A stretch of DNA of 64,000 nucleotides from an uncultured delta proteobacterium (GCA_963745025.1 CAVUWD010000011.1:288001-352000); one strand, 5' to 3'. Counted from the stretch's first letter, positions 1-64,000 are shown. Numbers and translations are program-made. The notes: generated by a model from the sequence alone, not told the origin.

Positions 1-162
1 ATCGACAACGTGTTTTGGGGCGGGAGCGTCGTCGACGCGAGCGATGAGTCCGGGTCCGCGCTGGCGATCCGCTCGCTGAACGAGCACGTCGCCGCCGACC
101 AACGCGTCGACGCGGTGATCGTGCCGATCGCCGACGGGCTGACGATTGTGAGAAAGAAATGA
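1..162 (+). CDS. Class I SAM-dependent O-methyltransferase (caffeoyl-CoA OMT-like), C-terminal part only
   Basis: Frame 1 reads IDNVFWGGSV...IRSLNEHVAADQRVDAVIVPIADGLTIVRKK*, the typical Methyltransf_3 C-terminus; truncated by the window edge. Confidence 0.85.
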   Translation: MDNVFWGGSVVDASDESGSALAIRSLNEHVAADQRVDAVIVPIADGLTIVRKK

Positions 163-166
163 TGGA

Positions 167-235
167 CGGCTACCGGCTACAGGCAAAGACTCCGCGGTGC
201 CTTTGCGGAAGCCGGTAGCCGGAAGTCGGTAGCCG
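167..235. terminator. Inverted repeat built from heptamers between convergent genes; possible bidirectional terminator
   Basis: GGCTACCGGCT (168-178) pairs with AGCCGGTAGCC (210-220); inner GCAAAG/CTTTGC arm. Confidence 0.5.
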
Positions 236-239
236 TTTG

Positions 240-854
240 TCAACTTTTCCCGTTCTGAATCAGCGTCATGAACTCCTGACGCGTCGCCTGACGCGTCCGG
301 AAGCTGCCGAGCATGGCGCTCGTGACGACGACCGAGTTCTGCTTCTCGACGCCGCGCATCCGCATGCACAGGTGCTCCGCTTTGAGCACCACGCCGACGC
401 CGAGCGCGTCGAGCTCCGCCATCAGGGTCGTGGCGATTTGGGTCGTCATCCGCTCCTGGACCTGTAGTCGGCGGGCGAACACTTCGACGAGGCGAGCGAG
501 CTTGGAAAGGCCGAGGATGTGGTGCTTCGGGATATAGGCCACCTGGGCTTTGCCGAAGAATGGCAGGAGGTGATGCTCGCAGAGAGAGAAGAAATCGATG
601 TCGCGGCAGAGAATCATCTCCGAGTAGTCCTCGACGAAGAGAGCTCCGTTGATGATCGCCTTCGGGTCCTGACCGTAGCCGCTGGTGAGCACCTCGAAGG
701 CTCGGGCGACCCGAGCGGGGGTCTTGACCAAGCCCTCGCGGCTCGGATCCTCGCCGACCTTCTCGAGAATCGCCCGCACATGGGGCTCGATGGCCCGTAA
801 CCCGGGGGCGCGTAGTAGGCGAAGCCGGTTCTTGCGATTCCTGTCGACCTTCAT
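240..854 (-). CDS. folE: GTP cyclohydrolase I
   Basis: [46 protein letters not shown] motifs. Confidence 0.97.
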
Positions 855-963
855 CCGGGGACCGTATAGCCCGGAATCAGGACTGAGTCAGCAGGGCTTT
901 CGGCCTTCGGCTATCGGCCTTTGGTAAATGACTCCATGATTCCTTCGCCATAACGCCGAACCG

Positions 964-1998
964 CTACTTGCTCTTCTTCTCAAAAGCCTTGACCTTTTGA
1001 TACTTTCGATAATCGTAGCCGGTCGCCATCGCCATCAAGAGACCGTCCATGCCGCCATCCTCTTCGCGCCGCAGGATGCGCAGCCGGTCGTAGAACTTCT
1101 GGAAGTCTTGATTGATGCGAAAGCGGTCATCGAGCGGCCGCAGAAAGAAGTCCTTCAGACGAGTGACCGTGAAGCGGAGAGCCGAGAAGCGAAGCTCGTT
1201 CGGAAATGCGTCCCACTCGGCGAGCGAAAGTGTACGGAGCGATTCGTACCCGGAAATCAACGCTTCGAAGTGACGAAGTTGATATTTGCCGTCTACGAAG
1301 CAGAGCGCGTTGACGGCCGTGGCGAGATCATAGACGAACTTGCCCCGGCAGGCAGCCTCGAAATCGAGGATGCCGACGACCTTGTCACCCTTGAACAACA
1401 CGTTGTCGCAGAAGAGGTCACCGTGGATGATACCCTTCGGCAGCTTCCCCTCTAGGTAGTAGTGGAGATACTCCACTTCCTCGTCGAGCGTTCGCGCGAC
1501 CTTCTTGAAATAACTCGGCAGCTTTTCCCGAACATCCCGGTAGAGCTCGAAGATCCGCTCGAAGTTGAAGCGATTATCGATGCCCTTCTTGTAGCCTTTG
1601 CCGATCAGGTGCAGGGCCGCGAGCTCTCGACCGATGTTCTCGAGCGCACCAGGCGTGAGCTCGCTGGGATCGAAAGTATCACCCTCGATGTGCCGATAGA
1701 GGGAGATACACTTGCCGCCGAGCTCTCGATACTGACGGCCCTTGCGGTCAGGGAGCGGCTGCGGGCACGGAAACGCGTGCTTGCGCAGAAAGAGCAGCAG
1801 GTCGATCTCGCGTTTGACCTCGAGCTCGCTCTTTACTTCATCGATCTTGAGAAGGAATCTTCCTCGCGCGGTGTTGAGCAGGTAGTGCGTGTTGATCGAG
1901 CCCCGAGCGACTCCGTTCGTGACGAGAAGTTTTCCGAGCGCATAGTCCTCTACAATTTGCGCGAGCTCTTCGCGATCGATGAGTGTGTAGACAGTCAT
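964..1998 (-). CDS. thrB: Homoserine kinase type II (APH family)
   Basis: MTVYT start, GSINTHY, GIIHGDLFCDNVLF, GILDF, LRFTVTRL; start set at ATG 1998. Confidence 0.85.
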   Translation of the reverse strand: MTVYTLIDREELAQIVEDYALGKLLVTNGVARGSINTHYLLNTARGRFLLKIDEVKSELEVKREIDLLLFLRKHAFPCPQPLPDRKGRQYRELGGKCISLYRHIEGDTFDPSELTPGALENIGRELAALHLIGKGYKKGIDNRFNFERIFELYRDVREKLPSYFKKVARTLDEEVEYLHYYLEGKLPKGIIHGDLFCDNVLFKGDKVVGILDFEAACRGKFVYDLATAVNALCFVDGKYQLRHFEALISGYESLRTLSLAEWDAFPNELRFSALRFTVTRLKDFFLRPLDDRFRINQDFQKFYDRLRILRREEDGGMDGLLMAMATGYDYRKYQKVKAFEKKSK

Positions 1999-2039
1999 GA
2001 AACCCTCCCTCCACCTCGCAACCACCGCAACCTGCCGGG

Positions 2040-2069
2040 AGTCTAGAATCCTATATCAGCGAATGTCAA
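2040..2069 (-). promoter_or_regulatory. Putative sigma70 promoter for thrB-folE
   Basis: Minus strand TTGACA-N18-TAGACT in an AT-rich intergenic stretch. Confidence 0.45.
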
Positions 2070-2187
2070 GGACTTTTCCCCTGTTGTCATTTTTGAACAG
2101 AGAGGAAGAGAAATTACGTAGCAACTAACAGACACCGGCCAAGCGCTCGACATTTCAGGGATTTATTTCGCGAGGACCGGAACCCAA

Positions 2188-2946
2188 TCAAACGCCGATC
2201 TGCGGGCAAATTGCGCCCAAGGGACAATTCTCACATTGGGGACTGCGCGCGAAGCACACTCGGCGTCCGTGATGGATGAGCCGGTGACAAAAGGCCGTCC
2301 ATTGTTTTGGAGTCAACAATTGTTTGATATCCTCTTCGATCCTATCCGGGTTTTCCGCACGGGTCAGACCCAATCGGTAACTCAACCGCTTGACGTGCGT
2401 ATCGACAAAAACTGCTTGCTCGCCGAAAGCAGTACCGAGCACGACGCTTGCCGTTTTTCGGCCCACTCCTTGCAAAGATGTAAGCTCCTCCATCGTCTGC
2501 GGAACTCTGCCAGCAAATCTTTTCCACACATGCTTGGCACACTCGCGAATCGCTTTCGCCTTCTGGCTGTAGAATCCCGTCTTGCGAATGAGGCTCTCGA
2601 TCTTCCGTTGGGGCGCTTGCGCAAGCGATGGCGGATCGGGAAACTGCTCGAAGAGCGCCGGTGTAACCTGGTTCACCATCTTGTCCGTAGATTGCGCCGA
2701 CAAAATTGTTGCCACGAGAAGCTGCCAGGGGTTCTCGAAATTCAGCTCGCACGTCGCATCGGGGTATGCTTCCTGGAGACGTGCGGCGATTCGCTCGGCA
2801 CGGTTGCGCCGCGCCAGGGCGCTCTCTCGGCGTGGGGCGCTGGGTTTCACCCTCGCCTTCACGCCTGACGTCTCGCTTGCCGCAGCGGCCCGACCACTCC
2901 TTCGAGGTATTCGCGCGCCCGTTGCTCTCGCTTCGGCCGGCTCCAA
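2188..2946 (-). CDS. nth: Endonuclease III
   Basis: LLVATILSAQSTD, HhH LQGVGRKTA, VDTHV, C-x6-C-x2-C-x5-C Fe-S motif; true start probably about 2860 or downstream. Confidence 0.95.
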   Translation of the reverse strand: MEPAEARATGARIPRRSGRAAAASETSGVKARVKPSAPRRESALARRNRAERIAARLQEAYPDATCELNFENPWQLLVATILSAQSTDKMVNQVTPALFEQFPDPPSLAQAPQRKIESLIRKTGFYSQKAKAIRECAKHVWKRFAGRVPQTMEELTSLQGVGRKTASVVLGTAFGEQAVFVDTHVKRLSYRLGLTRAENPDRIEEDIKQLLTPKQWTAFCHRLIHHGRRVCFARSPQCENCPLGAICPQIGV

Positions 2947-4502
2947 CCGAGGCGATCACCCATCAGATCCGAAGTCATCTGGGCAACTCCTGCCCCACCG
3001 TCGGCGCTCTTCAAGGCGACGTGCGTGCGGCGCCGGAGCACGTCGTCCACGCGAAGCGCCATTTCGGATTCCGCTGCGAAGGCGACCTCTGCGCGCAGAT
3101 CCGCTGCCTGGGGCGTCAACGGCTCGGCGAGCCCGGGAGCGCTCGCGAGCAGCGAGATGAGCTGCCGAGCCCTCGCTCCGTACCGCTCGAGTAAGGAATC
3201 GACGACGCCGGCGCGGATCCTCGGATCGCCGTCGACGGGCGCAGCGGCCCCTCCCGGAAGCGGCAGCGACTCCGTTCCCGATCGCCGACGGGTCTCGATG
3301 CCAAACCGCCGGCGCAGAACCCGGGCGACGCGGTCGACGACCCGGATTGCCACGCGGCGATAGGTGGTGAGTTTGCCGCCGCCGAGCGAGATCAAGCCCG
3401 AGCCGCTCTCGAACAGCGCTTCCTCACGAGATACTTCCGACGGCGCCTCGGCCTGCGTGCCGACGACTAGAGGCCGCAGCCCGGCAAAGGTGGAAACCAC
3501 GTCGCGCTCCTTCAGATGAGCTCTGGGAAAGTGAGCGTTCACCGTCTCGAGCAGGTAATCGATGTCGCTGGCATCCGCCGCGAGATCGTCGGGACTTCCG
3601 TCATAGTCGGTATCCGTCGTGCCGACGATCGTATGGTCCTGCCAGGGGATCACGAAGACGAGTCTGGCGTCGCGCGCCGCGTGAAGCGCGATCGCATGGC
3701 GGTTGCCGATGCGCTCCCTGGACACGACGATGTGCGCGCCCTTGGTCGGCCGGAGAATCGGCGTCGCGCGCGGGTCGTCGAGCCTGCGCACGCGGTCGAG
3801 CCAGGGTCCCGTGGCGTTGACGACCGCGCGGGCACGGACCTCGAGGCTCTCCCCCTCGCGATCGAGATCGCGGACGCGCGCGCCGGAGAGCCAACCTTGC
3901 TCGTCCTTCTCCAATGCTTCGACGCCCAAGTAGTTCACGCACACCGCGCCCGCTTGCTCCGCGCCGAGCACGTTCTCGAGCACCAGGCGGGCATCGTCGG
4001 TGAAACAGTCGTAATAGATCGCGCCGCCGCGCAGCCCCTCGGCGCGTAAGCCCGGCTCGGTGCGCTGGGCTCCCGCCGCGTCCACGATGCGATGGCGCTC
4101 GATGTTGCGAAACGCCGCCAGCAGGTCGTAGAGGAGAAGGCCAAACCGAAGCTTCCAGAGCGGCAGCGGCCCTCCGCGGTACACGGGAAAGAAGAAGCGC
4201 AGTGGAGTGACGAGATGCGGCGCGAGGCGGCGCCTCAAGAGATCGCGCTCGCGCGAGGCCTCGAGGACGAGCCCGAAGTCGCCGGTTTCGAGGTAGCGAA
4301 AACCACCGTGGATGAGCTTCGAGGATCGGCTGCTCGTCCCGCCGCCGAAGTCGCCCTTGTCGACGAGCGCAGTCTTGAGCCCCCGGAGCGCGGCTTCACG
4401 GGCGACGCCGGCGCCGTTGATGCCGCCGCCGATGACGAGGAGATCGAAGGGCTCTTCGCTCAGGCGGCGAATCCTGGTCGAGCGCAGATCCGCGGCGTTC
4501 AT
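2859..4502 (-). CDS. glpD: FAD-dependent glycerol-3-phosphate dehydrogenase
   Basis: IGGGINGAG, GTSSRSSKLIHGG.RYL, VNATGPW, GTTD, FAGLRPL, GGKLTTYR. Confidence 0.93.
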   Translation of the reverse strand: MNAADLRSTRIRRLSEEPFDLLVIGGGINGAGVAREAALRGLKTALVDKGDFGGGTSSRSSKLIHGGFRYLETGDFGLVLEASRERDLLRRRLAPHLVTPLRFFFPVYRGGPLPLWKLRFGLLLYDLLAAFRNIERHRIVDAAGAQRTEPGLRAEGLRGGAIYYDCFTDDARLVLENVLGAEQAGAVCVNYLGVEALEKDEQGWLSGARVRDLDREGESLEVRARAVVNATGPWLDRVRRLDDPRATPILRPTKGAHIVVSRERIGNRHAIALHAARDARLVFVIPWQDHTIVGTTDTDYDGSPDDLAADASDIDYLLETVNAHFPRAHLKERDVVSTFAGLRPLVVGTQAEAPSEVSREEALFESGSGLISLGGGKLTTYRRVAIRVVDRVARVLRRRFGIETRRRSGTESLPLPGGAAAPVDGDPRIRAGVVDSLLERYGARARQLISLLASAPGLAEPLTPQAADLRAEVAFAAESEMALRVDDVLRRRTHVALKSADGGAGVAQMTSDLMGDRLGWSRPKREQRAREYLEGVVGPLRQARRQA

Positions 4503-5236
4503 CGCACCCCGAGCACGCGGTGAGTTTGCGGCAAGACGCGCACGTCGGCGAGCTCCGCCGAAGCGATGTCGTAGAAGCGTTCGAGGCTGGCCGCGGAGAT
4601 CTGCATGACGGCTTGGGGGGAGAAGATCGGCTGGAGAAAGAACACCACGGCGCGATCGACCGCCGCGACGAGGCGGGCGGCCTCGCGTACCTCCTCGTGG
4701 CGGGTATTCTCATCGACGGGCACTTTCACGTAGAGCTGCTTGCCGAGGCTCGCAGCGAGAAACCTGCGGTGCTCATCCCAAAACGGCGGCTCGCCGGAGT
4801 TCGATGACAGCTTGAGATCCATGCTGACGACGTCGACGAACGGAAGAATCGCCGCGAGGCGCTCTGGATACGTGCCGTTGGTCTCGAGCAGGATCGGCAA
4901 CGGCGGACGGGCGGTGCGGAGCAGCTCGGCGAGAAAGCTCGACTGCACGAGCGGCTCGCCACCGGTGATCGCCAGAGCAAGAAGGCCCGGCGAAGCGAGA
5001 AAGGGCTCGAGCAGAGACGACAGGATCTTGGCGTCGAGAGGATTCGGCACGACGCGCGTGGCTCCGTCGAGGCCATGGACGGTGCAGCTCGCCGTGCGTT
5101 CCAGGCTCTCCGGCGTATCGCAATAGCGGCAACGCAAGTTGCAGCCGGCCATGCGCAGGAACAAATGCCGGCGTCCCGCAAACAGTCCTTCCCCCTGGAA
5201 CGAGGTGAAAATTTCCGAAACGTAGCCGTTCGCCAT
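4499..5236 (-). CDS. queE: 7-carboxy-7-deazaguanine synthase (radical SAM)
   Basis: EIFTSFQGEG, GCNLRCRYCDT, ITGGEP, ETNG, RVLPQTH. Confidence 0.88.
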   Translation of the reverse strand: MANGYVSEIFTSFQGEGLFAGRRHLFLRMAGCNLRCRYCDTPESLERTASCTVHGLDGATRVVPNPLDAKILSSLLEPFLASPGLLALAITGGEPLVQSSFLAELLRTARPPLPILLETNGTYPERLAAILPFVDVVSMDLKLSSNSGEPPFWDEHRRFLAASLGKQLYVKVPVDENTRHEEVREAARLVAAVDRAVVFFLQPIFSPQAVMQISAASLERFYDIASAELADVRVLPQTHRVLGVR

Positions 5237-5354
5237 GCTGAGCGTTGGAACCTAGCACGCCGCGTCAGATGCGGCCATGTGGGAACTTCGCAACGGCGGC
5301 GGGCTTCCGGCTGCCCGCGGGGAAGGGGACGTTCTTGCCTTTCGTACGTCCCCT

Positions 5355-6725
5355 TCATTCGACGATCGCGATCTTCAGATCCATGACGTTCGTTCCGGTT
5401 GGGCCGGTGCGGAACAGGTCGCCGAGGCGCCGAAAAAACCCGTAGGAGTCGTTTCGCTCGAGAAAGACGCGCGGCTCGAGACGGAGCCGTGCCGCGCGCT
5501 CGGCCGTCGATCCGTCGACGAATGCGCCGGCCGCGTCGGTCGGCCCGTCTCTGCCGTCGCTGCCAGCGCTCAGGCAATGAATCCGCCGAAATCCCGCGAG
5601 TTCCTCGGCCAGCACCAGCGCGAACTCTTGATTGCGTCCGCCGCGTCCCTTGCCGCGGACCTCCACGGTGGTCTCACCGCCAGCGAGCAGGCAGATCGGG
5701 CGGCGTCCCCGCCGCGCGCGGCGACGGATCTCTGCGGCGAAACGCCGAGCGCAGACGCGGGTGTCGCCCCGCATCGACGCCGTCAGGATCTGGCTGCGGT
5801 ATCCGAGCGAGCGCGCCTCGGCGGAAGCGGCGGCGAGCGCACCTCGATTGTCGCCGATGACGACGTTCCACGTCCGTCGCTCGCCGGGCTTCAAGGTCTC
5901 AGCGACCTTCCCCTGGCGGCCGCGCTCGAGATGGCGTCGCACGCGCGCGGGCACGCGATCGACGATTCCCCGCCGCGAGAGCACCCGTAGCGCGTCGGCG
6001 TACGTCGTCGGATCGGCCGCTGCCGGTCCCGAGCCGATGACCGAAGGCGAGTTGCCGATGACGTCGGACAGCAGCAAGCAAGCCACCCGAGCCTCGCCTG
6101 CCCTGCGCACGAGTCCTCCGCCCTTCAACCGCGAGAGGTGTTTTCGCACCGCATTGACCTCGGCGATCGTCGCGCCGGCTCGTAGTAAGAGTCGATGGGT
6201 CGCGAGCGTGTCGCGGAGCGTGATGCCCGGCGCGGGCAACACGAGGAGACTCGATGCGCCCCCAGACAAAAAAACGAGGACGACGTCGCCCGCCCGGGCA
6301 CGTCGGAGAAGCGCCCAGACCGCCCTGCCAGCCTCGAGGCTTCCGCGGTTCGGCAGCGGATGACCACCGGCGAAGCCACGAACTCGTCGGGGCAAGCCAC
6401 GAGGGCGGCGCGGCGCGGCGACGACGCCGGCGGCGAGCCTCGAGCCGAGCAGGCGCGCGCTCTCGCGGGCCATCGGGATCGCGGCCTTGCCTGCGGCGAT
6501 CATCCAGATCTTCCGCCCTTCGAGAAGGAGTGTCCGCCTCGCGCCGATCCGCAGTCGCAGGGATGCTCCATCGAGGAGGCGGCTCCGCACCAAACGCGCC
6601 GGCTCGACCGCAGCCACCCCGGCGCGGAAGATGCGCTCGAGCAGCGATCGGTAACGGGGCGCCGTGCCGACCGGCGCCGCCAACCCGCTACGAGGCGATC
6701 GAGCGGCTTGATTCTCCGCGGCCAT
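5355..6725 (-). CDS. Glycerate kinase type 2 (MOFRL family)
   Basis: GKAA, GHPLP, LSGGASSL, RKHLSRLKGG, GGETTV, GGRNQE, DGPTDAAG, TGPTGTNVMD. Confidence 0.93.
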   Translation of the reverse strand: MAAENQAARSPRSGLAAPVGTAPRYRSLLERIFRAGVAAVEPARLVRSRLLDGASLRLRIGARRTLLLEGRKIWMIAAGKAAIPMARESARLLGSRLAAGVVAAPRRPRGLPRRVRGFAGGHPLPNRGSLEAGRAVWALLRRARAGDVVLVFLSGGASSLLVLPAPGITLRDTLATHRLLLRAGATIAEVNAVRKHLSRLKGGGLVRRAGEARVACLLLSDVIGNSPSVIGSGPAAADPTTYADALRVLSRRGIVDRVPARVRRHLERGRQGKVAETLKPGERRTWNVVIGDNRGALAAASAEARSLGYRSQILTASMRGDTRVCARRFAAEIRRRARRGRRPICLLAGGETTVEVRGKGRGGRNQEFALVLAEELAGFRRIHCLSAGSDGRDGPTDAAGAFVDGSTAERAARLRLEPRVFLERNDSYGFFRRLGDLFRTGPTGTNVMDLKIAIVE

Positions 6726-6769
6726 TGCTCCTATGTAGCCTGGAAGGTTCTCCGAGGAGGAATCCGACG

Positions 6770-7315
6770 ATGACTACGGCATCCGCGGAGTTCGATCCCA
6801 AGGATCCGCTCGCGAGCTTCGTAGCCTCCTGGCGGCGCGTGCTCCTCGAGCCCCGTGCCTTTTTCGAGGGCTTGCCGGCCGGGGGGCTCGAGCCCCCGCT
6901 CCTATTCGCCCTGATCTGCCTCGCGATCGGCGGCTTCGGCTTCATGATTTTCGGGGGCGGCATCAAGGGATTTCTGGGATTGCTGCTGATCGGCACCCTG
7001 CGCCTCTTCGTCGGCGCGGCGATCGTTTCGTGGATCGCACAGCGGCTCTTCGACGGGCACGGCGACTACGAGGCGACGTTTCGTGTGCTCTGCTATTCGA
7101 CCGCCGTCGCGGTGGTGATCGGCATTCCCGTCATCAAGCACTTCGCCGCGCTTTACGGGATCTACCTGGTCATCCTCGGGCTTGCCCGCGCGCACTCCTT
7201 CGATACCGTGCGCGCGATGCTGACCGCGCTGTCGAGCGTCTTCGTCGGGATGGTGATCGTCCACGCCCTCTGCCTCGGGGAGTGGATGCACCGAGTCAAC
7301 CCACTGCTCCGGTAA
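6770..7315 (+). CDS. Yip1-like membrane protein
   Basis: GGAGG RBS then MTTASAEF; several TM helices; 'VLLEPRAFF' and 'YEATFRVLCYS' pattern. Confidence 0.7.
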   Translation: MTTASAEFDPKDPLASFVASWRRVLLEPRAFFEGLPAGGLEPPLLFALICLAIGGFGFMIFGGGIKGFLGLLLIGTLRLFVGAAIVSWIAQRLFDGHGDYEATFRVLCYSTAVAVVIGIPVIKHFAALYGIYLVILGLARAHSFDTVRAMLTALSSVFVGMVIVHALCLGEWMHRVNPLLR

Positions 7316-7388
7316 GGAGCCTAGGAGGTTGCGTCACAGATCGCTCTCGTCGGTCGCGATCCCGGCTCCGGCCGCGTAGGCTGCCGAG

Positions 7389-7817
7389 TTAGCTCTCTTC
7401 CTCGACGTCGTTGGTACCGAGTCGGCGGAACGCGCTCAGGTCTTCGGCGCGGCGGTTGCGCTTGGCCTCCACCTCACGTTCCGACTGGCACTGCACGCAG
7501 AGGCGGGTGAACGGCATGGCTTTCAAACGCTCCGCCGTGATCTCGCCGTCGCAGCTTTCGCAAATGCCGTACGTTCCTTCTTCGATGCGCTCGAGCGCCT
7601 GATCGACGGACTGCAGCTTCGACCGGTCCCGGTCGGTGAGAAGGTAGCTGATCTCGCGATCGCGCTCTTCGCTGGCGACGTCGTAGGTGTCGCGGCCGTC
7701 GTCCTTCTGCCCTTCGCGGCCCTGCTTGAGGTCGTCGCGGATGCCGCGCAGCACCTGCGCCTTCATGTCGAGGAGCGTTTCCTTGGCCTGCTTGATAAAC
7801 GCTTTGCGGACGGTCAA
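7389..7817 (-). CDS. dksA: TraR/DksA C4 zinc-finger transcription factor
   Basis: DTYDVASEE coiled-coil tip, ALERIEEGTYGICESC...RLCVQC; TTG start at 7817 with GAGGA RBS. Confidence 0.85.
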   Translation of the reverse strand: MTVRKAFIKQAKETLLDMKAQVLRGIRDDLKQGREGQKDDGRDTYDVASEERDREISYLLTDRDRSKLQSVDQALERIEEGTYGICESCDGEITAERLKAMPFTRLCVQCQSEREVEAKRNRRAEDLSAFRRLGTNDVEEES

Positions 7818-7821
7818 CGGC

Positions 7822-9246
7822 TTATTCCTCTGCTTCTTCAAAATCGGGGGCGCGATTCTGCGGACGAACGCCTCCGCTGTCAACCCCTGGCCAGTCCCCT
7901 GGCCAGTCCCCGGCGACGTCGGCTCGCCGGCCGACCAGATCGTAATCGCTCGAATCGGTAATTTTCACCGGCGCAAGCTCGCCTGCCTCGAAGACATCTT
8001 CGAGAAATACCACACCGTCGATTTCCGGCGCTTGGGCTGCGGTCCGACCATACCTCCGTCCCTCCGCGTCGAGGCCGCAGGCGAGCACCGGCACCTCTCT
8101 TCCAACCCAGATCGCGTTCTTGTGTCGCGCGATGTCGCGCTGGAGCTGCATCAGCTGGTGCCAGCGCTCCTCCTTGACCGACTCGGCGACTTGCCCGGGC
8201 AGCGCGCCGGCCTCGGTGTTCTCCTCGCGGGAATAACGAAACACTCCCACGCGATCGAACTCGAGGTCCGCCACGAACCGACAGAGGTCCGCGAAGTCCT
8301 TCTCGGTCTCGCCTGGAAAGCCGACGATGAAGGAAGAGCGGAGCGCCAAGTCGGGAATTCGCGTGCGGATGCGCTCCACCAGGCGCCGCAGCGAGTCCCC
8401 CGAGCGCTCGCGACGCATCGCGCGCAGCATGCGATCGGAGCCGTGCTGGAGCGGCATGTCGAGGTAGCGGCAGATCTTCGGCTCCTCGGCGATGGTCTCG
8501 AGCAGCTCCCCCGTCACGTAGTTCGGGTAACAATAAAGGAGGCGGATCCAGTCGATGCCCTCGACCCGCGCCAGGCGACGGAGAAGCTCGGCGAGCGAGG
8601 CGGGTCCCGCGAGATCGCGGCCGTACGCCGTCAGATCCTGGGCGATGAGGTTGAGCTCGCGCACGCCTTCGCCGGCGAGGATCTCCGCCTCGGCGACGAG
8701 ATCGGCAACCGGCCGGCTCTCGTGGCGACCGCGGATCTTCGGGATGATACAGAACGCACAACGATGGTTGCAGCCCTCGGAGATCTTCAAATAGGCCGAA
8801 AACGCCTGCTCGGTGAGAATGCGCGGCACCTTCGCATCGGGAAGCACGTGCTGGGCGCCCACGTAGGCGAGCGGACCACCGGTCGAAGGCTTGCCGAGAT
8901 CGCGCAGCACCTCGGATATGCGCAGAAAGTCGCCGGTGCCGACGAAGGCGTCGACCTCGGGCATCTCGACTTGAAGTTCCTTCCCGTAGCGCTCCGCGAG
9001 ACACCCCGTGACCACGAGCTTCTTCGGCCGGCCGTCTGCCTTGTGATTCGCCATCTCGAGGATCGTTTCGATCGATTCCTCTTTAGCGGGCTCGATGAAG
9101 CTACACGTGTTGACGATCAGCACGTCGGCCTCGGCGGGATCGAGCGTGACTTCGTAGCCCTCGGCGACGAGCGTACCGAGCATGACCTCGGCGTCGACCT
9201 GATTCTTGGGGCAGCCGAGACTCGAGAGATGTACCTTGCGAGACAT
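7822..9246 (-). CDS. rimO: Ribosomal protein S12 methylthiotransferase
   Basis: SLGCPKNQVD, NTCSFI, YLKISEGCNHRCAFC, APEIDG TRAM domain. Confidence 0.96.
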   Translation of the reverse strand: MSRKVHLSSLGCPKNQVDAEVMLGTLVAEGYEVTLDPAEADVLIVNTCSFIEPAKEESIETILEMANHKADGRPKKLVVTGCLAERYGKELQVEMPEVDAFVGTGDFLRISEVLRDLGKPSTGGPLAYVGAQHVLPDAKVPRILTEQAFSAYLKISEGCNHRCAFCIIPKIRGRHESRPVADLVAEAEILAGEGVRELNLIAQDLTAYGRDLAGPASLAELLRRLARVEGIDWIRLLYCYPNYVTGELLETIAEEPKICRYLDMPLQHGSDRMLRAMRRERSGDSLRRLVERIRTRIPDLALRSSFIVGFPGETEKDFADLCRFVADLEFDRVGVFRYSREENTEAGALPGQVAESVKEERWHQLMQLQRDIARHKNAIWVGREVPVLACGLDAEGRRYGRTAAQAPEIDGVVFLEDVFEAGELAPVKITDSSDYDLVGRRADVAGDWPGDWPGVDSGGVRPQNRAPDFEEAEE

Positions 9247-9283
9247 GAGGAGAACTATCATTCATACCATCGGAGAGAGTCGC

Positions 9284-10225
9284 GTGGAACTACGGACGAT
9301 CGCCACCAACGGCATCCGGATGCGGATCGCCGAGGAGGGGTCCGGGCCGCTGGTCCTCCTCCTGCACGGTTTTCCCGAGTCCTGGTACTCCTGGCGACAT
9401 CAAATCCCGGCGCTGGCCGCGGCGGGGTTCCACGCCGTCGCGCCCGACCAGCGGGGCTATGGCGGCACCGACGCGCCGGCGGCCGTCGAGAGCTATGACA
9501 TCCATCAGCTGGTCGCCGACGCCGTCGGCGTGCTGGACGCGCTCGGCGAATCGCGAGCAGTCGTGGTCGGACACGACTGGGGAGCACCGGTCGCGTGGCA
9601 TTGCGCGCTTCTCCACCGAGAGCGCTTCCCTGCCGTCGCCGCGCTCTCGGTTCCCTACGTGGGCCGCTCGCCGCTCCCACCCATGGAGATGTTTCGCATG
9701 ATGGCGGGCGACCGCTTCTTCTACATCCTCTATTTCCAAGAGCCCGGCGTTGCCGAGCGCGAGCTCGAAGCGGACGTTCGCTCCACGTTACGCCGCTTTC
9801 TCTACGCGGCATCCGGCGACGTGATCGAGGCGCTGGACTTCTGGCGGAAGCCGAAAGACGCCAAGTTCCTCGACGGCCTGCCGGATCCGAAGACGCTGCC
9901 GTCGTGGCTCGGCGAAGCCGATCTCGAATACTATACGAACGAGTTCCGCAGGACTGGCTTTCGCGGCGGGCTCAACTGGTACCGGAACATCGACCGCAAC
10001 TGGCGCGATGCTCCCGAGCTGGCGGGCGCGAAGGTCGAGCAGCCTGCGCTGTTCGTCGCGGGCGAGCGGGACGGCGTGCTGGCGATGATGCCTCCCGAGG
10101 CGATGCGCGAGCTGGTGCCGAATCTCCGGCAGCTACTTCTGCTGCCGGGCTGCGGTCACTGGACACAGCAGGAGCGGCCGGCAGAAGTGAACGCGGCGCT
10201 GATCGAGTTCCTGAAGTCTGTCTAG
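9284..10225 (+). CDS. Alpha/beta hydrolase, epoxide hydrolase-like
   Basis: HGFPE, GHDWGA nucleophile Asp, LNWYR, GHWTQQE. Confidence 0.92.
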   Translation: MELRTIATNGIRMRIAEEGSGPLVLLLHGFPESWYSWRHQIPALAAAGFHAVAPDQRGYGGTDAPAAVESYDIHQLVADAVGVLDALGESRAVVVGHDWGAPVAWHCALLHRERFPAVAALSVPYVGRSPLPPMEMFRMMAGDRFFYILYFQEPGVAERELEADVRSTLRRFLYAASGDVIEALDFWRKPKDAKFLDGLPDPKTLPSWLGEADLEYYTNEFRRTGFRGGLNWYRNIDRNWRDAPELAGAKVEQPALFVAGERDGVLAMMPPEAMRELVPNLRQLLLLPGCGHWTQQERPAEVNAALIEFLKSV

Positions 10226-10238
10226 CGAATGCGTCATC

Positions 10239-10505
10239 ATGATGAGCAGCGGGTATCTCTCGAGCGCGAACCTCATCTATGCCGCAAACGACATCGACAT
10301 CCGCCACGGCGCGGTCGTTTTCCCTCTCGACGGGCAGCTGACAGTCTTCGCGCTCGCTTACTCCTTCGCGGAGCAAGCCGCGGCGCAGTCCGTGATCGAG
10401 GATGTCCGCTGGGCGCGGCGCCGCGGGACTTGCTCGAGCGGCCCGAACGGCTCGCACAGCGCGGCCTCGTTCGCACTCCGTGACTCCAATTTGCATTGCG
10501 TCTGA
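10239..10505 (+). CDS. Hypothetical small protein or gene remnant
   Basis: 88-aa ORF directly after the hydrolase; no recognisable motif. Confidence 0.3.
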   Translation: MMSSGYLSSANLIYAANDIDIRHGAVVFPLDGQLTVFALAYSFAEQAAAQSVIEDVRWARRRGTCSSGPNGSHSAASFALRDSNLHCV

Positions 10506-10616
10506 CGGAGCAGCTGGTACGAGCAGCCTCAAGCAGTGGCCGAGCCGAGCAAAAACCTGCGATGAAGCCATGGCATTCGCAATGCTGAAAGCGTGTAGGG
10601 ACTAGGGAGGGGAGCC

Positions 10617-13061
10617 ATGCTGAGTCCATACCGAGTTCTCGACCTGACCGATGAGGGCGCCCTGATCTGTGGGCAGATTCTAGGCGACCTTGGGGCGGAC
10701 GTGATCCTGGTCGAGCCGCCGGGCGGAGTGAAGGCGCGCTCTGTCGGGCCCTTCGCCGGAGATACGCACGATGGGAACAAGAGCCTCAATTTCTGGGCGC
10801 TCAACCGCAACAAGCGCAGCATTACGATCGACCTCGAGACGGCTGCCGGCAGAGAGAGCCTGCTCGAGTTGGTGAGGACGGCTGACGTTCTGGTCGAGTC
10901 TTGCCCTCCCGGGCGGCTCGAGCGCCTGTCTCTCGGCTACCGAGTGCTCGCGGAGGTCAATCCATCCCTCGTGATGGTTTCGATCACCCCCTTCGGGCAA
11001 ACGGGGCCGAAGGCAGACTGGGCCGTCACCGACCTCACCGTGACGGCGGCGTCCGGGGCGCTCTTCCTTACCGGCGACGAGGACCGCCCGCCACTGCACG
11101 TGACGATCCCGCAAGCCTATGTGAACGCCGGTGCGGAAGCTGCAGTGGGCGCGCTGATCGGGCTCTGCGCGCGTGAGCGAGACGGTGTCGGTCAGCACAT
11201 CGACGTCTCCGCTCAAACCGCGATGATGATGACGACGCAGTTCACCATGCTTGCCCCGGGTTGGAAGGACCACCCGCCCGGACGAGTAGGAGGGGGACTG
11301 AGGCTCGGCCACATCCCGCTCCGCTTCGTCTATCCGTGTAAAGACGGCCATGTGAACGTCACGTTTGGCTTCGGCGCCGTGTTTGGGCCCGCCACACGTC
11401 GCCTCTTCGAATGGATCCACGAGGAGGGATTCTGCGACGAAGCGACGCGGGACAAGGATTGGATCGCGTACGGCCTTCACCTTCTCACCGGACAAGAGCC
11501 GCTGGAAGGGCTGGCTCGCTACACCGAGTGTATCGAGCGCTTGACGCTCGGTCATACCAAGGCCGAGCTGCTCGAGGAGGCGTTCCGGCGACGGATCCTC
11601 CTCGTTCCGATCAGCAACATCCGGGACATGATCGATTCCGAGCAGCTCGGCGCCCGGGGGTACTGGACCAAGGTCGAGCATCCGGAGCTCGGGCGACAGG
11701 TCACCTATGCGGGTCCGTTCGCCAGAATCGGCGCGACACCGATTCACTGCCGTCGCCGACCGCCGCGGCTCGGTGAGCACACGCGCGAGGTCATCGCCGA
11801 GCTGCCGTCTACACCACCACGCGCGCGGTCGGGAGTCGGGGCGCAAGGCGCTTCCCGGCCCGCGCTCGAGGGTCTCCGGGTGCTCGACTTCACCTGGGCG
11901 TACGCGGGCCCGGCCGCCACGCGCTACCTCGCGGACTACGGCGCGACCGTCGTGCGGGTCGAAAGCGCGAAGAGGCTCGATGCGATGCGCACGGTGGGTC
12001 CTTTCAAAGACGGCCACGCAGGCATCGAGCGGTCCGGTGGTTTCATCAATACCAACGTCGGAAAGTACGGCCTCTCGCTCAACCTGTCGATTTCGGAGGC
12101 GCGCGAGATTGCGCTGAGGCTCGTGAAGTGGGCCGACGTGGTGATCGAGAACTTCTCACCGAAAGTGATGCGTGCCTGGGGCATGGACTACGAGTCGCTC
12201 CGCCAGATCAAGCCTGAGCTGATCATGCTCAGCTCTTGCCTCAACGGCCAGACCGGTCCCAAGGCGATGCTGGCCGGATACGGCACGATGGGTGCCTCGA
12301 TCGCTGGATTCGGCGAGCTGACCGGTTGGCCGGACCGTCCTCCAGCGACTCCCTTCGGCGCCTACACGGACTACACCTCGCCAAAGTTCACGGTCGCGGC
12401 TTTGCTGGCGGCCATCGACCATAAGCGGCGTACCGGCCAGGGCCAGTACATCGACTTGTCGCAAGCCGAGTGCTCGATTCACATGATCGGCCAAGCGGTC
12501 CTCGACTACACGGTGAACGGGCGAATCCAGACACGGATGGGTAACGCACTTCGGGAATACGCCCCAAGCGGAGTTTACCCGTGCGCCGGCACGGACTGCT
12601 GGGTTGCCCTTGCGGCACCGACGAATGACGTATGGCGAGCGCTCTGCCGGGCGACCGGGCAGGGCTGGGCCGAAGATAGCAGGTTCGCCACGGCTATGGC
12701 TCGCCGGGAGAACCGAGAAGCACTGGATGCCGCGATTGGCGCGTGGACCGCGGGCTTCGAGTCGGGCGCGCTGGAGGAGCTTTTGCAAGGCGCTGGCGTG
12801 CCGGTGCATCGCGTGTCGACCAGCGCCGACGTTTTCGCCGACCCGCAGCTAAAAGATCGCGCCCACATCATCGACCTCGAGCATCCCCGGCTCGGTCCAG
12901 TGTCGATTGAGACGTCGCGGATGCGCTTTTCACGCACACCGGCCATCGCCGCGTGGCCCGGTCCTGAAATCGGCCAGCACAACGACCACGTCTTACGCGA
13001 GATCCTCGGGATGACCGACGAAGAGATCACGGAGCTGGTGGCCGACGAGGCACTGGAGTGA
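10617..13061 (+). CDS. Family III (CaiB/BaiF) CoA-transferase with two fused domains
   Basis: Two repeats of the RVLD...LxDxGA.V..VE and NxxK.S/L..xL motifs; 814 aa; GGGGAG RBS. Confidence 0.93.
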   Translation: MLSPYRVLDLTDEGALICGQILGDLGADVILVEPPGGVKARSVGPFAGDTHDGNKSLNFWALNRNKRSITIDLETAAGRESLLELVRTADVLVESCPPGRLERLSLGYRVLAEVNPSLVMVSITPFGQTGPKADWAVTDLTVTAASGALFLTGDEDRPPLHVTIPQAYVNAGAEAAVGALIGLCARERDGVGQHIDVSAQTAMMMTTQFTMLAPGWKDHPPGRVGGGLRLGHIPLRFVYPCKDGHVNVTFGFGAVFGPATRRLFEWIHEEGFCDEATRDKDWIAYGLHLLTGQEPLEGLARYTECIERLTLGHTKAELLEEAFRRRILLVPISNIRDMIDSEQLGARGYWTKVEHPELGRQVTYAGPFARIGATPIHCRRRPPRLGEHTREVIAELPSTPPRARSGVGAQGASRPALEGLRVLDFTWAYAGPAATRYLADYGATVVRVESAKRLDAMRTVGPFKDGHAGIERSGGFINTNVGKYGLSLNLSISEAREIALRLVKWADVVIENFSPKVMRAWGMDYESLRQIKPELIMLSSCLNGQTGPKAMLAGYGTMGASIAGFGELTGWPDRPPATPFGAYTDYTSPKFTVAALLAAIDHKRRTGQGQYIDLSQAECSIHMIGQAVLDYTVNGRIQTRMGNALREYAPSGVYPCAGTDCWVALAAPTNDVWRALCRATGQGWAEDSRFATAMARRENREALDAAIGAWTAGFESGALEELLQGAGVPVHRVSTSADVFADPQLKDRAHIIDLEHPRLGPVSIETSRMRFSRTPAIAAWPGPEIGQHNDHVLREILGMTDEEITELVADEALE

Positions 13062-13163
13062 ATCAGTGGAGCCAGAAGACCCCCCAAATTCAGCACCGGA
13101 TGGTGGCGGTCGGGCTTGGGTCCCGCAGCGATACCGCGCCAACATCGTCGCGAGACTCGCTCG

Positions 13164-13883
13164 CTAGCCCACCACCTCGCGCAGAACCTGCGCGGCGCCG
13201 CGCAGCGCGCTCGCGCCGTCGCCGCGATAGACGGAGCCGTGCATCACGGCCAGGGTTCGAGGCTCGAGGGATGCGAGCCGTTCGAGCGTAGGACCGGTAT
13301 TTCGCGTGTAGGGCATGTAGTTGGCGAACGGGCCCTTCTGGAACTCGACGACCTGGTCGCGGAAGAGGCCGACGATGTCGGACTCGACGAGCGGAGGCCG
13401 CTCGCCGCTCTGCCCGAGCAGATCCGTGCAGAAGAGAGTCCGGTCGGTCTCTTCGAACAGCACACCCGCCTCCCAGCAGTGGGGCACGTGCGGCGTGTGC
13501 AGGAAGCGAAAGCGGCGCTTTCCGGTCGAGAACGCCTCGCCGTCGGCGAGCGCTCGCGCCGGTCGGATCGCGAAGTCGTTCACGCTGACCAGCGCGCCGA
13601 CCAAGCTGCACGCCGCCTGGGCACGGGGTGCCACCGACAGCCACTCGTTCAGCGAGCCGCACTCGTCGGCCTCGAAATGACTGAAGCTCACCCAGCGGAT
13701 CTTCGACGGATCGATCACGCTGGCGACCGCGTCCCGTACGGCGGGGAACAGCGCCTTCAGCCCCGTTTCGAAGAGCAGGGGCTCGTCGTCGCGAACCAAG
13801 AACTGGCCGAACTCTAAACCCGCCGGCGCAACGTAGGTCGAGATGCGGAAGACGTCGGGGGCAACCTCAGTGATGGTGGTCAT
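13164..13883 (-). CDS. MBL-fold metallo-protein (FprA N-terminal/ODP-like)
   Basis: [29 protein letters not shown]; start MTTITEV with AAGGA RBS. Confidence 0.85.
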
Positions 13884-13892
13884 GACCGTGGG

Positions 13893-14265
13893 TTCCTTTT
13901 CCAGAGGCGTTGCGAGGGAATTCGCAAAGCGCGATTGCACCTGCTCGAATAGTTCTCTCAAGCGAGCGTCGCCGTCAAATCGACGTCGCATCCTCGTCGT
14001 AGAAGCGGCGCAGCCGCTCGAAGAGATCGCCTGGAACTTCTCTGCCGGTGATCGTCATCGAATCGGCGTACTCGAGCGTCACCCGCTCCGCCTCGGTGAA
14101 CAGCGGGCTCGTCGCCTACGCGGCGAGAGCGAGGATCTTCTCGTCCGAGACGCCCAGCTCGCTGCCCATGGCAGCGTTGATCTCCCGTCAGCCGTTGAGC
14201 GACGCCGCGCGGCGGTCGACCAGGGCGACGAGCCCGCGGTCGATCAGGCCCGACTGCGCAAGCGC
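13893..14265 (-). pseudogene. Carboxymuconolactone decarboxylase/AhpD-like remnant
   Basis: [52 protein letters not shown]..., then after a frameshift [28 protein letters not shown]; three stops and one frameshift. Confidence 0.75.
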
Positions 14266-14415
14266 CACGTCGGGCGCCATCCGCAGCCCGCCGATCGACG
14301 GACCCCTCGCCACGTTGTCCACGACGAGCGTCGCCCGCAGGCCGAGCGACGGCTGGCTGACATGAATGATCTTTGCCGGCCCGAGGTCGTCGACGAATCT
14401 GAAGGTCTCTTCCAT
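14266..14415 (-). pseudogene. Glu/Leu/Phe/Val dehydrogenase 5' fragment (about 50 aa)
   Basis: MEETFRFVDDLGPAKIIHV...LVVDNVARGPSIGGLRMAPDV, after which similarity stops abruptly. Confidence 0.75.
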
Positions 14416-14451
14416 GGAATTTCGCATCGGGGCCAAAAACTCGGGGCTCGC

Positions 14452-15834
14452 TCAGACAGGCGGTCGCTGATTCCGCCAGGGTCTCGACTCCTCGAATGCG
14501 GCGGCGAGAGAGACGACCGTCGGCTCGTCCTCTGGCCGTCCCACGATCTGGAGGCCGATCGGGAGGCCTGCCTTGCTGAAGCCGTTCGGGATGGAGCAGG
14601 CCGGCTGCCCCGTCGAGTTGAACGGGAAAGTGAACGGCAACCAGGCGAGCGCCTCCTCGACGTAACTCTCCCTCCGGGAAGGAAGCTCGCCGATTTTCAT
14701 CGCCGGACGTGCGAGCGTCGGCGTGAGAAGAGCGTCGTACGGCATGAGCGCCTGCACCACCTCGCGCGCCGCGTTGTGCATCGCGGCCATCGCATTCACA
14801 TACTCTCCCGCGCTCATCTTGCGGCCGGCGTCGACGAACACCCGAACGATGGGATCGATGAGCTCGTCGTCCGCGAAGGACACCGCGGCGAGATTCGCGG
14901 CGACCACGGCCCCGAACGACTCGACGAGCCGGGCGGCCGGATCGACGCCGACTGGCTCGAGCCGATGACCCATGTCCTCGAAGACGCGGGTCGCGTTCTC
15001 GAACGCCGCTACCGTCTCGGCATCGATCGGCCCGAGCGTGCTCTTCGCAAGCGTCCCGAGCCGGAGCCGCTCAGGACGGCGGGAGACAGCCTGGACGAGC
15101 GGCCCCGCAAGCGGCGCCGCTCGGCAGGGATCGCCGTCGACCCCGCCGGCCATCACGTCGAGCATGAGAGCGGCGTCTCGCACCGAGCGCGTGATCGGCC
15201 CGTTCACGAAGAGGCCTCCCCAGATCTCGCCGGCCATCGGCGAGAGCGTCATGCGTCCCCGCGAAGGCTTCAGGCCGACGACGCCGCAGCAGGCGGCGGG
15301 AATGCGAATCGACCCCCCGCCGTCGCTTCCTTCGGCGAGCGGGTGGAGACCGGCCGCAATCGCCGCTGCGGCCCCTCCGCTGGAGCCGCCAGCCGTGTGG
15401 TCGAGGCTCCACGGGTTTCGCGCCGGCGGACAAAGTCCTCCCTCGGTCGTCGGCCGGCCGCCGTATTCCGGTGTCGTCGTCTTGCCGAGGAGAATGCCGC
15501 CGGCCCGGTGCAGGCGCGCAGCGTACTCCGCGTCGGCAGGCGGGACGAAGTTCGCATAGTTTCGCGATCCGAAGGTCGTGCGGATGCCCTTCGTCCAAGT
15601 GAGGTCCTTCAGCGAATACGCGACGCCGTAGAGAGGAAGCGAGGCCGGCTCCATCTTCTCGAGGCGGGCAGCGTCGGCGAGCGCTCGCTCCGCCGTGAGG
15701 GTCATGAACGCGTTGAGCTTCGGGTTCAGCACTTCGATGCGACGGAGAAAGAGTTCGGCGACCTCGCGCGGACGGATCTCGCGAGCCGCGACAAGACGGC
15801 GGAGCTCAAACGCTTCAATGTACGGATCGATCAC
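14452..15834 (-). CDS. Amidase (amidase signature family)
   Basis: SLKDL, GKTTTPE, GGSSGG, GSDGGGSIRIPA (Lys-cisSer-Ser triad). Confidence 0.95.
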   Translation of the reverse strand: MIDPYIEAFELRRLVAAREIRPREVAELFLRRIEVLNPKLNAFMTLTAERALADAARLEKMEPASLPLYGVAYSLKDLTWTKGIRTTFGSRNYANFVPPADAEYAARLHRAGGILLGKTTTPEYGGRPTTEGGLCPPARNPWSLDHTAGGSSGGAAAAIAAGLHPLAEGSDGGGSIRIPAACCGVVGLKPSRGRMTLSPMAGEIWGGLFVNGPITRSVRDAALMLDVMAGGVDGDPCRAAPLAGPLVQAVSRRPERLRLGTLAKSTLGPIDAETVAAFENATRVFEDMGHRLEPVGVDPAARLVESFGAVVAANLAAVSFADDELIDPIVRVFVDAGRKMSAGEYVNAMAAMHNAAREVVQALMPYDALLTPTLARPAMKIGELPSRRESYVEEALAWLPFTFPFNSTGQPACSIPNGFSKAGLPIGLQIVGRPEDEPTVVSLAAAFEESRPWRNQRPPV

Positions 15835-15916
15835 GGGTCCTCCTTTGCGAAGCTGCGAGGTGCCGCGCTTTGAGTGAACGATAGGCGATCATCCGTTCCG
15901 CGAGCCCGGCGTACAC

Positions 15917-16090
15917 CTAGCCAGCCTCCTCGGGCCCGAGCCGCCCGTCGGGCCTCCACCAGGAGATCACATACTCGCACATCGTCATGATCGCAAAGGC
16001 GGCGACGGTCCGGTCCTCCACCTCGAAGATGCCCTGGCTTTCCCGTCGCTGAGGGACTCGGCGGAGGAGGCCGAGGTACTGCCGACGGGC
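15917..16090 (-). pseudogene. TetR-family regulator C-terminal remnant
   Basis: GIFEVEDRTVAAFAIMTMCEYVISWWRPDGRLGPEE resembles the KstR2-type TetR C-domain; no HTH upstream. Confidence 0.55.
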
Positions 16091-16394
16091 TTTGGAGCCG
16101 TGCAGTCGGGCTTGTGGCTGCCGCCGGTAGCGGGGTTGTTTGTGGCACATCTCTAAAATGCGACGATCAGTCCACATCCTCGACCCGCAAGCGGATCGCC
16201 CCGCTCGGCCTCATGCCGGTGAAGTAGAGCCGCTGCGCGACTGCGAGGTAGTCGCGGTGGACACGGTAGCCTCCCCTCGTTTAGGTTCTGTCGGCAGTCG
16301 CGCTTGGCGCGGTCGAGGTCCCGCGGAGATCGGCGATCGTTTCCACTCATGACGGGCTGCAGCGGTCGCCCGCGCAACGATAGGGGGGGTCGAA

Positions 16395-17720
16395 ATGCTC
16401 GAGCAACCGGCTGCTGTAGGAGCGGCTGCCGGCCCGGCGCTCGAGGATGCGCCCGCCGGCTACTGGTCACGGCGTTGGATGCTGGTATCCGGCTGCTTCC
16501 TGTCGATCCTCGTCTGCTACATCGATCGCGTGAACATCTCCTACGCCATCCTGCCGATGTCGACGGAGTACGGCTGGGACAACGCGACGCAGGGCTGGGT
16601 GCTCTCGTCGTTCTTCATGGGTTACCTCGCGACACAGCTCCTCGGCGGCTGGTGGGCCGCGCGCATCGGCGGGCCGCGCGCTTCTCACGTTCGGGGTGCT
16701 CTGGTGGTCGGCGTTCACGCTGCTGACGCCGCTCGCGGCGTCGTTCTCGTTCGGCGCACTGATCGCCGCGCGCATCGGCATGGGCCTCGGCGAGGGCGTT
16801 GCGTTCCCCGCGATCTACCAGCTCTTCGGGCGTTGGATTCCGCTGCACGAGCGCGCGCGCGCAGCGGCGCTGAACGGCAGCGGGATCCCGCTCGGCACGG
16901 TCGCGGCGACGCTCGCTCACGCCCTGGCTGGTCGGAAGCTTACGGCTGGCCGTCGTGTTCTACGCCTTCGGCGCCGCTCGGCCTGGTCTGGTACGCCTTC
17001 TGGCACTTCTGCCTCGAGCGAGCGAGCCGAAGACGCACGCGGCATCCATCCGAGCGGAGCTCGCGCTAATCCGCGCGAACACCGCGCCGCACGATCGCGA
17101 AGCCGGTGGTGCCCTGGGCGAGGATCCTGCGCTCGACCGCGGTGTGGGCGCTCGTCTTCAACCACTTCTGCTCGAACTGGGGCTTCTACGTGATCCTCTC
17201 CTGGCTGCCGCGCTACTTCGCGGACGTGCACGGACTTGACCTGGTCGGGCGCCGGCTACGCGAGTCTCTTGCCGTGGCTCGTGATGTTCGCGATGACGAA
17301 CGTCGGCGCGCAGCTCGCCGACGGCCTGCTGCAAGCGCGGCCGCAGCGTGACGTTCGTGCGCAAGCTCATGCAGTCGATCGGCTTCCTCGGACTCCGCCG
17401 CCGCGCTGCTCGCGATCGGGCAGGTGCACACGGTGCCGCTGGCGATCGGGCTCATGTGCGTGTCGCTCGGTCTCGGCTCGTTCGCGCTCTCGGGCTTCGC
17501 GTCGAACCATCTCGACATCGCGCCGCGCTACGCGGGCGCGCTGATGGGCCTGTCGAACACGGCGGGCACTCTGCCCGGCGTGATCGGCGTGGCCGTGACC
17601 GGCTACATCCTCGACGCAACCGGCTCGTGGCCGCTGGTGTTCGGCATCGCTGCTGGCCTGTACGTCGCCGGCGGAATCGTGTGGCTGATGTTTTCGACTG
17701 GAGAGAGGCTTTTCGACTAA
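16395..17720 (+). CDS. MFS transporter, anion:cation symporter (sialin-like) family, multiply frameshifted
   Basis: CYIDRVNIS, LSSFFMGY, GLGEGVAFPA, HFCSNWGFY, NHLDIAPRYAGALMGLSNT spread over about 6 frame segments. Confidence 0.85.
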
Positions 17721-17853
17721 TCGCGTCATGGCGGACGTTTCGTCTTGCCAGCAGCCGGGACGGCGGCGTACAAGACGACGGCTCGAATGTCTTTGGAGCC
17801 CGTTGGCGTCTGATCCGAGTGCTGAATCCCGGCACACTCTGCGGAGGAGACCG

Positions 17854-18648
17854 ATGATCCGACTGAACTTCGCTCTGCATCGTCTCGCGAATCTCTCTCG
17901 CGCCGAGTTCCAGCGCTACTGGCGCGAGAAGCACGGGCCGCTCGTGGTCAGCGTCTCACGCGCGCTGCGCATGCGACGCTACATGCAATCGCACACCGTC
18001 GAGGATCCGCTCTACGACGGGCTACGCGCCGCGCGCACGGGCATGCACGCGCCCTTCGATGGAATCGCGAGCGTCTGGTTCGACTCGCGCGAGGACCTGG
18101 TTGCCGCGATGACGAGCGACGAGGGTCGCAAGGCCGGCGCGCTCCTGCTCGAGGACGAGCGGCGCTTCATCGATCTGTCCCGCTCGCCGCTCTGGGTCTG
18201 CCAGGAGATCGCGCAGATCAATCCGATGCCCGAGAACTCGATCGTCGCGTGGCCGAAGAGCTCGTGGATCAAGTTCTGCTACCTGCTCCAGCCCAAAGAG
18301 GGAATGAGCCAAGCCGCGTGCCACAAGACCTGGAACATGGAGCACGGCTACCTGATTCGCCGCCACAGCGGCGCCACGCGGTTTGCGCGCTATATCCAGA
18401 ACCACACGCTCGACGACGAGCTGAACGACCAGCTCCGCGCGTCGCGCGGTGCGCCGCCCGCATACGCGGGGCTCACCGAGGCCTGGTTCGACCGCTATGA
18501 CCTGGTGAAGATCCTCGGCGACCCCACGAGCGAGGGCGCGCAGGGATTCGCCGCGTTCCTCGAGGACGAGAAGCGCTTCGTCGACTTCACGCGCTCGTCG
18601 GTCTGGGCGACGAAGGAGCTCGTGTTCGTGGACGAAGGGACGATCTAG
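17854..18648 (+). CDS. Tandem EthD-domain protein
   Basis: Two EthD repeats (SRAEFQRYWREKHGP...RYMQSH...DERRFID; EHGY...RYIQNH...DEKRFVD); GGAGGAG RBS. Confidence 0.85.
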   Translation: MIRLNFALHRLANLSRAEFQRYWREKHGPLVVSVSRALRMRRYMQSHTVEDPLYDGLRAARTGMHAPFDGIASVWFDSREDLVAAMTSDEGRKAGALLLEDERRFIDLSRSPLWVCQEIAQINPMPENSIVAWPKSSWIKFCYLLQPKEGMSQAACHKTWNMEHGYLIRRHSGATRFARYIQNHTLDDELNDQLRASRGAPPAYAGLTEAWFDRYDLVKILGDPTSEGAQGFAAFLEDEKRFVDFTRSSVWATKELVFVDEGTI

Positions 18649-18822
18649 GTCAATGGGTGCTGCACCGTCGGTGCGGGATGAGGTTTCGCGAGCCATTCGA
18701 AGCCACTGACGGCCGCCAGCAAGGCCTCTCAAGGGTTCCCTTCTGCTCTATTTTCTTTCGAGCACTTCGCGCTTAGCGCAGCTCATCCCCTGGCGACGAG
18801 ATGCATCGGCGAGTCGTCGCGG

Positions 18823-19221
18823 TTAGCCCACGACCGCGATGGCCTCGACTTCGATCAGGACACCCTCCAGGAAGAGCGCCTCCACGCCGACGAGGGTACT
18901 CGCCGGCGGATGTGCCGGCGACAGGTACTCGCTCCTCACCTCGCGGATGGCAGCGAGGTGTTGCGGGCGGTAGCCGACGACGTAGTAGGTCGTCTTGACC
19001 ACATCCTCGAAGCGTGCGCCCGCCGCCGCGAGTGACCGCTTCAGGTTCTCGAACACCTTCCTCGTCTGCTCGCGGAGGTCCCCTCGACCCACGAGCTCGC
19101 CCTTCTCGTCGAGCGGCACTTGGCCGGAAATGAAGATGGTCTTACCTCCGCTCACCTCGACGGCATGCGTGTATGCGGGCGACGCCGCCACCCCCGTTGG
19201 ATTCATGAACCGCTTCTCCAT
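18823..19221 (-). CDS. RidA/YjgF family protein
   Basis: YTHAV, ISGQV, PASTLVGV, IEVEAIA. Confidence 0.92.
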   Translation of the reverse strand: MEKRFMNPTGVAASPAYTHAVEVSGGKTIFISGQVPLDEKGELVGRGDLREQTRKVFENLKRSLAAAGARFEDVVKTTYYVVGYRPQHLAAIREVRSEYLSPAHPPASTLVGVEALFLEGVLIEVEAIAVVG

Positions 19222-19497
19222 GCTGCTTTCCCTCCGGCGCTACGGGCGGGCTCTTCGGCAAAGCTCGATTCCAGCCTTGACGTTCACCGCCTAGCCTGTG
19301 AGGTTCCGATCTACGGAATCGGTCGCGACGTGGCAAACGGACATGTACACCCGAATGCGACCTGACCGAGACCTTCGAGGCCCGTGGCGAGAAGCGCACG
19401 CCGCAGTTCGTCGCGTGCTGGCGATGCGCAAGCCGAAACCGCCTGGCGTGGCGCGCTCTCTCTTGATGGCCGCTCGCGAGAAGAGGTGAATTTTCCG

Positions 19498-20931
19498 GTG
19501 GCGACGGCCGATTCGAGCACGATGCTCGAGACGACGCTTTCGCGCGTCCTGCGCGAGCGCATACGGGGCTTTCGGTCGCTTCGCTCCTGCGAGCGGCTTT
19601 CCGGCGGCGCCAGTCAGGAAACGTACCGGCTCGTCCTCGAAACCGAGGAGGCGGAGCGACGGCTGGCGATGCGGCGCGCCCCGGGCGGCGCGAAGCGGCA
19701 AGTTCCGGCAGCGGGGCCGGAGCTCGCTGTCGAGGCCAGGCTCTTCGAGGCGGCTGGCGCGGCGGGGGTGCCGGAGCCCGAGATCCTTTACGTGTTCGAG
19801 GAGCGCGACGGGCTCGGTGCGGGCTTCCTCATGGAGTGGCTCGAGGGCGAGACGCTCGGCGCCCGCATCGTACGCGGCGAGGAGTTCCAGGCGATCCGGC
19901 CGAAGCTAGCCCGGCAGTGCGGGGAGGTGCTCGCGCGGATCCACGGGCTCGACGTCCGAAAGGCCGGCCTGGCCGAGGCTTTGCGCATCCGCACTCCTGA
20001 AGAGCTCGTGCACGAGAGCTGGGACCTCTACAAGGCCTACGAGACGCCGCAGCCGATGATCGACTTCTCGGCCCGCTGGCTGCTCGAAAACCTGCCGCCG
20101 CCCTCTCCGCCCCGTCTCGTCCACGGCGACTTCCGGAACGGCAACCTGATGATCTCTCCGGAGCGCGGCATCGCCGCCGTCCTCGACTGGGAGCTCGCGC
20201 ACCTCGGCGATCCGATCCGCGACCTCGGCTGGCTGTGTACGAACTCGTGGCGCTACGGGCGGAGCGATCTCCCGGTCGGCGGCTTCGGGATGCTGGAGGA
20301 CCTTCTCGACGGCTACGCGTCGGTATCGGGAGAGCGAATCGAACCCTCGCATGTCAAGTTCTGGATCGTCTTCGGCTCCTTCTGGTGGTCCGTTGGCACG
20401 TTGTCGATGACGCAGGTCTACCGGATCGGCCCCGATCGTTCGGTCGAGCGCGCCGCGATCGGCCGTCGCTCGTCGGAGTGTCAAGTCGACTGCACGAACC
20501 TCTTGATTCCCGGTCCCCTCCAGTCGCTCGAGCGCGAGTCGAAGCCGTCGTCGCTCGACATGCCGCGGGCGGACGAGCTCCTGACGAGCGTTCGCGACTT
20601 TCTCCGCAACGACGTAATGAACGCGATGCGCGGGCGGACAAGCTTCCTTGCGCGCGTCGCTTCGAACTCGCTCGACATCGTGCTCCGCGAGCTCGAGCTC
20701 GGGCCTGCCCATCGCACCCGCGAGCGCGACGGCCTCGAACGGATTCTCGGCCGGTCGGATGATCTCGAGGTGCTGCGATGGGAGCTCGTGCGGGCGCTTC
20801 GGGACGGGTCGATGCCCCTCGATCGTCCCGGGCTCGCCGATCACCTGCGCCAGACGGTCGTCACCCAGGTCGCGATCGACCAGCCGCGATACTCGGGGTA
20901 CCTCGCCGCGCTGCGGGATTCCGGCGGGTAG
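19498..20931 (+). CDS. APH-type phosphotransferase family protein with C-terminal helical domain (DUF6285-like)
   Basis: LSGGASQET, LVHGDFRNGN, LDWELAHLGDP, AAIGRR; C-terminal QVAIDQPRY; start approximate. Confidence 0.85.
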   Translation: MATADSSTMLETTLSRVLRERIRGFRSLRSCERLSGGASQETYRLVLETEEAERRLAMRRAPGGAKRQVPAAGPELAVEARLFEAAGAAGVPEPEILYVFEERDGLGAGFLMEWLEGETLGARIVRGEEFQAIRPKLARQCGEVLARIHGLDVRKAGLAEALRIRTPEELVHESWDLYKAYETPQPMIDFSARWLLENLPPPSPPRLVHGDFRNGNLMISPERGIAAVLDWELAHLGDPIRDLGWLCTNSWRYGRSDLPVGGFGMLEDLLDGYASVSGERIEPSHVKFWIVFGSFWWSVGTLSMTQVYRIGPDRSVERAAIGRRSSECQVDCTNLLIPGPLQSLERESKPSSLDMPRADELLTSVRDFLRNDVMNAMRGRTSFLARVASNSLDIVLRELELGPAHRTRERDGLERILGRSDDLEVLRWELVRALRDGSMPLDRPGLADHLRQTVVTQVAIDQPRYSGYLAALRDSGG

Positions 20932-20952
20932 CGAAGCGTTGCTGCCTGGGCT

Positions 20953-21030
20953 TCAGCCGAGAACGTCGAAACCCATCGCGCGAGCGGCAATTGCCAGTTC
21001 TCGATCGTGGGTCGCGAAGAAGATCGGGGA
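20953..21030 (-). pseudogene. PIN/VapC toxin C-terminal remnant
   Basis: FFATHDRELAIAARAMGFDVLG* matches the VapC C-terminal T-x-D-x-x-L motif; no N-terminal PIN part. Confidence 0.5.
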
Positions 21031-21154
21031 GCTCGCCGCCGGATCCGTGCTCGATCGATCGTGCCCAGACATTCGAATCGCACCAGATCGCTCGCGATGG
21101 GGCAGAGCGCTACTCCACCCGCAAGCTGCCTTTGGTCGCGGCGGCGGCCGACCG

Positions 21155-22909
21155 CTACCAGCCGATCGCGTACGACGGCAGCCGCCGGCTGACCTCGCCG
21201 CGCGGATCGGCGCCGGCGCGGACGCACCCGCGCTCCTCATCGACGACGATCGAGAGCACGTCGCCGGCAACCCAATCGCCCTCCACCTCGAGGAGGTGTC
21301 CGCGCGCGGTGAGCCCGGCGCGCACCGTCTCGGGCACGCGGCCTTCCACGCGGAGGCCGCCCGGTATCGCGCCGTGCGGGTAGAAGCTCGACGGGAAGTG
21401 CACTGACGAGAAGCGCGCCGCCTCGATCGCGTCCTGCACGTCCATGCCGAACTCGACGAGGTTGAAAAACACCTGCAGCGTCCACTGATCCTGCTGATCG
21501 CCGCCCTGCGTGCCGAAGATCATCGCCGGGGCGCCGCTCTGCAGCACGAGAGTCGGCGTGAGCGTCGTGCGGGGGCGCTTGCCGGGCATGAGAGCGTTCG
21601 GATGCCGGGGATCGAGATAGAAAGTCTGTAGGCGCGTACCGAGCGGGAAGCCGAGCTCGTCGATCACGGGCGAAGCGGAGATCCAGGCGCCGCTCGGCGT
21701 GAACGAGGCCATGTTGCGCGCGCCGTCCACCACCGCAACGTACACCGTGCCACGTCCCCAGTTCCGCGCCGCGAAGATCTCTTCACCTTCGAGGAGCGCG
21801 GCGCCGCGGCGCGGGTCGCCCGGACGCTGCTCGAGCGAGGCGCGCCGACGGTCGATGAGGGCGCGGCGCGCGGCCGCATAGCTGTCGGAAAGCAGTCCCG
21901 CGAGCGGCACGTCGACGAAGTGGGGATCGCCGTAGTATTGCTCACGGTCCGCGAAGGCGAGCTTCGCAGCCTCGGCGATGACATGAATGTAGTCCGCGCT
22001 ATTGTGCCCGAAAGCGCGGAGCTCGAAGCCGCTGAGGAGCATGAGCTGCTGCAGGAAGACGGGCCCCTGGCTCCAGGGTCCGCACTTGTGGACGGTGTAG
22101 CCGCGATAGTCGAGCGATACGGTCGGCTCGATCGCGCTCCGGTACTCGTGCAGATCCTCACGCCTGAGCAGCCCACCGTGAGCGACGGCGTGCGCGGCGA
22201 TGATGTCGGCGATCTCGCCCCGATAGAAGGCGTCGATTGCTGCGGCGATGCCGTCCGTGCGGCCGTGCCCACGAGCACGCTCCTCGGCGGCGATGAGACG
22301 GCGGAACGTGCGAGCGAGATTGGGGTTTCGCATCCGCTCGCCGATCTCGGGCAGGCGCCCGCCGGGAAGATAGACCGCGGCCGACGAAGGCCAGGTCGTA
22401 CGAAAGAGATTGGCGCTGGCGGCGAGAGAGAAGTCACCGAGGGGATGTGCAGGCGCCGGACCCCGGAGCGCGGGATGAAGCGGGAATCCCTCCTCGGCGA
22501 GCTCGAGGGCCGGCGTGACGACCTCTGCGAAGCTTCGAGTTCCGAAGCGGGCCAGGACTGTCAGGAGCGCGTGCGGTACCGCGGGCGGACCCGCGGCGAG
22601 CACGCCTGCCAAAGGAATGAGGTCGATCTCGTGTGCCTTGAACCACTCGATCGTGGCGGCCCGTGGCGCGACTGTGTCGCCGTTGACGGCGAACACCGAG
22701 CGCTCCGAAGCGACGTAACCGAGCGCGGAGAGCTCTCCGCCGAGGGTATGCATGTGCGGGTTGAGGACGCCTTCCGCGAGCGTCGCTGCGATTGCGGCGT
22801 CGAAGGCGTTTCCGCCAGCGTGGAGGATGCGCAGGCCGGCCTCGGCCGAAAGGTAGTGCTCCGTCACCACCATGCCGCGGGTGCCCATCAGCGTCGGTCG
22901 CTGTGGCAT
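21155..22909 (-). CDS. Gamma-glutamyltransferase family protein
   Basis: GGNAFDAAIA, KLAFADRE.YYGD, GTVYVAVVD nucleophile Thr, PGKRPRTTLTP, GTQGGDQQ. Confidence 0.93.
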   Translation of the reverse strand: MPQRPTLMGTRGMVVTEHYLSAEAGLRILHAGGNAFDAAIAATLAEGVLNPHMHTLGGELSALGYVASERSVFAVNGDTVAPRAATIEWFKAHEIDLIPLAGVLAAGPPAVPHALLTVLARFGTRSFAEVVTPALELAEEGFPLHPALRGPAPAHPLGDFSLAASANLFRTTWPSSAAVYLPGGRLPEIGERMRNPNLARTFRRLIAAEERARGHGRTDGIAAAIDAFYRGEIADIIAAHAVAHGGLLRREDLHEYRSAIEPTVSLDYRGYTVHKCGPWSQGPVFLQQLMLLSGFELRAFGHNSADYIHVIAEAAKLAFADREQYYGDPHFVDVPLAGLLSDSYAAARRALIDRRRASLEQRPGDPRRGAALLEGEEIFAARNWGRGTVYVAVVDGARNMASFTPSGAWISASPVIDELGFPLGTRLQTFYLDPRHPNALMPGKRPRTTLTPTLVLQSGAPAMIFGTQGGDQQDQWTLQVFFNLVEFGMDVQDAIEAARFSSVHFPSSFYPHGAIPGGLRVEGRVPETVRAGLTARGHLLEVEGDWVAGDVLSIVVDEERGCVRAGADPRGEVSRRLPSYAIGW

Positions 22910-23089
22910 GAGATCCCCGTCTAGTCGAGAAGCGCGGAGCGATCCAGGAGAAGAGGATCGCCGACTCGTTCGCCACGTGACCGCTCGTGCTCGAGATCGG
23001 CATGCACACGTGGCCCGGGGAGCTTCCGCCATCTATTTTAGCTCCAGGCTCGGGTTGCATCGAGGCGGCTCCGGTGTGAGCATCCGCGC

Positions 23090-23503
23090 ATGCCGACCTC
23101 GCTCCCTGACGACGTCAAGGCGCTCCTCGACGGTCCGAACTTCGCCCATCTCGCAACGCTCCGGAAGAACGGCGCGCCGCAGGTCGACCCCGTCTGGGTG
23201 GGCCGCGAGGGAAATCGCGTTCTCGTCGGCACGGGCGAAGGGACGGTCAAGGCCAAGAACTCGCGACGCGATCCGCGCGTCGGCCTCTCGATCATCGGCT
23301 TCCGCAATCCCTACGATGAGGCGATGATCCGCGGGCGCATCGTCGAGAGGCGGCCCGATCCTGATCTCGCGGTGATGGACGAGATCTCCCGAAAGTACAC
23401 GGGGAAGGAGTTCCCGTGGCGGAACCGCGAGGGCCGCGTCGTGCTCGTGATCGAGCCCGAGCACGTGACGGTTCGGAAGCTGCCGTTCGATCCTCCAGCG
23501 TAA
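23090..23503 (+). CDS. PPOX-class F420-dependent oxidoreductase
   Basis: HLATLRKNGAPQV.PVW, KAKN.RRDPRV.LS, KYTG. Confidence 0.88.
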   Translation: MPTSLPDDVKALLDGPNFAHLATLRKNGAPQVDPVWVGREGNRVLVGTGEGTVKAKNSRRDPRVGLSIIGFRNPYDEAMIRGRIVERRPDPDLAVMDEISRKYTGKEFPWRNREGRVVLVIEPEHVTVRKLPFDPPA

Positions 23504-23704
23504 CGCGCGTCGGGGGGCGGAGCCCGCGCGGATAGCCCCGCATGGAGGTCGCGGCGTGCGTGATGATCTCTGGTAGAGACCGGAAATCCGCAAAGTGGAA
23601 CACGGCAGGTGTGAAGGCTAGGCACTGCGTCCGGGCGTCCCCGACCGCCGCCGCTGTACTGCACCCGAGCCGCTCTGCGATGATCGCCTGTCAAGGAGAC
23701 CGAG

Positions 23705-24538
23705 ATGGCCTACGACGGATACGAATGCCTGAAGATCCGGTTCGATCGTGGCGTGGCCTTCGTCACGATCGATCACCCGCCGATCAACCTGCTCGACCTG
23801 GCGCTGATCAACGACCTCGATCGCGTCGGACGCGAGATCGAAGCCGACCGTGACGTCCGCGTCGCCGTCTTCGAGAGCGCCGATCGGGACTTCTTCATCG
23901 CGCACGCGGACGTGAACCTGATCCTCTCGCTCCCAACCGAGCCACCCGCGAAATCGGACAAGCTCGGGCCGTTTCACCAGATGGTCGATCGCTTCCGGAC
24001 GATGCCGAAGGCAACGATCGGCAAGATCGAGGGGCGAGCCCGTGGCGGCGGCAGCGAGTTCCTGCTCTCGCTCGACATGCGCTTCGGGGCAATCGGGCGC
24101 GCCGTGCTGAGCCAGCCGGAAGTCTCGGTGGGCATCATCCCCGGCGGAAGCGGCACGCAGCGGCTGCCGCGGCTCATCGGTCGCGGCCGCGCGCTCGAGG
24201 TGATCCTCGGGTGCGAGGATTTCACCGCCGAGCTCGCGGAACGCTACGGCTACATCAACCGCGCCCTGCCCCCCGCCGAGCTCGGCCCCTTCGTCGAGCA
24301 ACTCGCCTACCGCATCGCGTCTTTCCCGCCAGAAGGGATCGCGCTCGCCAAGGCCGCCGTGAATGCGGCCGAGCGACCGACCGTAGAGGGTCTCCTCGAG
24401 GAGGCCCACCTCTTTCTCCAGTCCGCGGCGACGGAGAACGCTCGCGGGCGCATGAGGCGGTTCCTCGAGCAGGGCGGTCAGACCCGAGAACGGGAGCTCT
24501 CGCTCGGCGAAGTGGTCGCGCGGATGGGTCGCGCGTAG
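23705..24538 (+). CDS. Enoyl-CoA hydratase/isomerase family protein
   Basis: FFIAHAD, GRARGGGSE, PEVSVGIIPGGSGTQRL. Confidence 0.92.
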   Translation: MAYDGYECLKIRFDRGVAFVTIDHPPINLLDLALINDLDRVGREIEADRDVRVAVFESADRDFFIAHADVNLILSLPTEPPAKSDKLGPFHQMVDRFRTMPKATIGKIEGRARGGGSEFLLSLDMRFGAIGRAVLSQPEVSVGIIPGGSGTQRLPRLIGRGRALEVILGCEDFTAELAERYGYINRALPPAELGPFVEQLAYRIASFPPEGIALAKAAVNAAERPTVEGLLEEAHLFLQSAATENARGRMRRFLEQGGQTRERELSLGEVVARMGRA

Positions 24539-24689
24539 CGCCGCGATCCGGCGAAGCGGGTTGCCGTGATTCGGTCGCCTGGATCGTCCGAAGTCTTGCG
24601 AAGTCGCTTGGAGGCCGTGGTCGCCACGCTTTCTTCCGGCCGCGAAGAGCTGCTCTTTGCGAGCGGCGCGGCGCAACCCAACATCGATC

Positions 24690-24813
24690 ACCCGCTCTCG
24701 CAGAGATCTTGAAGGTGCCGTTCTGGACGGCTGATCGCCCGCTCCACCGCGTCGTCCATCACGAGCTTCGTTGGGCGCGGCTGCTCCACACGCCCACTCG
24801 CGCGCGCCGTTGA
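24690..24813 (+). pseudogene. PIN/VapC toxin C-terminal remnant
   Basis: ALAEILKVPFWTADRPLHRVVHHELRW resembles the VapC C-terminus (LAE..L.C.xWTAD). Confidence 0.5.
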
Positions 24814-24891
24814 AAATGATACTAGACGAGGAGAAGATTCGCGCGAGGGTGGAACCATGCGATTTAAGCCGCTCCGCGAAAGGAGGTCTCC

Positions 24892-25977
24892 ATGCGCTTT
24901 GGTATCGTCGGTCCCGCCACGCCGGACATGCCCGCGTATTGCGCCGCCGCGGAATCGCTGGGCTTCGACGCCGGCTGGCTCTTCGATTCGCACATGGTCT
25001 ATTCCGACGTCTACGTCATCATGGCGCTCTGCGCCCAGCAGACCCGCCTGATGACGCTCGGTACCGGCGTCGCGGTAGCGCCCTCTCGCATCGCGCCCGT
25101 CACCGCCCACTCGATCGCGACCCTGAACCGGCTCTTCCCGGGCCGGATGGTCCTCGGGCTCGGAACCGGGAATACCGGCCGAAGGACGATGGGCTTCCCG
25201 CCGATGTCGTTTCGCGATTTTCGAGATTACGCGCGCACCGTGAAGGGGCTCCTGAGAGGCGAGACGGTCGAGTACCGCGAGGGCGACACCGTTCGGCCGA
25301 TCCGCCTCATGCACCCCGATCGCGGCGTGATCGACCTCGACGGGCCGATCCCCCTTCTCCTCGGTGCGTTCGGGCCTAAGGCGATGGAGCTGACGGGCGA
25401 GGTCGGCGACGGCTGGATTACCTTCTGGGGCGGCCCCGACGACGTCCGGGCCGCGCGCAAGGTGATCGACCGGGGAGCCGCGAAGGCTGGAAGAGATCTC
25501 GCCGCCGACGGCTTCCGCACCGTGTGCTTTCACAACGTCTACGTCACCCGACCGGGCGAGCGCGTCGACTCCGAGCAGGCGCGGATGGCCGTCGGACCGT
25601 CGATCTTCTCGGCGCTGCGCTACCAGATTCATGCGGGCAGCCTCGCGGTCGATGCCGCGGGCAAGCCGATCGGCGTCCCGGAGATGCTGGCGCGACCGAT
25701 CGAGCGCTTTCTCCGCTGGATGAAGAAAGAAGGAATCGACCCGGACCGCGACTACGCACGATTCTACGAGAACTACTTCCTCAGGCTGCGCAAAGAGCAT
25801 CTCGAGCTCCTCGACACGGATGTGATGCGCACGATCCCCATCGTCGGCCCGCCCGAGGAGTGCGTGGAGCGAGTGCGCCAGTTCGCGGACGCTGGCGTCA
25901 CTGACTTCGGCATCGTCCTTGGCGGAAACGCGCACGAGCTCATGTCTCGCTTCTCGCGCGCGGTGATTCGACGTTGA
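24892..25977 (+). CDS. LLM-class flavin-dependent oxidoreductase
   Basis: AESLGFD.GWLFDSH, LGTGV, GRMVLGLGTG, GPK.MELTGEVGDG; AGGAGG RBS. Confidence 0.92.
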   Translation: MRFGIVGPATPDMPAYCAAAESLGFDAGWLFDSHMVYSDVYVIMALCAQQTRLMTLGTGVAVAPSRIAPVTAHSIATLNRLFPGRMVLGLGTGNTGRRTMGFPPMSFRDFRDYARTVKGLLRGETVEYREGDTVRPIRLMHPDRGVIDLDGPIPLLLGAFGPKAMELTGEVGDGWITFWGGPDDVRAARKVIDRGAAKAGRDLAADGFRTVCFHNVYVTRPGERVDSEQARMAVGPSIFSALRYQIHAGSLAVDAAGKPIGVPEMLARPIERFLRWMKKEGIDPDRDYARFYENYFLRLRKEHLELLDTDVMRTIPIVGPPEECVERVRQFADAGVTDFGIVLGGNAHELMSRFSRAVIRR

Positions 25978-26101
25978 AAGGTCTGGCCGGCGGCTCGAGT
26001 CGTTTTCCGCTTCGCGAGCTTGCTTGCCGGCATCGACGGGACTAGGTTAGCTTTCCTTTGGTGGCGATCCGCAGGTCGCCGGTAGGAAGGAGGGCGAGCT
26101 C

Positions 26102-26431
26102 ATTTACTGCCGGGTATTTCAAGGTAACGCGCTCCCGGGAAAAGCCGCCGAGGCTCTCGCGGTCATCCGCCAGCAGGTTGATCTCGTGCGGCGCACGACC
26201 GGAATGCTTCTCGTGCAGGTTCTGCAAGGCGACGGCGAGATCCTGATCATCAGCTCTTGGCGCAGCGCCAAGGACCTGCGCGCGTATGCCGAGAGTGCAC
26301 TCGCAACCGACTTCGTTGCTCGTCTCACGCCGCTTCTGGTGGCGCCGCCTTCGGTGAGAAGCCTGGCGATCACGATTGCGGTCGAAGGAAGCGAGCCCTT
26401 TCTCCTGCACGACGAGGGCGGCGAAGGCTAG
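26102..26431 (+). CDS. ABM-like (dimeric alpha/beta barrel) protein, apparent ATT start
   Basis: Open frame IYCRVFQGNALPGKAAEAL...ISSWRS; AGGAGG 8 nt before ATT at 26102. Confidence 0.55.
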   Translation: MYCRVFQGNALPGKAAEALAVIRQQVDLVRRTTGMLLVQVLQGDGEILIISSWRSAKDLRAYAESALATDFVARLTPLLVAPPSVRSLAITIAVEGSEPFLLHDEGGEG

Positions 26432-26698
26432 CTCGGCAGCCTACGCGGCCGGAGCCGGGATCGCGACCGACGGGAGCGATCTGTGACGCAACCTCCTAGG
26501 CGGCGCGAGGGCCTCGTTCGGAATCACCCTTCTTCGGTTCGTGGCTCTCGACGCCGGGCTTCACCTCGGCTTTTGAGAATGCGGGACGGTTGGGGGGCTA
26601 GGCGGCGCGGGCTGACGCCGTCTCTCAACTCCTCGGTCGTTGAAACACGGCACCGAAGCTGACACTAAGTCGTGAGCTCTTTTGCCGGGAGGTGAATC

Positions 26699-27133
26699 AT
26701 GGGTAAGGAAGCAACGTGCTCGGGCAGCTGCTTTTGCGGAGCAGTGCAGCTCACAGTGAGCGGCGAGCCGGTGGCGATGGGCTACTGCCACTGCAGATCG
26801 TGCCGTCACTGGTCGGCAGGGCCCGTCAACGCCTTCTCATTGTGGAAGCCCGACGCCGTGAAGATCACACGGGGCGCCGACAACATCGGCGTGTACGCCA
26901 AAACGCCGCAGAGCCAGCGCAAGTGGTGCAAGAGTTGCGGCGGCCACGTCTTCACCGATCATCCGTCGATGGGGCTCATCGACGTGTACGCAGCCGTCAT
27001 TCCGGATCTCGCCTTCAAGCCGGCCGTGCACGTTCACTATCAGGAGGCGGTGCTGCGCGTGAAGGACGGGCTTCCGAAGATGAAGGACGTTCCGAAAGAG
27101 ATGGGCGGCTCGGGCCAGACCCTGCCCGAGTAG
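26699..27133 (+). CDS. GFA (glutathione-dependent formaldehyde-activating) family protein
   Basis: GSCFCGAV, CHCRSCR, WCKSCG Zn ligands; GGAGG RBS. Confidence 0.92.
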   Translation: MGKEATCSGSCFCGAVQLTVSGEPVAMGYCHCRSCRHWSAGPVNAFSLWKPDAVKITRGADNIGVYAKTPQSQRKWCKSCGGHVFTDHPSMGLIDVYAAVIPDLAFKPAVHVHYQEAVLRVKDGLPKMKDVPKEMGGSGQTLPE

Positions 27134-27147
27134 CGCGGGCTCTGGCG

Positions 27148-27280
27148 ATGGGCTTGCCCGGATCGAGCCGCCTCGCCTTCACTGCCGACTTGGAGATCTG
27201 CCGCCTGCTCGCGGGCATGTGGCAGGTCTCGGGCGCGCACGGTCGGATCGACCGCGAGCGCGCCCGGCAGGTCGCATCCC
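27148..27280 (+). pseudogene. Aldo/keto reductase 5' fragment
   Basis: MGLPGSSRLAFTADLEICRLLAGMWQVSGAHGRID, then runs into the convergent gene. Confidence 0.6.
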
Positions 27281-28039
27281 TCAGTACTCGGTCAGGATCT
27301 TGCCGTACGGGAGAAGGGCATTGAACCAGCCATATCGGCAGGAGACGATCTCCTTGACCGAGAGGCGGTGCCAGGGGTCGACCTCAGTCGGCGAATTGTA
27401 CGCGAGCGAGCCGGGTCCGCTCCAGACTTCCGTGAGGCCGTCGGTCGCGACGACCGGAGTGACTCGGAAGTCGCACGAGACGAGCTGCGCGATGGCGGGC
27501 CCCTCGCTCTCCTCGGCATTCGGGATCACCTTGAGCGACAGGATCTTCGGAAACTGGAACTGGTCCGCGGGCACGTTTCTGATGGTTCTCATCACCGCCG
27601 TCGCGAGACGGTTGCCCCGCGGCCGCTCGATGATGCCCATGTACTCCTCGTGCTCCTTCACGAGGTCGACGTGTGCGAGCTTCTTCGCGTATCCCCAGAT
27701 CTCCCGCCCGGCGATGAGCGGTGCTTCTTGAGTGACGAACAGGTTCGGCAAGAAGCTCATCAGCTCACCCTTCCACTTGCAGCCGATGCCGAGGATCGCC
27801 TCGTTGTAAGGGCCGAAGGTCGAGAAGTGGTATTTGGCGATGACCAGGCTCGCCGTCGCCGGCTCGGCGAGCTCCAACCCGTCCGGTAGCGCACGAAGCG
27901 CTTCCTCCTCGTCCGTGCGGTACTCGACGATGATCATCTCCATGTTCCGGTAGTAGAACGGCGGCGACTGCACCGCGGGGGCGGTCACCGGCATCGTGAA
28001 TCCGTACTGGCTCTTCCTGAGTCGCCCGTGCTTGGCCAT
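27281..28039 (-). CDS. Acetoacetate decarboxylase superfamily protein
   Basis: MP...PPFYY, FGPYNE, AGREIWGYAKKLA (Schiff-base Lys region), W.GPGSL. Confidence 0.88.
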   Translation of the reverse strand: MAKHGRLRKSQYGFTMPVTAPAVQSPPFYYRNMEMIIVEYRTDEEEALRALPDGLELAEPATASLVIAKYHFSTFGPYNEAILGIGCKWKGELMSFLPNLFVTQEAPLIAGREIWGYAKKLAHVDLVKEHEEYMGIIERPRGNRLATAVMRTIRNVPADQFQFPKILSLKVIPNAEESEGPAIAQLVSCDFRVTPVVATDGLTEVWSGPGSLAYNSPTEVDPWHRLSVKEIVSCRYGWFNALLPYGKILTEY

Positions 28040-28096
28040 GCTCTTCTCCTTCTCGCGCCGCTCGGCGCGCTCCTCCGACGGGGAAACGGGAATCGA

Positions 28097-30175
28097 TTAC
28101 TGGACGAACCTCTTGCCCTCCGCGACGAGGCGGTCGAGCATCGCGGCCGGCTTCCAGACATCACCCTCTCGGCGCTGCCACTCGAGCAGCCGGTCGCGGA
28201 TCGTGCGCAGGCCGATCTCGTCGGCCCAGAACATCGGGCCGCCGCGGTAGATCGGCCACCCGTATCCGTAGACCCAGATCACGTCGATGTCGCTGGCGCG
28301 AATCGCGATCTTCTCGTCGAGAATCTTGGCACCCTCGTTGACCATCGGGTAGAGGAGGCGCGCCAGGATCTCGTCGTCGGCGATCGGGCGCCGCACGATC
28401 CCGATCTCCTCCGCAACCTCGAGGATGATCCGCTCGACGTCGGGGTCGGGCGTGGCCGTGCGTTCGGCGCCGTACTTGTAGTAGCCAGCGCCGGTCTTCT
28501 GGCCGAAGCGTCCCATCTCGCAGAGCCGGTCGGCAACGGGCGACTTCCGCCCCTTGGCCTTGCGGATGCGCCAGCCGACGTCGAGCCCGGCGAGATCGCC
28601 CATCGCGAACGGGCCCATCGGGAAGCCGAACTCGTAGAGCACCTTGTCCACCTGGTGGGGCAGCGCGCCTTCGAGGACGAGCTTCTCGGCCTCGCGCCCG
28701 CGCTGATAGAGCATGCGGTTGCCGACGAACCCGTCGCAGACACCCACCAGCACCGGCACCTTGTGGATCCGTCGCCCGACGCTCATGGCGGTCGCGATCA
28801 CCGGCTTCGCGGTCTTTGCCCCGCGGACGACTTCGAGAAGCCTCATGACGTTGGCGGGGGAGAAGAAGTGCATGCCGATGACGCTTTCCGGGCGCGCGGT
28901 CGCCGAGGCGATCTCGTTGACGTCGAGCGTGGACGTGTTGGTGGCGAGGACGGCGCCGGCCTTGGCGATCGAGTCGATCTTCGCGAAGACCTCCTTCTTG
29001 ATCGGCATCTCCTCGAACACGGCCTCCACGACGATGTCGGCGTCAGCGATGACGCCGAAGTCGGTCGTGCCGTGGATGAGAGCCATGCGCGTCTCGACGT
29101 CCTGTGGAGCGAGGCGACCCTTACTCGCCGTCGCCTCGTAGTTCTTCCGCACCACCGTGAGGCCGCGGTCGAGAGCGTCCCGTGCGACCTCCACCACGGT
29201 CACGGGAATGCCGACGTTGGCGAAATTCATCGCGATGCCGCCGCCCATGGTCCCAGCGCCGATGACCGCCGCTTTGCGGATCTCCCGGGTCGGGGTGTCG
29301 CCAGGCACATCCGGTATCTTGGCCGCCTCGCGCTCGGCGAAGAAGAAGTACCGCTGCGCCTTCGACTCGGGCGAGCTCAGGAGCTCGACGAACAGCTCGC
29401 GCTCGCGCCCGAGGCCCTGGTCGAACGGCATGTTCACTGCCGCCTCGACCGCCTTGATGCAGTTCTCGGGTGCGCGGAATCCGCGTGTCTGTCGCGCGAT
29501 CGACTTCCTGAATCTCTCGAACACCTCGGGCTTGCCGCGGACGGCCTCGAGCTTCTCGCCGAGGTCTCGGATCTTCTTGAGTGGGCGCCGCTCGGCGAGG
29601 ATCTTGTCGGCGAAGGCCACTGCCGCCGTGCCGAGATCTCCTTCCACGATCTCGTCGATCAGGCCGTGTTCGCGCGCCTCACCCGCCCCGATCGGGTCGC
29701 CGCTCACGATCATCTGCAGCGCCTTCTCGACCCCGACGACGCGGGGCAGTCGCTGGGTGCCGCCCGCCCCGGGCAGGAGGCCGAGCTTCACCTCGGGCAG
29801 GCCGAAGCGCGCCGTCGCCACGCCGACCCGGTAGTGGCACGCGAGCGCGACCTCGAGGCCGCCGCCGAGCGCCGTGCCGTGGATCGCCGCCACGACGGGC
29901 TTCGGCGCGCCCTCGATCAGGTCGAGCACCTCGTGGAGGCCGGGCTCCTTCGGCACCTTGCCGAACTCCGTGATGTCCGCGCCCGCGATGAAGGTGCGAC
30001 CGGCGCAGACGATCACGATCGCACCAGCCCCCGGGTCGGCGGTTGCCTGCTTGACGCCGTCGCGCAGCCCTTCCCGAACGTGCTGGCTGAGCGCGTTGAC
30101 GGGTGGGTTATTGACCGTCAGGACCGCGACGCGGCCGCGACGCTGGAAATCCACGGACTGCGTGATGGCCGTCAC
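28097..30175 (-). CDS. Multifunctional enoyl-CoA hydratase / 3-hydroxyacyl-CoA dehydrogenase (FadB/FadJ-like)
   Basis: FIAGADI, LGGGLE, PEVKLG; GAGTMGGGIA, EAVFE, TNTST, GMHFFSPA, GFVGNR. Confidence 0.94.
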   Translation of the reverse strand: MTAITQSVDFQRRGRVAVLTVNNPPVNALSQHVREGLRDGVKQATADPGAGAIVIVCAGRTFIAGADITEFGKVPKEPGLHEVLDLIEGAPKPVVAAIHGTALGGGLEVALACHYRVGVATARFGLPEVKLGLLPGAGGTQRLPRVVGVEKALQMIVSGDPIGAGEAREHGLIDEIVEGDLGTAAVAFADKILAERRPLKKIRDLGEKLEAVRGKPEVFERFRKSIARQTRGFRAPENCIKAVEAAVNMPFDQGLGRERELFVELLSSPESKAQRYFFFAEREAAKIPDVPGDTPTREIRKAAVIGAGTMGGGIAMNFANVGIPVTVVEVARDALDRGLTVVRKNYEATASKGRLAPQDVETRMALIHGTTDFGVIADADIVVEAVFEEMPIKKEVFAKIDSIAKAGAVLATNTSTLDVNEIASATARPESVIGMHFFSPANVMRLLEVVRGAKTAKPVIATAMSVGRRIHKVPVLVGVCDGFVGNRMLYQRGREAEKLVLEGALPHQVDKVLYEFGFPMGPFAMGDLAGLDVGWRIRKAKGRKSPVADRLCEMGRFGQKTGAGYYKYGAERTATPDPDVERIILEVAEEIGIVRRPIADDEILARLLYPMVNEGAKILDEKIAIRASDIDVIWVYGYGWPIYRGGPMFWADEIGLRTIRDRLLEWQRREGDVWKPAAMLDRLVAEGKRFVQ

Positions 30176-30208
30176 GACGTTTCCACAAACGACATCGCGG
30201 TTGGCTCC

Positions 30209-30694
30209 CTAGAGCGGCTTCTTCAGCCAGTCGCGGTAGAAACCCTCGAGGTCGGGAAGGAAATCGAAGACCACCGGATAGCCGGGCGTCACGGCCTCGA
30301 CCTCGAGCTGGGTCTTGCAGCCAGGGCAATAGTACTCGCGGAGCTCCATCCACTGCGGGTCGCACTTCCGCGCGCCGGGGTAGATCTCGTCGAGCGTCTC
30401 CTCGCTGTCGCGCACGTAGACGAGCGCCTCGAGCTTCCAGTTCTCGGTGTACGGGCCGAACTCGTGGCCGCAGCCGCACTTGACGATGCGCTCCTGCCCC
30501 TTCTGCACGATGTAGAGGTGCTCGCCGATCGGCAAGAGGATCCGCTCCTTCCAGGGCACTCGCTCTTGCAGGATCTCTAGATAGATCTCGAAGCGCTCCT
30601 CGTCCTTGAAGTCGCTCATGATCGGCTTCGTCGTCTGCCACGGGAGCTTGCCGTCGATGAGATCGCGGATCACGTCCTTCGCGTAGCTCGGCAT
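30209..30694 (-). CDS. acxC: Acetone carboxylase-like gamma subunit
   Basis: KDEERF, LPIGEHLYIV, CGCGHEFG...NWK, REYYCPGC, EVEA..PGYP. Confidence 0.88.
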   Translation of the reverse strand: MPSYAKDVIRDLIDGKLPWQTTKPIMSDFKDEERFEIYLEILQERVPWKERILLPIGEHLYIVQKGQERIVKCGCGHEFGPYTENWKLEALVYVRDSEETLDEIYPGARKCDPQWMELREYYCPGCKTQLEVEAVTPGYPVVFDFLPDLEGFYRDWLKKPL

Positions 30695-30805
30695 GGAAGT
30701 CCTTCCCCTCTTAGCGCGACTGCGCCGCACCCGAAACGCGCGATCGCGACGATGCGTCGGTTCTCATTCTGTTCGCCGAAAAATGAGAATTCCTACCGTA
30801 GTCGC

Positions 30806-33043
30806 TCACACGTCGAAGACGAAATCGCCCGGCAGCTTCCAGAACTCGCGGTACTCGCGGCCCCAACGCTCGGAGAAGCCGAACACGTCGTTGTACATCT
30901 CCTTCACCTCGCGGCCGAGCTTCTGGCGGAGAAGCCTCTCCCGCTCCTTCGCCATCCATTGCTTCACGGGCACTGCGCGCCGCCCGCGTTCCTCGTGGCA
31001 CTCCGTGCGCGACTTCCGGGTCGCCTCCGCGTCGACTACGTGGCGCTTGGTCTCGGCATCGAACCGCGCCGCCACACGATAAACGTTCGCCGCGATTTCG
31101 ATCGACTGGATGCCGTTGTCGAGGTCTCGCCGCACGGCCTCGGGATCGCGCTCGATCGGGTCTCCGTAGCCACCGCCCGTGTTGTAGAAAAACTGGAAGA
31201 GATCGCCGGAGCGCAGCGGCTGCTCGAGAAAGACGCCGTCGACGATCTTGAACTCGCCGCGCACCCGCGTCGACATGTCCGGCCGGCGCGGGTCGCCCTC
31301 GACGTGAGGCAGCGGCTCCTTCCGCGCGATCCGCTCGCGCAGGTCGTTGTTCCTCGACACGTACTCGAACTTGGCCGTCGGTCCCGGATACCCGCCGCAC
31401 ATCCCCTGGTTGTCGAAGACCTTGTCGGAGTGGATGGTCGACACCACGTTGTAGAGCGGCGTCTTGTGGATCATCAGCAGCGAGCTGTAGGTCGCGCCCG
31501 CGCGGTACTTGCCGGCTCCCGGCGAGTCCCGCCAGATGCGCCGGCCCAGGTAGAGGATCGGCAGGGTCATCTCCCAAATCTCGACGTTCCCCATGTCCGA
31601 CTCGGGATTCCAGCCGACGTAGCCGCAGTCGATGCCGTCCATGATCCCGCGAGCGCCGCTGCCCTCGGCGGAGCACTCAAGGTTCTGGCCGCCGAAGCGA
31701 AGCCCGTACTGGTTGATGCCGCCGCCCTCGATGATCGGCGTGTTCACCTGTCCGAGGAACACCTCTTCACGGAAGCCCCGAGCCAGGAAAGACCGGCTGA
31801 TCATCCGCTGTAGCGAGCCGAAGCCCGGCATGAGCGAGCCCCACGCCGACGAGGTCGCCGTCATGTCGTCGCCCGGATTGCACCAGCTTCCGGGCGGGCA
31901 GATCATGCGCGTGGCAAACCAGCAGCCGTCGTTCACCTTGCCGTCGAAGTCGATGAACTGGGTCAGCGTGACGAAGAAGCCGCCGTCCATCGCCGCCGGC
32001 GGGCAGTTGTACGGATTCCACATCTTCCGCCCCGCGCCCTCGTAGTCGATCGTCATGAAGCCCTGACGGTCGATCGTCATCTCGAGGGGGATGTGAACGA
32101 TGCAGTTGCGGCTGAGCGGCGAAGCGCCGGCCTTGCCCTCGAAGAGATGCCCGGCGTGGGCGGCCGATCGGTAGCGACCGGGCACGGTCAGCATCTTCAT
32201 GCGCTGGAGGTGCGCACGGCGGCCTTCCTCGATGATCTCGCGGATCGCCCGCTTGTAGTAGTCGAGCCCGTACTGCTCGACCACCTCGAGCACCTTCTCG
32301 CGGACGTCGAGACAAGCGCTCACCATCGCCTTCTCGTCGAGCACGAAATAGACGGGCGTGCGCAGATTCATCTCCGCGCGCACGAAGAAGTCGCGCCGGA
32401 TCTTGTCGTTGACGGCGACCTTCTCGGCGCTGACGATCATGCCCTGCCCGAAGCGCTCCGCCGTGGTCGTCTGGTTGGCGCCGCCGAAGACGCCGCCGAT
32501 CTCCAGCTCGTGCGCCACCGCGCCCACCCAGCCGATCAGCTCCTTCCCGTGGAAGATCGGCATGACGTTCATGAGGTCCGGCGGATGCACGTCGGACACG
32601 AAGGGATCGTTGTTGGCGAAGACGTCGCCGTGGGCGATCCCCGGGTCCGACTCGTAGTCGCGCTCGATCATCCATTGGATGAAGCGGGAGAGCGTGTGCA
32701 CGTGCACCATGATCCCGGTCGAGAGGACCACGCTATCGCCCTCGGGGGTGTAGAGCGCGACCACCGACTCGCCGACCTCGCGAACGCCCGGCGAGGCCGA
32801 GATCTTCTTCGAGGTCTCGCGCGCGTTCACCACCGCCGAGCGCAGTCGCGCGTGCAGGCTCTCGTAATGGAGGTAGTTCTCCGCCTTCAGGCGAAGGTCG
32901 GAGATGCCGTGGTAGTGGCCCGTCTCGTCGAGCAGCTCGCGGTTTCGCGCGAGCGCCGTGACGAGCGTCAGGCCGTCCGGGCCGATGCCGCGCCGCTCGG
33001 GAGGCGCCTCTGCCGTGGTTTTGGTCGCCATCTCCATGGCCAT
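30806..33043 (-). CDS. acxB: Acetone carboxylase-like alpha subunit (hydantoinase B/oxoprolinase family)
   Basis: STGIMVHV, NNDP...VHPPD, AHELE, WNPESDMG, GGGYGDPIER. Confidence 0.88.
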   Translation of the reverse strand: MAMEMATKTTAEAPPERRGIGPDGLTLVTALARNRELLDETGHYHGISDLRLKAENYLHYESLHARLRSAVVNARETSKKISASPGVREVGESVVALYTPEGDSVVLSTGIMVHVHTLSRFIQWMIERDYESDPGIAHGDVFANNDPFVSDVHPPDLMNVMPIFHGKELIGWVGAVAHELEIGGVFGGANQTTTAERFGQGMIVSAEKVAVNDKIRRDFFVRAEMNLRTPVYFVLDEKAMVSACLDVREKVLEVVEQYGLDYYKRAIREIIEEGRRAHLQRMKMLTVPGRYRSAAHAGHLFEGKAGASPLSRNCIVHIPLEMTIDRQGFMTIDYEGAGRKMWNPYNCPPAAMDGGFFVTLTQFIDFDGKVNDGCWFATRMICPPGSWCNPGDDMTATSSAWGSLMPGFGSLQRMISRSFLARGFREEVFLGQVNTPIIEGGGINQYGLRFGGQNLECSAEGSGARGIMDGIDCGYVGWNPESDMGNVEIWEMTLPILYLGRRIWRDSPGAGKYRAGATYSSLLMIHKTPLYNVVSTIHSDKVFDNQGMCGGYPGPTAKFEYVSRNNDLRERIARKEPLPHVEGDPRRPDMSTRVRGEFKIVDGVFLEQPLRSGDLFQFFYNTGGGYGDPIERDPEAVRRDLDNGIQSIEIAANVYRVAARFDAETKRHVVDAEATRKSRTECHEERGRRAVPVKQWMAKERERLLRQKLGREVKEMYNDVFGFSERWGREYREFWKLPGDFVFDV

Positions 33044-33050
33044 CACTCCT

Positions 33051-35192
33051 TTACCTTCCGCGAAGCCAGAAGAAGTTCCACTCGTCGATGTCGATGCGCT
33101 TGCCCTCCGGCACCACCAGCGTCGTCGCCGGATGCTCGATGATGGCCGGACCCGTGACCCGATTGCCGGGCTTTAGAAGCTCCATCTCCCACAGCGAAGC
33201 CGGCAGCCAGCGTCCCTTCCAGTACATGTTGCGCGTACCCTTGTGGGCCTTTCGCTCAGGCTCCGTGGAGCCGAGCGGCTGCTTGACGATGCGCGGCTTC
33301 ACCTTCTCGACCGAAGCGAGAAGCCCGAGCTCGAAGATCTGGTAGCCGGCGCCCTCGTACCGTGCGACGCGCGAGTTGATCTTCGAGTAGAGGTCTTCCC
33401 AGGCAGCGATCAGCCGGTCGACGTCGGCGGCCGTCTTCAAGCGCGGGGCCGGCGAGACCACCTCGAGATCGCTCAGCTGCCCGCCGTAGCGCACCATCGC
33501 GAGCTGCGTGAAGCGGATCTCGCGGCCGACCGCGATCTCGGCGGCCATCTCGGCGCGCGCCGCTTCTTCCATCTCCTCCCAGATCCTGTTGACGGACTCG
33601 GCAACCGCCCGCTTGGCTTCCTGATCCGCGCCGGACGGCAACCCGAGATGGACCGAGCGAGCGTAACGGTGCTGGTAATCGGCCGTCGTGCACCCGAAGG
33701 CCGAGAAGGCCGCGGCAAAGTGGAAGGTCAGCACGCCGCTGAAATCGAGCCCTTCCGTATAACCCGCGAGGTGCAATGGGCCGGCTCCGCCGTAGCCGAA
33801 GAGCGTGTACTGCGTGGTGTCGAGACCGCGTGCCGAGGCGACCGCGCGGATCGCGTCGCGCGCCTCGCGCTCCATCATGCGGACGATCGCCTCCGCTCCC
33901 GCGTATACGTCGACGCCGATCTGCTCGGTCACCTGCTCCTTCAGCGCGCGCAGCGCGAGCTCCTTGTCGAGCTTCTGCTTGCCGCCGAGGAAGTAGTCGG
34001 GATTCAGGTAACCGAGGACGAGATCGCAGTCGGTGATCGTGACCGTCGTGCCGCCCTTGCCGAACGAGACCGGCCCCGGAGTCGACCCCGCGCTCTCCGG
34101 ACCGATCTGCACCTTCTTGGTGACCGGATCGACCTTTACGTAGCTGCCGGCTCCCGCGCCGATGTTCTCCATGGCGATCGTAGGTAGGTTCAACTTGAAG
34201 CGCGCCAGCACCGGCTCGGCCTCCACCGGAACGTACCCCGCGGTGATCGTTCCGATGTCGAAGCTCGTGCCTCCGAGGTCGGTGACGATGATGTTCTGCA
34301 TGCCGGTGAGGTCGCTCAAGTGCTTCGCGCCCATGACGCCGCCGACCGGCCCGGAGATGAGCGTCTCGTGCAGGCGTGGATAACGGATGTTGCAGAGGCC
34401 TCCATACGCCAGCACCGTCTGCAGCGGGTAGCGGTAGCCGCGGCTCTGCACCGCCTTCTCGACTTTCTCGAGCTGGGTGCGCACGGGAGCGACCGCGTAG
34501 GCCTCGATCAACGCCGCATTCAGCCTCGAGTTCTCGCGGATCACCGGGCGGAGATCGCTGCCGAGGTACACGGGTACGTCGCCGTTCCGACCCATCCGCA
34601 CGCTCACGCCGTGGATGATCGCCTGCGCGCGCTTCTCGTGCTCCGGGTTCAGGTACGAGTAGAGGAAGTGGACGACGATCGCCTCCACCCCGTCGGCGAG
34701 AAGCTCTTCGGCGGCCGCCTCGACGTCGTGCTCATAGAGCGGGATCACCGCCTCTCCGAAGACGTCGATTCGCTCGGTGACGCCGTGGACGTGGTGGCGG
34801 TCGACGAGCGCCGAAGGATGCACGTGCGTCACCGCGTGGATGCGATCCGAGTAGGAGTACCCCGTCCAGCTCTGCATCCCCCGGCCCATCAGGACGTCGT
34901 CCTCGAACCCCTTGGTGGTGATGAGGCCGACCTTCTGGCCGCGACGCGTGAGCAGCGTGTTGACCATCGTCGTGCCCGAGTAGAGCGCGACCTCGAGCTC
35001 CGGATAGAGGGATCGCTGGTCGATTCCCCAGTAGGACATGGCGTCTGTCGCCGACTCGAGAAATCCGAGTGATTCGTCGTGCGGCGTAGTCGCGGCCTTG
35101 CCGACGGTGAAATCGCCGTTCTCGTCGACGATGAAGGTGTCCGTCATCGTTCCGCCGGCATCGATTCCGAGCACTAAAGGTTTCCGAGCCAC
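33051..35192 (-). CDS. acxA: Acetone carboxylase-like beta subunit (hydantoinase A/oxoprolinase family)
   Basis: GIDAGGTMTDTF, SGPVGG, DLGGTSFD, GAGAGS, YGGAGPLH, AAFSAFGC, GPAIIEHPATT. Confidence 0.9.
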   Translation of the reverse strand: MARKPLVLGIDAGGTMTDTFIVDENGDFTVGKAATTPHDESLGFLESATDAMSYWGIDQRSLYPELEVALYSGTTMVNTLLTRRGQKVGLITTKGFEDDVLMGRGMQSWTGYSYSDRIHAVTHVHPSALVDRHHVHGVTERIDVFGEAVIPLYEHDVEAAAEELLADGVEAIVVHFLYSYLNPEHEKRAQAIIHGVSVRMGRNGDVPVYLGSDLRPVIRENSRLNAALIEAYAVAPVRTQLEKVEKAVQSRGYRYPLQTVLAYGGLCNIRYPRLHETLISGPVGGVMGAKHLSDLTGMQNIIVTDLGGTSFDIGTITAGYVPVEAEPVLARFKLNLPTIAMENIGAGAGSYVKVDPVTKKVQIGPESAGSTPGPVSFGKGGTTVTITDCDLVLGYLNPDYFLGGKQKLDKELALRALKEQVTEQIGVDVYAGAEAIVRMMEREARDAIRAVASARGLDTTQYTLFGYGGAGPLHLAGYTEGLDFSGVLTFHFAAAFSAFGCTTADYQHRYARSVHLGLPSGADQEAKRAVAESVNRIWEEMEEAARAEMAAEIAVGREIRFTQLAMVRYGGQLSDLEVVSPAPRLKTAADVDRLIAAWEDLYSKINSRVARYEGAGYQIFELGLLASVEKVKPRIVKQPLGSTEPERKAHKGTRNMYWKGRWLPASLWEMELLKPGNRVTGPAIIEHPATTLVVPEGKRIDIDEWNFFWLRGR

Positions 35193-35464
35193 CGCCCTGT
35201 CTCCTCTTCGCGCCGGCGCCGCGCTGAAATCACGGCGTCGCTTCGTTCACCCGTCAGACCATAGTGGCAACTGCCATGGCGCCGGAAGAAGTGTCAAGGC
35301 GAGATGTCGCTGCCCTCGAAGCGAGAACGATTTGGTTCTTCCGGTCGGTCGAGAGCTTTGACCGGCGCCGGCTGCCCGAGGTATTCGCAGCGCGCGGCGT
35401 CGTAGCGTCCGGTGCGGCGACTCTCGGGCGATTCGAAGATCCGTCGCGGTCATGGAGGCAGAGG

Positions 35465-36121
35465 ATGGACGTCCGGGCAGTGTGCATCTCGCGGACGATC
35501 GCCGCCGGCGGCGAGGCCGTCGGCGAGCTGGTCGCCCGTCGTCTGGAGTTTCGCTACGTCGACGAGCAGATCGTCGCGCTCGCGGCAAGGGAGGCGCAGG
35601 CCGATCCCGCGCTGGCCGCCGCCGCGGAGCACCGACAGCCTCTTCTGCAGCGCCTGCTCGAAACGCTGCCGAGCGCGCGCGGCCTCGCGAGCGCGGCGAC
35701 CCTCGCCACGGGCGTGCCGTTCGACGCCTTCGCCGGCGCCGCCTCCAGCGGCCGCGCCGTGCCGGAGGACATGCGCGTGCTGATTCGCGCGGCGATCCAC
35801 GAGGTGGCCCGCGCGGGTCGAGCGGTGATCGTCGCCCATGCCGCGTCGATGGCCCTCGCCGGAGTCGAAGGCGTATTGCGCGTGCTCGTGACCGCCCCGA
35901 TCGAGGTACGCGCCCGGCGCCTGGTCGCCGCGGAAGGACTCGCTGGGGCCGAGGCCGAGGCGGCCGTCGCCTCGTCCGACCGGGAGCGGCGAGACTACCT
36001 GAGGCGCTTCTACGCCGTGAAAGAGGAATTGCCGACGCACTACGACGTCGTCCTCAACACCGAGGTGCTCACCACCGAGCAGGCGGCCGCCGCGGTCGTC
36101 GCGGCGGCGCGCGGGCTGTGA
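35465..36121 (+). CDS. Cytidylate kinase-like family protein
   Basis: VCISRTIAAGGEAVG.LVA.RL, LRVLVTAP..VR, SDRER..YL, HYDVVLNT. Confidence 0.85.
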   Translation: MDVRAVCISRTIAAGGEAVGELVARRLEFRYVDEQIVALAAREAQADPALAAAAEHRQPLLQRLLETLPSARGLASAATLATGVPFDAFAGAASSGRAVPEDMRVLIRAAIHEVARAGRAVIVAHAASMALAGVEGVLRVLVTAPIEVRARRLVAAEGLAGAEAEAAVASSDRERRDYLRRFYAVKEELPTHYDVVLNTEVLTTEQAAAAVVAAARGL

Positions 36122-36239
36122 GCGCGGGCGGCGCGCCGCTTGACGCCGCCGTTCGATTGGATTTGTGTTCCCCCTGGGTTAGAGATTCGGCGTCTTGAGC
36201 AGATCCTCTCCGGCCAATCACGTCCGGCGCATCCGTCCC

Positions 36240-37337
36240 ATGGCGCTGGAGGCGCGCCTTGCGGGACCGCTCACCGTCGCCCTTCGTTCGGACGACCGAG
36301 CGGTGGCGGAGTGGCTCATCGAATTCCTCCATCCGTGGTTCGTGCCCACCGCGGGAGCCGCCGAGATTCAGGTTTCGGTGTCGAGCGCGGAAGGTGCGTA
36401 CGCCGAGCTCGACGTTCGGCGCCCACTCGACGCGGCTCCCCGCGCCTGTTTTGCCTTGGATCAACAGGTGGTCTCACTGCCCGCCTGGTCCACCGAGGAA
36501 GGCATAACGGTCGCGGACCCGAGGCGCTCGTGCTTTCTCGTCCTAGCCCCACGCCAGATCGCCCTCTTCGGCGACCCGACCACGCGACGGTGGCGGTTCA
36601 CCCTGCAGCTCGTCTTCCATGAAATCGCAGCCACCCGGGCGCGCCGCACGGACCTCGATCTCCATGCCGCCGCCATCGAAGCCGGCGGCCGTGCAGTCGT
36701 GATCGTCGGCCCCAAGCGCGCCGGCAAGACGACGCTATCTTTCCACCTCTTGCGCTCGGAGCGCTGCCGTTGGATCGCCAACGACCGCGCGTTCGTCGGA
36801 AACGCCGGTAGGGCGGCGTTCACGATTCGCGGGATGCCCACGGCGGTGAAGATCCAGCCGCCGATGCTCCATGAGTTTCCCGAGCTGCGGCGAGGGCTCC
36901 GCAACGTGGAGCGGCCGTATCTCCACGCCGTCAACGAGGTCGCCGGCGCAAGCCTCGGCGAAGAGCTCGACGGGTCGGTCGAATTCGCGTTGAGCCCGGC
37001 GCAGCTCGCGCGGCAGTTGAAGGTGGAGCCGCTGGCCTCGGCGCCGTTGGCCGCGATCGTCTTTCCGCAGATCCGCCCCGAGACGGCTGGCTTCGCCGTC
37101 GAGCGGCTCGACACGGCGGAGGTGAGCGCCGGAATCTGGGCGAACCTCTACGGCAAGCCTTCCGGCCGGCACGAGCCGACCCTGTTCGAGGAGCTCGACG
37201 GTGGGACGCGCGCTTCGCGGCGAAGCCTGGCGGATGCGCTCTCGGAAATCGTTCCCGGCTACCGCGTCGTTCTCGGCCGCGACGCCTACGCCGCGCCCGA
37301 CTTCGCCGTGCGGTTGCTGGAAACCGTCCTGCCGTGA
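36240..37337 (+). CDS. HPr kinase-related P-loop kinase
   Basis: LHAAAIEAGGRAVVIVGPKRAGKTT and IAND, HprK-like signature; alternative TTG start at 36195. Confidence 0.8.
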   Translation: MALEARLAGPLTVALRSDDRAVAEWLIEFLHPWFVPTAGAAEIQVSVSSAEGAYAELDVRRPLDAAPRACFALDQQVVSLPAWSTEEGITVADPRRSCFLVLAPRQIALFGDPTTRRWRFTLQLVFHEIAATRARRTDLDLHAAAIEAGGRAVVIVGPKRAGKTTLSFHLLRSERCRWIANDRAFVGNAGRAAFTIRGMPTAVKIQPPMLHEFPELRRGLRNVERPYLHAVNEVAGASLGEELDGSVEFALSPAQLARQLKVEPLASAPLAAIVFPQIRPETAGFAVERLDTAEVSAGIWANLYGKPSGRHEPTLFEELDGGTRASRRSLADALSEIVPGYRVVLGRDAYAAPDFAVRLLETVLP

Positions 37338-38200
37338 CGATCCCAGGCCCGCCCGAGGTATCGCGAGACGTCGAGGAAGCGCTCGATCGACACGGCCTGC
37401 GCCCGCGGCGAATCGAGCTCGTCTCGCCGCTGCGCGAGCGGAAGGGGATCCGCTTTGCGTACCGGGTGGATGCCGACGACGGCCGAAGCATCAAGGCGCG
37501 ACACTTCGGAGCCCCCGAGGACGCGCGCCGCCACTTCGAGCTGCGCGCCGGCCTGGAAGCGGCCTTCGCGCCGGCGCTAGCCAACTACGGGTCCGTGGTC
37601 CTCGAGGAGTGGGTCGAGGGCGCGGCGCTCACCGAGCTCGACGCGGACGCTCGGGCCGAAGAGGCCGGAGCGTTGCTCGGACGGCTGCACGCCCGGTCGC
37701 TCGGTCCGGAAGTTCCCTCCGTGATCCGTACCCGGAAGTGGATCGAGGGCGCCGAGTCGGACCTCGCGATCCTCACGAGCGCCGGCGCGCTCGCGCCCGA
37801 CGAAGCGGTTCGTCTGCGAGCCGAGATCCGTCGACGCGATCCGCGGTCGGCCCGAACGGCCCTCATCCACCTCGACTTCTGCGTCGAGAACATGCTGATC
37901 GATCCGCGAGGTGAGCTGCGAATCATCGATAACGAGTTGCTCGCCATCAATCCGGCGGGCCTCGATCTCGGACGCACCTTCCACCGCTGGCCGATGCCGG
38001 AGGCGACGTGGGGCCGCTTCCTCCGCGGCTACCGTTCCTCGGCCCCGAGCGAGCCGGAAGCGACCGGGTTTTGGAAGATCGTCGCGGCCCTGACGGGCAC
38101 GAGAGTGTTCCTTCAGCGAATGCCGGCGCGCGTCGATGCGTCTGTCGCGCTGCTTCGCCGCTTCGCCGAGGGCGAGAGCCTCGCGGATCCGCTGCCGTGA
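37334..38200 (+). CDS. Aminoglycoside phosphotransferase (APH)-family kinase
   Basis: LEEWVEG, LGRLH, IHLDFCVENM, IIDNE; GTGA overlaps at both ends. Confidence 0.82.
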   Translation: MTIPGPPEVSRDVEEALDRHGLRPRRIELVSPLRERKGIRFAYRVDADDGRSIKARHFGAPEDARRHFELRAGLEAAFAPALANYGSVVLEEWVEGAALTELDADARAEEAGALLGRLHARSLGPEVPSVIRTRKWIEGAESDLAILTSAGALAPDEAVRLRAEIRRRDPRSARTALIHLDFCVENMLIDPRGELRIIDNELLAINPAGLDLGRTFHRWPMPEATWGRFLRGYRSSAPSEPEATGFWKIVAALTGTRVFLQRMPARVDASVALLRRFAEGESLADPLP

Positions 38201-38979
38201 CCGAATCCATCGTGGTCGTCTGCATGGGTGGGATCGGCCACGTGCAGATCCTCCTGCCGGTGATTTCCGGGCTTGCCTCTCGCGGCCGCGTCGTGCACGT
38301 GATGACCCGCAGCGACTTCCGGACCCAGGTCGAGGGCGCGGGCGCGCGGTTCGTCGACCTCTACGCGCACCGTCCGCTCGACGCGGTGGACGCGACGTCG
38401 ATTCCCTTCCCGAGCCGCTTCGTCACCTTCGCCGCGATGTACGACGAAAGCCTGTCCGATGAGATCGGCGCGCTCGCACCTGCCTTGATCGTCTACGATA
38501 CCTTCACGCTCGCGGGCCCGGTGGCGGCGCGGCGGCTCGGCATCCCGTACGTCAACGTCTGCCCGAACCACGCGCCGGTTCCGGCTCGCATGATCGAGGC
38601 ATTGCGGCGGGACCCGCGGGTAGCCGTTTCCGCCGAGTGCCATGCGGCCGTGAAGCGCCTGCAGGAAGTTCACGGGATGAGCGGCGCCAATCCGTTTTCG
38701 TACTACGAGGCGTTGAGCCCCTACTTGAACGTGTACGGCGAGCCCGCGGAGTTCCTCGACCCGGACGAGCGCGCAGCCCTCGCCCCAATCGCATTCTTCG
38801 GGTCGCTTCTGCCGCCCGTGCGGCGAGACGGCGCCATCGCCGGAGCATTTCCCCGCGGCCGCCGCGGTGCCATCGCCCCCCTCGGCGGCCGCTCTCGGCG
38901 CACCATCCCCCTAACGGCCCAAACGTGGAAAGCCGCGCCCGGCGCGGAGTTCCCCTCCCCTACCCCGCGAAATTGTTAG
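38197..38979 (+). pseudogene. GT1 glycosyltransferase copy A, C-terminal sugar-donor domain missing
   Basis: Homologous to 46019-47236 up to about 38856 (GAFPR), then unrelated sequence; lacks the HHG.NS..E motif. Confidence 0.85.
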
Positions 38980-39006
38980 CCGATTCCCCTCGCGTGGAAA
39001 TTCAGG

Positions 39007-39279
39007 CTAGCCGAGCGCGGAGCCCTTCCCCGCTCGATTCATGACGAGATCCGCCAACAGCTCGACGGTATCCATGCGACCGACGCGAATGTCCTCGGGC
39101 TCGAGGGTGAACGAGAACTGCTCCTCGAGGAAGGTGACGAGTTCGAGCATCGACACCGACGTCATGACTCCGCTGCTGATGAGCAACGTCGAGTCCTGGA
39201 GCGTTTCCGCTGCTTCGCCCAGGAGGAAGTTGGCGAGGATGAAGGAACGAATCGTTTGCCGAATTTCCTCGCGCGTCAT
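39007..39279 (-). CDS. Acyl/peptidyl carrier protein, copy A (intact)
   Basis: IRSFILANFL, LISSGVMTSVSMLELVTFLEEQF, DTVE. Confidence 0.88.
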   Translation of the reverse strand: MTREEIRQTIRSFILANFLLGEAAETLQDSTLLISSGVMTSVSMLELVTFLEEQFSFTLEPEDIRVGRMDTVELLADLVMNRAGKGSALG

Positions 39280-39340
39280 CGCCGATCACCCGTTGCCGTT
39301 CGAACGCCGCAGGAAGCTAGTTCTGCGACCTGCATCCTGT

Positions 39341-39428
39341 CAACGCTTCCACCAGTCCGGGCGGAGCCCCTTCACGAGAGAGGACATCGCCACCTCGACT
39401 TCGTCTTTGATGTGCTCCGGCACCTCGA
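39341..39428 (-). pseudogene. Rieske oxygenase 3' remnant (copy A)
   Basis: Near-identical to 49122-49209. Confidence 0.85.
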
Positions 39429-39430
39429 AG

Positions 39431-39670
39431 GTTCACGTCCTCGTCGATTCGTCGCGCGTGGCCCGTTGGCGCCTCGCGGCACCGTTCGCCGCTCCGGCGA
39501 TCCAGGAAGTGGCGATCCCCGCGGGTCTGCTCGTGGCTATGCGCCCATGCACGATCGATTTCCGCATCATGCGACCGCGCTCGCCCGCGTCCCTCGGGCT
39601 GAGCGCAGACCAGAGGCTGCTCGGCATCCATTTGAGCTCGCTTCGCCTCCGCCCGGGCCCCGTTGCGTAG
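39431..39670 (+). pseudogene. Nucleotidyltransferase gene 3' remnant (copy A)
   Basis: Near-identical to 51858-52097 (VHVLVDSSRVARW...GPVA*). Confidence 0.85.
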
Positions 39671-39699
39671 TCGGGCTCCACGGCGCTATGCGGACGAGC

Positions 39700-40227
39700 A
39701 TGGGCCAGGGGATGCTTCGAGGAAAAGTCGCCATCGTGACCGGGGCGGGCAGCCCGATCGGCACGGGCCATGCGATGGCGCTCGCGCTGGCGCGGGCGGG
39801 AGCGCGCGTGGCGTTGCTGGATCTCAACCGAGAGTGGCTCGCACAAAATTTCTGGGAAGTGCCCGTGGCCGCCTGGGACCGGGCTACGGGCCGTCCAAGG
39901 CCGGGCATGAAGCTCTCGTCGCCCTCATGGCACACGAGCTCGAAGGCAGCGGCGTGACGGCGAACGTCCTGGTCCCCGGCGGTCCGACCAACACCAACTT
40001 CTTCGCCGCCGAGGCGAAGGTCGATCGGGCCGCCCTCATTCAACCCGAGGTCATGCAGGCGCCGGCAGTCTGGCTCGCTTCCGATGCCTCACGTGACGTC
40101 AACGGCCGACGCATCATCGCGTACTACTGGGATGAAAATCTGCCGCTCGGAGAGCGGCTCACCAAGGCAAGCGCGCCTGCGGCCTGGCCGCAGCTCGGCG
40201 AGCAGGCGAGTCACCCCACGCCCGTGA
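39700..40227 (+). pseudogene. SDR oxidoreductase copy A with two internal deletions
   Basis: Matches 52127-52972 but lacks about 52272-52459 and 52497-52629. Confidence 0.88.
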
Positions 40228-41567
40228 AGATCACCGACGCGGAAGTCGACCGGATTGCCCGAGCGCTCGGGGATGCACCCAGCGCGGCGTACACGACGCC
40301 GCACGTGTACCCGTGGGCCGTGCAGAACTTCGAATCGCGGCCGCTCGCCGAACGCCCGCAGCCGGCGAACGGCGATCTCCGACTCTACGTCCACATCCCC
40401 TTCTGCAACTACCGCTGTACGTTCTGCTTCTTCGCCGTGCGCGTCGGCGCCAAGCAGCGGGAAATGGAGCGGTACGTGGCCGCGCTCGAGCGAGAGCTCG
40501 AGTGGGTCGCGCCGGGGACCTCGCTCTCACAGTTGTTCATCGGCGGGGGCACGCCGACCTCTCTGCCCTCCGATCTTCTCGCGGCCCTTCTCGCCGCGAT
40601 CTTCGCGCGTATGACGTCATCCGGCGAGCGCCCTCACACCGTGGAGGCGTCCCCGGAATCGATCCGTGAGGCACACCTGCGCGCGCTGCAGGATCACGGC
40701 GTCGGCCGGGTGAGCATGGGCATCGAGAGCCTTGACGACGCGGTGTTGGACGCCGTGCGCCGCCGCCACAGCCCCGCCCAGACGCTCGAGGCGTGCCGGA
40801 TGGTCGTGGAGAGCGGCGTCGCCTTGAACGTCGACCTCATCTACGGCCTTCCCGGTCAGACGGAGGCGAGCTTCCAGCGCGATCTCGAAGCGGTCGCCGC
40901 CGCTGGGGTTCACTCGCTCTGCTTGTACGTCTTGCGACTCAACGAGCACACGCCGGTCGCAGCGCGGCTCGCCGCCGAGGAGCGACTCGACCTGAAGCGG
41001 CTGATGCGCTGGCGCGCGTTCGTGACCCGCGCCGCCGAGGAGCTCGGATTCGAGCAGACGCGTTGCTTCATGTTTGAGCGCCGTCCCACGACCCGGCCGG
41101 AGCAGTCGCCGACCTCCGCGGCCGCCGGCACGGTCGACCAACTCGGCATCGGCATGAGCGCACGCTCCCAGCTCGGCGACGTCGTCTATCGCAACCACGA
41201 GCGATCTGAAACCTACCTGCAGCGGGTGGAGCGGAGCCTGAGCCCCGTCGAGACGGTGTTCCACCTGGACGTCGCCGACCGCAAGACGCAGTTCGTCGCG
41301 GGCTCCCTCGGTTGCGGCAAAGCGCTCTCGCGCGTCGCCTACGAGCACGCGTTCGGCGCTTCGATCGACACCGACTTCGGCGAGCTGCTCGAGCGCCTCC
41401 GCCACGCGGAGCTGATCGAGGACGACGGCGCGCGGGTCGTGCTGACCGAGCCGGGAAAGCTCGTCTACGACCGCGTGCTGCTCTGCTTCTACCCTGAGCG
41501 CGCCAAGCGGTGGCTGCGAGACTGGGCCGCCGGGCCGAGGGATCACCGCAGCGAGCCGCGACGGTGA
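40224..41567 (+). CDS. HemN-like (class C) radical SAM enzyme, copy A
   Basis: LYVHIPFCNYRCTFC, GGGTPT, RVSMGIES, DLIYGLPGQT, LGIGMSA. Confidence 0.9.
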   Translation: MKITDAEVDRIARALGDAPSAAYTTPHVYPWAVQNFESRPLAERPQPANGDLRLYVHIPFCNYRCTFCFFAVRVGAKQREMERYVAALERELEWVAPGTSLSQLFIGGGTPTSLPSDLLAALLAAIFARMTSSGERPHTVEASPESIREAHLRALQDHGVGRVSMGIESLDDAVLDAVRRRHSPAQTLEACRMVVESGVALNVDLIYGLPGQTEASFQRDLEAVAAAGVHSLCLYVLRLNEHTPVAARLAAEERLDLKRLMRWRAFVTRAAEELGFEQTRCFMFERRPTTRPEQSPTSAAAGTVDQLGIGMSARSQLGDVVYRNHERSETYLQRVERSLSPVETVFHLDVADRKTQFVAGSLGCGKALSRVAYEHAFGASIDTDFGELLERLRHAELIEDDGARVVLTEPGKLVYDRVLLCFYPERAKRWLRDWAAGPRDHRSEPRR

Positions 41568-41791
41568 CCCGACCACTGGCACTGCTTGAGGCGGTACGCG
41601 CGCTGCGAAGTAAAGACGGCATGGATCTCGCGCCCGAGCTCGGTGCCATCCACGAGCTTTCCCGCGTGCGCAAGGAAAGTTACGTGATACGCCAACACGT
41701 CGTGCGCCTCGCGAGCTACTACACGCAGAAGAAGTTGACGGGCATTATTGCCCCGCTACCGACCGACCCGAAACCGAGGGGCGACGGCTGA
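41564..41791 (+). CDS. Hypothetical 75-aa ORF overlapping the rSAM stop
   Basis: GTGA overlap at 41564-41567; no motif; may be a remnant. Confidence 0.3.
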   Translation: MTRPLALLEAVRALRSKDGMDLAPELGAIHELSRVRKESYVIRQHVVRLASYYTQKKLTGIIAPLPTDPKPRGDG

Positions 41792-41866
41792 TCTCCGCGT
41801 AGCGGGAGGAGAGGACAGGGTCGTTCTGTGGAGGAGCCCGTGGCGCAAGCGTGCTGCCGCTTCGCG

Positions 41867-43600
41867 ATGCGCGACCGGCTCCTCGCCGTCGCATCGTACA
41901 CGATCGTCGCGCTAGTCTGCCTCGCTCGGCTCGACGGCGTGTTCACGTTCCGCGACCTCACCTCGACCGACACGGAACTATACTACCGCGCCGCATCGAC
42001 GTGGCTCGGCCAAGGGCTCCTCACCGTCGATCGCGCGCCGCTATACGCGGTGCTTCTTGCCGTCGCGCGAATGGTGATCGACGACGCCACCATCGTCATT
42101 CCCGCTCACCGCGTAATCGCGGCGCTCGCGCTGGCTCTCGCCGGGCACGCGTTCTTCCGGCGCCTGTTCCCAGCCCCGATCGCGCTGGTGCTCGCGACAT
42201 GGGCTGCCTTAGTTCCCACGCAGTTCGACGGCCTCTATGAGGTTCATCTCGTCGGCGCCGCGGCTTGCGCGATCACCGCGTGGGTTGCGACGTACGGCGA
42301 GCGGCGAAGCGCTCGCGGCGCCGTCCTCGGGCTGCTGCTGATCTTCTCTCTCATCCGCTCCGAGCTCCTGGCGGCGGCGGTCGCCTGGGGGGCCGCTTGT
42401 GCCTTCTACGAGTTCCGCCTGCGGCGCTCGAACGGCGCGAGCCCCGGGTCCGTCCTCCTGCCCTTCCTGCTTCCCCCGCTCGCCTTGGCCGTCGTGCTCT
42501 CCATCACCTTCGCCGCCGGCGGGTGGGCACCGAGATTCCGCACGCCCAAGACCACGCGGCACTTCTGCAACGCCTACGCGCTTGGTGTCGCGGAGCGTGA
42601 GGGCCTGCCACGCCGCGCTACGTGGGTCGGATGCAAGCGAATCTTGCTGCGCGATTTCGGGCGCGCCGACGTGGGACCCTTCGGAGCACTGACGGCATCG
42701 CCGCGAGCGATGCTTGGCCACTTCGCCTGGAACCTCCGACTGCTGCCGGCCACGCTGGAGCTGCTACTGTGGGGAGCGACCGGGGCCGCCGAGGGCTCGG
42801 ATTACGTTCCGATACCCACGGGCTCGCTCGTGGCGCGCGGCGCGAGTGTCGTGCTCATCGCGCTCGTCGTCGCTGGTTCCATCCGCCTACGCCCGCCAAT
42901 CGACCCCCGCTTGGAGGCGCGCCGCCATTGGGGCTTCATCGGCCTCGGAGCGCTCCTCGCCACGTCGTTCGTCGTCTTGGTCGCCTCGCGAGCGCGCGCC
43001 CCGTATCTCGCGCCTGTCGGGATTGGCATGTTCGCACTCGTCGGCAGAGCACTCGAAGCGCTTTGGCCGGCGGCGCGCTCGAGACGGGCCGAACTCGCCG
43101 TGATCGGCCTCGTCCTCTGCGCGGTACCGTTCGTACCGGCTCGCTACGACGCAGCGTACCAAACACCCAACGATGCCCTCAATCAGGCGCCAGCATCCGA
43201 GGTTGGCGGGGGGCAGCCGACCGCGATCGCGGTGCGACGCCTCAACCGCAATCGCGACGAACTCGCTTCGGAGTCCGTGCGGCTCGCTGCGGCGCTCCGG
43301 CCGACGGCCCTTTGCTGCTACCTCTCCTCGAGCAAGGGAATCTGCGCCGGGGTACGGGTCGGTGCGCTGCTCACTATAGAAGATCCCGCGCTCCTCGATC
43401 GAGAGATCCGGAGGCTTGGAACCACGCACTTCTACGTCGACGAACGCCCGACCGCACGCGCGGCGAAGGAACTCGAGAGCGCCGGGCTCGGATGGACGAG
43501 GGTCGCGCCCGCGGACCGCCGCGAGCCATGGGTCCTCTTGCGCGCGGAGCCTCGCGCCCTCCAACGGGCCCCTGCAACGACACCGCTTCACACGGAGTGA
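41867..43600 (+). CDS. Polytopic membrane protein, GT-C-like
   Basis: Many TM segments, N-terminal loop DLTSTDTELYY/APLY, soluble C-terminal tail. Confidence 0.65.
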   Translation: MRDRLLAVASYTIVALVCLARLDGVFTFRDLTSTDTELYYRAASTWLGQGLLTVDRAPLYAVLLAVARMVIDDATIVIPAHRVIAALALALAGHAFFRRLFPAPIALVLATWAALVPTQFDGLYEVHLVGAAACAITAWVATYGERRSARGAVLGLLLIFSLIRSELLAAAVAWGAACAFYEFRLRRSNGASPGSVLLPFLLPPLALAVVLSITFAAGGWAPRFRTPKTTRHFCNAYALGVAEREGLPRRATWVGCKRILLRDFGRADVGPFGALTASPRAMLGHFAWNLRLLPATLELLLWGATGAAEGSDYVPIPTGSLVARGASVVLIALVVAGSIRLRPPIDPRLEARRHWGFIGLGALLATSFVVLVASRARAPYLAPVGIGMFALVGRALEALWPAARSRRAELAVIGLVLCAVPFVPARYDAAYQTPNDALNQAPASEVGGGQPTAIAVRRLNRNRDELASESVRLAAALRPTALCCYLSSSKGICAGVRVGALLTIEDPALLDREIRRLGTTHFYVDERPTARAAKELESAGLGWTRVAPADRREPWVLLRAEPRALQRAPATTPLHTE

Positions 43601-43661
43601 TCTACCCGTAGTGCCGACGGAGATCCCAGCGAGCGCAGGCCCGATTCTGGATAGCCGCCCG

Positions 43662-45191
43662 ATGAGTCCCACGACGCGCGCCGCGGGGCGCCTGGACGCC
43701 CTGGTGTGGATGGGGTTCATCGTCGCCACATTCACGCGGGTGACGTGGTTGACGTCGAAGCCCTTCTGGCGAGATGAAGCGTGGGGCGCGTTGCTCGCCG
43801 GCGAGCCGCTCCATAACGTGATCAGGGATGTGCGGCCGATTCCGGTCGGGTTCGTTGCGCTCACGAAGCTCGCCGCCTTGCTGCCCGCATTGCCGCCCGA
43901 GGTCGCGTTTCGTCTGCCGCCGCTGCTGGGCGGCTTGGCGGCACTCCCTTGCATAGTTGGCCTCGCGCGCGCGCTGGGCGCGCCGCAGACCGTGGCCGTG
44001 ACGGCACTGTGGTTGGCCGCGGGCATGCCGGCGCTGATTTATTATTCGCGAGAGCTAAAGTCGTACGGTTTCGATTTTCTGCTTGCCGCCGCGTTACCCT
44101 GGCTGACTGTTCGCCTGTTTGGGCGCGACGGGGACGCACACGGTGGCGACAGGGGCACGACGGCGGGGATCTTGTGCGCGCTCTTGGTCGCCGGCCCGTG
44201 GATCACGTTCGGGGCAGTCTTTCCGATCACGGTCATCTTGGCATGGGGATGGCTCGTGTGGTGGCGCAGCGCGGATCGCGCGACGCGTGCGCGGTGGGCT
44301 ACCGCATCGTTCCTGTTCGGCGTCTCATTCGCCGTCGCCTACATGGTGGCGCTCCGGCGGCAAGCGGCGAGTCCACGCCTGCACAGTTTCTGGCATTCGT
44401 GGTTGTTTACGATCGGCGGCTTACCGACGCCGCTCCAGACTACAGAGGCCTGCGGGCGATACTTCACCATCTCGCTGCGCTATCTCTTCCCTGGCGTGTG
44501 GCCATGCGCGATCGTGCTCGCGATGATCGGCTCGTGGGCGTGGCCGCGCCGGCTGCGAGGCTTTCTGCTGTGCCTTTGCGTCGGCACGGCGGGGGCCACC
44601 GTGGCCGCCGCGCTCGCGAATCGGTATCTGCTCGCCCACGGACGGCTGCTGCTGTTCGCGGCGCCACCGTACATCTTATTGGTGGCGGCGGGGTTGGTGG
44701 AGGTCGGTCGCTGGGTGTCATGTCAGCGGGGCAACTGGATCGGCGTGGCGATCGCGGTGATGGTGTCGCTCGTCTGGTGCTCGGCGTCGGTGCTCCATCG
44801 CATCGGCCTCTATCACGGCGAGGGGAGACACCACTTTCTCTACGACACGCTCCACGACGTGGAGCCGCTGATCGCGTATGCGGCGGAGGCCGCAGCCTCC
44901 GGCGATGCCGTGCTTGCGTCGAACCGCACTGCGTACCAGTTCCGGTTCTACGCCCACGGTCGATTGCCCGACGCCACCGTGTGTTTGTGGTACCAATGCC
45001 AGACCCGGCCGACCCAGTTGCTCCAGCAATGGTTGCTGACGGTCCAGGCGCGTGGCTGGCTATTCTTACTGGATGACGAGGCTGACGCGTTGGCGGCGCT
45101 GATCGATCCGGTGCAGTTTGATCGGCAGGCAGTTGCGCTCACGCGCGGTGCGCAACTGTGGCAGATCACGCGCCGCAGCAACGGACCTTGA
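43662..45191 (+). CDS. GT-C superfamily (PMT/ArnT-like) membrane glycosyltransferase
   Basis: FWRDEAW acidic loop motif, FRLPPLLGG, YYSRELKSY, many TM helices. Confidence 0.75.
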   Translation: MSPTTRAAGRLDALVWMGFIVATFTRVTWLTSKPFWRDEAWGALLAGEPLHNVIRDVRPIPVGFVALTKLAALLPALPPEVAFRLPPLLGGLAALPCIVGLARALGAPQTVAVTALWLAAGMPALIYYSRELKSYGFDFLLAAALPWLTVRLFGRDGDAHGGDRGTTAGILCALLVAGPWITFGAVFPITVILAWGWLVWWRSADRATRARWATASFLFGVSFAVAYMVALRRQAASPRLHSFWHSWLFTIGGLPTPLQTTEACGRYFTISLRYLFPGVWPCAIVLAMIGSWAWPRRLRGFLLCLCVGTAGATVAAALANRYLLAHGRLLLFAAPPYILLVAAGLVEVGRWVSCQRGNWIGVAIAVMVSLVWCSASVLHRIGLYHGEGRHHFLYDTLHDVEPLIAYAAEAAASGDAVLASNRTAYQFRFYAHGRLPDATVCLWYQCQTRPTQLLQQWLLTVQARGWLFLLDDEADALAALIDPVQFDRQAVALTRGAQLWQITRRSNGP

Positions 45192-45680
45192 CACGCTCGA
45201 GGCGCGCATGGGGCAGGTGCAGCAGCGGGGCAAAGCGCACTCGTGACCGCGTCTCTTAGCGTGCCCCCGCTGCGAGGGGGGTACGACGGTCGAGGGTCGC
45301 GGACATCGTCCCTCGTCTCCCGAGCGCTCTTCGCCGCGCGCTCTCGCTCAGGCGTCTCCCCCGAACGGTGTAGGCGTCCTTGATCAGTAGGAACCCGCTC
45401 GTCCGACCCTCCTCTTTGCTGTTTCCCAGGCAATTCGACTGGTCCATGTCCTGCATGATCCGAAGTAGCGATGACCGATCCCGCAGTTCAGCCAACAGTT
45501 AGAGACGGCGCGTCGAGGTCTCCGCCGGGCTTACGCAGTGTCGCTTCCGCGGTGGTGCGATAGACGTCCGGCTCTGATCGATCTCGACAAGCCGCGCTTT
45601 GCAACCGGTGCGCACGCTCGATCGCTCGATACCGCCGCTCGATTGGATTTGCGTTCCGCTTGAGTTAGAGATCGAGTGTC

Positions 45681-46022
45681 TTGAACAGATCTGCTTCTTC
45701 GCCGAACCATGGCCGGCGTGTCAGTCCCGTGGAGTTCGAGACGCAGCTCGCGGGACCCTTCACCGCCGCTCTTCGCTCGAACGACCGAGCAACAGCGGAG
45801 TGGCTCATCGAGTTCCTCCATTCGTGGTTCGTGCCCTCCGCGAGGGCGGGCGCGATCCAGGTGTCGGTTTCGAACGCGGAAGATTCTGATACCGAGCTCT
45901 CCGACGAGGTCGCCGGCGCATCGCGAGAGGTCGAGGACGTGCTCGATCGATACGTCGATGCCTCGGTTGCGTTGCTTCGCCGTTTCGCCGAGGGCAAGAG
46001 CCTCGCGTATCCGGTGCCATGA
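45681..46022 (+). pseudogene. In-frame mosaic remnant of the HprK-like and APH kinase genes
   Basis: Four joined pieces: HprK N-terminus, EVAGAS (36934-36950), SREVEDVLDR (37360-37390), VDASVALLRRFAEG.SLA (38131-38200). Confidence 0.88.
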
Positions 46023-47236
46023 CCAGGTCCATCGTGGTCTTGTGCATGGGAGGGACCGGGCACGTGCAAGCCCTCCTCCCGTTGATTTCCGGGCTCGCCT
46101 CTCGCGGCTGCATCGTGCACGTGATGACCCGCGGCGACTTCCGCGCCCACGTCGAGGGAGTGGGTGCGCGCTTCGTCGATCTCTACGCACGCCGCCCGCT
46201 CGAGGCAGCGGATGCGACGTCGATGCCGTTCCCAAGCCGATTCGTCACCTTCGCCGCGACGTACGCCGAAAGCCTGGCCGAGGAGGTCGGCGCGCTCACC
46301 CCGGCATTGATCGTCTACGACACCTTCACGGTTGCAGGTCCGGTGGCGGCGCAGCGGCTCGGCATTCCGTATGTCAACTTCTGCTCGAACCACGCGCCGG
46401 TTCCGGCCCGCATGATCGCGGCCTTGAGGCGCGACCCCCGCGTCGCCATTTCCGCCGAGTGCCGCGCGGCCGTGCGGTGCCTCCGGGAAGTTCACGGGAT
46501 GAGTGGCGCCAATCCGTTTTCATACTACGAGGCGTTGAGTCCGTACTTGAACGTGTACGCGGAGCCGGAGGAGTTCCTCGAGCCAGACGAGCGCGCCGCC
46601 TTCGAGCCGATCGCCTTCTTCGGGTCGCTCCTGCCGCCGGCATCACGAAACGCCCCGGTTATCGGAGCGTTCCCGCGCAGCCGGGACGGAAGAAAAGTCT
46701 ACGTTTCGTTCGGCACGGGTGTCTGGCGGTATTTCGCAACCGTCGCCCTCGCCGCGTTGAAGGCCGTCTCCGATGCCCTTGCGAACCACGATGCGGCCGT
46801 CCTCGTGAGTCTTGGCGGGAGCGACGTCGCGGCGGATGCCCGCGGCGAGCTCGTACGGTCGAACGTCCGCATCGTCGACTACGCCGATCAGTGGGCGGCG
46901 CTCGAGGAGGCCGACCTCTTCATCACCCACCACGGAACCAACTCGACCCACGAATCGATCTTCCACGAAGTTCCCATGCTCTCGTACCCCTTCTTCGGCG
47001 ATCAACCGGCGCTCGCTCGGCGCTGCCAGGAGCTCGGCCTGGCCGTTCCGCTGACTGCCGAGCCGCAAACCCCGGTCACCCCCGAAGCGCTGCTCGCGGC
47101 GTTGCGGCGGGTCGCCGACGAGCAAGACCGCTTTGCGGCCCGCTTATCCGAGGCGCGGTCGTGGGAGCTTCGTACGATCGCCGATCGCGGAGCCGTCCTC
47201 GATCGCATCCTCTCGTGCACTTCGGCGTCCGCTTGA
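46019..47236 (+). CDS. GT1 (MGT/UDP-glycosyltransferase) family, copy B (intact)
   Basis: GHV, VYVSFGT, DQWAALEEADLFITHHGTNSTHE, FGDQ. Confidence 0.92.
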   Translation: MTRSIVVLCMGGTGHVQALLPLISGLASRGCIVHVMTRGDFRAHVEGVGARFVDLYARRPLEAADATSMPFPSRFVTFAATYAESLAEEVGALTPALIVYDTFTVAGPVAAQRLGIPYVNFCSNHAPVPARMIAALRRDPRVAISAECRAAVRCLREVHGMSGANPFSYYEALSPYLNVYAEPEEFLEPDERAAFEPIAFFGSLLPPASRNAPVIGAFPRSRDGRKVYVSFGTGVWRYFATVALAALKAVSDALANHDAAVLVSLGGSDVAADARGELVRSNVRIVDYADQWAALEEADLFITHHGTNSTHESIFHEVPMLSYPFFGDQPALARRCQELGLAVPLTAEPQTPVTPEALLAALRRVADEQDRFAARLSEARSWELRTIADRGAVLDRILSCTSASA

Positions 47237-47242
47237 GCTCGA

Positions 47243-48778
47243 TCACTGCGCCGGAGTCTCCCGGCGAAGCCTCTCGAAGTCGATCTTGCCCCTCGAGGTT
47301 CGGGGAAGCGCAGCGTGGAACGCGAAGCGCTCCGGGATCATGTAGGGCGGGAGCTTCACGGCGCAGAACTCCTTCAGCTCGACCACCGAGACGCGCGTAC
47401 CGCTCACGTGGGCCACGAGCTCGAGCCCACGCGAACCGTCGACCGCGACCACGACGGCTTCCTTGATCGCCGGGTGCTCGTAGAGGCGCGTCTCGATCTC
47501 GCCGGGCTCGACGCGATAGCCGCGGAGCTTCACCATGCGCCCGATGCGCCCGGCGTAGCGGAGGTCGCCGGTCGGCAGCTCGACCACCAGGTCGCCGGTG
47601 CGATACCACGGCAGCCCTCCGTCCGCGGCCGGGAGCAGGCGCTCGGCGTTCAGCGCGGGCTGATTCAGATATCCGGTCGTCAGACCCTCGCCGCGGAGTT
47701 GGAGCTCGCCGATCGTTCCCGCGGAAACGACCTCGCCCTGGACTCCGACGACGCGCGCTTCGTAGTGCTCGGACGGGCGGCCGATCGGAGGAGGACCGTC
47801 GAACTCCGCGTCGCGAGGAATCTCGTAGTAGGTGGCGATGTTCGTCTCGGTCGATCCCCAGCAATTGAAGTAACGGGGGTGGGGAAGCCGGCGTCGAAGC
47901 GTCGTCAAGTGGGGCGCCGGAAACACCTCGCCGCCGAACACAACGAGCCGAAGGGCGGAGAGATCGCGTGACTCCAGATCGTCGAGCGCGGCGATCCGCG
48001 ACAGGATCGAGGGAGTCGCGAACAAGATCGTCACTCGCTCCCGGCTGATCAGATCGACAACGTGCCGCGCGAACTGGCGAACCTCGTCGGGAACCAAGAC
48101 CAGCGGCGCGCCGCAGGTCGAGCTCGAGTAGATGTCGAACAGCGACATGGCGAAGTGAAACGGCGCATGGTTGGCGAACACGTCGCGCTCGCCGATTCCG
48201 AACAGGCGATGGCTCCACCGCGCGAACGCGGCGATCGCCGCTCGGCTCATCATCCACCCCTTGTGACGGCCGGTGGTGCCCGACGTGTAGAGAATACAGG
48301 CGATCCCGGACTGCGCGGACGCGCGCTTCGCCCGAAGCTCGGGAGCGAACTCGGCAGGGTCGGGCGCCCACTCGCGGATGGCGCGCCCCAGCCCCACGGA
48401 CGCGATCGGATGGACGTCGACCGATCCGCCGAGCCGCTGCGTCGCCTGCCGATATCCCGCCTCGAAGCGCTCCTCGACGATCGTCAGGCGCACGCCGCAG
48501 TCGGTGTGAATTTCGGCATTGCGCTCGACCGGAGCCCCGGGGTCGACGGGCACATAGGTGCAACCGGCGCGAAGCGTTCCCAGCATCGCGGCGATCGCGT
48601 CGCACGAGCGACGGACGTAGAGACCGATGCGGGCGCCCGGCTCGACGTCCAGCCGACACAATCGAGCGGCGACGCCATCCGCGAGTCGATCGAGATCCGC
48701 GTACGAGACGCTTCCGCGCCCCGGTTCGATCACCGCGGGCCGACCGTCCGCCGCTGCGAGCGAGCCGAGACGGGTCAT
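47243..48778 (-). CDS. Stand-alone adenylation enzyme (DltA/NRPS A-domain-like)
   Basis: YTSGTTGRHKG, FGGE, WGSTETN, WYRTGD, GRIGRMVKLRGYRVEPGEIE, LPPYMIP, GKID. Confidence 0.92.
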   Translation of the reverse strand: MTRLGSLAAADGRPAVIEPGRGSVSYADLDRLADGVAARLCRLDVEPGARIGLYVRRSCDAIAAMLGTLRAGCTYVPVDPGAPVERNAEIHTDCGVRLTIVEERFEAGYRQATQRLGGSVDVHPIASVGLGRAIREWAPDPAEFAPELRAKRASAQSGIACILYTSGTTGRHKGWMMSRAAIAAFARWSHRLFGIGERDVFANHAPFHFAMSLFDIYSSSTCGAPLVLVPDEVRQFARHVVDLISRERVTILFATPSILSRIAALDDLESRDLSALRLVVFGGEVFPAPHLTTLRRRLPHPRYFNCWGSTETNIATYYEIPRDAEFDGPPPIGRPSEHYEARVVGVQGEVVSAGTIGELQLRGEGLTTGYLNQPALNAERLLPAADGGLPWYRTGDLVVELPTGDLRYAGRIGRMVKLRGYRVEPGEIETRLYEHPAIKEAVVVAVDGSRGLELVAHVSGTRVSVVELKEFCAVKLPPYMIPERFAFHAALPRTSRGKIDFERLRRETPAQ

Positions 48779-48787
48779 CCGTGGCGG

Positions 48788-49061
48788 CTAGCCGAGCGCG
48801 GAGCCCTTCCCCGCTCGACTCATGACGAGATCGGCCAACAGCTCGACGGTATCCATGCGACCGACGCGAATGTCCTCGGGCTCGAGGGTCAACGAGAACT
48901 CGCTCCTCGAGGAAGGTGACGAGCTCGAGCATCGACACCGACGTCATGACTCCGCTGCTGATGAGCAACGTCGAGTCCTGGAGCGTTTCCACTGCTTCGC
49001 CCGGGAGGAAGTTGGCGAGGATGAAGGAGCGAATCGTTTGCCGAATTTCCTCGCGCGTCAT
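48788..49061 (-). CDS. Carrier protein copy B, one extra base (frameshift)
   Basis: 274 nt against 273 nt in copy A; extra C near 48901. Confidence 0.85.
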
Positions 49062-49121
49062 CACCGATCACCCGTTGCCGTTCGAACGCCGCAGGAAGCT
49101 AGTTCTGCGACCTGCATCCTG

Positions 49122-50438
49122 TCAACGCTTCCACCAGTCCGGGCGGAGCCCCTTCACGAGCGCGGACATCGCCAGCTCGACTTCGTCTTGATGTGCTCCG
49201 GCACCTCGACGGGAAGAAAGGCGCGGAACATCACGTCCTCGTCTCCGGTCAGTCCCGGCAGCCCCTCGCCTCGCACGCCGTATCCCTTGCGCGCGCCCGG
49301 CAGGGTGATCTTGCGGTTCTTCTGCGGATCGCGAATCACGCCTTGCGGATCGCCTCCCGCGGCGACGATTCTCGCTTGCTCGAGCAGCTTCTCGCGAAAC
49401 ATGATGATGCCCCGGTCCGTCTCGCCGAGGTGCTCCCGGGTTCGATCGACGAGCGGGCCCGGCCCGAGCCAGCTCGCGTAGTCCTGGCTCACGAGGTGGC
49501 TGCCGAAGTCCTCGGTCGGTCCCGCTTCCGGCTCGAGGCTCGCGTGCTTGCGGTAGACGGGGACGCGCTCCTGCTCGACCCTCGGCTTCGGCGGGATCAT
49601 CACCTGCCCGTAGCGGCGTCTTCCAGCTGGTGATCGTCAGTCGATACACCATGATCGTCCGTGCATCGTCGACCGGAACGACCCAGGTCAGATACCAGCC
49701 TTGCCCGCCCGCGCCGTCGACGTTCGGAAACAGCACCGTTCGATCCGCCAGCCATCGATCGGAGCCTTCGAGCTTTCGCTGGAAGACCACCCCGTACTCG
49801 AAGTCCAGCCAGCGAAACGCGGTGTGACGCGGACGCCGGGCCGGAACCTCGCGGCCATGGAGGCGATAGGACCAGCGATCGTGAAGCCACTCGATGTGGA
49901 CGGGATCGTAGAAGCCTTCCATGACCTGAACCCAGTTGCAGGGCAGGTGCAAGAAGGAGACGACCGTGTACCCCGGGCTGTAGAAGCCCGCCCAGTCGGG
50001 CAGCAACGAGGCGGGGTCGGGACCGAGGTACGCCCACAGGAGCCCCGCCTTCGCCTGCACCGGATAGGCGCGCGTGCGGATTCGCTCCTTGAACGTCGGT
50101 TCCCGGATTCACCGTCTCTTCGAACGGCTGCTCGAGACAGCGGCCCGCCTCGTCGAAGCGCCAGCCGTGGTAGCTGCAACGGATCCCGCATTCCTCGACC
50201 ATCCCGTACGAGAGGTCGAACTGGCGATGCGGGCAGCGGCGCTCGAGCAGACCGTAGGTGCCACGCTTGTCCCGGTAGAGGACGAGATCCTCGCCGAGCA
50301 CTCGCACCGGGCCGGATCGGCCGTCTCGGCGAGCTCGTCGACCGCCGCGATCGGCATCCAGTAGCGCCGCAGAAGCTCGCCGACGGGAGTGCCCGCGCCG
50401 ACCTGCGACAGCGTCTTGGCGTCCTCTCGATTGAGCAT
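49122..50438 (-). CDS. Rieske non-heme iron oxygenase (phthalate dioxygenase-like), about 4 frameshifts
   Basis: GELLRRYW.PI, CPHR...CSYHGW Rieske motif, EGFYDPVHIEWLH, QD, EHLGETDRGII. Confidence 0.88.
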
Positions 50439-50467
50439 TGCGCCTCTTACCATAGCCTCCGCCACAA

Positions 50468-52097
50468 GTGTTGCCGCAGCCCCACCAGGAGCTCTTGCTC
50501 AAGGCGGTACTCGCCCCAGGCGACGAAGCGGTCCGCCGCTGGAAGGCATGGCGAGCCGCCAACGACCCCGAGGCGAGTCGAGCGCACAAGTCGCCGCCTG
50601 TTCCCGTCGCGTACCGCAACCTGCGCGACGCTGGGCTCTCGGACCGCGATCTCGCGCTGCTCCGCGAAGCGTACGAGGAGAGCCAGACGAAGATGCACGG
50701 GAAGCTCGCCGCCGCTCGACCCGTGCTGGAAGCCCTCGTCGCAGCAGGGGTCGACCCGCTCGTCCTCAAAGGAGCCGCGCTGACACGATTTTACGCGGGT
50801 GACCCGGCGCTCCGGCCTATGCGGGACGTCGACGTGCTCGTGCCCCCGAGCCAAGTCGAGCGAGCGATCGCGACGCTCTCGGCTCTCGGCTACGAGCCGG
50901 CGGCGGGCATGGCCCTCTCGTGCCTCGCCCGATGCGCGTTCCGGGCCGGTCCGGGCTGGTTGTTCGTCGCTCCGAACGCTCCGGACGTGGACCTGCACTG
51001 GCATGCGCTGCACGAATCCCGCCAGCCGGATGCGGACGACGACTTTTGGCAAGGCGCGATCTCTCTCGACTTCCAGGGCATGAAGGTCAAGGCGATGAAC
51101 GCGACCGACCAGCTTCTCCACGTTTGCGTTCACGGCCTGCAGCGCGAGCTGAGGGAGAACCTCCGCTGGATCGTCGACGCAATCATGATCCTGCGGCACG
51201 AAGCGGAGCCGATCGATTGGCAGCGGCTGCTGGCGCAAGTCGTCGCGGCGTCGTCTGGTACTGCAAGCCCGGTACTGCTTTCAGTATCTGGCCGGGACCT
51301 TCGCGGCTCCGATCCCGCAGCAGGCGCTGGAGCAGCTCCGACGCGCGCGGGTCTCGTGGCTCGAGTGGATGGAGTTTCGCGCGCGGCTCCGCCCCGAGCC
51401 GCGCGGAGCGTTTGCGCAAGCGGTCCTCGCCCACCAACAAGAGGTGCGCCGGGGAGGCAATGCATCGCCCCGGGCGTTTTGCCGCTCGCTGCCGCGCCAT
51501 CTCTGGGGCGCAGCGCGGTGGTGGCAGATGCCCGCCTGGACCGTGCTGGATCGGTTGGGTCTCGATCTCCGCCCGGGCACGACGATGGCGCGCTCCGTCT
51601 TCACGGCTCCGCGCGAGCCCGAGACCCCGATCGCACCACCGGCCTACGAGGTCGGCCAGCGGCTCGTCTTCGGCCGTAACGGTAACGGCCTCCCGGCGCT
51701 ATGCTCCGGATGGTCTTATGCCGAGTCGGTTGGCGTTTGGAGCGAGGGAATCATCGCTCGGTTGGAGTTCGTCCTGCGAGAGCTTTCCGAGGGTCCCTTG
51801 CAGTTGGAAATCGAGCTCGCCGCCGCGATGGTCGGCGAGTCCCATCCGACGCTCGATGTTCACGTCCTCGTCGATTCGTCGCGCGTGGCCCGTTGGCGCC
51901 TCGCGGCACCGTTCGCCGCTCCGGCGATCCAGGAAGTGGCGATCCCCGCGGGTCTGCTCGTGGCTATGCGCCCATGCACGATCGATTTCCGCATCATGCG
52001 ACCGCGCTCGCCCGCGTCCCTCGGGCTGAGCGGAGACCAGAGGCTGCTCGGCATCCATTTGAGCTCGCTTCGCCTCCGCCCGGGCCCCGTTGCGTAG
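50468..52097 (+). CDS. Nucleotidyltransferase family protein (NTP_transf_5-like) with C-terminal beta domain; one frameshift near 51248
   Basis: LVLKGAAL, RPMRDVDVLV, VDLHW, LLHVCVHG, RWIVD; C-terminal GWSYAESVGVWSEG...DQRLLG. Confidence 0.85.
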
Positions 52098-52126
52098 TCG
52101 GGCTCCACGGCGCTATGCGGACGAGC

Positions 52127-52972
52127 ATGGGCCAGGGGATGCTTCGAGGAAAAGTCGCCATCGTGACCGGGGCGGGCAGCCCGATCGGCACGGGCCATGC
52201 GATGGCGCTCGCGCTGGTGCGGGCGGGGGCGCGCGTGGCGTTGCTGGATCTCAACCAGGAATGGCTCGCACGAAGCCTCCGGGAGATCGAAGAGGTCGGC
52301 GGCAGCGGCTCAGCCGTGGCGATCGTAACCGACGTTTCGGACGCCGACGCGGCGGAACGGGCGGTCGACCGCACGATCGCGGAGCTCGGCGGCCTCCACG
52401 TACTCGTCAACAACGCCGGCACCACTCCGCGCGCAAGCGGCTTCAGCACCACCAGCCTGAATTTCTGGGAAGTGCCCGTGGCCGCCTGGGACCGGGTGGT
52501 CGCCGTCAACTTCAGCGGCGCGTTCTACATGGCCCGGGCGGTAGCGGGGCATCTGCTGGCGCAGGGCTGGGGTCGGATCATCGGCGTGACCACGAGCATG
52601 GACACGATGTATCGCAAGCGCGCATCGCCCTACGGGCCGTCCAAGGCCGGGCATGAAGCTCTCGTCGCCCTCATGGCACACGAGCTCGAAGGCAGCGGCG
52701 TGACGGCGAACGTCCTGGTCCCCGGCGGTCCGACCAACACCAACTTCTTCGCCGCCGATGCGAAGGTCGATCGGGCCGCCCTCATTCAACCCGAGGTCAT
52801 GCAAGCGCCGGCAGTCTGGCTCGCCTCCGATGCTTCACAGGCGTTCAACGGCCGACGCATCATCGCGTACTACTGGAACGAGACTCTGCCGCTCGGAGAG
52901 CGGCTCACCAAGGCAAGCGCGCCTGCGGCCTGGCCGCAGCTCGGCGAGCAGGCGATCACCCCACGCCCGTGA
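52127..52972 (+). CDS. SDR family oxidoreductase, copy B (intact)
   Basis: AIVTGAGSPIGTG, VNNAG, YGPSK catalytic YxxxK, PGG. Confidence 0.93.
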   Translation: MGQGMLRGKVAIVTGAGSPIGTGHAMALALVRAGARVALLDLNQEWLARSLREIEEVGGSGSAVAIVTDVSDADAAERAVDRTIAELGGLHVLVNNAGTTPRASGFSTTSLNFWEVPVAAWDRVVAVNFSGAFYMARAVAGHLLAQGWGRIIGVTTSMDTMYRKRASPYGPSKAGHEALVALMAHELEGSGVTANVLVPGGPTNTNFFAADAKVDRAALIQPEVMQAPAVWLASDASQAFNGRRIIAYYWNETLPLGERLTKASAPAAWPQLGEQAITPRP

Positions 52973-54330
52973 AGATCACCAACGCGGAAGTCGACCGGAT
53001 TGCCCGAGCGCTCGGGGATGCACCCAGCGCGGCGTACACGACGCCGCACGTGTACCCGTGGGCCGTGCAGAACTTCGAATCGCGGCCGCTCGCCGAACGC
53101 CCACAGCCGGCGACCGGCGATCTCCGACTCTACGTCCACATCCCCTTCTGCAACTACCGCTGTACGTTCTGCTTCTTCGCCGTGCGCGTCGGCGCCAAGC
53201 AGCGGGAAATGGAGCGGTACGTGGCCGCGCTCGAGCGAGAGCTCGAGTGGGTGGCGTCGGGGACCTCGCTCTCACAGTTGTTCATCGGCGGGGGCACGCC
53301 GACCTCTCTGCCCTCCGATCTTCTCGCGGCCCTTCTCGCCGCGATCTTCGCGCGTATGACGTCGTCCGCTGAGCGCCCTCACACCGTGGAGGCGTCCCCG
53401 GAATCGATCCGTGAGGTACACCTGCGCGCGCTGCAGGATCACGGCGTCGGCCGGGTGAGCATGGGCATCGAGAGCCTTGACGACGCGGTGTTGGACGCCG
53501 TGCGCCGCCGCCACAGCCCCGCCCAGGCGCTCGATGCATGTCGACTGGTCGTGGACAGTGGCCTGCTCCTGAACATCGACCTAATCTACGGCCTTCCCGG
53601 TCAGACGGAGGCGAGCTTCCAGCGCGATCTCGAAGCGGTCGCCGCCGCTGGGGTTCACTCGCTCTGCTTGTACGTCTTGCGACTCAACGAGCACACGCCG
53701 GTCGCAGCGCGGCTCGCCGCCGAGGAGCGACTCGACCTAAAGCGGCTGATGCGCTGGCGCGCGTTCGTGACCCGCGCCGCCGAAGAGCTGGGATTCGAGC
53801 AGACGCGTTGCTTCATGTTTGAGCGCCGTCCCACGACCCGGCCGGAGCAGTCGCCGACCTCCGCGGCCGCCGGCACGGTCGACCAACTCGGCATCGGCAT
53901 GAGCGCGCGCTCCCAGCTCGGGAACGTGGTCTACCGCAACCACGAGCGGTGTGAAACGTACTTGCAGCGGATGGAACGAGGCCTGAGCCCCGTCGAGACG
54001 GTGTTCCACCTGGACGTCGCCGACCGCAAGACGCAGTTCGTCGCGGGCTCCCTCGGTTGCGGCAAGGCGCTCTCGCGCGTCGCCTACGAGCACGCGTTCG
54101 GCGCTTCGATCGACACCGACTTCGGCGAGCTGCTCGAGCGCCTCCGCCACGCGGAGCTGATCGAGGACGACGGCGCACGGGTCGTGCTGACCGAGCCGGG
54201 AAAGCTCGTCTACGACCGCGTGCTGCTCTGCTTCTACCCTGAGCGCGCCAAGCGGTGGCTGCGAGACTGGGCCGCCATGCCGAAGGTTCATCGCAGCGGC
54301 TCGGGGCGAGCCTCGGGTCTCGCCGGCTAG
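52969..54330 (+). CDS. HemN-like (class C) radical SAM enzyme, copy B
   Basis: Same motifs as copy A; GTGA overlap with the SDR stop. Confidence 0.9.
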   Translation: MKITNAEVDRIARALGDAPSAAYTTPHVYPWAVQNFESRPLAERPQPATGDLRLYVHIPFCNYRCTFCFFAVRVGAKQREMERYVAALERELEWVASGTSLSQLFIGGGTPTSLPSDLLAALLAAIFARMTSSAERPHTVEASPESIREVHLRALQDHGVGRVSMGIESLDDAVLDAVRRRHSPAQALDACRLVVDSGLLLNIDLIYGLPGQTEASFQRDLEAVAAAGVHSLCLYVLRLNEHTPVAARLAAEERLDLKRLMRWRAFVTRAAEELGFEQTRCFMFERRPTTRPEQSPTSAAAGTVDQLGIGMSARSQLGNVVYRNHERCETYLQRMERGLSPVETVFHLDVADRKTQFVAGSLGCGKALSRVAYEHAFGASIDTDFGELLERLRHAELIEDDGARVVLTEPGKLVYDRVLLCFYPERAKRWLRDWAAMPKVHRSGSGRASGLAG

Positions 54331-54554
54331 CGCCGAGCTTCGCTCCACGCAAGACGCTACGCCGAGGCAGGTGAGCTCAATAAGCACGTATTCCCGTCGA
54401 TCGGGAAGAGTCCGCTTCGCAATTCCCAGGACATACCTTCCCGGGGACAAATACTACTCGGATCCAGCCATCCAGATGATATTCGGATCCGACAGTGTCG
54501 TGGGAGAACCATCTAGATGGATGCCCGGGAGTCTCGCCCTTCCGCGGCTGCTGC

Positions 54555-54680
54555 TCATTGATTGTCGAGCGGAGCGTAAACCAACTCGCCGCCGTCTACG
54601 ACAAACGTCTGCCCCGTCGCGTAGGCACCGGCAGGACTCGCCAGGTACAGCGCGATGCCCGCGATCTCGCTGCGACATCG
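54555..54680 (-). pseudogene. SDR C-terminal remnant
   Basis: [27 protein letters not shown]. Confidence 0.65.
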
Positions 54681-54766
54681 CCGGCCACGGGTCTGCCGCC
54701 CGGTTAGCAAATGATCGGCAACCCTTCTTGTGGCCATCGCATTCTCGGCATCTCGCACGCGCTCAC

Positions 54767-56167
54767 TCATATCGAGTTGAGGAAGTCGATCAGTTGCCGC
54801 TGCTCGCGTGCGGATAGCGCCTGGAAGGCGGCTGCCGCGGCCTCCCCCTGACCCGCATGCAGACTGATGGCTTCGGCAATCGTGCTGGCGCGGCCGTCGT
54901 GCAGAAAACGGGAGCGAGCGCGCACCCCCCACAATGGTGCCGTACGCATCATCGTCGGACCTGCCGTTCCTGAGGTTATCCCGTCACCCAGCGACCCCAT
55001 GTCGTGCAGCAGGAAGTCGGAGTACGGATGGAAGGTCCGATTGGCGAGGGCCGCGTTGAGCGTCGAGCTGATCGGTACGCCGCCAGTGGTCGGCGGAATG
55101 AACGACGCTGGATTCCGCGCAGTGGTCAGGCTTGGCCTGTGACAGGCGTGGCAGCCGATCTCTTTGAATAGGAGGGCGCCATTACCCCCACTAGAATCTC
55201 GAACGGTGGGCGGCGCGTCCAGCGCCCGCATGAAATCGGTGAACCGGTCGATGTCGGCCCGACCGTCCGCTTCCGTGGGATCCTCCGGGTCCTCACTCAC
55301 CTGCAACACGATACCGAACTGCTGCTCCCCGAGCGCGCAGTTGCTCACCTCCGTCGGACTGTCCGGATTCGTGATGCCCATCTCGTTGAGGTACGCATCC
55401 GCGGAGAACGCGCGCAAAGTCGCGTGGTCGTCCTTCCAGCCAAAGCGCGCGACGCGTTGCGCGCCGTGCTCGGTGACCAGCCGAAGCGTCCCGCGTACCG
55501 CCGACGGCTGGCGTTGCGCCAACTGCTCGAAGGTCGAGTCCGCGACCGCCTCGACCAGGCCTAAGCCAAAGAGTGGGCTTGTGGCTCGCCCGGCGACGCA
55601 GTTTTCACCGCTGGCAAAGTCGGCGCTGCTCGGGTCGCAGGTCGGCAAGCTCGTACGAAAGGTAGTCTTTGCCGCCTCTTCTACTTGGCAGGGCGAGAGC
55701 TGGCATCCCGGCGCGGTTAGCTGACAACCCAACGGCTCCGCCACAATTCCGCTGGTGAAGATGGGGGTACCGCCCTGTGACTGCGGGCCTTGGCGCAGCA
55801 TATTGTCGGCCGCGAAAATGTGTACCGGGCCGGGCTGGGTGTTGTCCCGCACCCGGATCACGTTGACGAACAAGCCCGCGCCGCCAATTGCCGGCTGCGA
55901 GTGACACCCGGCGCACGACACACCGTTGAAGACCGGTCCTATCTGCGGCAGCGTTTCGATTTCTTTGAAGTTGAACTGTCCGGCGGCAAAGATTCGCCGA
56001 TCGTTCGGATCTTGCGCGACCGCCGACAGGGGCGCACCGGAGCCGGTCAGATGAACTACCTCCGGCATTTGTCCACGGTTATTTCGATTCGCCGGTCCAG
56101 CGTAAGCGCTGGCCGCGCCCAGTAAACACGCGAGACAGATAATTTGTACGATTCGCCGAAAACTCAT
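54767..56167 (-). CDS. Exported di-heme oxidoreductase (DHOR-like) protein
   Basis: Signal peptide, [57 protein letters not shown]. Confidence 0.9.
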
Positions 56168-56347
56168 TCTTCCTCCCGCCCTCCCGCGCGTGCAGTCCGC
56201 GCGGCTTATTTCCAGGGCAAAGCCCAGGTTGGAGGATCGCTGCCAGAAGCGGCCGAATGCCACATGAACTGCGATCTCGGACGCTGGGGTCTCCTCCTTC
56301 CTGCTGCATCTCGCCCAGCCTTACGGTCGTATCGTCCTTGTCGATCG

Positions 56348-56413
56348 TCACCTTCTTGCTGCGGCAACGTCTGGGACGCCGAGGAGGATGGAGGTGAGGC
56401 GGTGCAGTGCCAT
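56348..56413 (-). pseudogene. VOC/glyoxalase 5' remnant
   Basis: MALHRLTSILLGVPDV immediately after the FAH gene, then a stop. Confidence 0.55.
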
Positions 56414-56427
56414 CGTTGGCCTCGCCT

Positions 56428-57276
56428 TCAGCGGTCCGCGGGCGCGGCGACGAGGTGGTTGCGCAGAGTGCCGATGCCTTCGACGTAGCTGGTCAGTACT
56501 TCCCCCGGCCTCAGGAAGCGCGGGGGCTTTCGCGTGGCGCCGATGCCCGCCGGGGTGCCGGTGAAGATCACGTCTCCCGGAAGCAGCGGCAAAACCGCCG
56601 AGAGCTCGGCGACGAGGCGCGAGACCCCGAACACCATGTTGGACGTGCGGCTCTTCTGCACCGTCTCGCCGTCGATCGCGCAGCCGAGCTCGAGGTCGTC
56701 GCGGTTCGGAACCTCGTCGGGCGTCACCAGCCATGGCCCCATGGGTCCGAATCCGGGAAACGACTTGCCGAGCGAGAACTGTCCCGCTCCCGCCCACTGG
56801 ACGATCCGCTCGGAGAGATCCTGGCCGACCGTGAGACCCGCGACGTGGTCCCAGGCGGCGCTCTCGGCCACGCGGTAGGCGCGGATGCCGATCACCACAA
56901 CGAGCTCGACTTCCCAGTCGACGTTGGGGGAGGGCAGCCGCACCTCGGCCGCGGGCGCAGTGATGCAGGTCGGGAACTTGGTGAACACGGCCGGGGTCGA
57001 CGGGACGGGCAGCCCGGCTTCCGCCGCGTGCGCCTTGTAGTTGAGACCGATCCCGAACACTTGCGTAGGTCGCGGCGACGGGGCGCCGAGATCCGCTTCG
57101 ACGATGGGTCGGTCTCCGCGGTCGCTCTGCGCGTCCGCCCAGCGACGGAAATCCGCCCACTGCGTGAGCACGGCATGGGGGTCCGCAGGAAATCGCCCGT
57201 GCGAGGCCGTCTCGACGTCGATCGCGCCCGCGCCTGCGACGATCGCCGCGCGCCCTGCCAAATTTGCGAATTTCAT
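56428..57276 (-). CDS. Fumarylacetoacetate hydrolase family protein
   Basis: GIGLNYKAH, VDWEVEL, QDLSER, GKSF, PGDVIFTGTPAG. Confidence 0.94.
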   Translation of the reverse strand: MKFANLAGRAAIVAGAGAIDVETASHGRFPADPHAVLTQWADFRRWADAQSDRGDRPIVEADLGAPSPRPTQVFGIGLNYKAHAAEAGLPVPSTPAVFTKFPTCITAPAAEVRLPSPNVDWEVELVVVIGIRAYRVAESAAWDHVAGLTVGQDLSERIVQWAGAGQFSLGKSFPGFGPMGPWLVTPDEVPNRDDLELGCAIDGETVQKSRTSNMVFGVSRLVAELSAVLPLLPGDVIFTGTPAGIGATRKPPRFLRPGEVLTSYVEGIGTLRNHLVAAPADR

Positions 57277-57741
57277 TGCGTTGATTTCCTTCTGATCGCC
57301 GGCTCACCCTGAGCCCTGTGCGAGGCCCCCGGTGGTCAGCAGCAGCGTGCTGACGCCGACAACCCTCACCGCAGTTGCGACCTTCTTCATTGTCATCCTC
57401 ATTGTCATCTCAGATCCTACGGGTGAAAAATCGCCCAGGCAACGTCAACGATTCGCACGGGACCGTTGCGATCGACAGCCATAGCGCCACACAAGCTTCG
57501 CGCCCCACATGACGCGAGCCATCGGGCGCTGGTTGCGTGTTCTCGGTTACGCACTTCTCGACAACCAGATCAGCCTATCCTGCGGCATCATGACGCTGAA
57601 ACACGTCGTCGAACCTCTCGATCACTTCGGAGGTGTTTGTGTAGTCCATGACAGCTTCACTGTTTGTGACACGCGACGAAGCGCGGAAGCGCGGTTGACA
57701 GGTTGTTCGCGGGCAAGGTAGGGCCCACCCGGAGGTTGACC

Positions 57742-58572
57742 ATGCCTTGTTGGAACGTCGAAGAACGCGACGGGATCGTCGTCGCCGCGCACAATAACCC
57801 GCCGATGAACTACCTCGTCAGCGAGGGGACGGCCGAGCTCGCCGACCTCGTCGAGAGCTGGCGTCGGCCGGAAGTACGGGTGGTCGTGATCACCGGCGCT
57901 CCCAAGGACAAGTACATCACGCATTACAGCGTCGAGGAGCTCGTCAAGCTCGGGGACGACCCCCATCGGCTCCGACAGCTCGCCCGCGGGCTCGTCTTCG
58001 GGTATCACACGCTGCTCCGTTCGCTCGCCTATCTCGACAAGCCCGTCATCGCCGCGATGAACGGGGACACGATGGGCGCCGGGCTCGAGCTATCACTGAA
58101 TTGCGACATCCGGATCGCCCAGCGAGGAGACTTCCGCATCGGCTTCCCCGAGGTGGCGCTCGGCATCCTGACCGGCACGGGCTCGCAACTGCTGGCGCGA
58201 ATGATCGGCGTCGGGCGCGCGCTCGACTTCCTGCTGCGCAGCCGCACGGTCAGTCCAGAAGGAGCGCTGGAGCTCGGCATCGTCAACGAGCTCGCCACGG
58301 ACGCACGGGCACGCGCCCTCGAGGTCGCCGAAGGCTTGAAGTGCCTCTCACCGGTGTCCGTGGTCGCCGCCAAGCGCTCGATCGTGCGCGGCGCGAACCT
58401 GCCGATCGAAGAGGGCCTTCAGATCGAGGGCGAGGAGTGGTTGAAGACGATTGTCACCGACGAGGCCATGCGGCTCATGCGGGACTACGTCGCACAGCCA
58501 TTCGAGAAGCGCAGGGAGTGGATCCGCGCGCACGGCGTACCGCCCGCAGCCGGGAGCGCCACCGGAGCTTGA
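57742..58572 (+). CDS. Enoyl-CoA hydratase/isomerase family protein
   Basis: KPVIAAMNG.TMGAGLE, CDIRIA, FPEVALG; GGAGG RBS. Confidence 0.9.
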   Translation: MPCWNVEERDGIVVAAHNNPPMNYLVSEGTAELADLVESWRRPEVRVVVITGAPKDKYITHYSVEELVKLGDDPHRLRQLARGLVFGYHTLLRSLAYLDKPVIAAMNGDTMGAGLELSLNCDIRIAQRGDFRIGFPEVALGILTGTGSQLLARMIGVGRALDFLLRSRTVSPEGALELGIVNELATDARARALEVAEGLKCLSPVSVVAAKRSIVRGANLPIEEGLQIEGEEWLKTIVTDEAMRLMRDYVAQPFEKRREWIRAHGVPPAAGSATGA

Positions 58573-59016
58573 GCGTCGCCCGAAGCCCGGGGACGGTCCG
58601 CCTCAGTCCGTGGAGCAGATCACGGCCAGCGAAGCAACGGGAATGAGCGCGCCGCGTGTGACCCGCACCCGATCAGTTTTCGCACCACTCTCGAGGAGAC
58701 GGACGCGGTCGGTTGTGGTCGGCCCGTACTCGAGTCGATCACAATCGACCGCAACCGCGCGGAGCGCGGAAGACAATCACCCTCGACACTGGTCTATTGT
58801 CTTCCGCGCTTGCGCGCGGTGGCTGGATTTTCCGGTCGACCCGAATCCGGGCCGACCGGAAAGTCCAGCGCTTCCGGATCTCGAGCGCCGGAGGCGAAGA
58901 CTGAGGCATCACGCGCCGCGATCGCCGCGCGACATCGCCCTCCCCTTTGCTGGGATCCGCGGCGTCCGTTTCGCCCGCGTGACGCCCGGCCCAGCGGCCT
59001 AGCCTCGGAGAGGAAC

Positions 59017-59898
59017 ATGGAAACCGGAAAATTCCGCGGTTTCGAAATATCGATCCACGATCCCGGGATCGCGCTCGTGACGTTCGATCGGCCCGAGCGC
59101 CTGAATGGCACGACGCAGCACATGAAACGCGACCTGGTCGAGACGCTTCTCCAGGTGCAGATGGACGACACGATCCGGGTCATCGTCTTCACCGGCTCCG
59201 GGAGAGCATTCTCCGCCGGGGACGACATCACCGGGCGCGCCGTGGAGTACCCGGGAGCCCGGGCGCTCGTCCCCGACATCCCGCCGGGACACGATCACCC
59301 GACGGGAACGTATAACGGGCTGCGGGCGATCTCGCAGCCGCTGAACCTGGCGGTGAGGAATCTCGACAAGCTCACGATCGCCGCGGTCAACGGTGTGGCG
59401 ATCCAGACGGGTCTCTCGCTCGCCCTCGCCTGCGACTTCCGCATCGCCTCTACGGAGGCGATGCTCGGGAGTGCGACGCTCCGCTTCGGATTCCTGCCCG
59501 ACGAGGGCGGGCAGTTCCTCCTCGTGCAGCTGATCGGCGTCGCGAAGACGATGGACTTCCTGATGCGGAAGCGGATCGTATCGGCCGCCGAGGCGCTGGA
59601 GCTCGGTCTCGTCCACGAGGTGGTACCGCCCTCGGAGCTGATGCTCCGAGCAATGGACCTCGCCCGCGAGCTGGCGGAAGGACCGCAGGTCGCGATGCGC
59701 ATGCTGAAGCGGTCGATCTACAACGCCGCCGAGATGACGTTCGCTCAGGCGCTCGACGAGATCGCAGCGAAGACGGCTGTCAGCGACCATCACCCCGACG
59801 CCGCGGAGGGCGTGAAGGCGTTCCAGGAGAAGCGGGCTCCGCGCTTCAACCGCTGGATCGAGGAGCGTAGATCGGCCGCAGCCAAATCGCCGCGCTAG
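59017..59898 (+). CDS. Enoyl-CoA hydratase/isomerase family protein (PaaG-like, no catalytic Glu pair)
   Basis: FSAGDDI, IAAVNG, LACDFRIA, GFLPDEGG, EGVKAFQEKRAPRF. Confidence 0.9.
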   Translation: METGKFRGFEISIHDPGIALVTFDRPERLNGTTQHMKRDLVETLLQVQMDDTIRVIVFTGSGRAFSAGDDITGRAVEYPGARALVPDIPPGHDHPTGTYNGLRAISQPLNLAVRNLDKLTIAAVNGVAIQTGLSLALACDFRIASTEAMLGSATLRFGFLPDEGGQFLLVQLIGVAKTMDFLMRKRIVSAAEALELGLVHEVVPPSELMLRAMDLARELAEGPQVAMRMLKRSIYNAAEMTFAQALDEIAAKTAVSDHHPDAAEGVKAFQEKRAPRFNRWIEERRSAAAKSPR

Positions 59899-60012
59899 AA
59901 GAAGTGCGGGATGTCCCGTTCGCTGTCGAACCTTGGCAATTCCTTGATCGCGGTCTCAGCCTCGATCAACAACACCAACTCAGGAGTGGACCTCGAATGC
60001 TCGAACCTGGGG

Positions 60013-60315
60013 CTACGTCATCGCCGAGACCGACTCGACCGAGTATCGCTTGATCGCTGACGGCCCGGCGAGAAGCCCTGGAAGCTGCTGCCGGAAGACT
60101 CGCATGTGCTCGGTTTGAAAATGGTGCGCCAACGCCTCGTCACTCTCCCATTCCTCGAAGATGAGGATCGTGTTCGGGTCCTCGAGATCGGCCGAGAACT
60201 GGTAGGTGATGCAGCCCTGCTCCTTCCGGGTGGCTTCTGCCATCGCGAGCGCTGCGCGTATTGCGTCCTGGCGTCGTTCCGGACGGACCAGCACTTTTCC
60301 TGTGACTACGGTCAT
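60013..60315 (-). CDS. Putative quinol monooxygenase (ABM domain)
   Basis: TRKEQGCITY, FEEWESDEAL.HHFQTEH; AAGGAG RBS. Confidence 0.88.
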   Translation of the reverse strand: MTVVTGKVLVRPERRQDAIRAALAMAEATRKEQGCITYQFSADLEDPNTILIFEEWESDEALAHHFQTEHMRVFRQQLPGLLAGPSAIKRYSVESVSAMT

Positions 60316-60936
60316 CTGTCATCTCCTTCCGTCGCTTGTGATGATCGGCGTCAACTCCGGCCGTGTACCTCTCCGAGGACAAGGACGCGAACCGAAGGTC
60401 AAGCCGGATTTCTGGCTCCGGCGGCTGCCCCGTGGAAGGCCGGGCGCACGTCGGCCCCGTGAGAGTCGAGCTCGGCGAGGCGCCGTCGATGAGCTTCCCC
60501 AACGAAGACAACCAGCTGCTTCGCCTCGCAGCTGCGGGTCGAGCTCCCCTCGCGCTCCCGAGCTCGGCGAGCCTCGAGCGGAGGGGGATCGTCGCCCGTA
60601 CACCTCCGAAGGGAGCGACGGAGTCGCATACGATCGCGCTCGGCTTGTAGAAATATTCCTCGAGAAAGTGGTCGAGGAGATTGGGGCCCGAGGAGCGTCA
60701 TCCCCCGATCGCGAGGTCGTCAAGATTTCGAAGTCGGGAAGGTCTCCACCGGAACTCCGAACGATGCGGCGAACGGGCGTACAAAGTCGGACAATTGGGG
60801 TCTTCAGCTCTTTCGGATGAGTAAATTTAGGTACCCGTAAGGATCTGAAATTATAGTGTTTTCTGGCCACCAAGCACGTTAGACTTCCACTGGTATGGGG
60901 TATGCTCTGTGTCGTCCGAAGATGGCCGGTTAAGTT

Positions 60937-62908
60937 ATGGAAATCGTTCATAGCGATGAGGACCCGAGAGAAGAAGGCAAACCCTCGTCGCCTCTCTCTG
61001 AGGCCGGCTCCATCGAAGAGCTGAGGAGGCTCTTCGACCCCGCGCCTTTTGCCGTGCTCGCAGTCGGGCCCAAGGGGCTCATCGAATACGTCAATCGGCG
61101 TCACTGCGAGATCTTCACGCATCCGCGGGATTATTATCGCGGGCAAGGATTTCCGCGCGACGTTCGGCCCGGCCCTCGCAACGGCCGGTCTGCTCGAGCG
61201 GTACGACCGCCTGGTCGAGCGAGGAGAAGCGTTCCATGCGACAAGGCTGGATTTCGGGAGCCGCGCCGACGACGCCAGCCTTGCGGTGAGTATGCGCGGC
61301 TATCGGACGGGTCGATGGATCCTCATCGTATCGGTCCTCGAGCGGGTAGTTGATGACCAGCAAGCGCGTTATCTGCAGCTTTTCGAGAACGCCAACGATG
61401 GCGTCTTCATCCTCTCGCGAGACGGGCGGTTCACCGCAGTCAATCGAAGATTCTCCGAGATGGTCGGGGTGCCGATCCCGGAGCTGATCGGTAAGACCAC
61501 CGAGATCTTTCTTCCGGGACGCTTCGGGCAATCGCTCGATCGGCTGGAGCGGATCTTGCGTGAGGGACGCCTCGGCCCCTACGAACTGGAGATCTTCACG
61601 CCGAAGGGCGTGCAGTTCGTCTCGCTGAACGGGTTCGCGCTCGTCGAGGAGGGGAAGCCCGTCGGGGTGATGAGCATCGCCCGGGACACTACCGAGGAGC
61701 ACCGGCGCGCGGAGGAACTTCGGGAGGCTCGCGATAAGGCTCTCGAATCTTCACGTCTCAAGACCTCCTTCTTGGCCAACGTCAGTCACGAGATCCGCAC
61801 TCCACTCAACGTCATGCTCGGCTACGGATCGTTGCTTGCCGACCTCGCCGGAGATACCGGCAACGCGGACCAGGTCGAAATCGTCCAACACATGCGGCGC
61901 GCGGGAGAGCGCTTGGAGGAGACCATTGATTCGATTCTGGACATCTCGAAGATCGAGTCCGGCTCCTTCGACGTGCGCCCGGAACGCGTAGAGCTCGCCG
62001 CGGCGATCGAGCGCCAGATCAGCGACTTCCAGCCGATGGCGCGTGCCAAAGGACTGGCTCTTTCCTTCACAATCGGCGACCCGAGTGCGGCAGTGATCTT
62101 CGACCCGTACTGTCTCGACACCGCGCTCATGAATCTATTGGCCAACGCCATCAAGTTCACGCCGAACGGCGATGTGCACGTGGAGCTGGCACGCGACTCG
62201 GACCGGCATCTCTGCCTGCATGTGCGCGACACGGGGGTCGGAATCGACGCTGATTTCCTTCCTCGGCTCTGCGAGCCATTCGCGCAAGAGGACAGCGGCT
62301 TCACCCGGCGATTCGACGGTGTGGGGCTGGGGCTTGCCTTGACGAAGAGGTATCTCGAGCTGAACGGCGCGCGCCTCTCGGCCAAGAGCCAGAAGGGCCT
62401 CGGCTCGCTTTTCACGATTCATTTCACAACCGAGATCGCGCTTCCTCGACCCGCCGACGTGAGCCCCGCCAGCTCCGCGGGACCAGTCGACTTCTCTACC
62501 GACCTCACGCGGTTGCGGGTACTCGTCGTTGAGGACGACGAACAGACCAGGAACTACATGAACATCATGCTCGGCAAGTCTCGCGAGCTTTCGCTCGCCG
62601 CAAGCGCGGACGAGGCCCTGCTCGTGTTGGCGGCCCGTCAGGTGGACATCGTGCTGATGGACATCTCACTCAAAGGACGTGAGGACGGCCTGGCACTGAC
62701 CAGACGGCTTCGCAGCGATCCCGGGTTGAAGAATCTGGCGATCATAGCGCTCACCGCTCACGCGTTTCCCGAGGATCGGCGTGCCGCGCTCGCGGCGGGT
62801 TGCGACGACTACCTGGCGAAGCCGTTCACCCCCCGCGACCTCATGGCGAAGATCGCGGCCGTGCTTCCGAACGAGGAGATCGAACGCCGGATCTCCGCCC
62901 CGGCATAG
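60937..62908 (+). CDS. PAS-domain hybrid histidine kinase/response regulator; one frameshift near 61141
   Basis: PAS LFENANDG, SHEIRTPL, NLLANAIKFT, DTGVG, GLGL, receiver VLMDISL...YLAKP; N-terminus in ORF 60937. Confidence 0.92.
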
Positions 62909-63094
62909 GGGAGCGCGTTTCGGATCGCCGTCGTATCGCTGTTCATCCGGAAAAACATCTCCGAGGGAGGTCGCGTCGCGGGGAGGAGTAGAAGTTTCGC
63001 GGGCTGTATGGCTGCTCGGCGGCGAGAAATAGGGCTACGCCGAACGGCCACGAGCACGATCGTCGCCGTGTCTCCCGTCGGACCGCGATCGGCG

Positions 63095-63886
63095 TCACTT
63101 ACTTGTGACGACCGCGTCCTCGACGATGATCGCGTACTTGTAACCAAAGCCGAAATCCCTGTCGACGCCGAGCTTACCCCGCGCGAGCACCGTGTCGCCG
63201 ATGTTGGCAACCGTGCTCGTCGTCACGGTCAGGTCGTTGGTGTCCGCGTCGCCGCTTCCGTCACGGATGTGAATCCAGTTCTTGCCCATGACGCCCGTCG
63301 TCACCTTGACGACCTTGCCGCGCACCGACACTTCCTTGCCGGCGAGGCCGCTCTTGTCGGCGTAGAGCTCGGCCACGCGGTAGCCGCCTTCGGCCTTCGC
63401 GACGTTCGAGAGGTCCACGGCGCCAACCGACGAGGCCGGCGAACCATGGCCGCTCGGCGCGCTCGAGGCGTTCGCGGTAGGCTTGCCTGCCGAATCGCCC
63501 CGGGTGACCTCGATCCTATCGACGAAGTAGACGACGTCGAACGTCCGCTCCAGCGTTTTGCTGTGGAAGTTGGGCATCGGAACACCTGCGGACAGCACCA
63601 CCTGTTCGCCGACGGCGACCGTCAGTTCCGGCGCGGCGGCCCAGACTTTCGCTGCGCCATCATCGACGAGCACGTAGGTATAGCCGCCCGAGTTCATCGT
63701 CTCGACGACTCTTCCCCTCCTGGGCGCCGACTTGCCTGCCCCGGTGCCACCCGTCGCAGCGGCCTCCGTTGCGGAAGCTTCCGAGGCGAGCACCACGGCC
63801 CCGGCCTGCCCGTCGTCACGCGCGCGGCCGGCAAGGACGATCGCGGCCATTCCGACCGCCGCGATCGAGAGGATGGGGTGTCTCAC
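63095..63886 (-). CDS. Exported OB-fold protein (NrfJ-like)
   Basis: Signal-like N-terminus; ETMNSGGYTY..WAAAP...FHSKTLERTF; GKVVK...MGKNWIHI.DG; DFGFGYKY. Confidence 0.75.
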   Translation of the reverse strand: MRHPILSIAAVGMAAIVLAGRARDDGQAGAVVLASEASATEAAATGGTGAGKSAPRRGRVVETMNSGGYTYVLVDDGAAKVWAAAPELTVAVGEQVVLSAGVPMPNFHSKTLERTFDVVYFVDRIEVTRGDSAGKPTANASSAPSGHGSPASSVGAVDLSNVAKAEGGYRVAELYADKSGLAGKEVSVRGKVVKVTTGVMGKNWIHIRDGSGDADTNDLTVTTSTVANIGDTVLARGKLGVDRDFGFGYKYAIIVEDAVVTSK

Positions 63887-64000
63887 AGCAGTTCCTCCTT
63901 GTCACGCATCATGCCGCTTCTCCAATTTGCATACCATGCAGACGATGCGTCGGTTTCGCAAGCAGCGCCCTCGGTCGGACCAAATGACGAAAGCCTGTTT

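Follow-up and report, generated by a model that had tools for sequence, protein, structure and literature searches.

In phosphorylated lasso peptides and linear polyphosphorylated peptides, a kinase of the HprK fold and an enzyme of the PF14907 family are reported to act in succession, a hydroxyl being phosphorylated and a hexose then being moved to the phosphate (PMC8498205, PMC13381572). Both families are represented at 36.1-54.3 kb of the window, i.e. the whole 64,000-nucleotide stretch of DNA analysed, next to an APH-family kinase, a GT1 glycosyltransferase, a stand-alone adenylation enzyme, a carrier protein, a Rieske oxygenase, an SDR and a HemN-like radical SAM (rSAM) protein. The host is an uncultured high-GC bacterium. 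This gene island is real, accessory and uncharacterised, and rearrangement has left it in the window as two partial copies that complement each other. It matched no characterised pathway and, as the earlier note had stated, is neither a standard NRPS/PKS nor a dlt operon; RiPP, NRPS/PKS, dlt and defence signatures were not found. Literature searches yielded no description of such a gene set, nor of a fixed coupling of APH and GT1 enzymes to an HprK-fold kinase.

The earlier note had reconstructed one full copy from two partial ones, and self-BLASTN agrees that the gene set is present twice in part, copy A spanning 36137-41553 and copy B 45623-54298. The copies share five blocks in collinear order (78-98% identity), and because the offsets of these blocks differ, each copy lacks parts kept by the other. 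The two copies differ by 2-22%. Across the window, segments resembling an independent metagenome contig, L099 (95.8-98.2% identity), alternate with divergent ones (77-89%), and the island combines two diverged variants in mosaic form. The proposed gene inventory was recovered with Pfam and NCBIfam families, the GTGA/ATGA overlaps were seen at the junctions at 37334, 38197, 46019 and 52969, and no condensation, KS, TE or MBOAT family occurred among the 39 ORFs scanned. The gene order that had been reconstructed from the two copies exists naturally, as one copy in L099 and in the relative G006. Jointly, copies A and B apparently keep one whole copy of each gene, provided that ten single-nucleotide indels in copy B are assembly errors.

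Copy A opens with an intact P-loop kinase of the HprK/PEPCK fold (36195..37337, + strand, 380 aa), which matched none of the Pfam families searched. Its AF2 model (pLDDT 87.6) matched PEPCK best in a VIA-align comparison (Z 14.0), with four HPr kinase/phosphatases behind it (Z 11.3-11.9; 133-135 residues aligned at an rmsd of 2.6-3.4) and unrelated structures reaching a Z of 5.0 at most. The P-loop GPKxAGKTT is invariant among 16 homologues, and the gene is 95.8% identical to that of L099 at the nucleotide level. Its stop codon overlaps the start of the intact APH-family kinase gene (GTGA; 37334..38200, + strand, 288 aa; PF01636, E 7.9e-13), whose product has an intact Brenner motif and keeps K54, H179-x-D181-x4-N186 and D199, without exception across 10 orthologues; no solved relative of this kinase was found at E 0.1 or better. 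The GT1 gene of copy A is a remnant (38197..38979, + strand) coding for the first ~220 residues, which match residues 1-220 only of the G006 GT1 by tblastn, and then for an unrelated tail; the L099 sequence runs on beyond 38867 into a full-length GT1. Copy B begins with a remnant in which, according to translation and tblastn, the N-terminus of the HprK-like kinase is fused to the C-terminus of the APH kinase (45681..46022, + strand). A contig of run X3 spans 45867-46064 with zero differences and thus bridges this scar. The GT1 gene that follows is intact (46019..47236, + strand, 405 aa; UDPGT and EryCIII_C); YjiC, OleD/OleI and Kcn28 are among the solved chains closest to it, and the enzyme is of the small-molecule type.

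On the opposite strand lies an intact, stand-alone AMP-binding adenylation enzyme (47243..48778, - strand, 511 aa), 98% identical to that of L099, with 249 bits for AMP-binding and 327 bits for TIGR01733, over the cut-off of 317. It carries Ala at the Asp235 position, the alpha-amino-binding Asp of amino-acid-activating domains, which fits the carrier-tethered acid proposed in the earlier note. The carrier protein is intact in copy A (39007..39279, - strand, 90 aa) and 82% identical in aa sequence to that of G006; it falls under both curated cut-offs (PP-binding, E 0.007; NCBIfam NF052616 ACP, 73.7 bits, cut-off 130). In copy B (48788..49064, - strand) an additional base near 48899-48901 disrupts it; this base changes the frame between residues 53 and 55 and is absent from L099 and from the X1, X2 and X3 contigs. 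The Rieske oxygenase of the phthalate/LigXa type (49122..50459, - strand; Rieske and LigXa_C), whose nearest relatives are phthalate-type, DdmC, SxtT and NdmA oxygenases, contains six single-nucleotide indels (near 49187, 49612, 50100, 50305, 50322 and 50443) and is whole (444 aa) in G006 and L099. A family scan of the island found no carrier off-loading enzyme (acyltransferase, thioesterase, condensation or reductase-release), PPTase or Rieske reductase.

The PF14907 (NTP_transf_5) nucleotidyltransferase with its C-terminal extension (50468..52097, + strand; E 2e-39) has a frameshift at about 51244, which splits it at residues 258/259 relative to the intact 541-aa protein of L020, and a compensated pair at 50577/50607; it is intact in L099. 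In copy A, tblastn with G006 and L020 proteins identified deletion scars at 39343..40217, namely the last 29 codons of the Rieske gene (- strand), the last 82 codons of the nucleotidyltransferase gene (+ strand) and two SDR pieces (+ strand). The classical SDR is intact in copy B (52151..52972, + strand; adh_short, E 1.6e-40) and shows a dN/dS of 0.15-0.16 against G006 and L020. The class C rSAM gene is intact in both copies (40224..41567, + strand, in frame with the SDR scar upstream, and 52969..54330, + strand, 453 aa; both PF04055 and HemN_C), with 95% aa identity between the products, and HemN and NocN are the closest solved chains. Of the two GT-C-like membrane proteins placed between the copies by the earlier note, one, GTC2 (43653..45191, + strand), has a GT-C fold in its AF2 model (pLDDT 88.8): the first 35 Foldseek matches listed were all GT-C enzymes, the best (lowest E 2.3e-6) being PglB, ALG12, STT3, ArnT, AftA and Pmt4. 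W39, R40, D41 and E42 of its FWRDEAW stretch are invariant, UbiA is fused to two of its homologues, and a DNA search found no match in G001 or G006. The same assignment is unproven for the other, GTC1 (41828..43600, + strand), a polytopic protein with at least nine TM segments predicted by hydropathy and 363 homologues, for which PMT_2 appeared weakly in one of 34 matches; its orthologue adjoins the rSAM gene in L020/G001.

That the genes belong together in the lineage is supported for six of them (HprK-like, APH, GT1, A-domain, carrier and Rieske), which are present in all four assemblies holding any (G000, G001, G006 and L099). Besides G000, HprK-like and A-domain orthologues were found in the same two of 40 relatives searched. 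In L099 the corresponding chromosomal site is occupied by one intact copy, with flanks and core 96-98% identical, in the order HprK-like, APH-like, GT1, adenylation enzyme, carrier, Rieske and PF14907 nucleotidyltransferase, the SDR and rSAM genes being deleted. In G006, the six-gene core forms a compact cluster followed by the SDR and HemN-like rSAM genes; the nucleotidyltransferase is missing from it, with a 67%-identical DNA match on another contig of that genome. G001 has kept the gene set divided over two complementary partial loci, at one of which the APH gene is deleted, and its A-domain contains two TGA stops. The two kinases and GT1 (the triad) and the adenylation/carrier/Rieske unit are arranged in three different ways across the four assemblies. 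Short contigs (L101, L103 and L104) retain the Rieske-carrier-A-domain or A-domain-GT1 adjacency with A-domain identity down to 59%, and dN/dS was 0.15-0.34 for every intact gene compared with G006 or L020. The notion of a fixed nine-gene pathway does not hold, as both the SDR-rSAM pair and the nucleotidyltransferase can be dispensed with in one relative or another and the membrane proteins were found in genus g1 only. The six-gene core is constant in this bacterial family and the remaining genes are optional.

The ten indels, located in the carrier, Rieske and nucleotidyltransferase genes of copy B, are either assembly errors or strain-private decay and, if real, would leave this strain without Rieske and nucleotidyltransferase function. 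The island may be a decaying remnant that lost parts of both copies after duplication and recombination, with the Rieske, second carrier and nucleotidyltransferase genes as true pseudogenes and no complete pathway here, which we consider unlikely. The truncated GT1, the fused HprK/APH remnant and the SDR pieces do look like real deletion scars, one of them bridged by an independent contig, relatives show losses of their own, and the indels all lie within 48.9-51.3 kb, with no interruption in rpoB, rpoC or the flanking genes. However, no family is without an uninterrupted copy, except where single-nucleotide indels are the only damage, and dN/dS between the rSAM copies since their divergence is 0.28. 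As the indels are single bases, seven of the ten being extra bases in the window and none being shared with L099 despite 96-98% identity, consensus errors fit better than deletion-biased decay; short-read contigs cover six of them, and all six are absent there. Of the 47 substitutions that separate the X2 contig from the window, 27 were typed and 26 scored, giving 13 synonymous and 13 non-synonymous changes, which is not neutral. It is very improbable that the two-copy layout is wholly or partly an assembly artefact, e.g. a chimera of co-existing strain variants of a genome with one copy like that of L099. The single L099 copy at the same site matches now copy A, now copy B at 96-98% identity, the switches between L099-like and divergent segments and the clustering of indel errors in the island point the same way, and the estimated contamination of the genome is 7.6%. 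Copies 2-22% apart, however, are no collapsed or duplicated identical repeat, a haplotype switch would not create in-frame fusions and internal deletions, an independent contig carries the left scar of copy B, and G001 also has two complementary partial loci.

Outside the family, the kinase genes are adjacent in 29 of 38 loci from several phyla and are followed by a GT1 gene in 14, often amid glycan-assembly genes. The expectation that A-domain, carrier and Rieske genes travel with the kinases fails there (0, 0 and 2 of the 38 loci), so the acid module may be a lineage-specific add-on or a mere neighbour. Several triad loci have housekeeping genes around them and lack any further biosynthetic partner (e.g. 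L026), which also fits a stand-alone function. APH kinases, OleD/YjiC-like GT1 enzymes and Pol-beta-type nucleotidyltransferases are classical antibiotic-modifying families, and the triad might be a group-transfer cassette that phosphorylates, glycosylates and nucleotidylates, and so modifies or inactivates, a small molecule that is either exogenous or common, its adjacency to the acid unit being physical linkage on a recombination-prone island. This is distinctly unlikely: triads without other pathway genes (L026, L028 and L031) and the shuffling of the island in units between close strains would agree with it, but the three genes are translationally coupled in a fixed order in 14 of 38 loci, and the kinase domains are fused in two long proteins, a third fusing a homologous stretch to an APH domain, which points to consecutive reactions on a single substrate and not to inactivation by alternative routes. 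Moreover, the triad and the adenylation/carrier/Rieske unit occur together in all four assemblies despite the three arrangements. We regard it as very doubtful that the triad, with the nucleotidyltransferase, places phosphate-linked sugars on a ribosomal peptide or small protein, as kin of the paeninodin/pseudomycoidin or linear polyphosphorylated peptide (LPP) tailoring sets. An HprK-fold kinase and a PF14907 enzyme are the pair reported to phosphorylate and then glycosylate the C-terminal Ser of such peptides (PMC8498205, PMC13381572), but no PqqD/RRE, lasso cyclase, protease or peptidase family was found among 39 + 14 ORFs, the intergenic gaps at several triad loci are too small for a precursor, the GT1 is of the small-molecule type, and one homologue carries a fused PhyH-type dioxygenase. 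Ser/Thr-rich small ORFs were rejected as precursors, being antisense artefacts.

We tentatively favour, with somewhat less than even confidence, a modular accessory biosynthetic island for acid activation, oxidation, optional methylation, glycosylation and phosphorylation. Its core consists of the translationally coupled HprK/PEPCK-fold and APH-fold kinases and the small-molecule-type GT1, convergent with the Rieske oxygenase > carrier > adenylation enzyme unit, with the PF14907 nucleotidyltransferase, the SDR and class C rSAM pair and the polytopic membrane proteins (one of GT-C fold) as optional modules. We infer all chemical steps and their order from family membership. The adenylation enzyme would activate a non-alpha-amino carboxylic acid and load it onto the carrier, and the Rieske oxygenase would hydroxylate or demethylate it to provide a hydroxyl handle. 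Where the genes are present, C-methylation by the rSAM enzyme and redox adjustment by the SDR might follow. GT1 would then attach a sugar from an NDP-sugar, the two kinases would phosphorylate the sugar or the aglycone in sequence and, where present, the PF14907 enzyme may extend the phosphate, as reported for PsmN on phosphoserine. The product would probably derive from an organic acid bound to the carrier and bear both phosphate and sugar. One GT-C neighbour and the glycan genes near distant homologues hint, weakly, at the possible cell-envelope destination suggested earlier.

Among known systems, the island resembles the PadeK (paeninodin), PsmK/PsmN (pseudomycoidin) and LPP clusters of Bacillota in that an HprK-fold P-loop kinase adjoins a PF14907 nucleotidyltransferase. 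The lasso-peptide likeness drawn in the earlier note stands as an analogy only, since the island, unlike these clusters, has no precursor, RRE, cyclase, protease or peptidase, the constant partners of its kinase are an APH-fold kinase and GT1 (14 of 38 loci) rather than PF14907, and the kinase falls far under the NCBIfam HprK-related models (HprK_rel_B, 40 bits, cut-off 200). An adenylation enzyme that stands alone, with a small carrier of its own and no condensation domain, recalls the D-alanylation system DltA/DltC, and DltA models gave 210-225 bits, but this is under the cut-offs of 476 and 560, the alpha-amino-binding Asp is replaced by Ala, and a Rieske oxygenase is presumably co-transcribed instead, with no MBOAT protein DltB or DltD found. 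The rSAM protein shares CxxxCxxC, GGGTP and HemN_C with the class C methyltransferases NocN/NosN and ChuW/HutW and with the uncharacterised STM4012, whereas it scores under every curated cut-off (STM4012 family, 218 bits, cut-off 380; ChuW/HutW, 169 bits, cut-off 400) and its gene is optional, being deleted in L099. Although GT1 reaches only 129 bits with its best model, the macrolide-GT subfamily TIGR01426 (cut-off 260), it has the GT-B fold and C-terminal donor motif of OleD/OleI, YjiC, Kcn28 and CalG.

Because the window is G+C-rich (~67%), genes were called from third-position G+C, and the calls were checked with Pfam and NCBIfam. Self-BLASTN of the window relates copy A (36137-41553) to copy B (45623-54298) through five collinear blocks, pairing 36137-36410 with 45623-45899 (78% identity), 38131-38816 with 45953-46638 (86%), 39005-39431 with 48786-49212 (97%), 39431-39847 with 51858-52274 (98%) and 39884-41553 with 52630-54298 (96%). 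The block offsets are unequal, and the two copies have therefore lost different parts. Four genes are whole in copy A: those of an HprK-like kinase (36195-37337) and an APH kinase (37334-38200), that of a carrier protein on the minus strand (39007-39279) and that of a HemN-like radical SAM enzyme (rSAM, 40224-41567). GT1, Rieske, nucleotidyltransferase and SDR are reduced to scars there. Besides a second carrier, the Rieske gene and a PF14907 nucleotidyltransferase, copy B retains genes for GT1 (46019-47236), the adenylation enzyme on the minus strand (47243-48778), the SDR (52151-52972) and another rSAM (52969-54330); both its kinases are lost, leaving a fused remnant of 113 codons (45681-46022). 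The earlier note's description of two partial copies of one gene set is thus borne out by the BLASTN blocks and the family calls, and the GTGA/ATGA start-stop overlaps that it mentioned are present at the gene junctions. Two membrane proteins are encoded between the copies (41828-43600 and 43653-45191). An ORF of 93 codons (41510-41791, plus strand), whose coding bias is moderate and which matches no family, lies between the copy-A rSAM gene and the first of them; the corresponding 150-nt gap in the genome of a relative, G001, has no room for it.

Of 40 relatives searched, two, G001 and G006, yielded orthologues of both the adenylation enzyme (80-84% identity) and the HprK-like kinase (76-83%); neither was found in five other genomes of the family (65-84% complete). 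The G006 cluster is compact: HprK-like, APH and GT1 genes are followed by adenylation enzyme, carrier and intact Rieske genes on the opposite strand and then by SDR and rSAM, with neither nucleotidyltransferase nor membrane proteins. In G001 the set is split over two loci, one with HprK-like kinase, APH scar, GT1, nucleotidyltransferase, SDR, rSAM and a convergent gene of the 41828 membrane protein type, the other with Rieske, carrier, adenylation enzyme and APH. The metagenome contig L099 (19,132 nt), the relative that tells most about the island, has flanks 97.7-97.9% identical to the acetone-carboxylase and FAH-family hydrolase genes of the window. Between them stands one uninterrupted copy with HprK-like, APH, full-length GT1, adenylation enzyme, carrier, Rieske and a 541-aa nucleotidyltransferase, after which a 29-codon SDR scar is joined straight to the right flank. 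Rieske-carrier-adenylation or adenylation-GT1 adjacency is kept on three short contigs (L101, L103 and L104; adenylation enzyme identity 77%, 86% and 59%, respectively), and no partner gene was matched on the 2,073 nt of a fourth (L100, adenylation enzyme match of at least 59%). From the gene sets of G001, G006, L099 and the short contigs, HprK-like kinase, APH, GT1, adenylation enzyme, carrier and Rieske form the constant part of the island in this family, to which nucleotidyltransferase, SDR-rSAM pair and membrane proteins are optional additions. Four close relatives, no two of which share both the selection of modules and their layout, offer a view of the evolution of the island, and the single-copy, apparently intact clusters of L099 and G006 (~8-9 kb) are more practical templates for heterologous expression than the rearranged window.

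Two candidates were set aside. Contig L102, with a 66%-identical adenylation enzyme, is no further island copy, as its neighbours differ; an IS200-like transposase fragment (L102:2021-2449, minus strand) directly adjoins the homologue, which is consistent with module mobility. The cytidylate-kinase-like gene at 35264-36121 was rejected as an island member, its G001 and G006 relatives lying on contigs other than those of the island and the gene belonging to the flank of the L099 copy. Also outside the island, two minus-strand stretches (30209-35192 and 27281-30175) encode acetone carboxylase-like subunits (gamma, Hydantoinase_B, Hydantoinase_A), then a bifunctional enzyme resembling FadB and a member of the acetoacetate decarboxylase family; the carboxylase block is conserved in G001 and G006 at 87-92% identity.

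The segments of the window differ in their relation to L099. The copy-A kinases, GT1 stub and carrier and the copy-B adenylation enzyme, carrier and Rieske are 95.8-98.2% identical to it; the copy-B kinase remnant, GT1 and nucleotidyltransferase and the copy-A nucleotidyltransferase scar are 77-89% identical. The SDR and rSAM genes, absent from L099, are 88-89% identical to those of G001. Synonymous divergence is 0.088 between the rSAM copies, which are young, and 0.395 between the GT1 N-termini, which are old. Because the identities alternate and these dS values differ, the locus is taken to be a recombinant between two diverged variants of the island, and not a simple tandem duplication. The pieces of copies A and B seem jointly to retain one copy of each function, and the two G001 loci are likewise complementary. 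All intact genes have dN/dS of 0.15-0.34 against G006 or the G001 locus (L020). The large scars are to be judged apart from the 1-nt indels described next: a 198-nt contig of the metagenome run X3 spans 45867-46064 with zero differences, bridging the copy-B kinase remnant.

The frame of copy B, compared with the G006 and L020 proteins, changes once in the carrier, six times in the Rieske gene, and once plus a compensated pair in the nucleotidyltransferase. All ten frame-breaking indels are single-base and lie between 48.9 and 51.3 kb. They could be assembly errors or decay private to the strain. L099, 96-98.7% identical over the stretch from adenylation enzyme to Rieske, has none of the ten. 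Contigs of four public metagenome runs, aligned to copy B with gaps in cover (e.g. 50.27-50.44 kb), are free of those at 48901 (in three runs), 49187 (in two), 49613, 50575/50600 and 51242/51245; one contig of 2,013 nt lacks all three in its span. The problem is local, as rpoB, rpoC and the flanking genes are uninterrupted. Counting against the contig evidence, one contig of run X1 has a 1-nt deletion of its own in the adenylation gene (48096). Substitutions between the window and a contig of run X2 comprise 13 synonymous and 13 non-synonymous changes (the contig has 47 in all, of which 27 were typed and 26 of these scored), a pattern that does not look neutral. On balance, assembly error is somewhat favoured over decay. 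Annotators should be cautious here: the window resembles a frameshift graveyard, yet an independent contig shows every frameshift to be private to this assembly.

The HprK-like protein has no match in the local Pfam copy and scores 40 bits against NCBIfam HprK_rel_B (cut-off 200). A structure model built on 16 homologues (pLDDT 87.6) matches PEPCK along its whole length (Foldseek E 1e-8; VIA-align Z 14.0), and its C-terminal half (residues 152-380) matches four HPr kinase/phosphatases (VIA-align Z 11.3-11.9, rmsd 2.6-3.4 over 133-135 residues), the next unrelated match having a Z of 5.0. The P-loop is invariant among homologues. The APH protein (PF01636, 49 bits vs cut-off 23) has K54, H179, D181, N186 and D199 invariant in 10 orthologues, corresponding to the ATP-binding Lys, the HxDxxxxN catalytic loop and the metal-binding Asp; a profile search of PDB sequences returned nothing useful. 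A complex prediction for the two kinases (score 0.01) speaks neither for nor against binding. Two long proteins bear both kinase family domains, and a third joins a homologous stretch to an APH domain. In a further protein of 720 aa (P0341), an HprK-like domain 46% identical to that of the window is fused to a PhyH-type Fe/2-oxoglutarate dioxygenase, a hint that HprK-like kinases act on hydroxyls installed by enzymes.

The adenylation enzyme narrowly passes the amino-acid-adenylation model TIGR01733 (327 bits vs 317 cut-off). Its Ala in FHFAMS aligns to the Asp of FSFDGS/YIFDIS in two LgrA domains, which we take to be the alpha-amino-binding Asp of amino-acid adenylation domains, and this replacement makes an acid other than an alpha-amino acid the likely substrate. 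The carrier is sub-threshold in both NCBIfam ACP (73.7 vs 130 bits) and PP-binding (17 vs 20.8 bits). The name of its best NCBIfam model suggested a tie to the OlsH/OlsI ornithine-lipid pathway, which was rejected: the score is below the cut-off, and the pathway paper lists no carrier protein gene for its operon and says that OlsH works without an ACP. The Rieske gene, its frame broken six times in the window, is intact in G006 and L099 (444 aa, PF00355 and PF19301). Read from the G006 gene, its product most closely resembles phthalate-dioxygenase-like enzymes, SxtT and the demethylases of dicamba and methylxanthines; identity with the sterol demethylase SdmA was dismissed, the match being confined to the Rieske domain (78.8 vs cut-off 600). 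The nearest solved chains of the GT1 include YjiC, OleD/OleI and Kcn28, and the enzyme is of the small-molecule type.

The rSAM has the CxxxCxxC motif (as CNYRCTFC), the Radical_SAM domain (PF04055, 96.5 bits) and HemN_C (PF06969, 24.1 vs cut-off 24) and is classed as class C HemN-like; its nearest solved chains are HemN and NocN. Assignment to the STM4012 family or the ChuW/HutW equivalog was rejected (NCBIfam, 218.6 vs 380 and 169.4 vs 400 cut-off). The earlier note saw two GT-C-like membrane proteins between the copies; both are there, but the fold is predicted for one of them. For 43653-45191 (model pLDDT 88.8), the first 35 Foldseek matches listed are all GT-C enzymes (E 2.3e-6 to 1e-2), and the first outer loop, after TM1, carries an acidic motif in the invariant D41 and E42. 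PF02366 is matched weakly by 3 of its 23 homologues, and a UbiA prenyltransferase domain is fused to 2 of 70. The protein of 41828-43600 has at least nine predicted TM segments, with D48 invariant after the first, and its family gave a single weak PMT_2 match (1/34 homologues, E 9.5e-5). Profile searches of PDB sequences gave no useful match for either family, nor did hhalign link the two profiles (probability 2%).

Species-representative genomes, scanned with a profile of the HprK-like kinase, gave 79 loci. Counts refer to the 38 whose homologue is clearly full-length (L020-L057, including the G001 locus L020) and leave out P-loop-only or weak matches (L058-L098). An APH homologue is present in 32 of the 38 and directly adjacent in 29; GT1 occurs in 15, and HprK-like kinase, APH and GT1 follow in this order in 14. 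The PF14907 enzyme is found in 14 loci, rSAM orthologues in 5, Rieske orthologues in 2 and an SDR in 2. One locus has an AMP-binding gene (25% identical, not an orthologue), and none has a carrier. Housekeeping genes surround the HprK-APH-GT1 triad in some loci (L026), and the more distant ones neighbour typical glycan-assembly genes (GT2, GT4, PMT-type GT-C, Wzx-like flippase, ABC exporters). Beside a distant HprK-like/APH/rSAM/PF14907 set, L051:5364-8396 encodes a PMT-type GT-C, a LAB_N membrane protein and a GT2, the usual trio to make and use a polyprenyl-phosphate sugar. Small Ser/Thr-rich ORFs near distant triads were discarded as precursors, being antisense translations.

Further features were noted outside the island. 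A second orphan cluster (L018, G000:C11:486000-505999), ~145 kb downstream of the window in the same genome, comprises paralogues of the adenylation enzyme (41% identity) and the carrier (36%) together with two sulfotransferases, one of them fused to a GT2, an O-methyltransferase, a flavoenzyme resembling Trp halogenases and a protein of 872 aa without family assignment; the adenylation-carrier pair also occurs in G001 (L019). At 58675-58915, upstream of the gene for an enoyl-CoA hydratase, a stretch ~170-240 nt long resembles a dispersed, partly palindromic repeat element, with more than 20 matches in G001 on both strands (70-89% identity). A 93-nt inverted repeat (7319-7411 and 26409-26501; 89% complementary, 97% in a 75-nt core) encloses ~19 kb of metabolic genes. 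Rfam at gathering thresholds gave no match over 34-57 kb, and a promoter/terminator scan was no better than shuffles (1 vs 1.1; 5 vs 9.5).

We infer each chemical step from enzyme family membership, and the order is the most economical reading. The adenylation enzyme would load a non-amino acid onto the carrier, the Rieske enzyme would make a hydroxyl, and rSAM and SDR, where present, would methylate and adjust the product; GT1 would then glycosylate it, the two kinases would phosphorylate sequentially, and the PF14907 enzyme would extend the phosphate by analogy with PsmN as reported in PMC8498205. Weak points of this pathway are that the island has no off-loading enzyme, that the carrier scores sub-threshold and that the kinase cassette mostly occurs without the acid module. 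The envelope destination proposed earlier is possible, given the GT-C neighbour here and the glycan genes near distant homologues; against it stand the GT1 type and the absence of GT-C genes from L099 and the G006 cluster. A wider reading, which as a whole we consider rather unlikely, is that the two-kinase and GT1 cassette, with PF14907 as frequent partner, is an undescribed, widely transferred machine, its loci bearing record titles of several phyla, that installs phosphodiester-linked sugars on non-peptide acceptors; that in this family capture of a carrier-protein-dependent unit for acid activation and Rieske oxidation gave phosphoglycosylated products of a new class, either acyl or aryl metabolites or decorations of the envelope; and that, modules being exchanged rapidly among strains, selection maintains complementary partial copies. 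If true, phosphate-linked glycosides on non-peptide acceptors would extend a chemistry for which a few modified lasso peptides are the only known examples.

Compared with known systems, the island shares its HprK-fold kinase with lasso/LPP-type RiPP tailoring cassettes, as judged from the four HprK/P structures (VIA-align) and the invariant P-loop. The likeness to paeninodin-type lasso loci drawn earlier is no more than an analogy: the kinase and nucleotidyltransferase families are present, yet no PqqD-like RRE (PF05402) or leader-bearing precursor (at least 25 aa) was matched in the 39 larger ORFs and 14 follow-up sequences (parts of proteins, and ORFs that were either small and intergenic or unassigned), and no Asn_synthase, transglutaminase-like or signal-peptidase family that would indicate a lasso cyclase/B2 protease or LppS-type peptidase was found in the island. 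The annotated outside loci likewise have no PqqD-like RRE, precursor, cyclase or peptidase. PF14907 reportedly figures in an inventory of phosphonate pathways. With NRPS/PKS assembly lines the island shares an adenylation domain with a carrier, the latter sub-threshold; as previously stated, condensation, ketosynthase, thioesterase and MBOAT genes are absent from the 39 ORFs scanned (35.2-56.3 kb), and no condensation, ketosynthase or release domain was found there or in the flanks of the G006 locus (L014). In Dlt D-alanylation, the DltA ligase binds the amino group of D-Ala through a conserved Asp, where the island enzyme has Ala; DltA models stay below cut-off for it, and no Pfam family of the MBOAT DltB or of DltD occurs in the island. 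PADLOC matched 0/12 proteins to anti-phage defence models, two weak generic rSAM matches aside. In the literature we found no pathway coupling HprK-fold kinase, APH-fold kinase and GT1, nor one joining this set to an adenylation/carrier/Rieske unit. The locus is a tailoring-type biosynthetic island in a combination for which we found no description; its enzyme families are familiar throughout.
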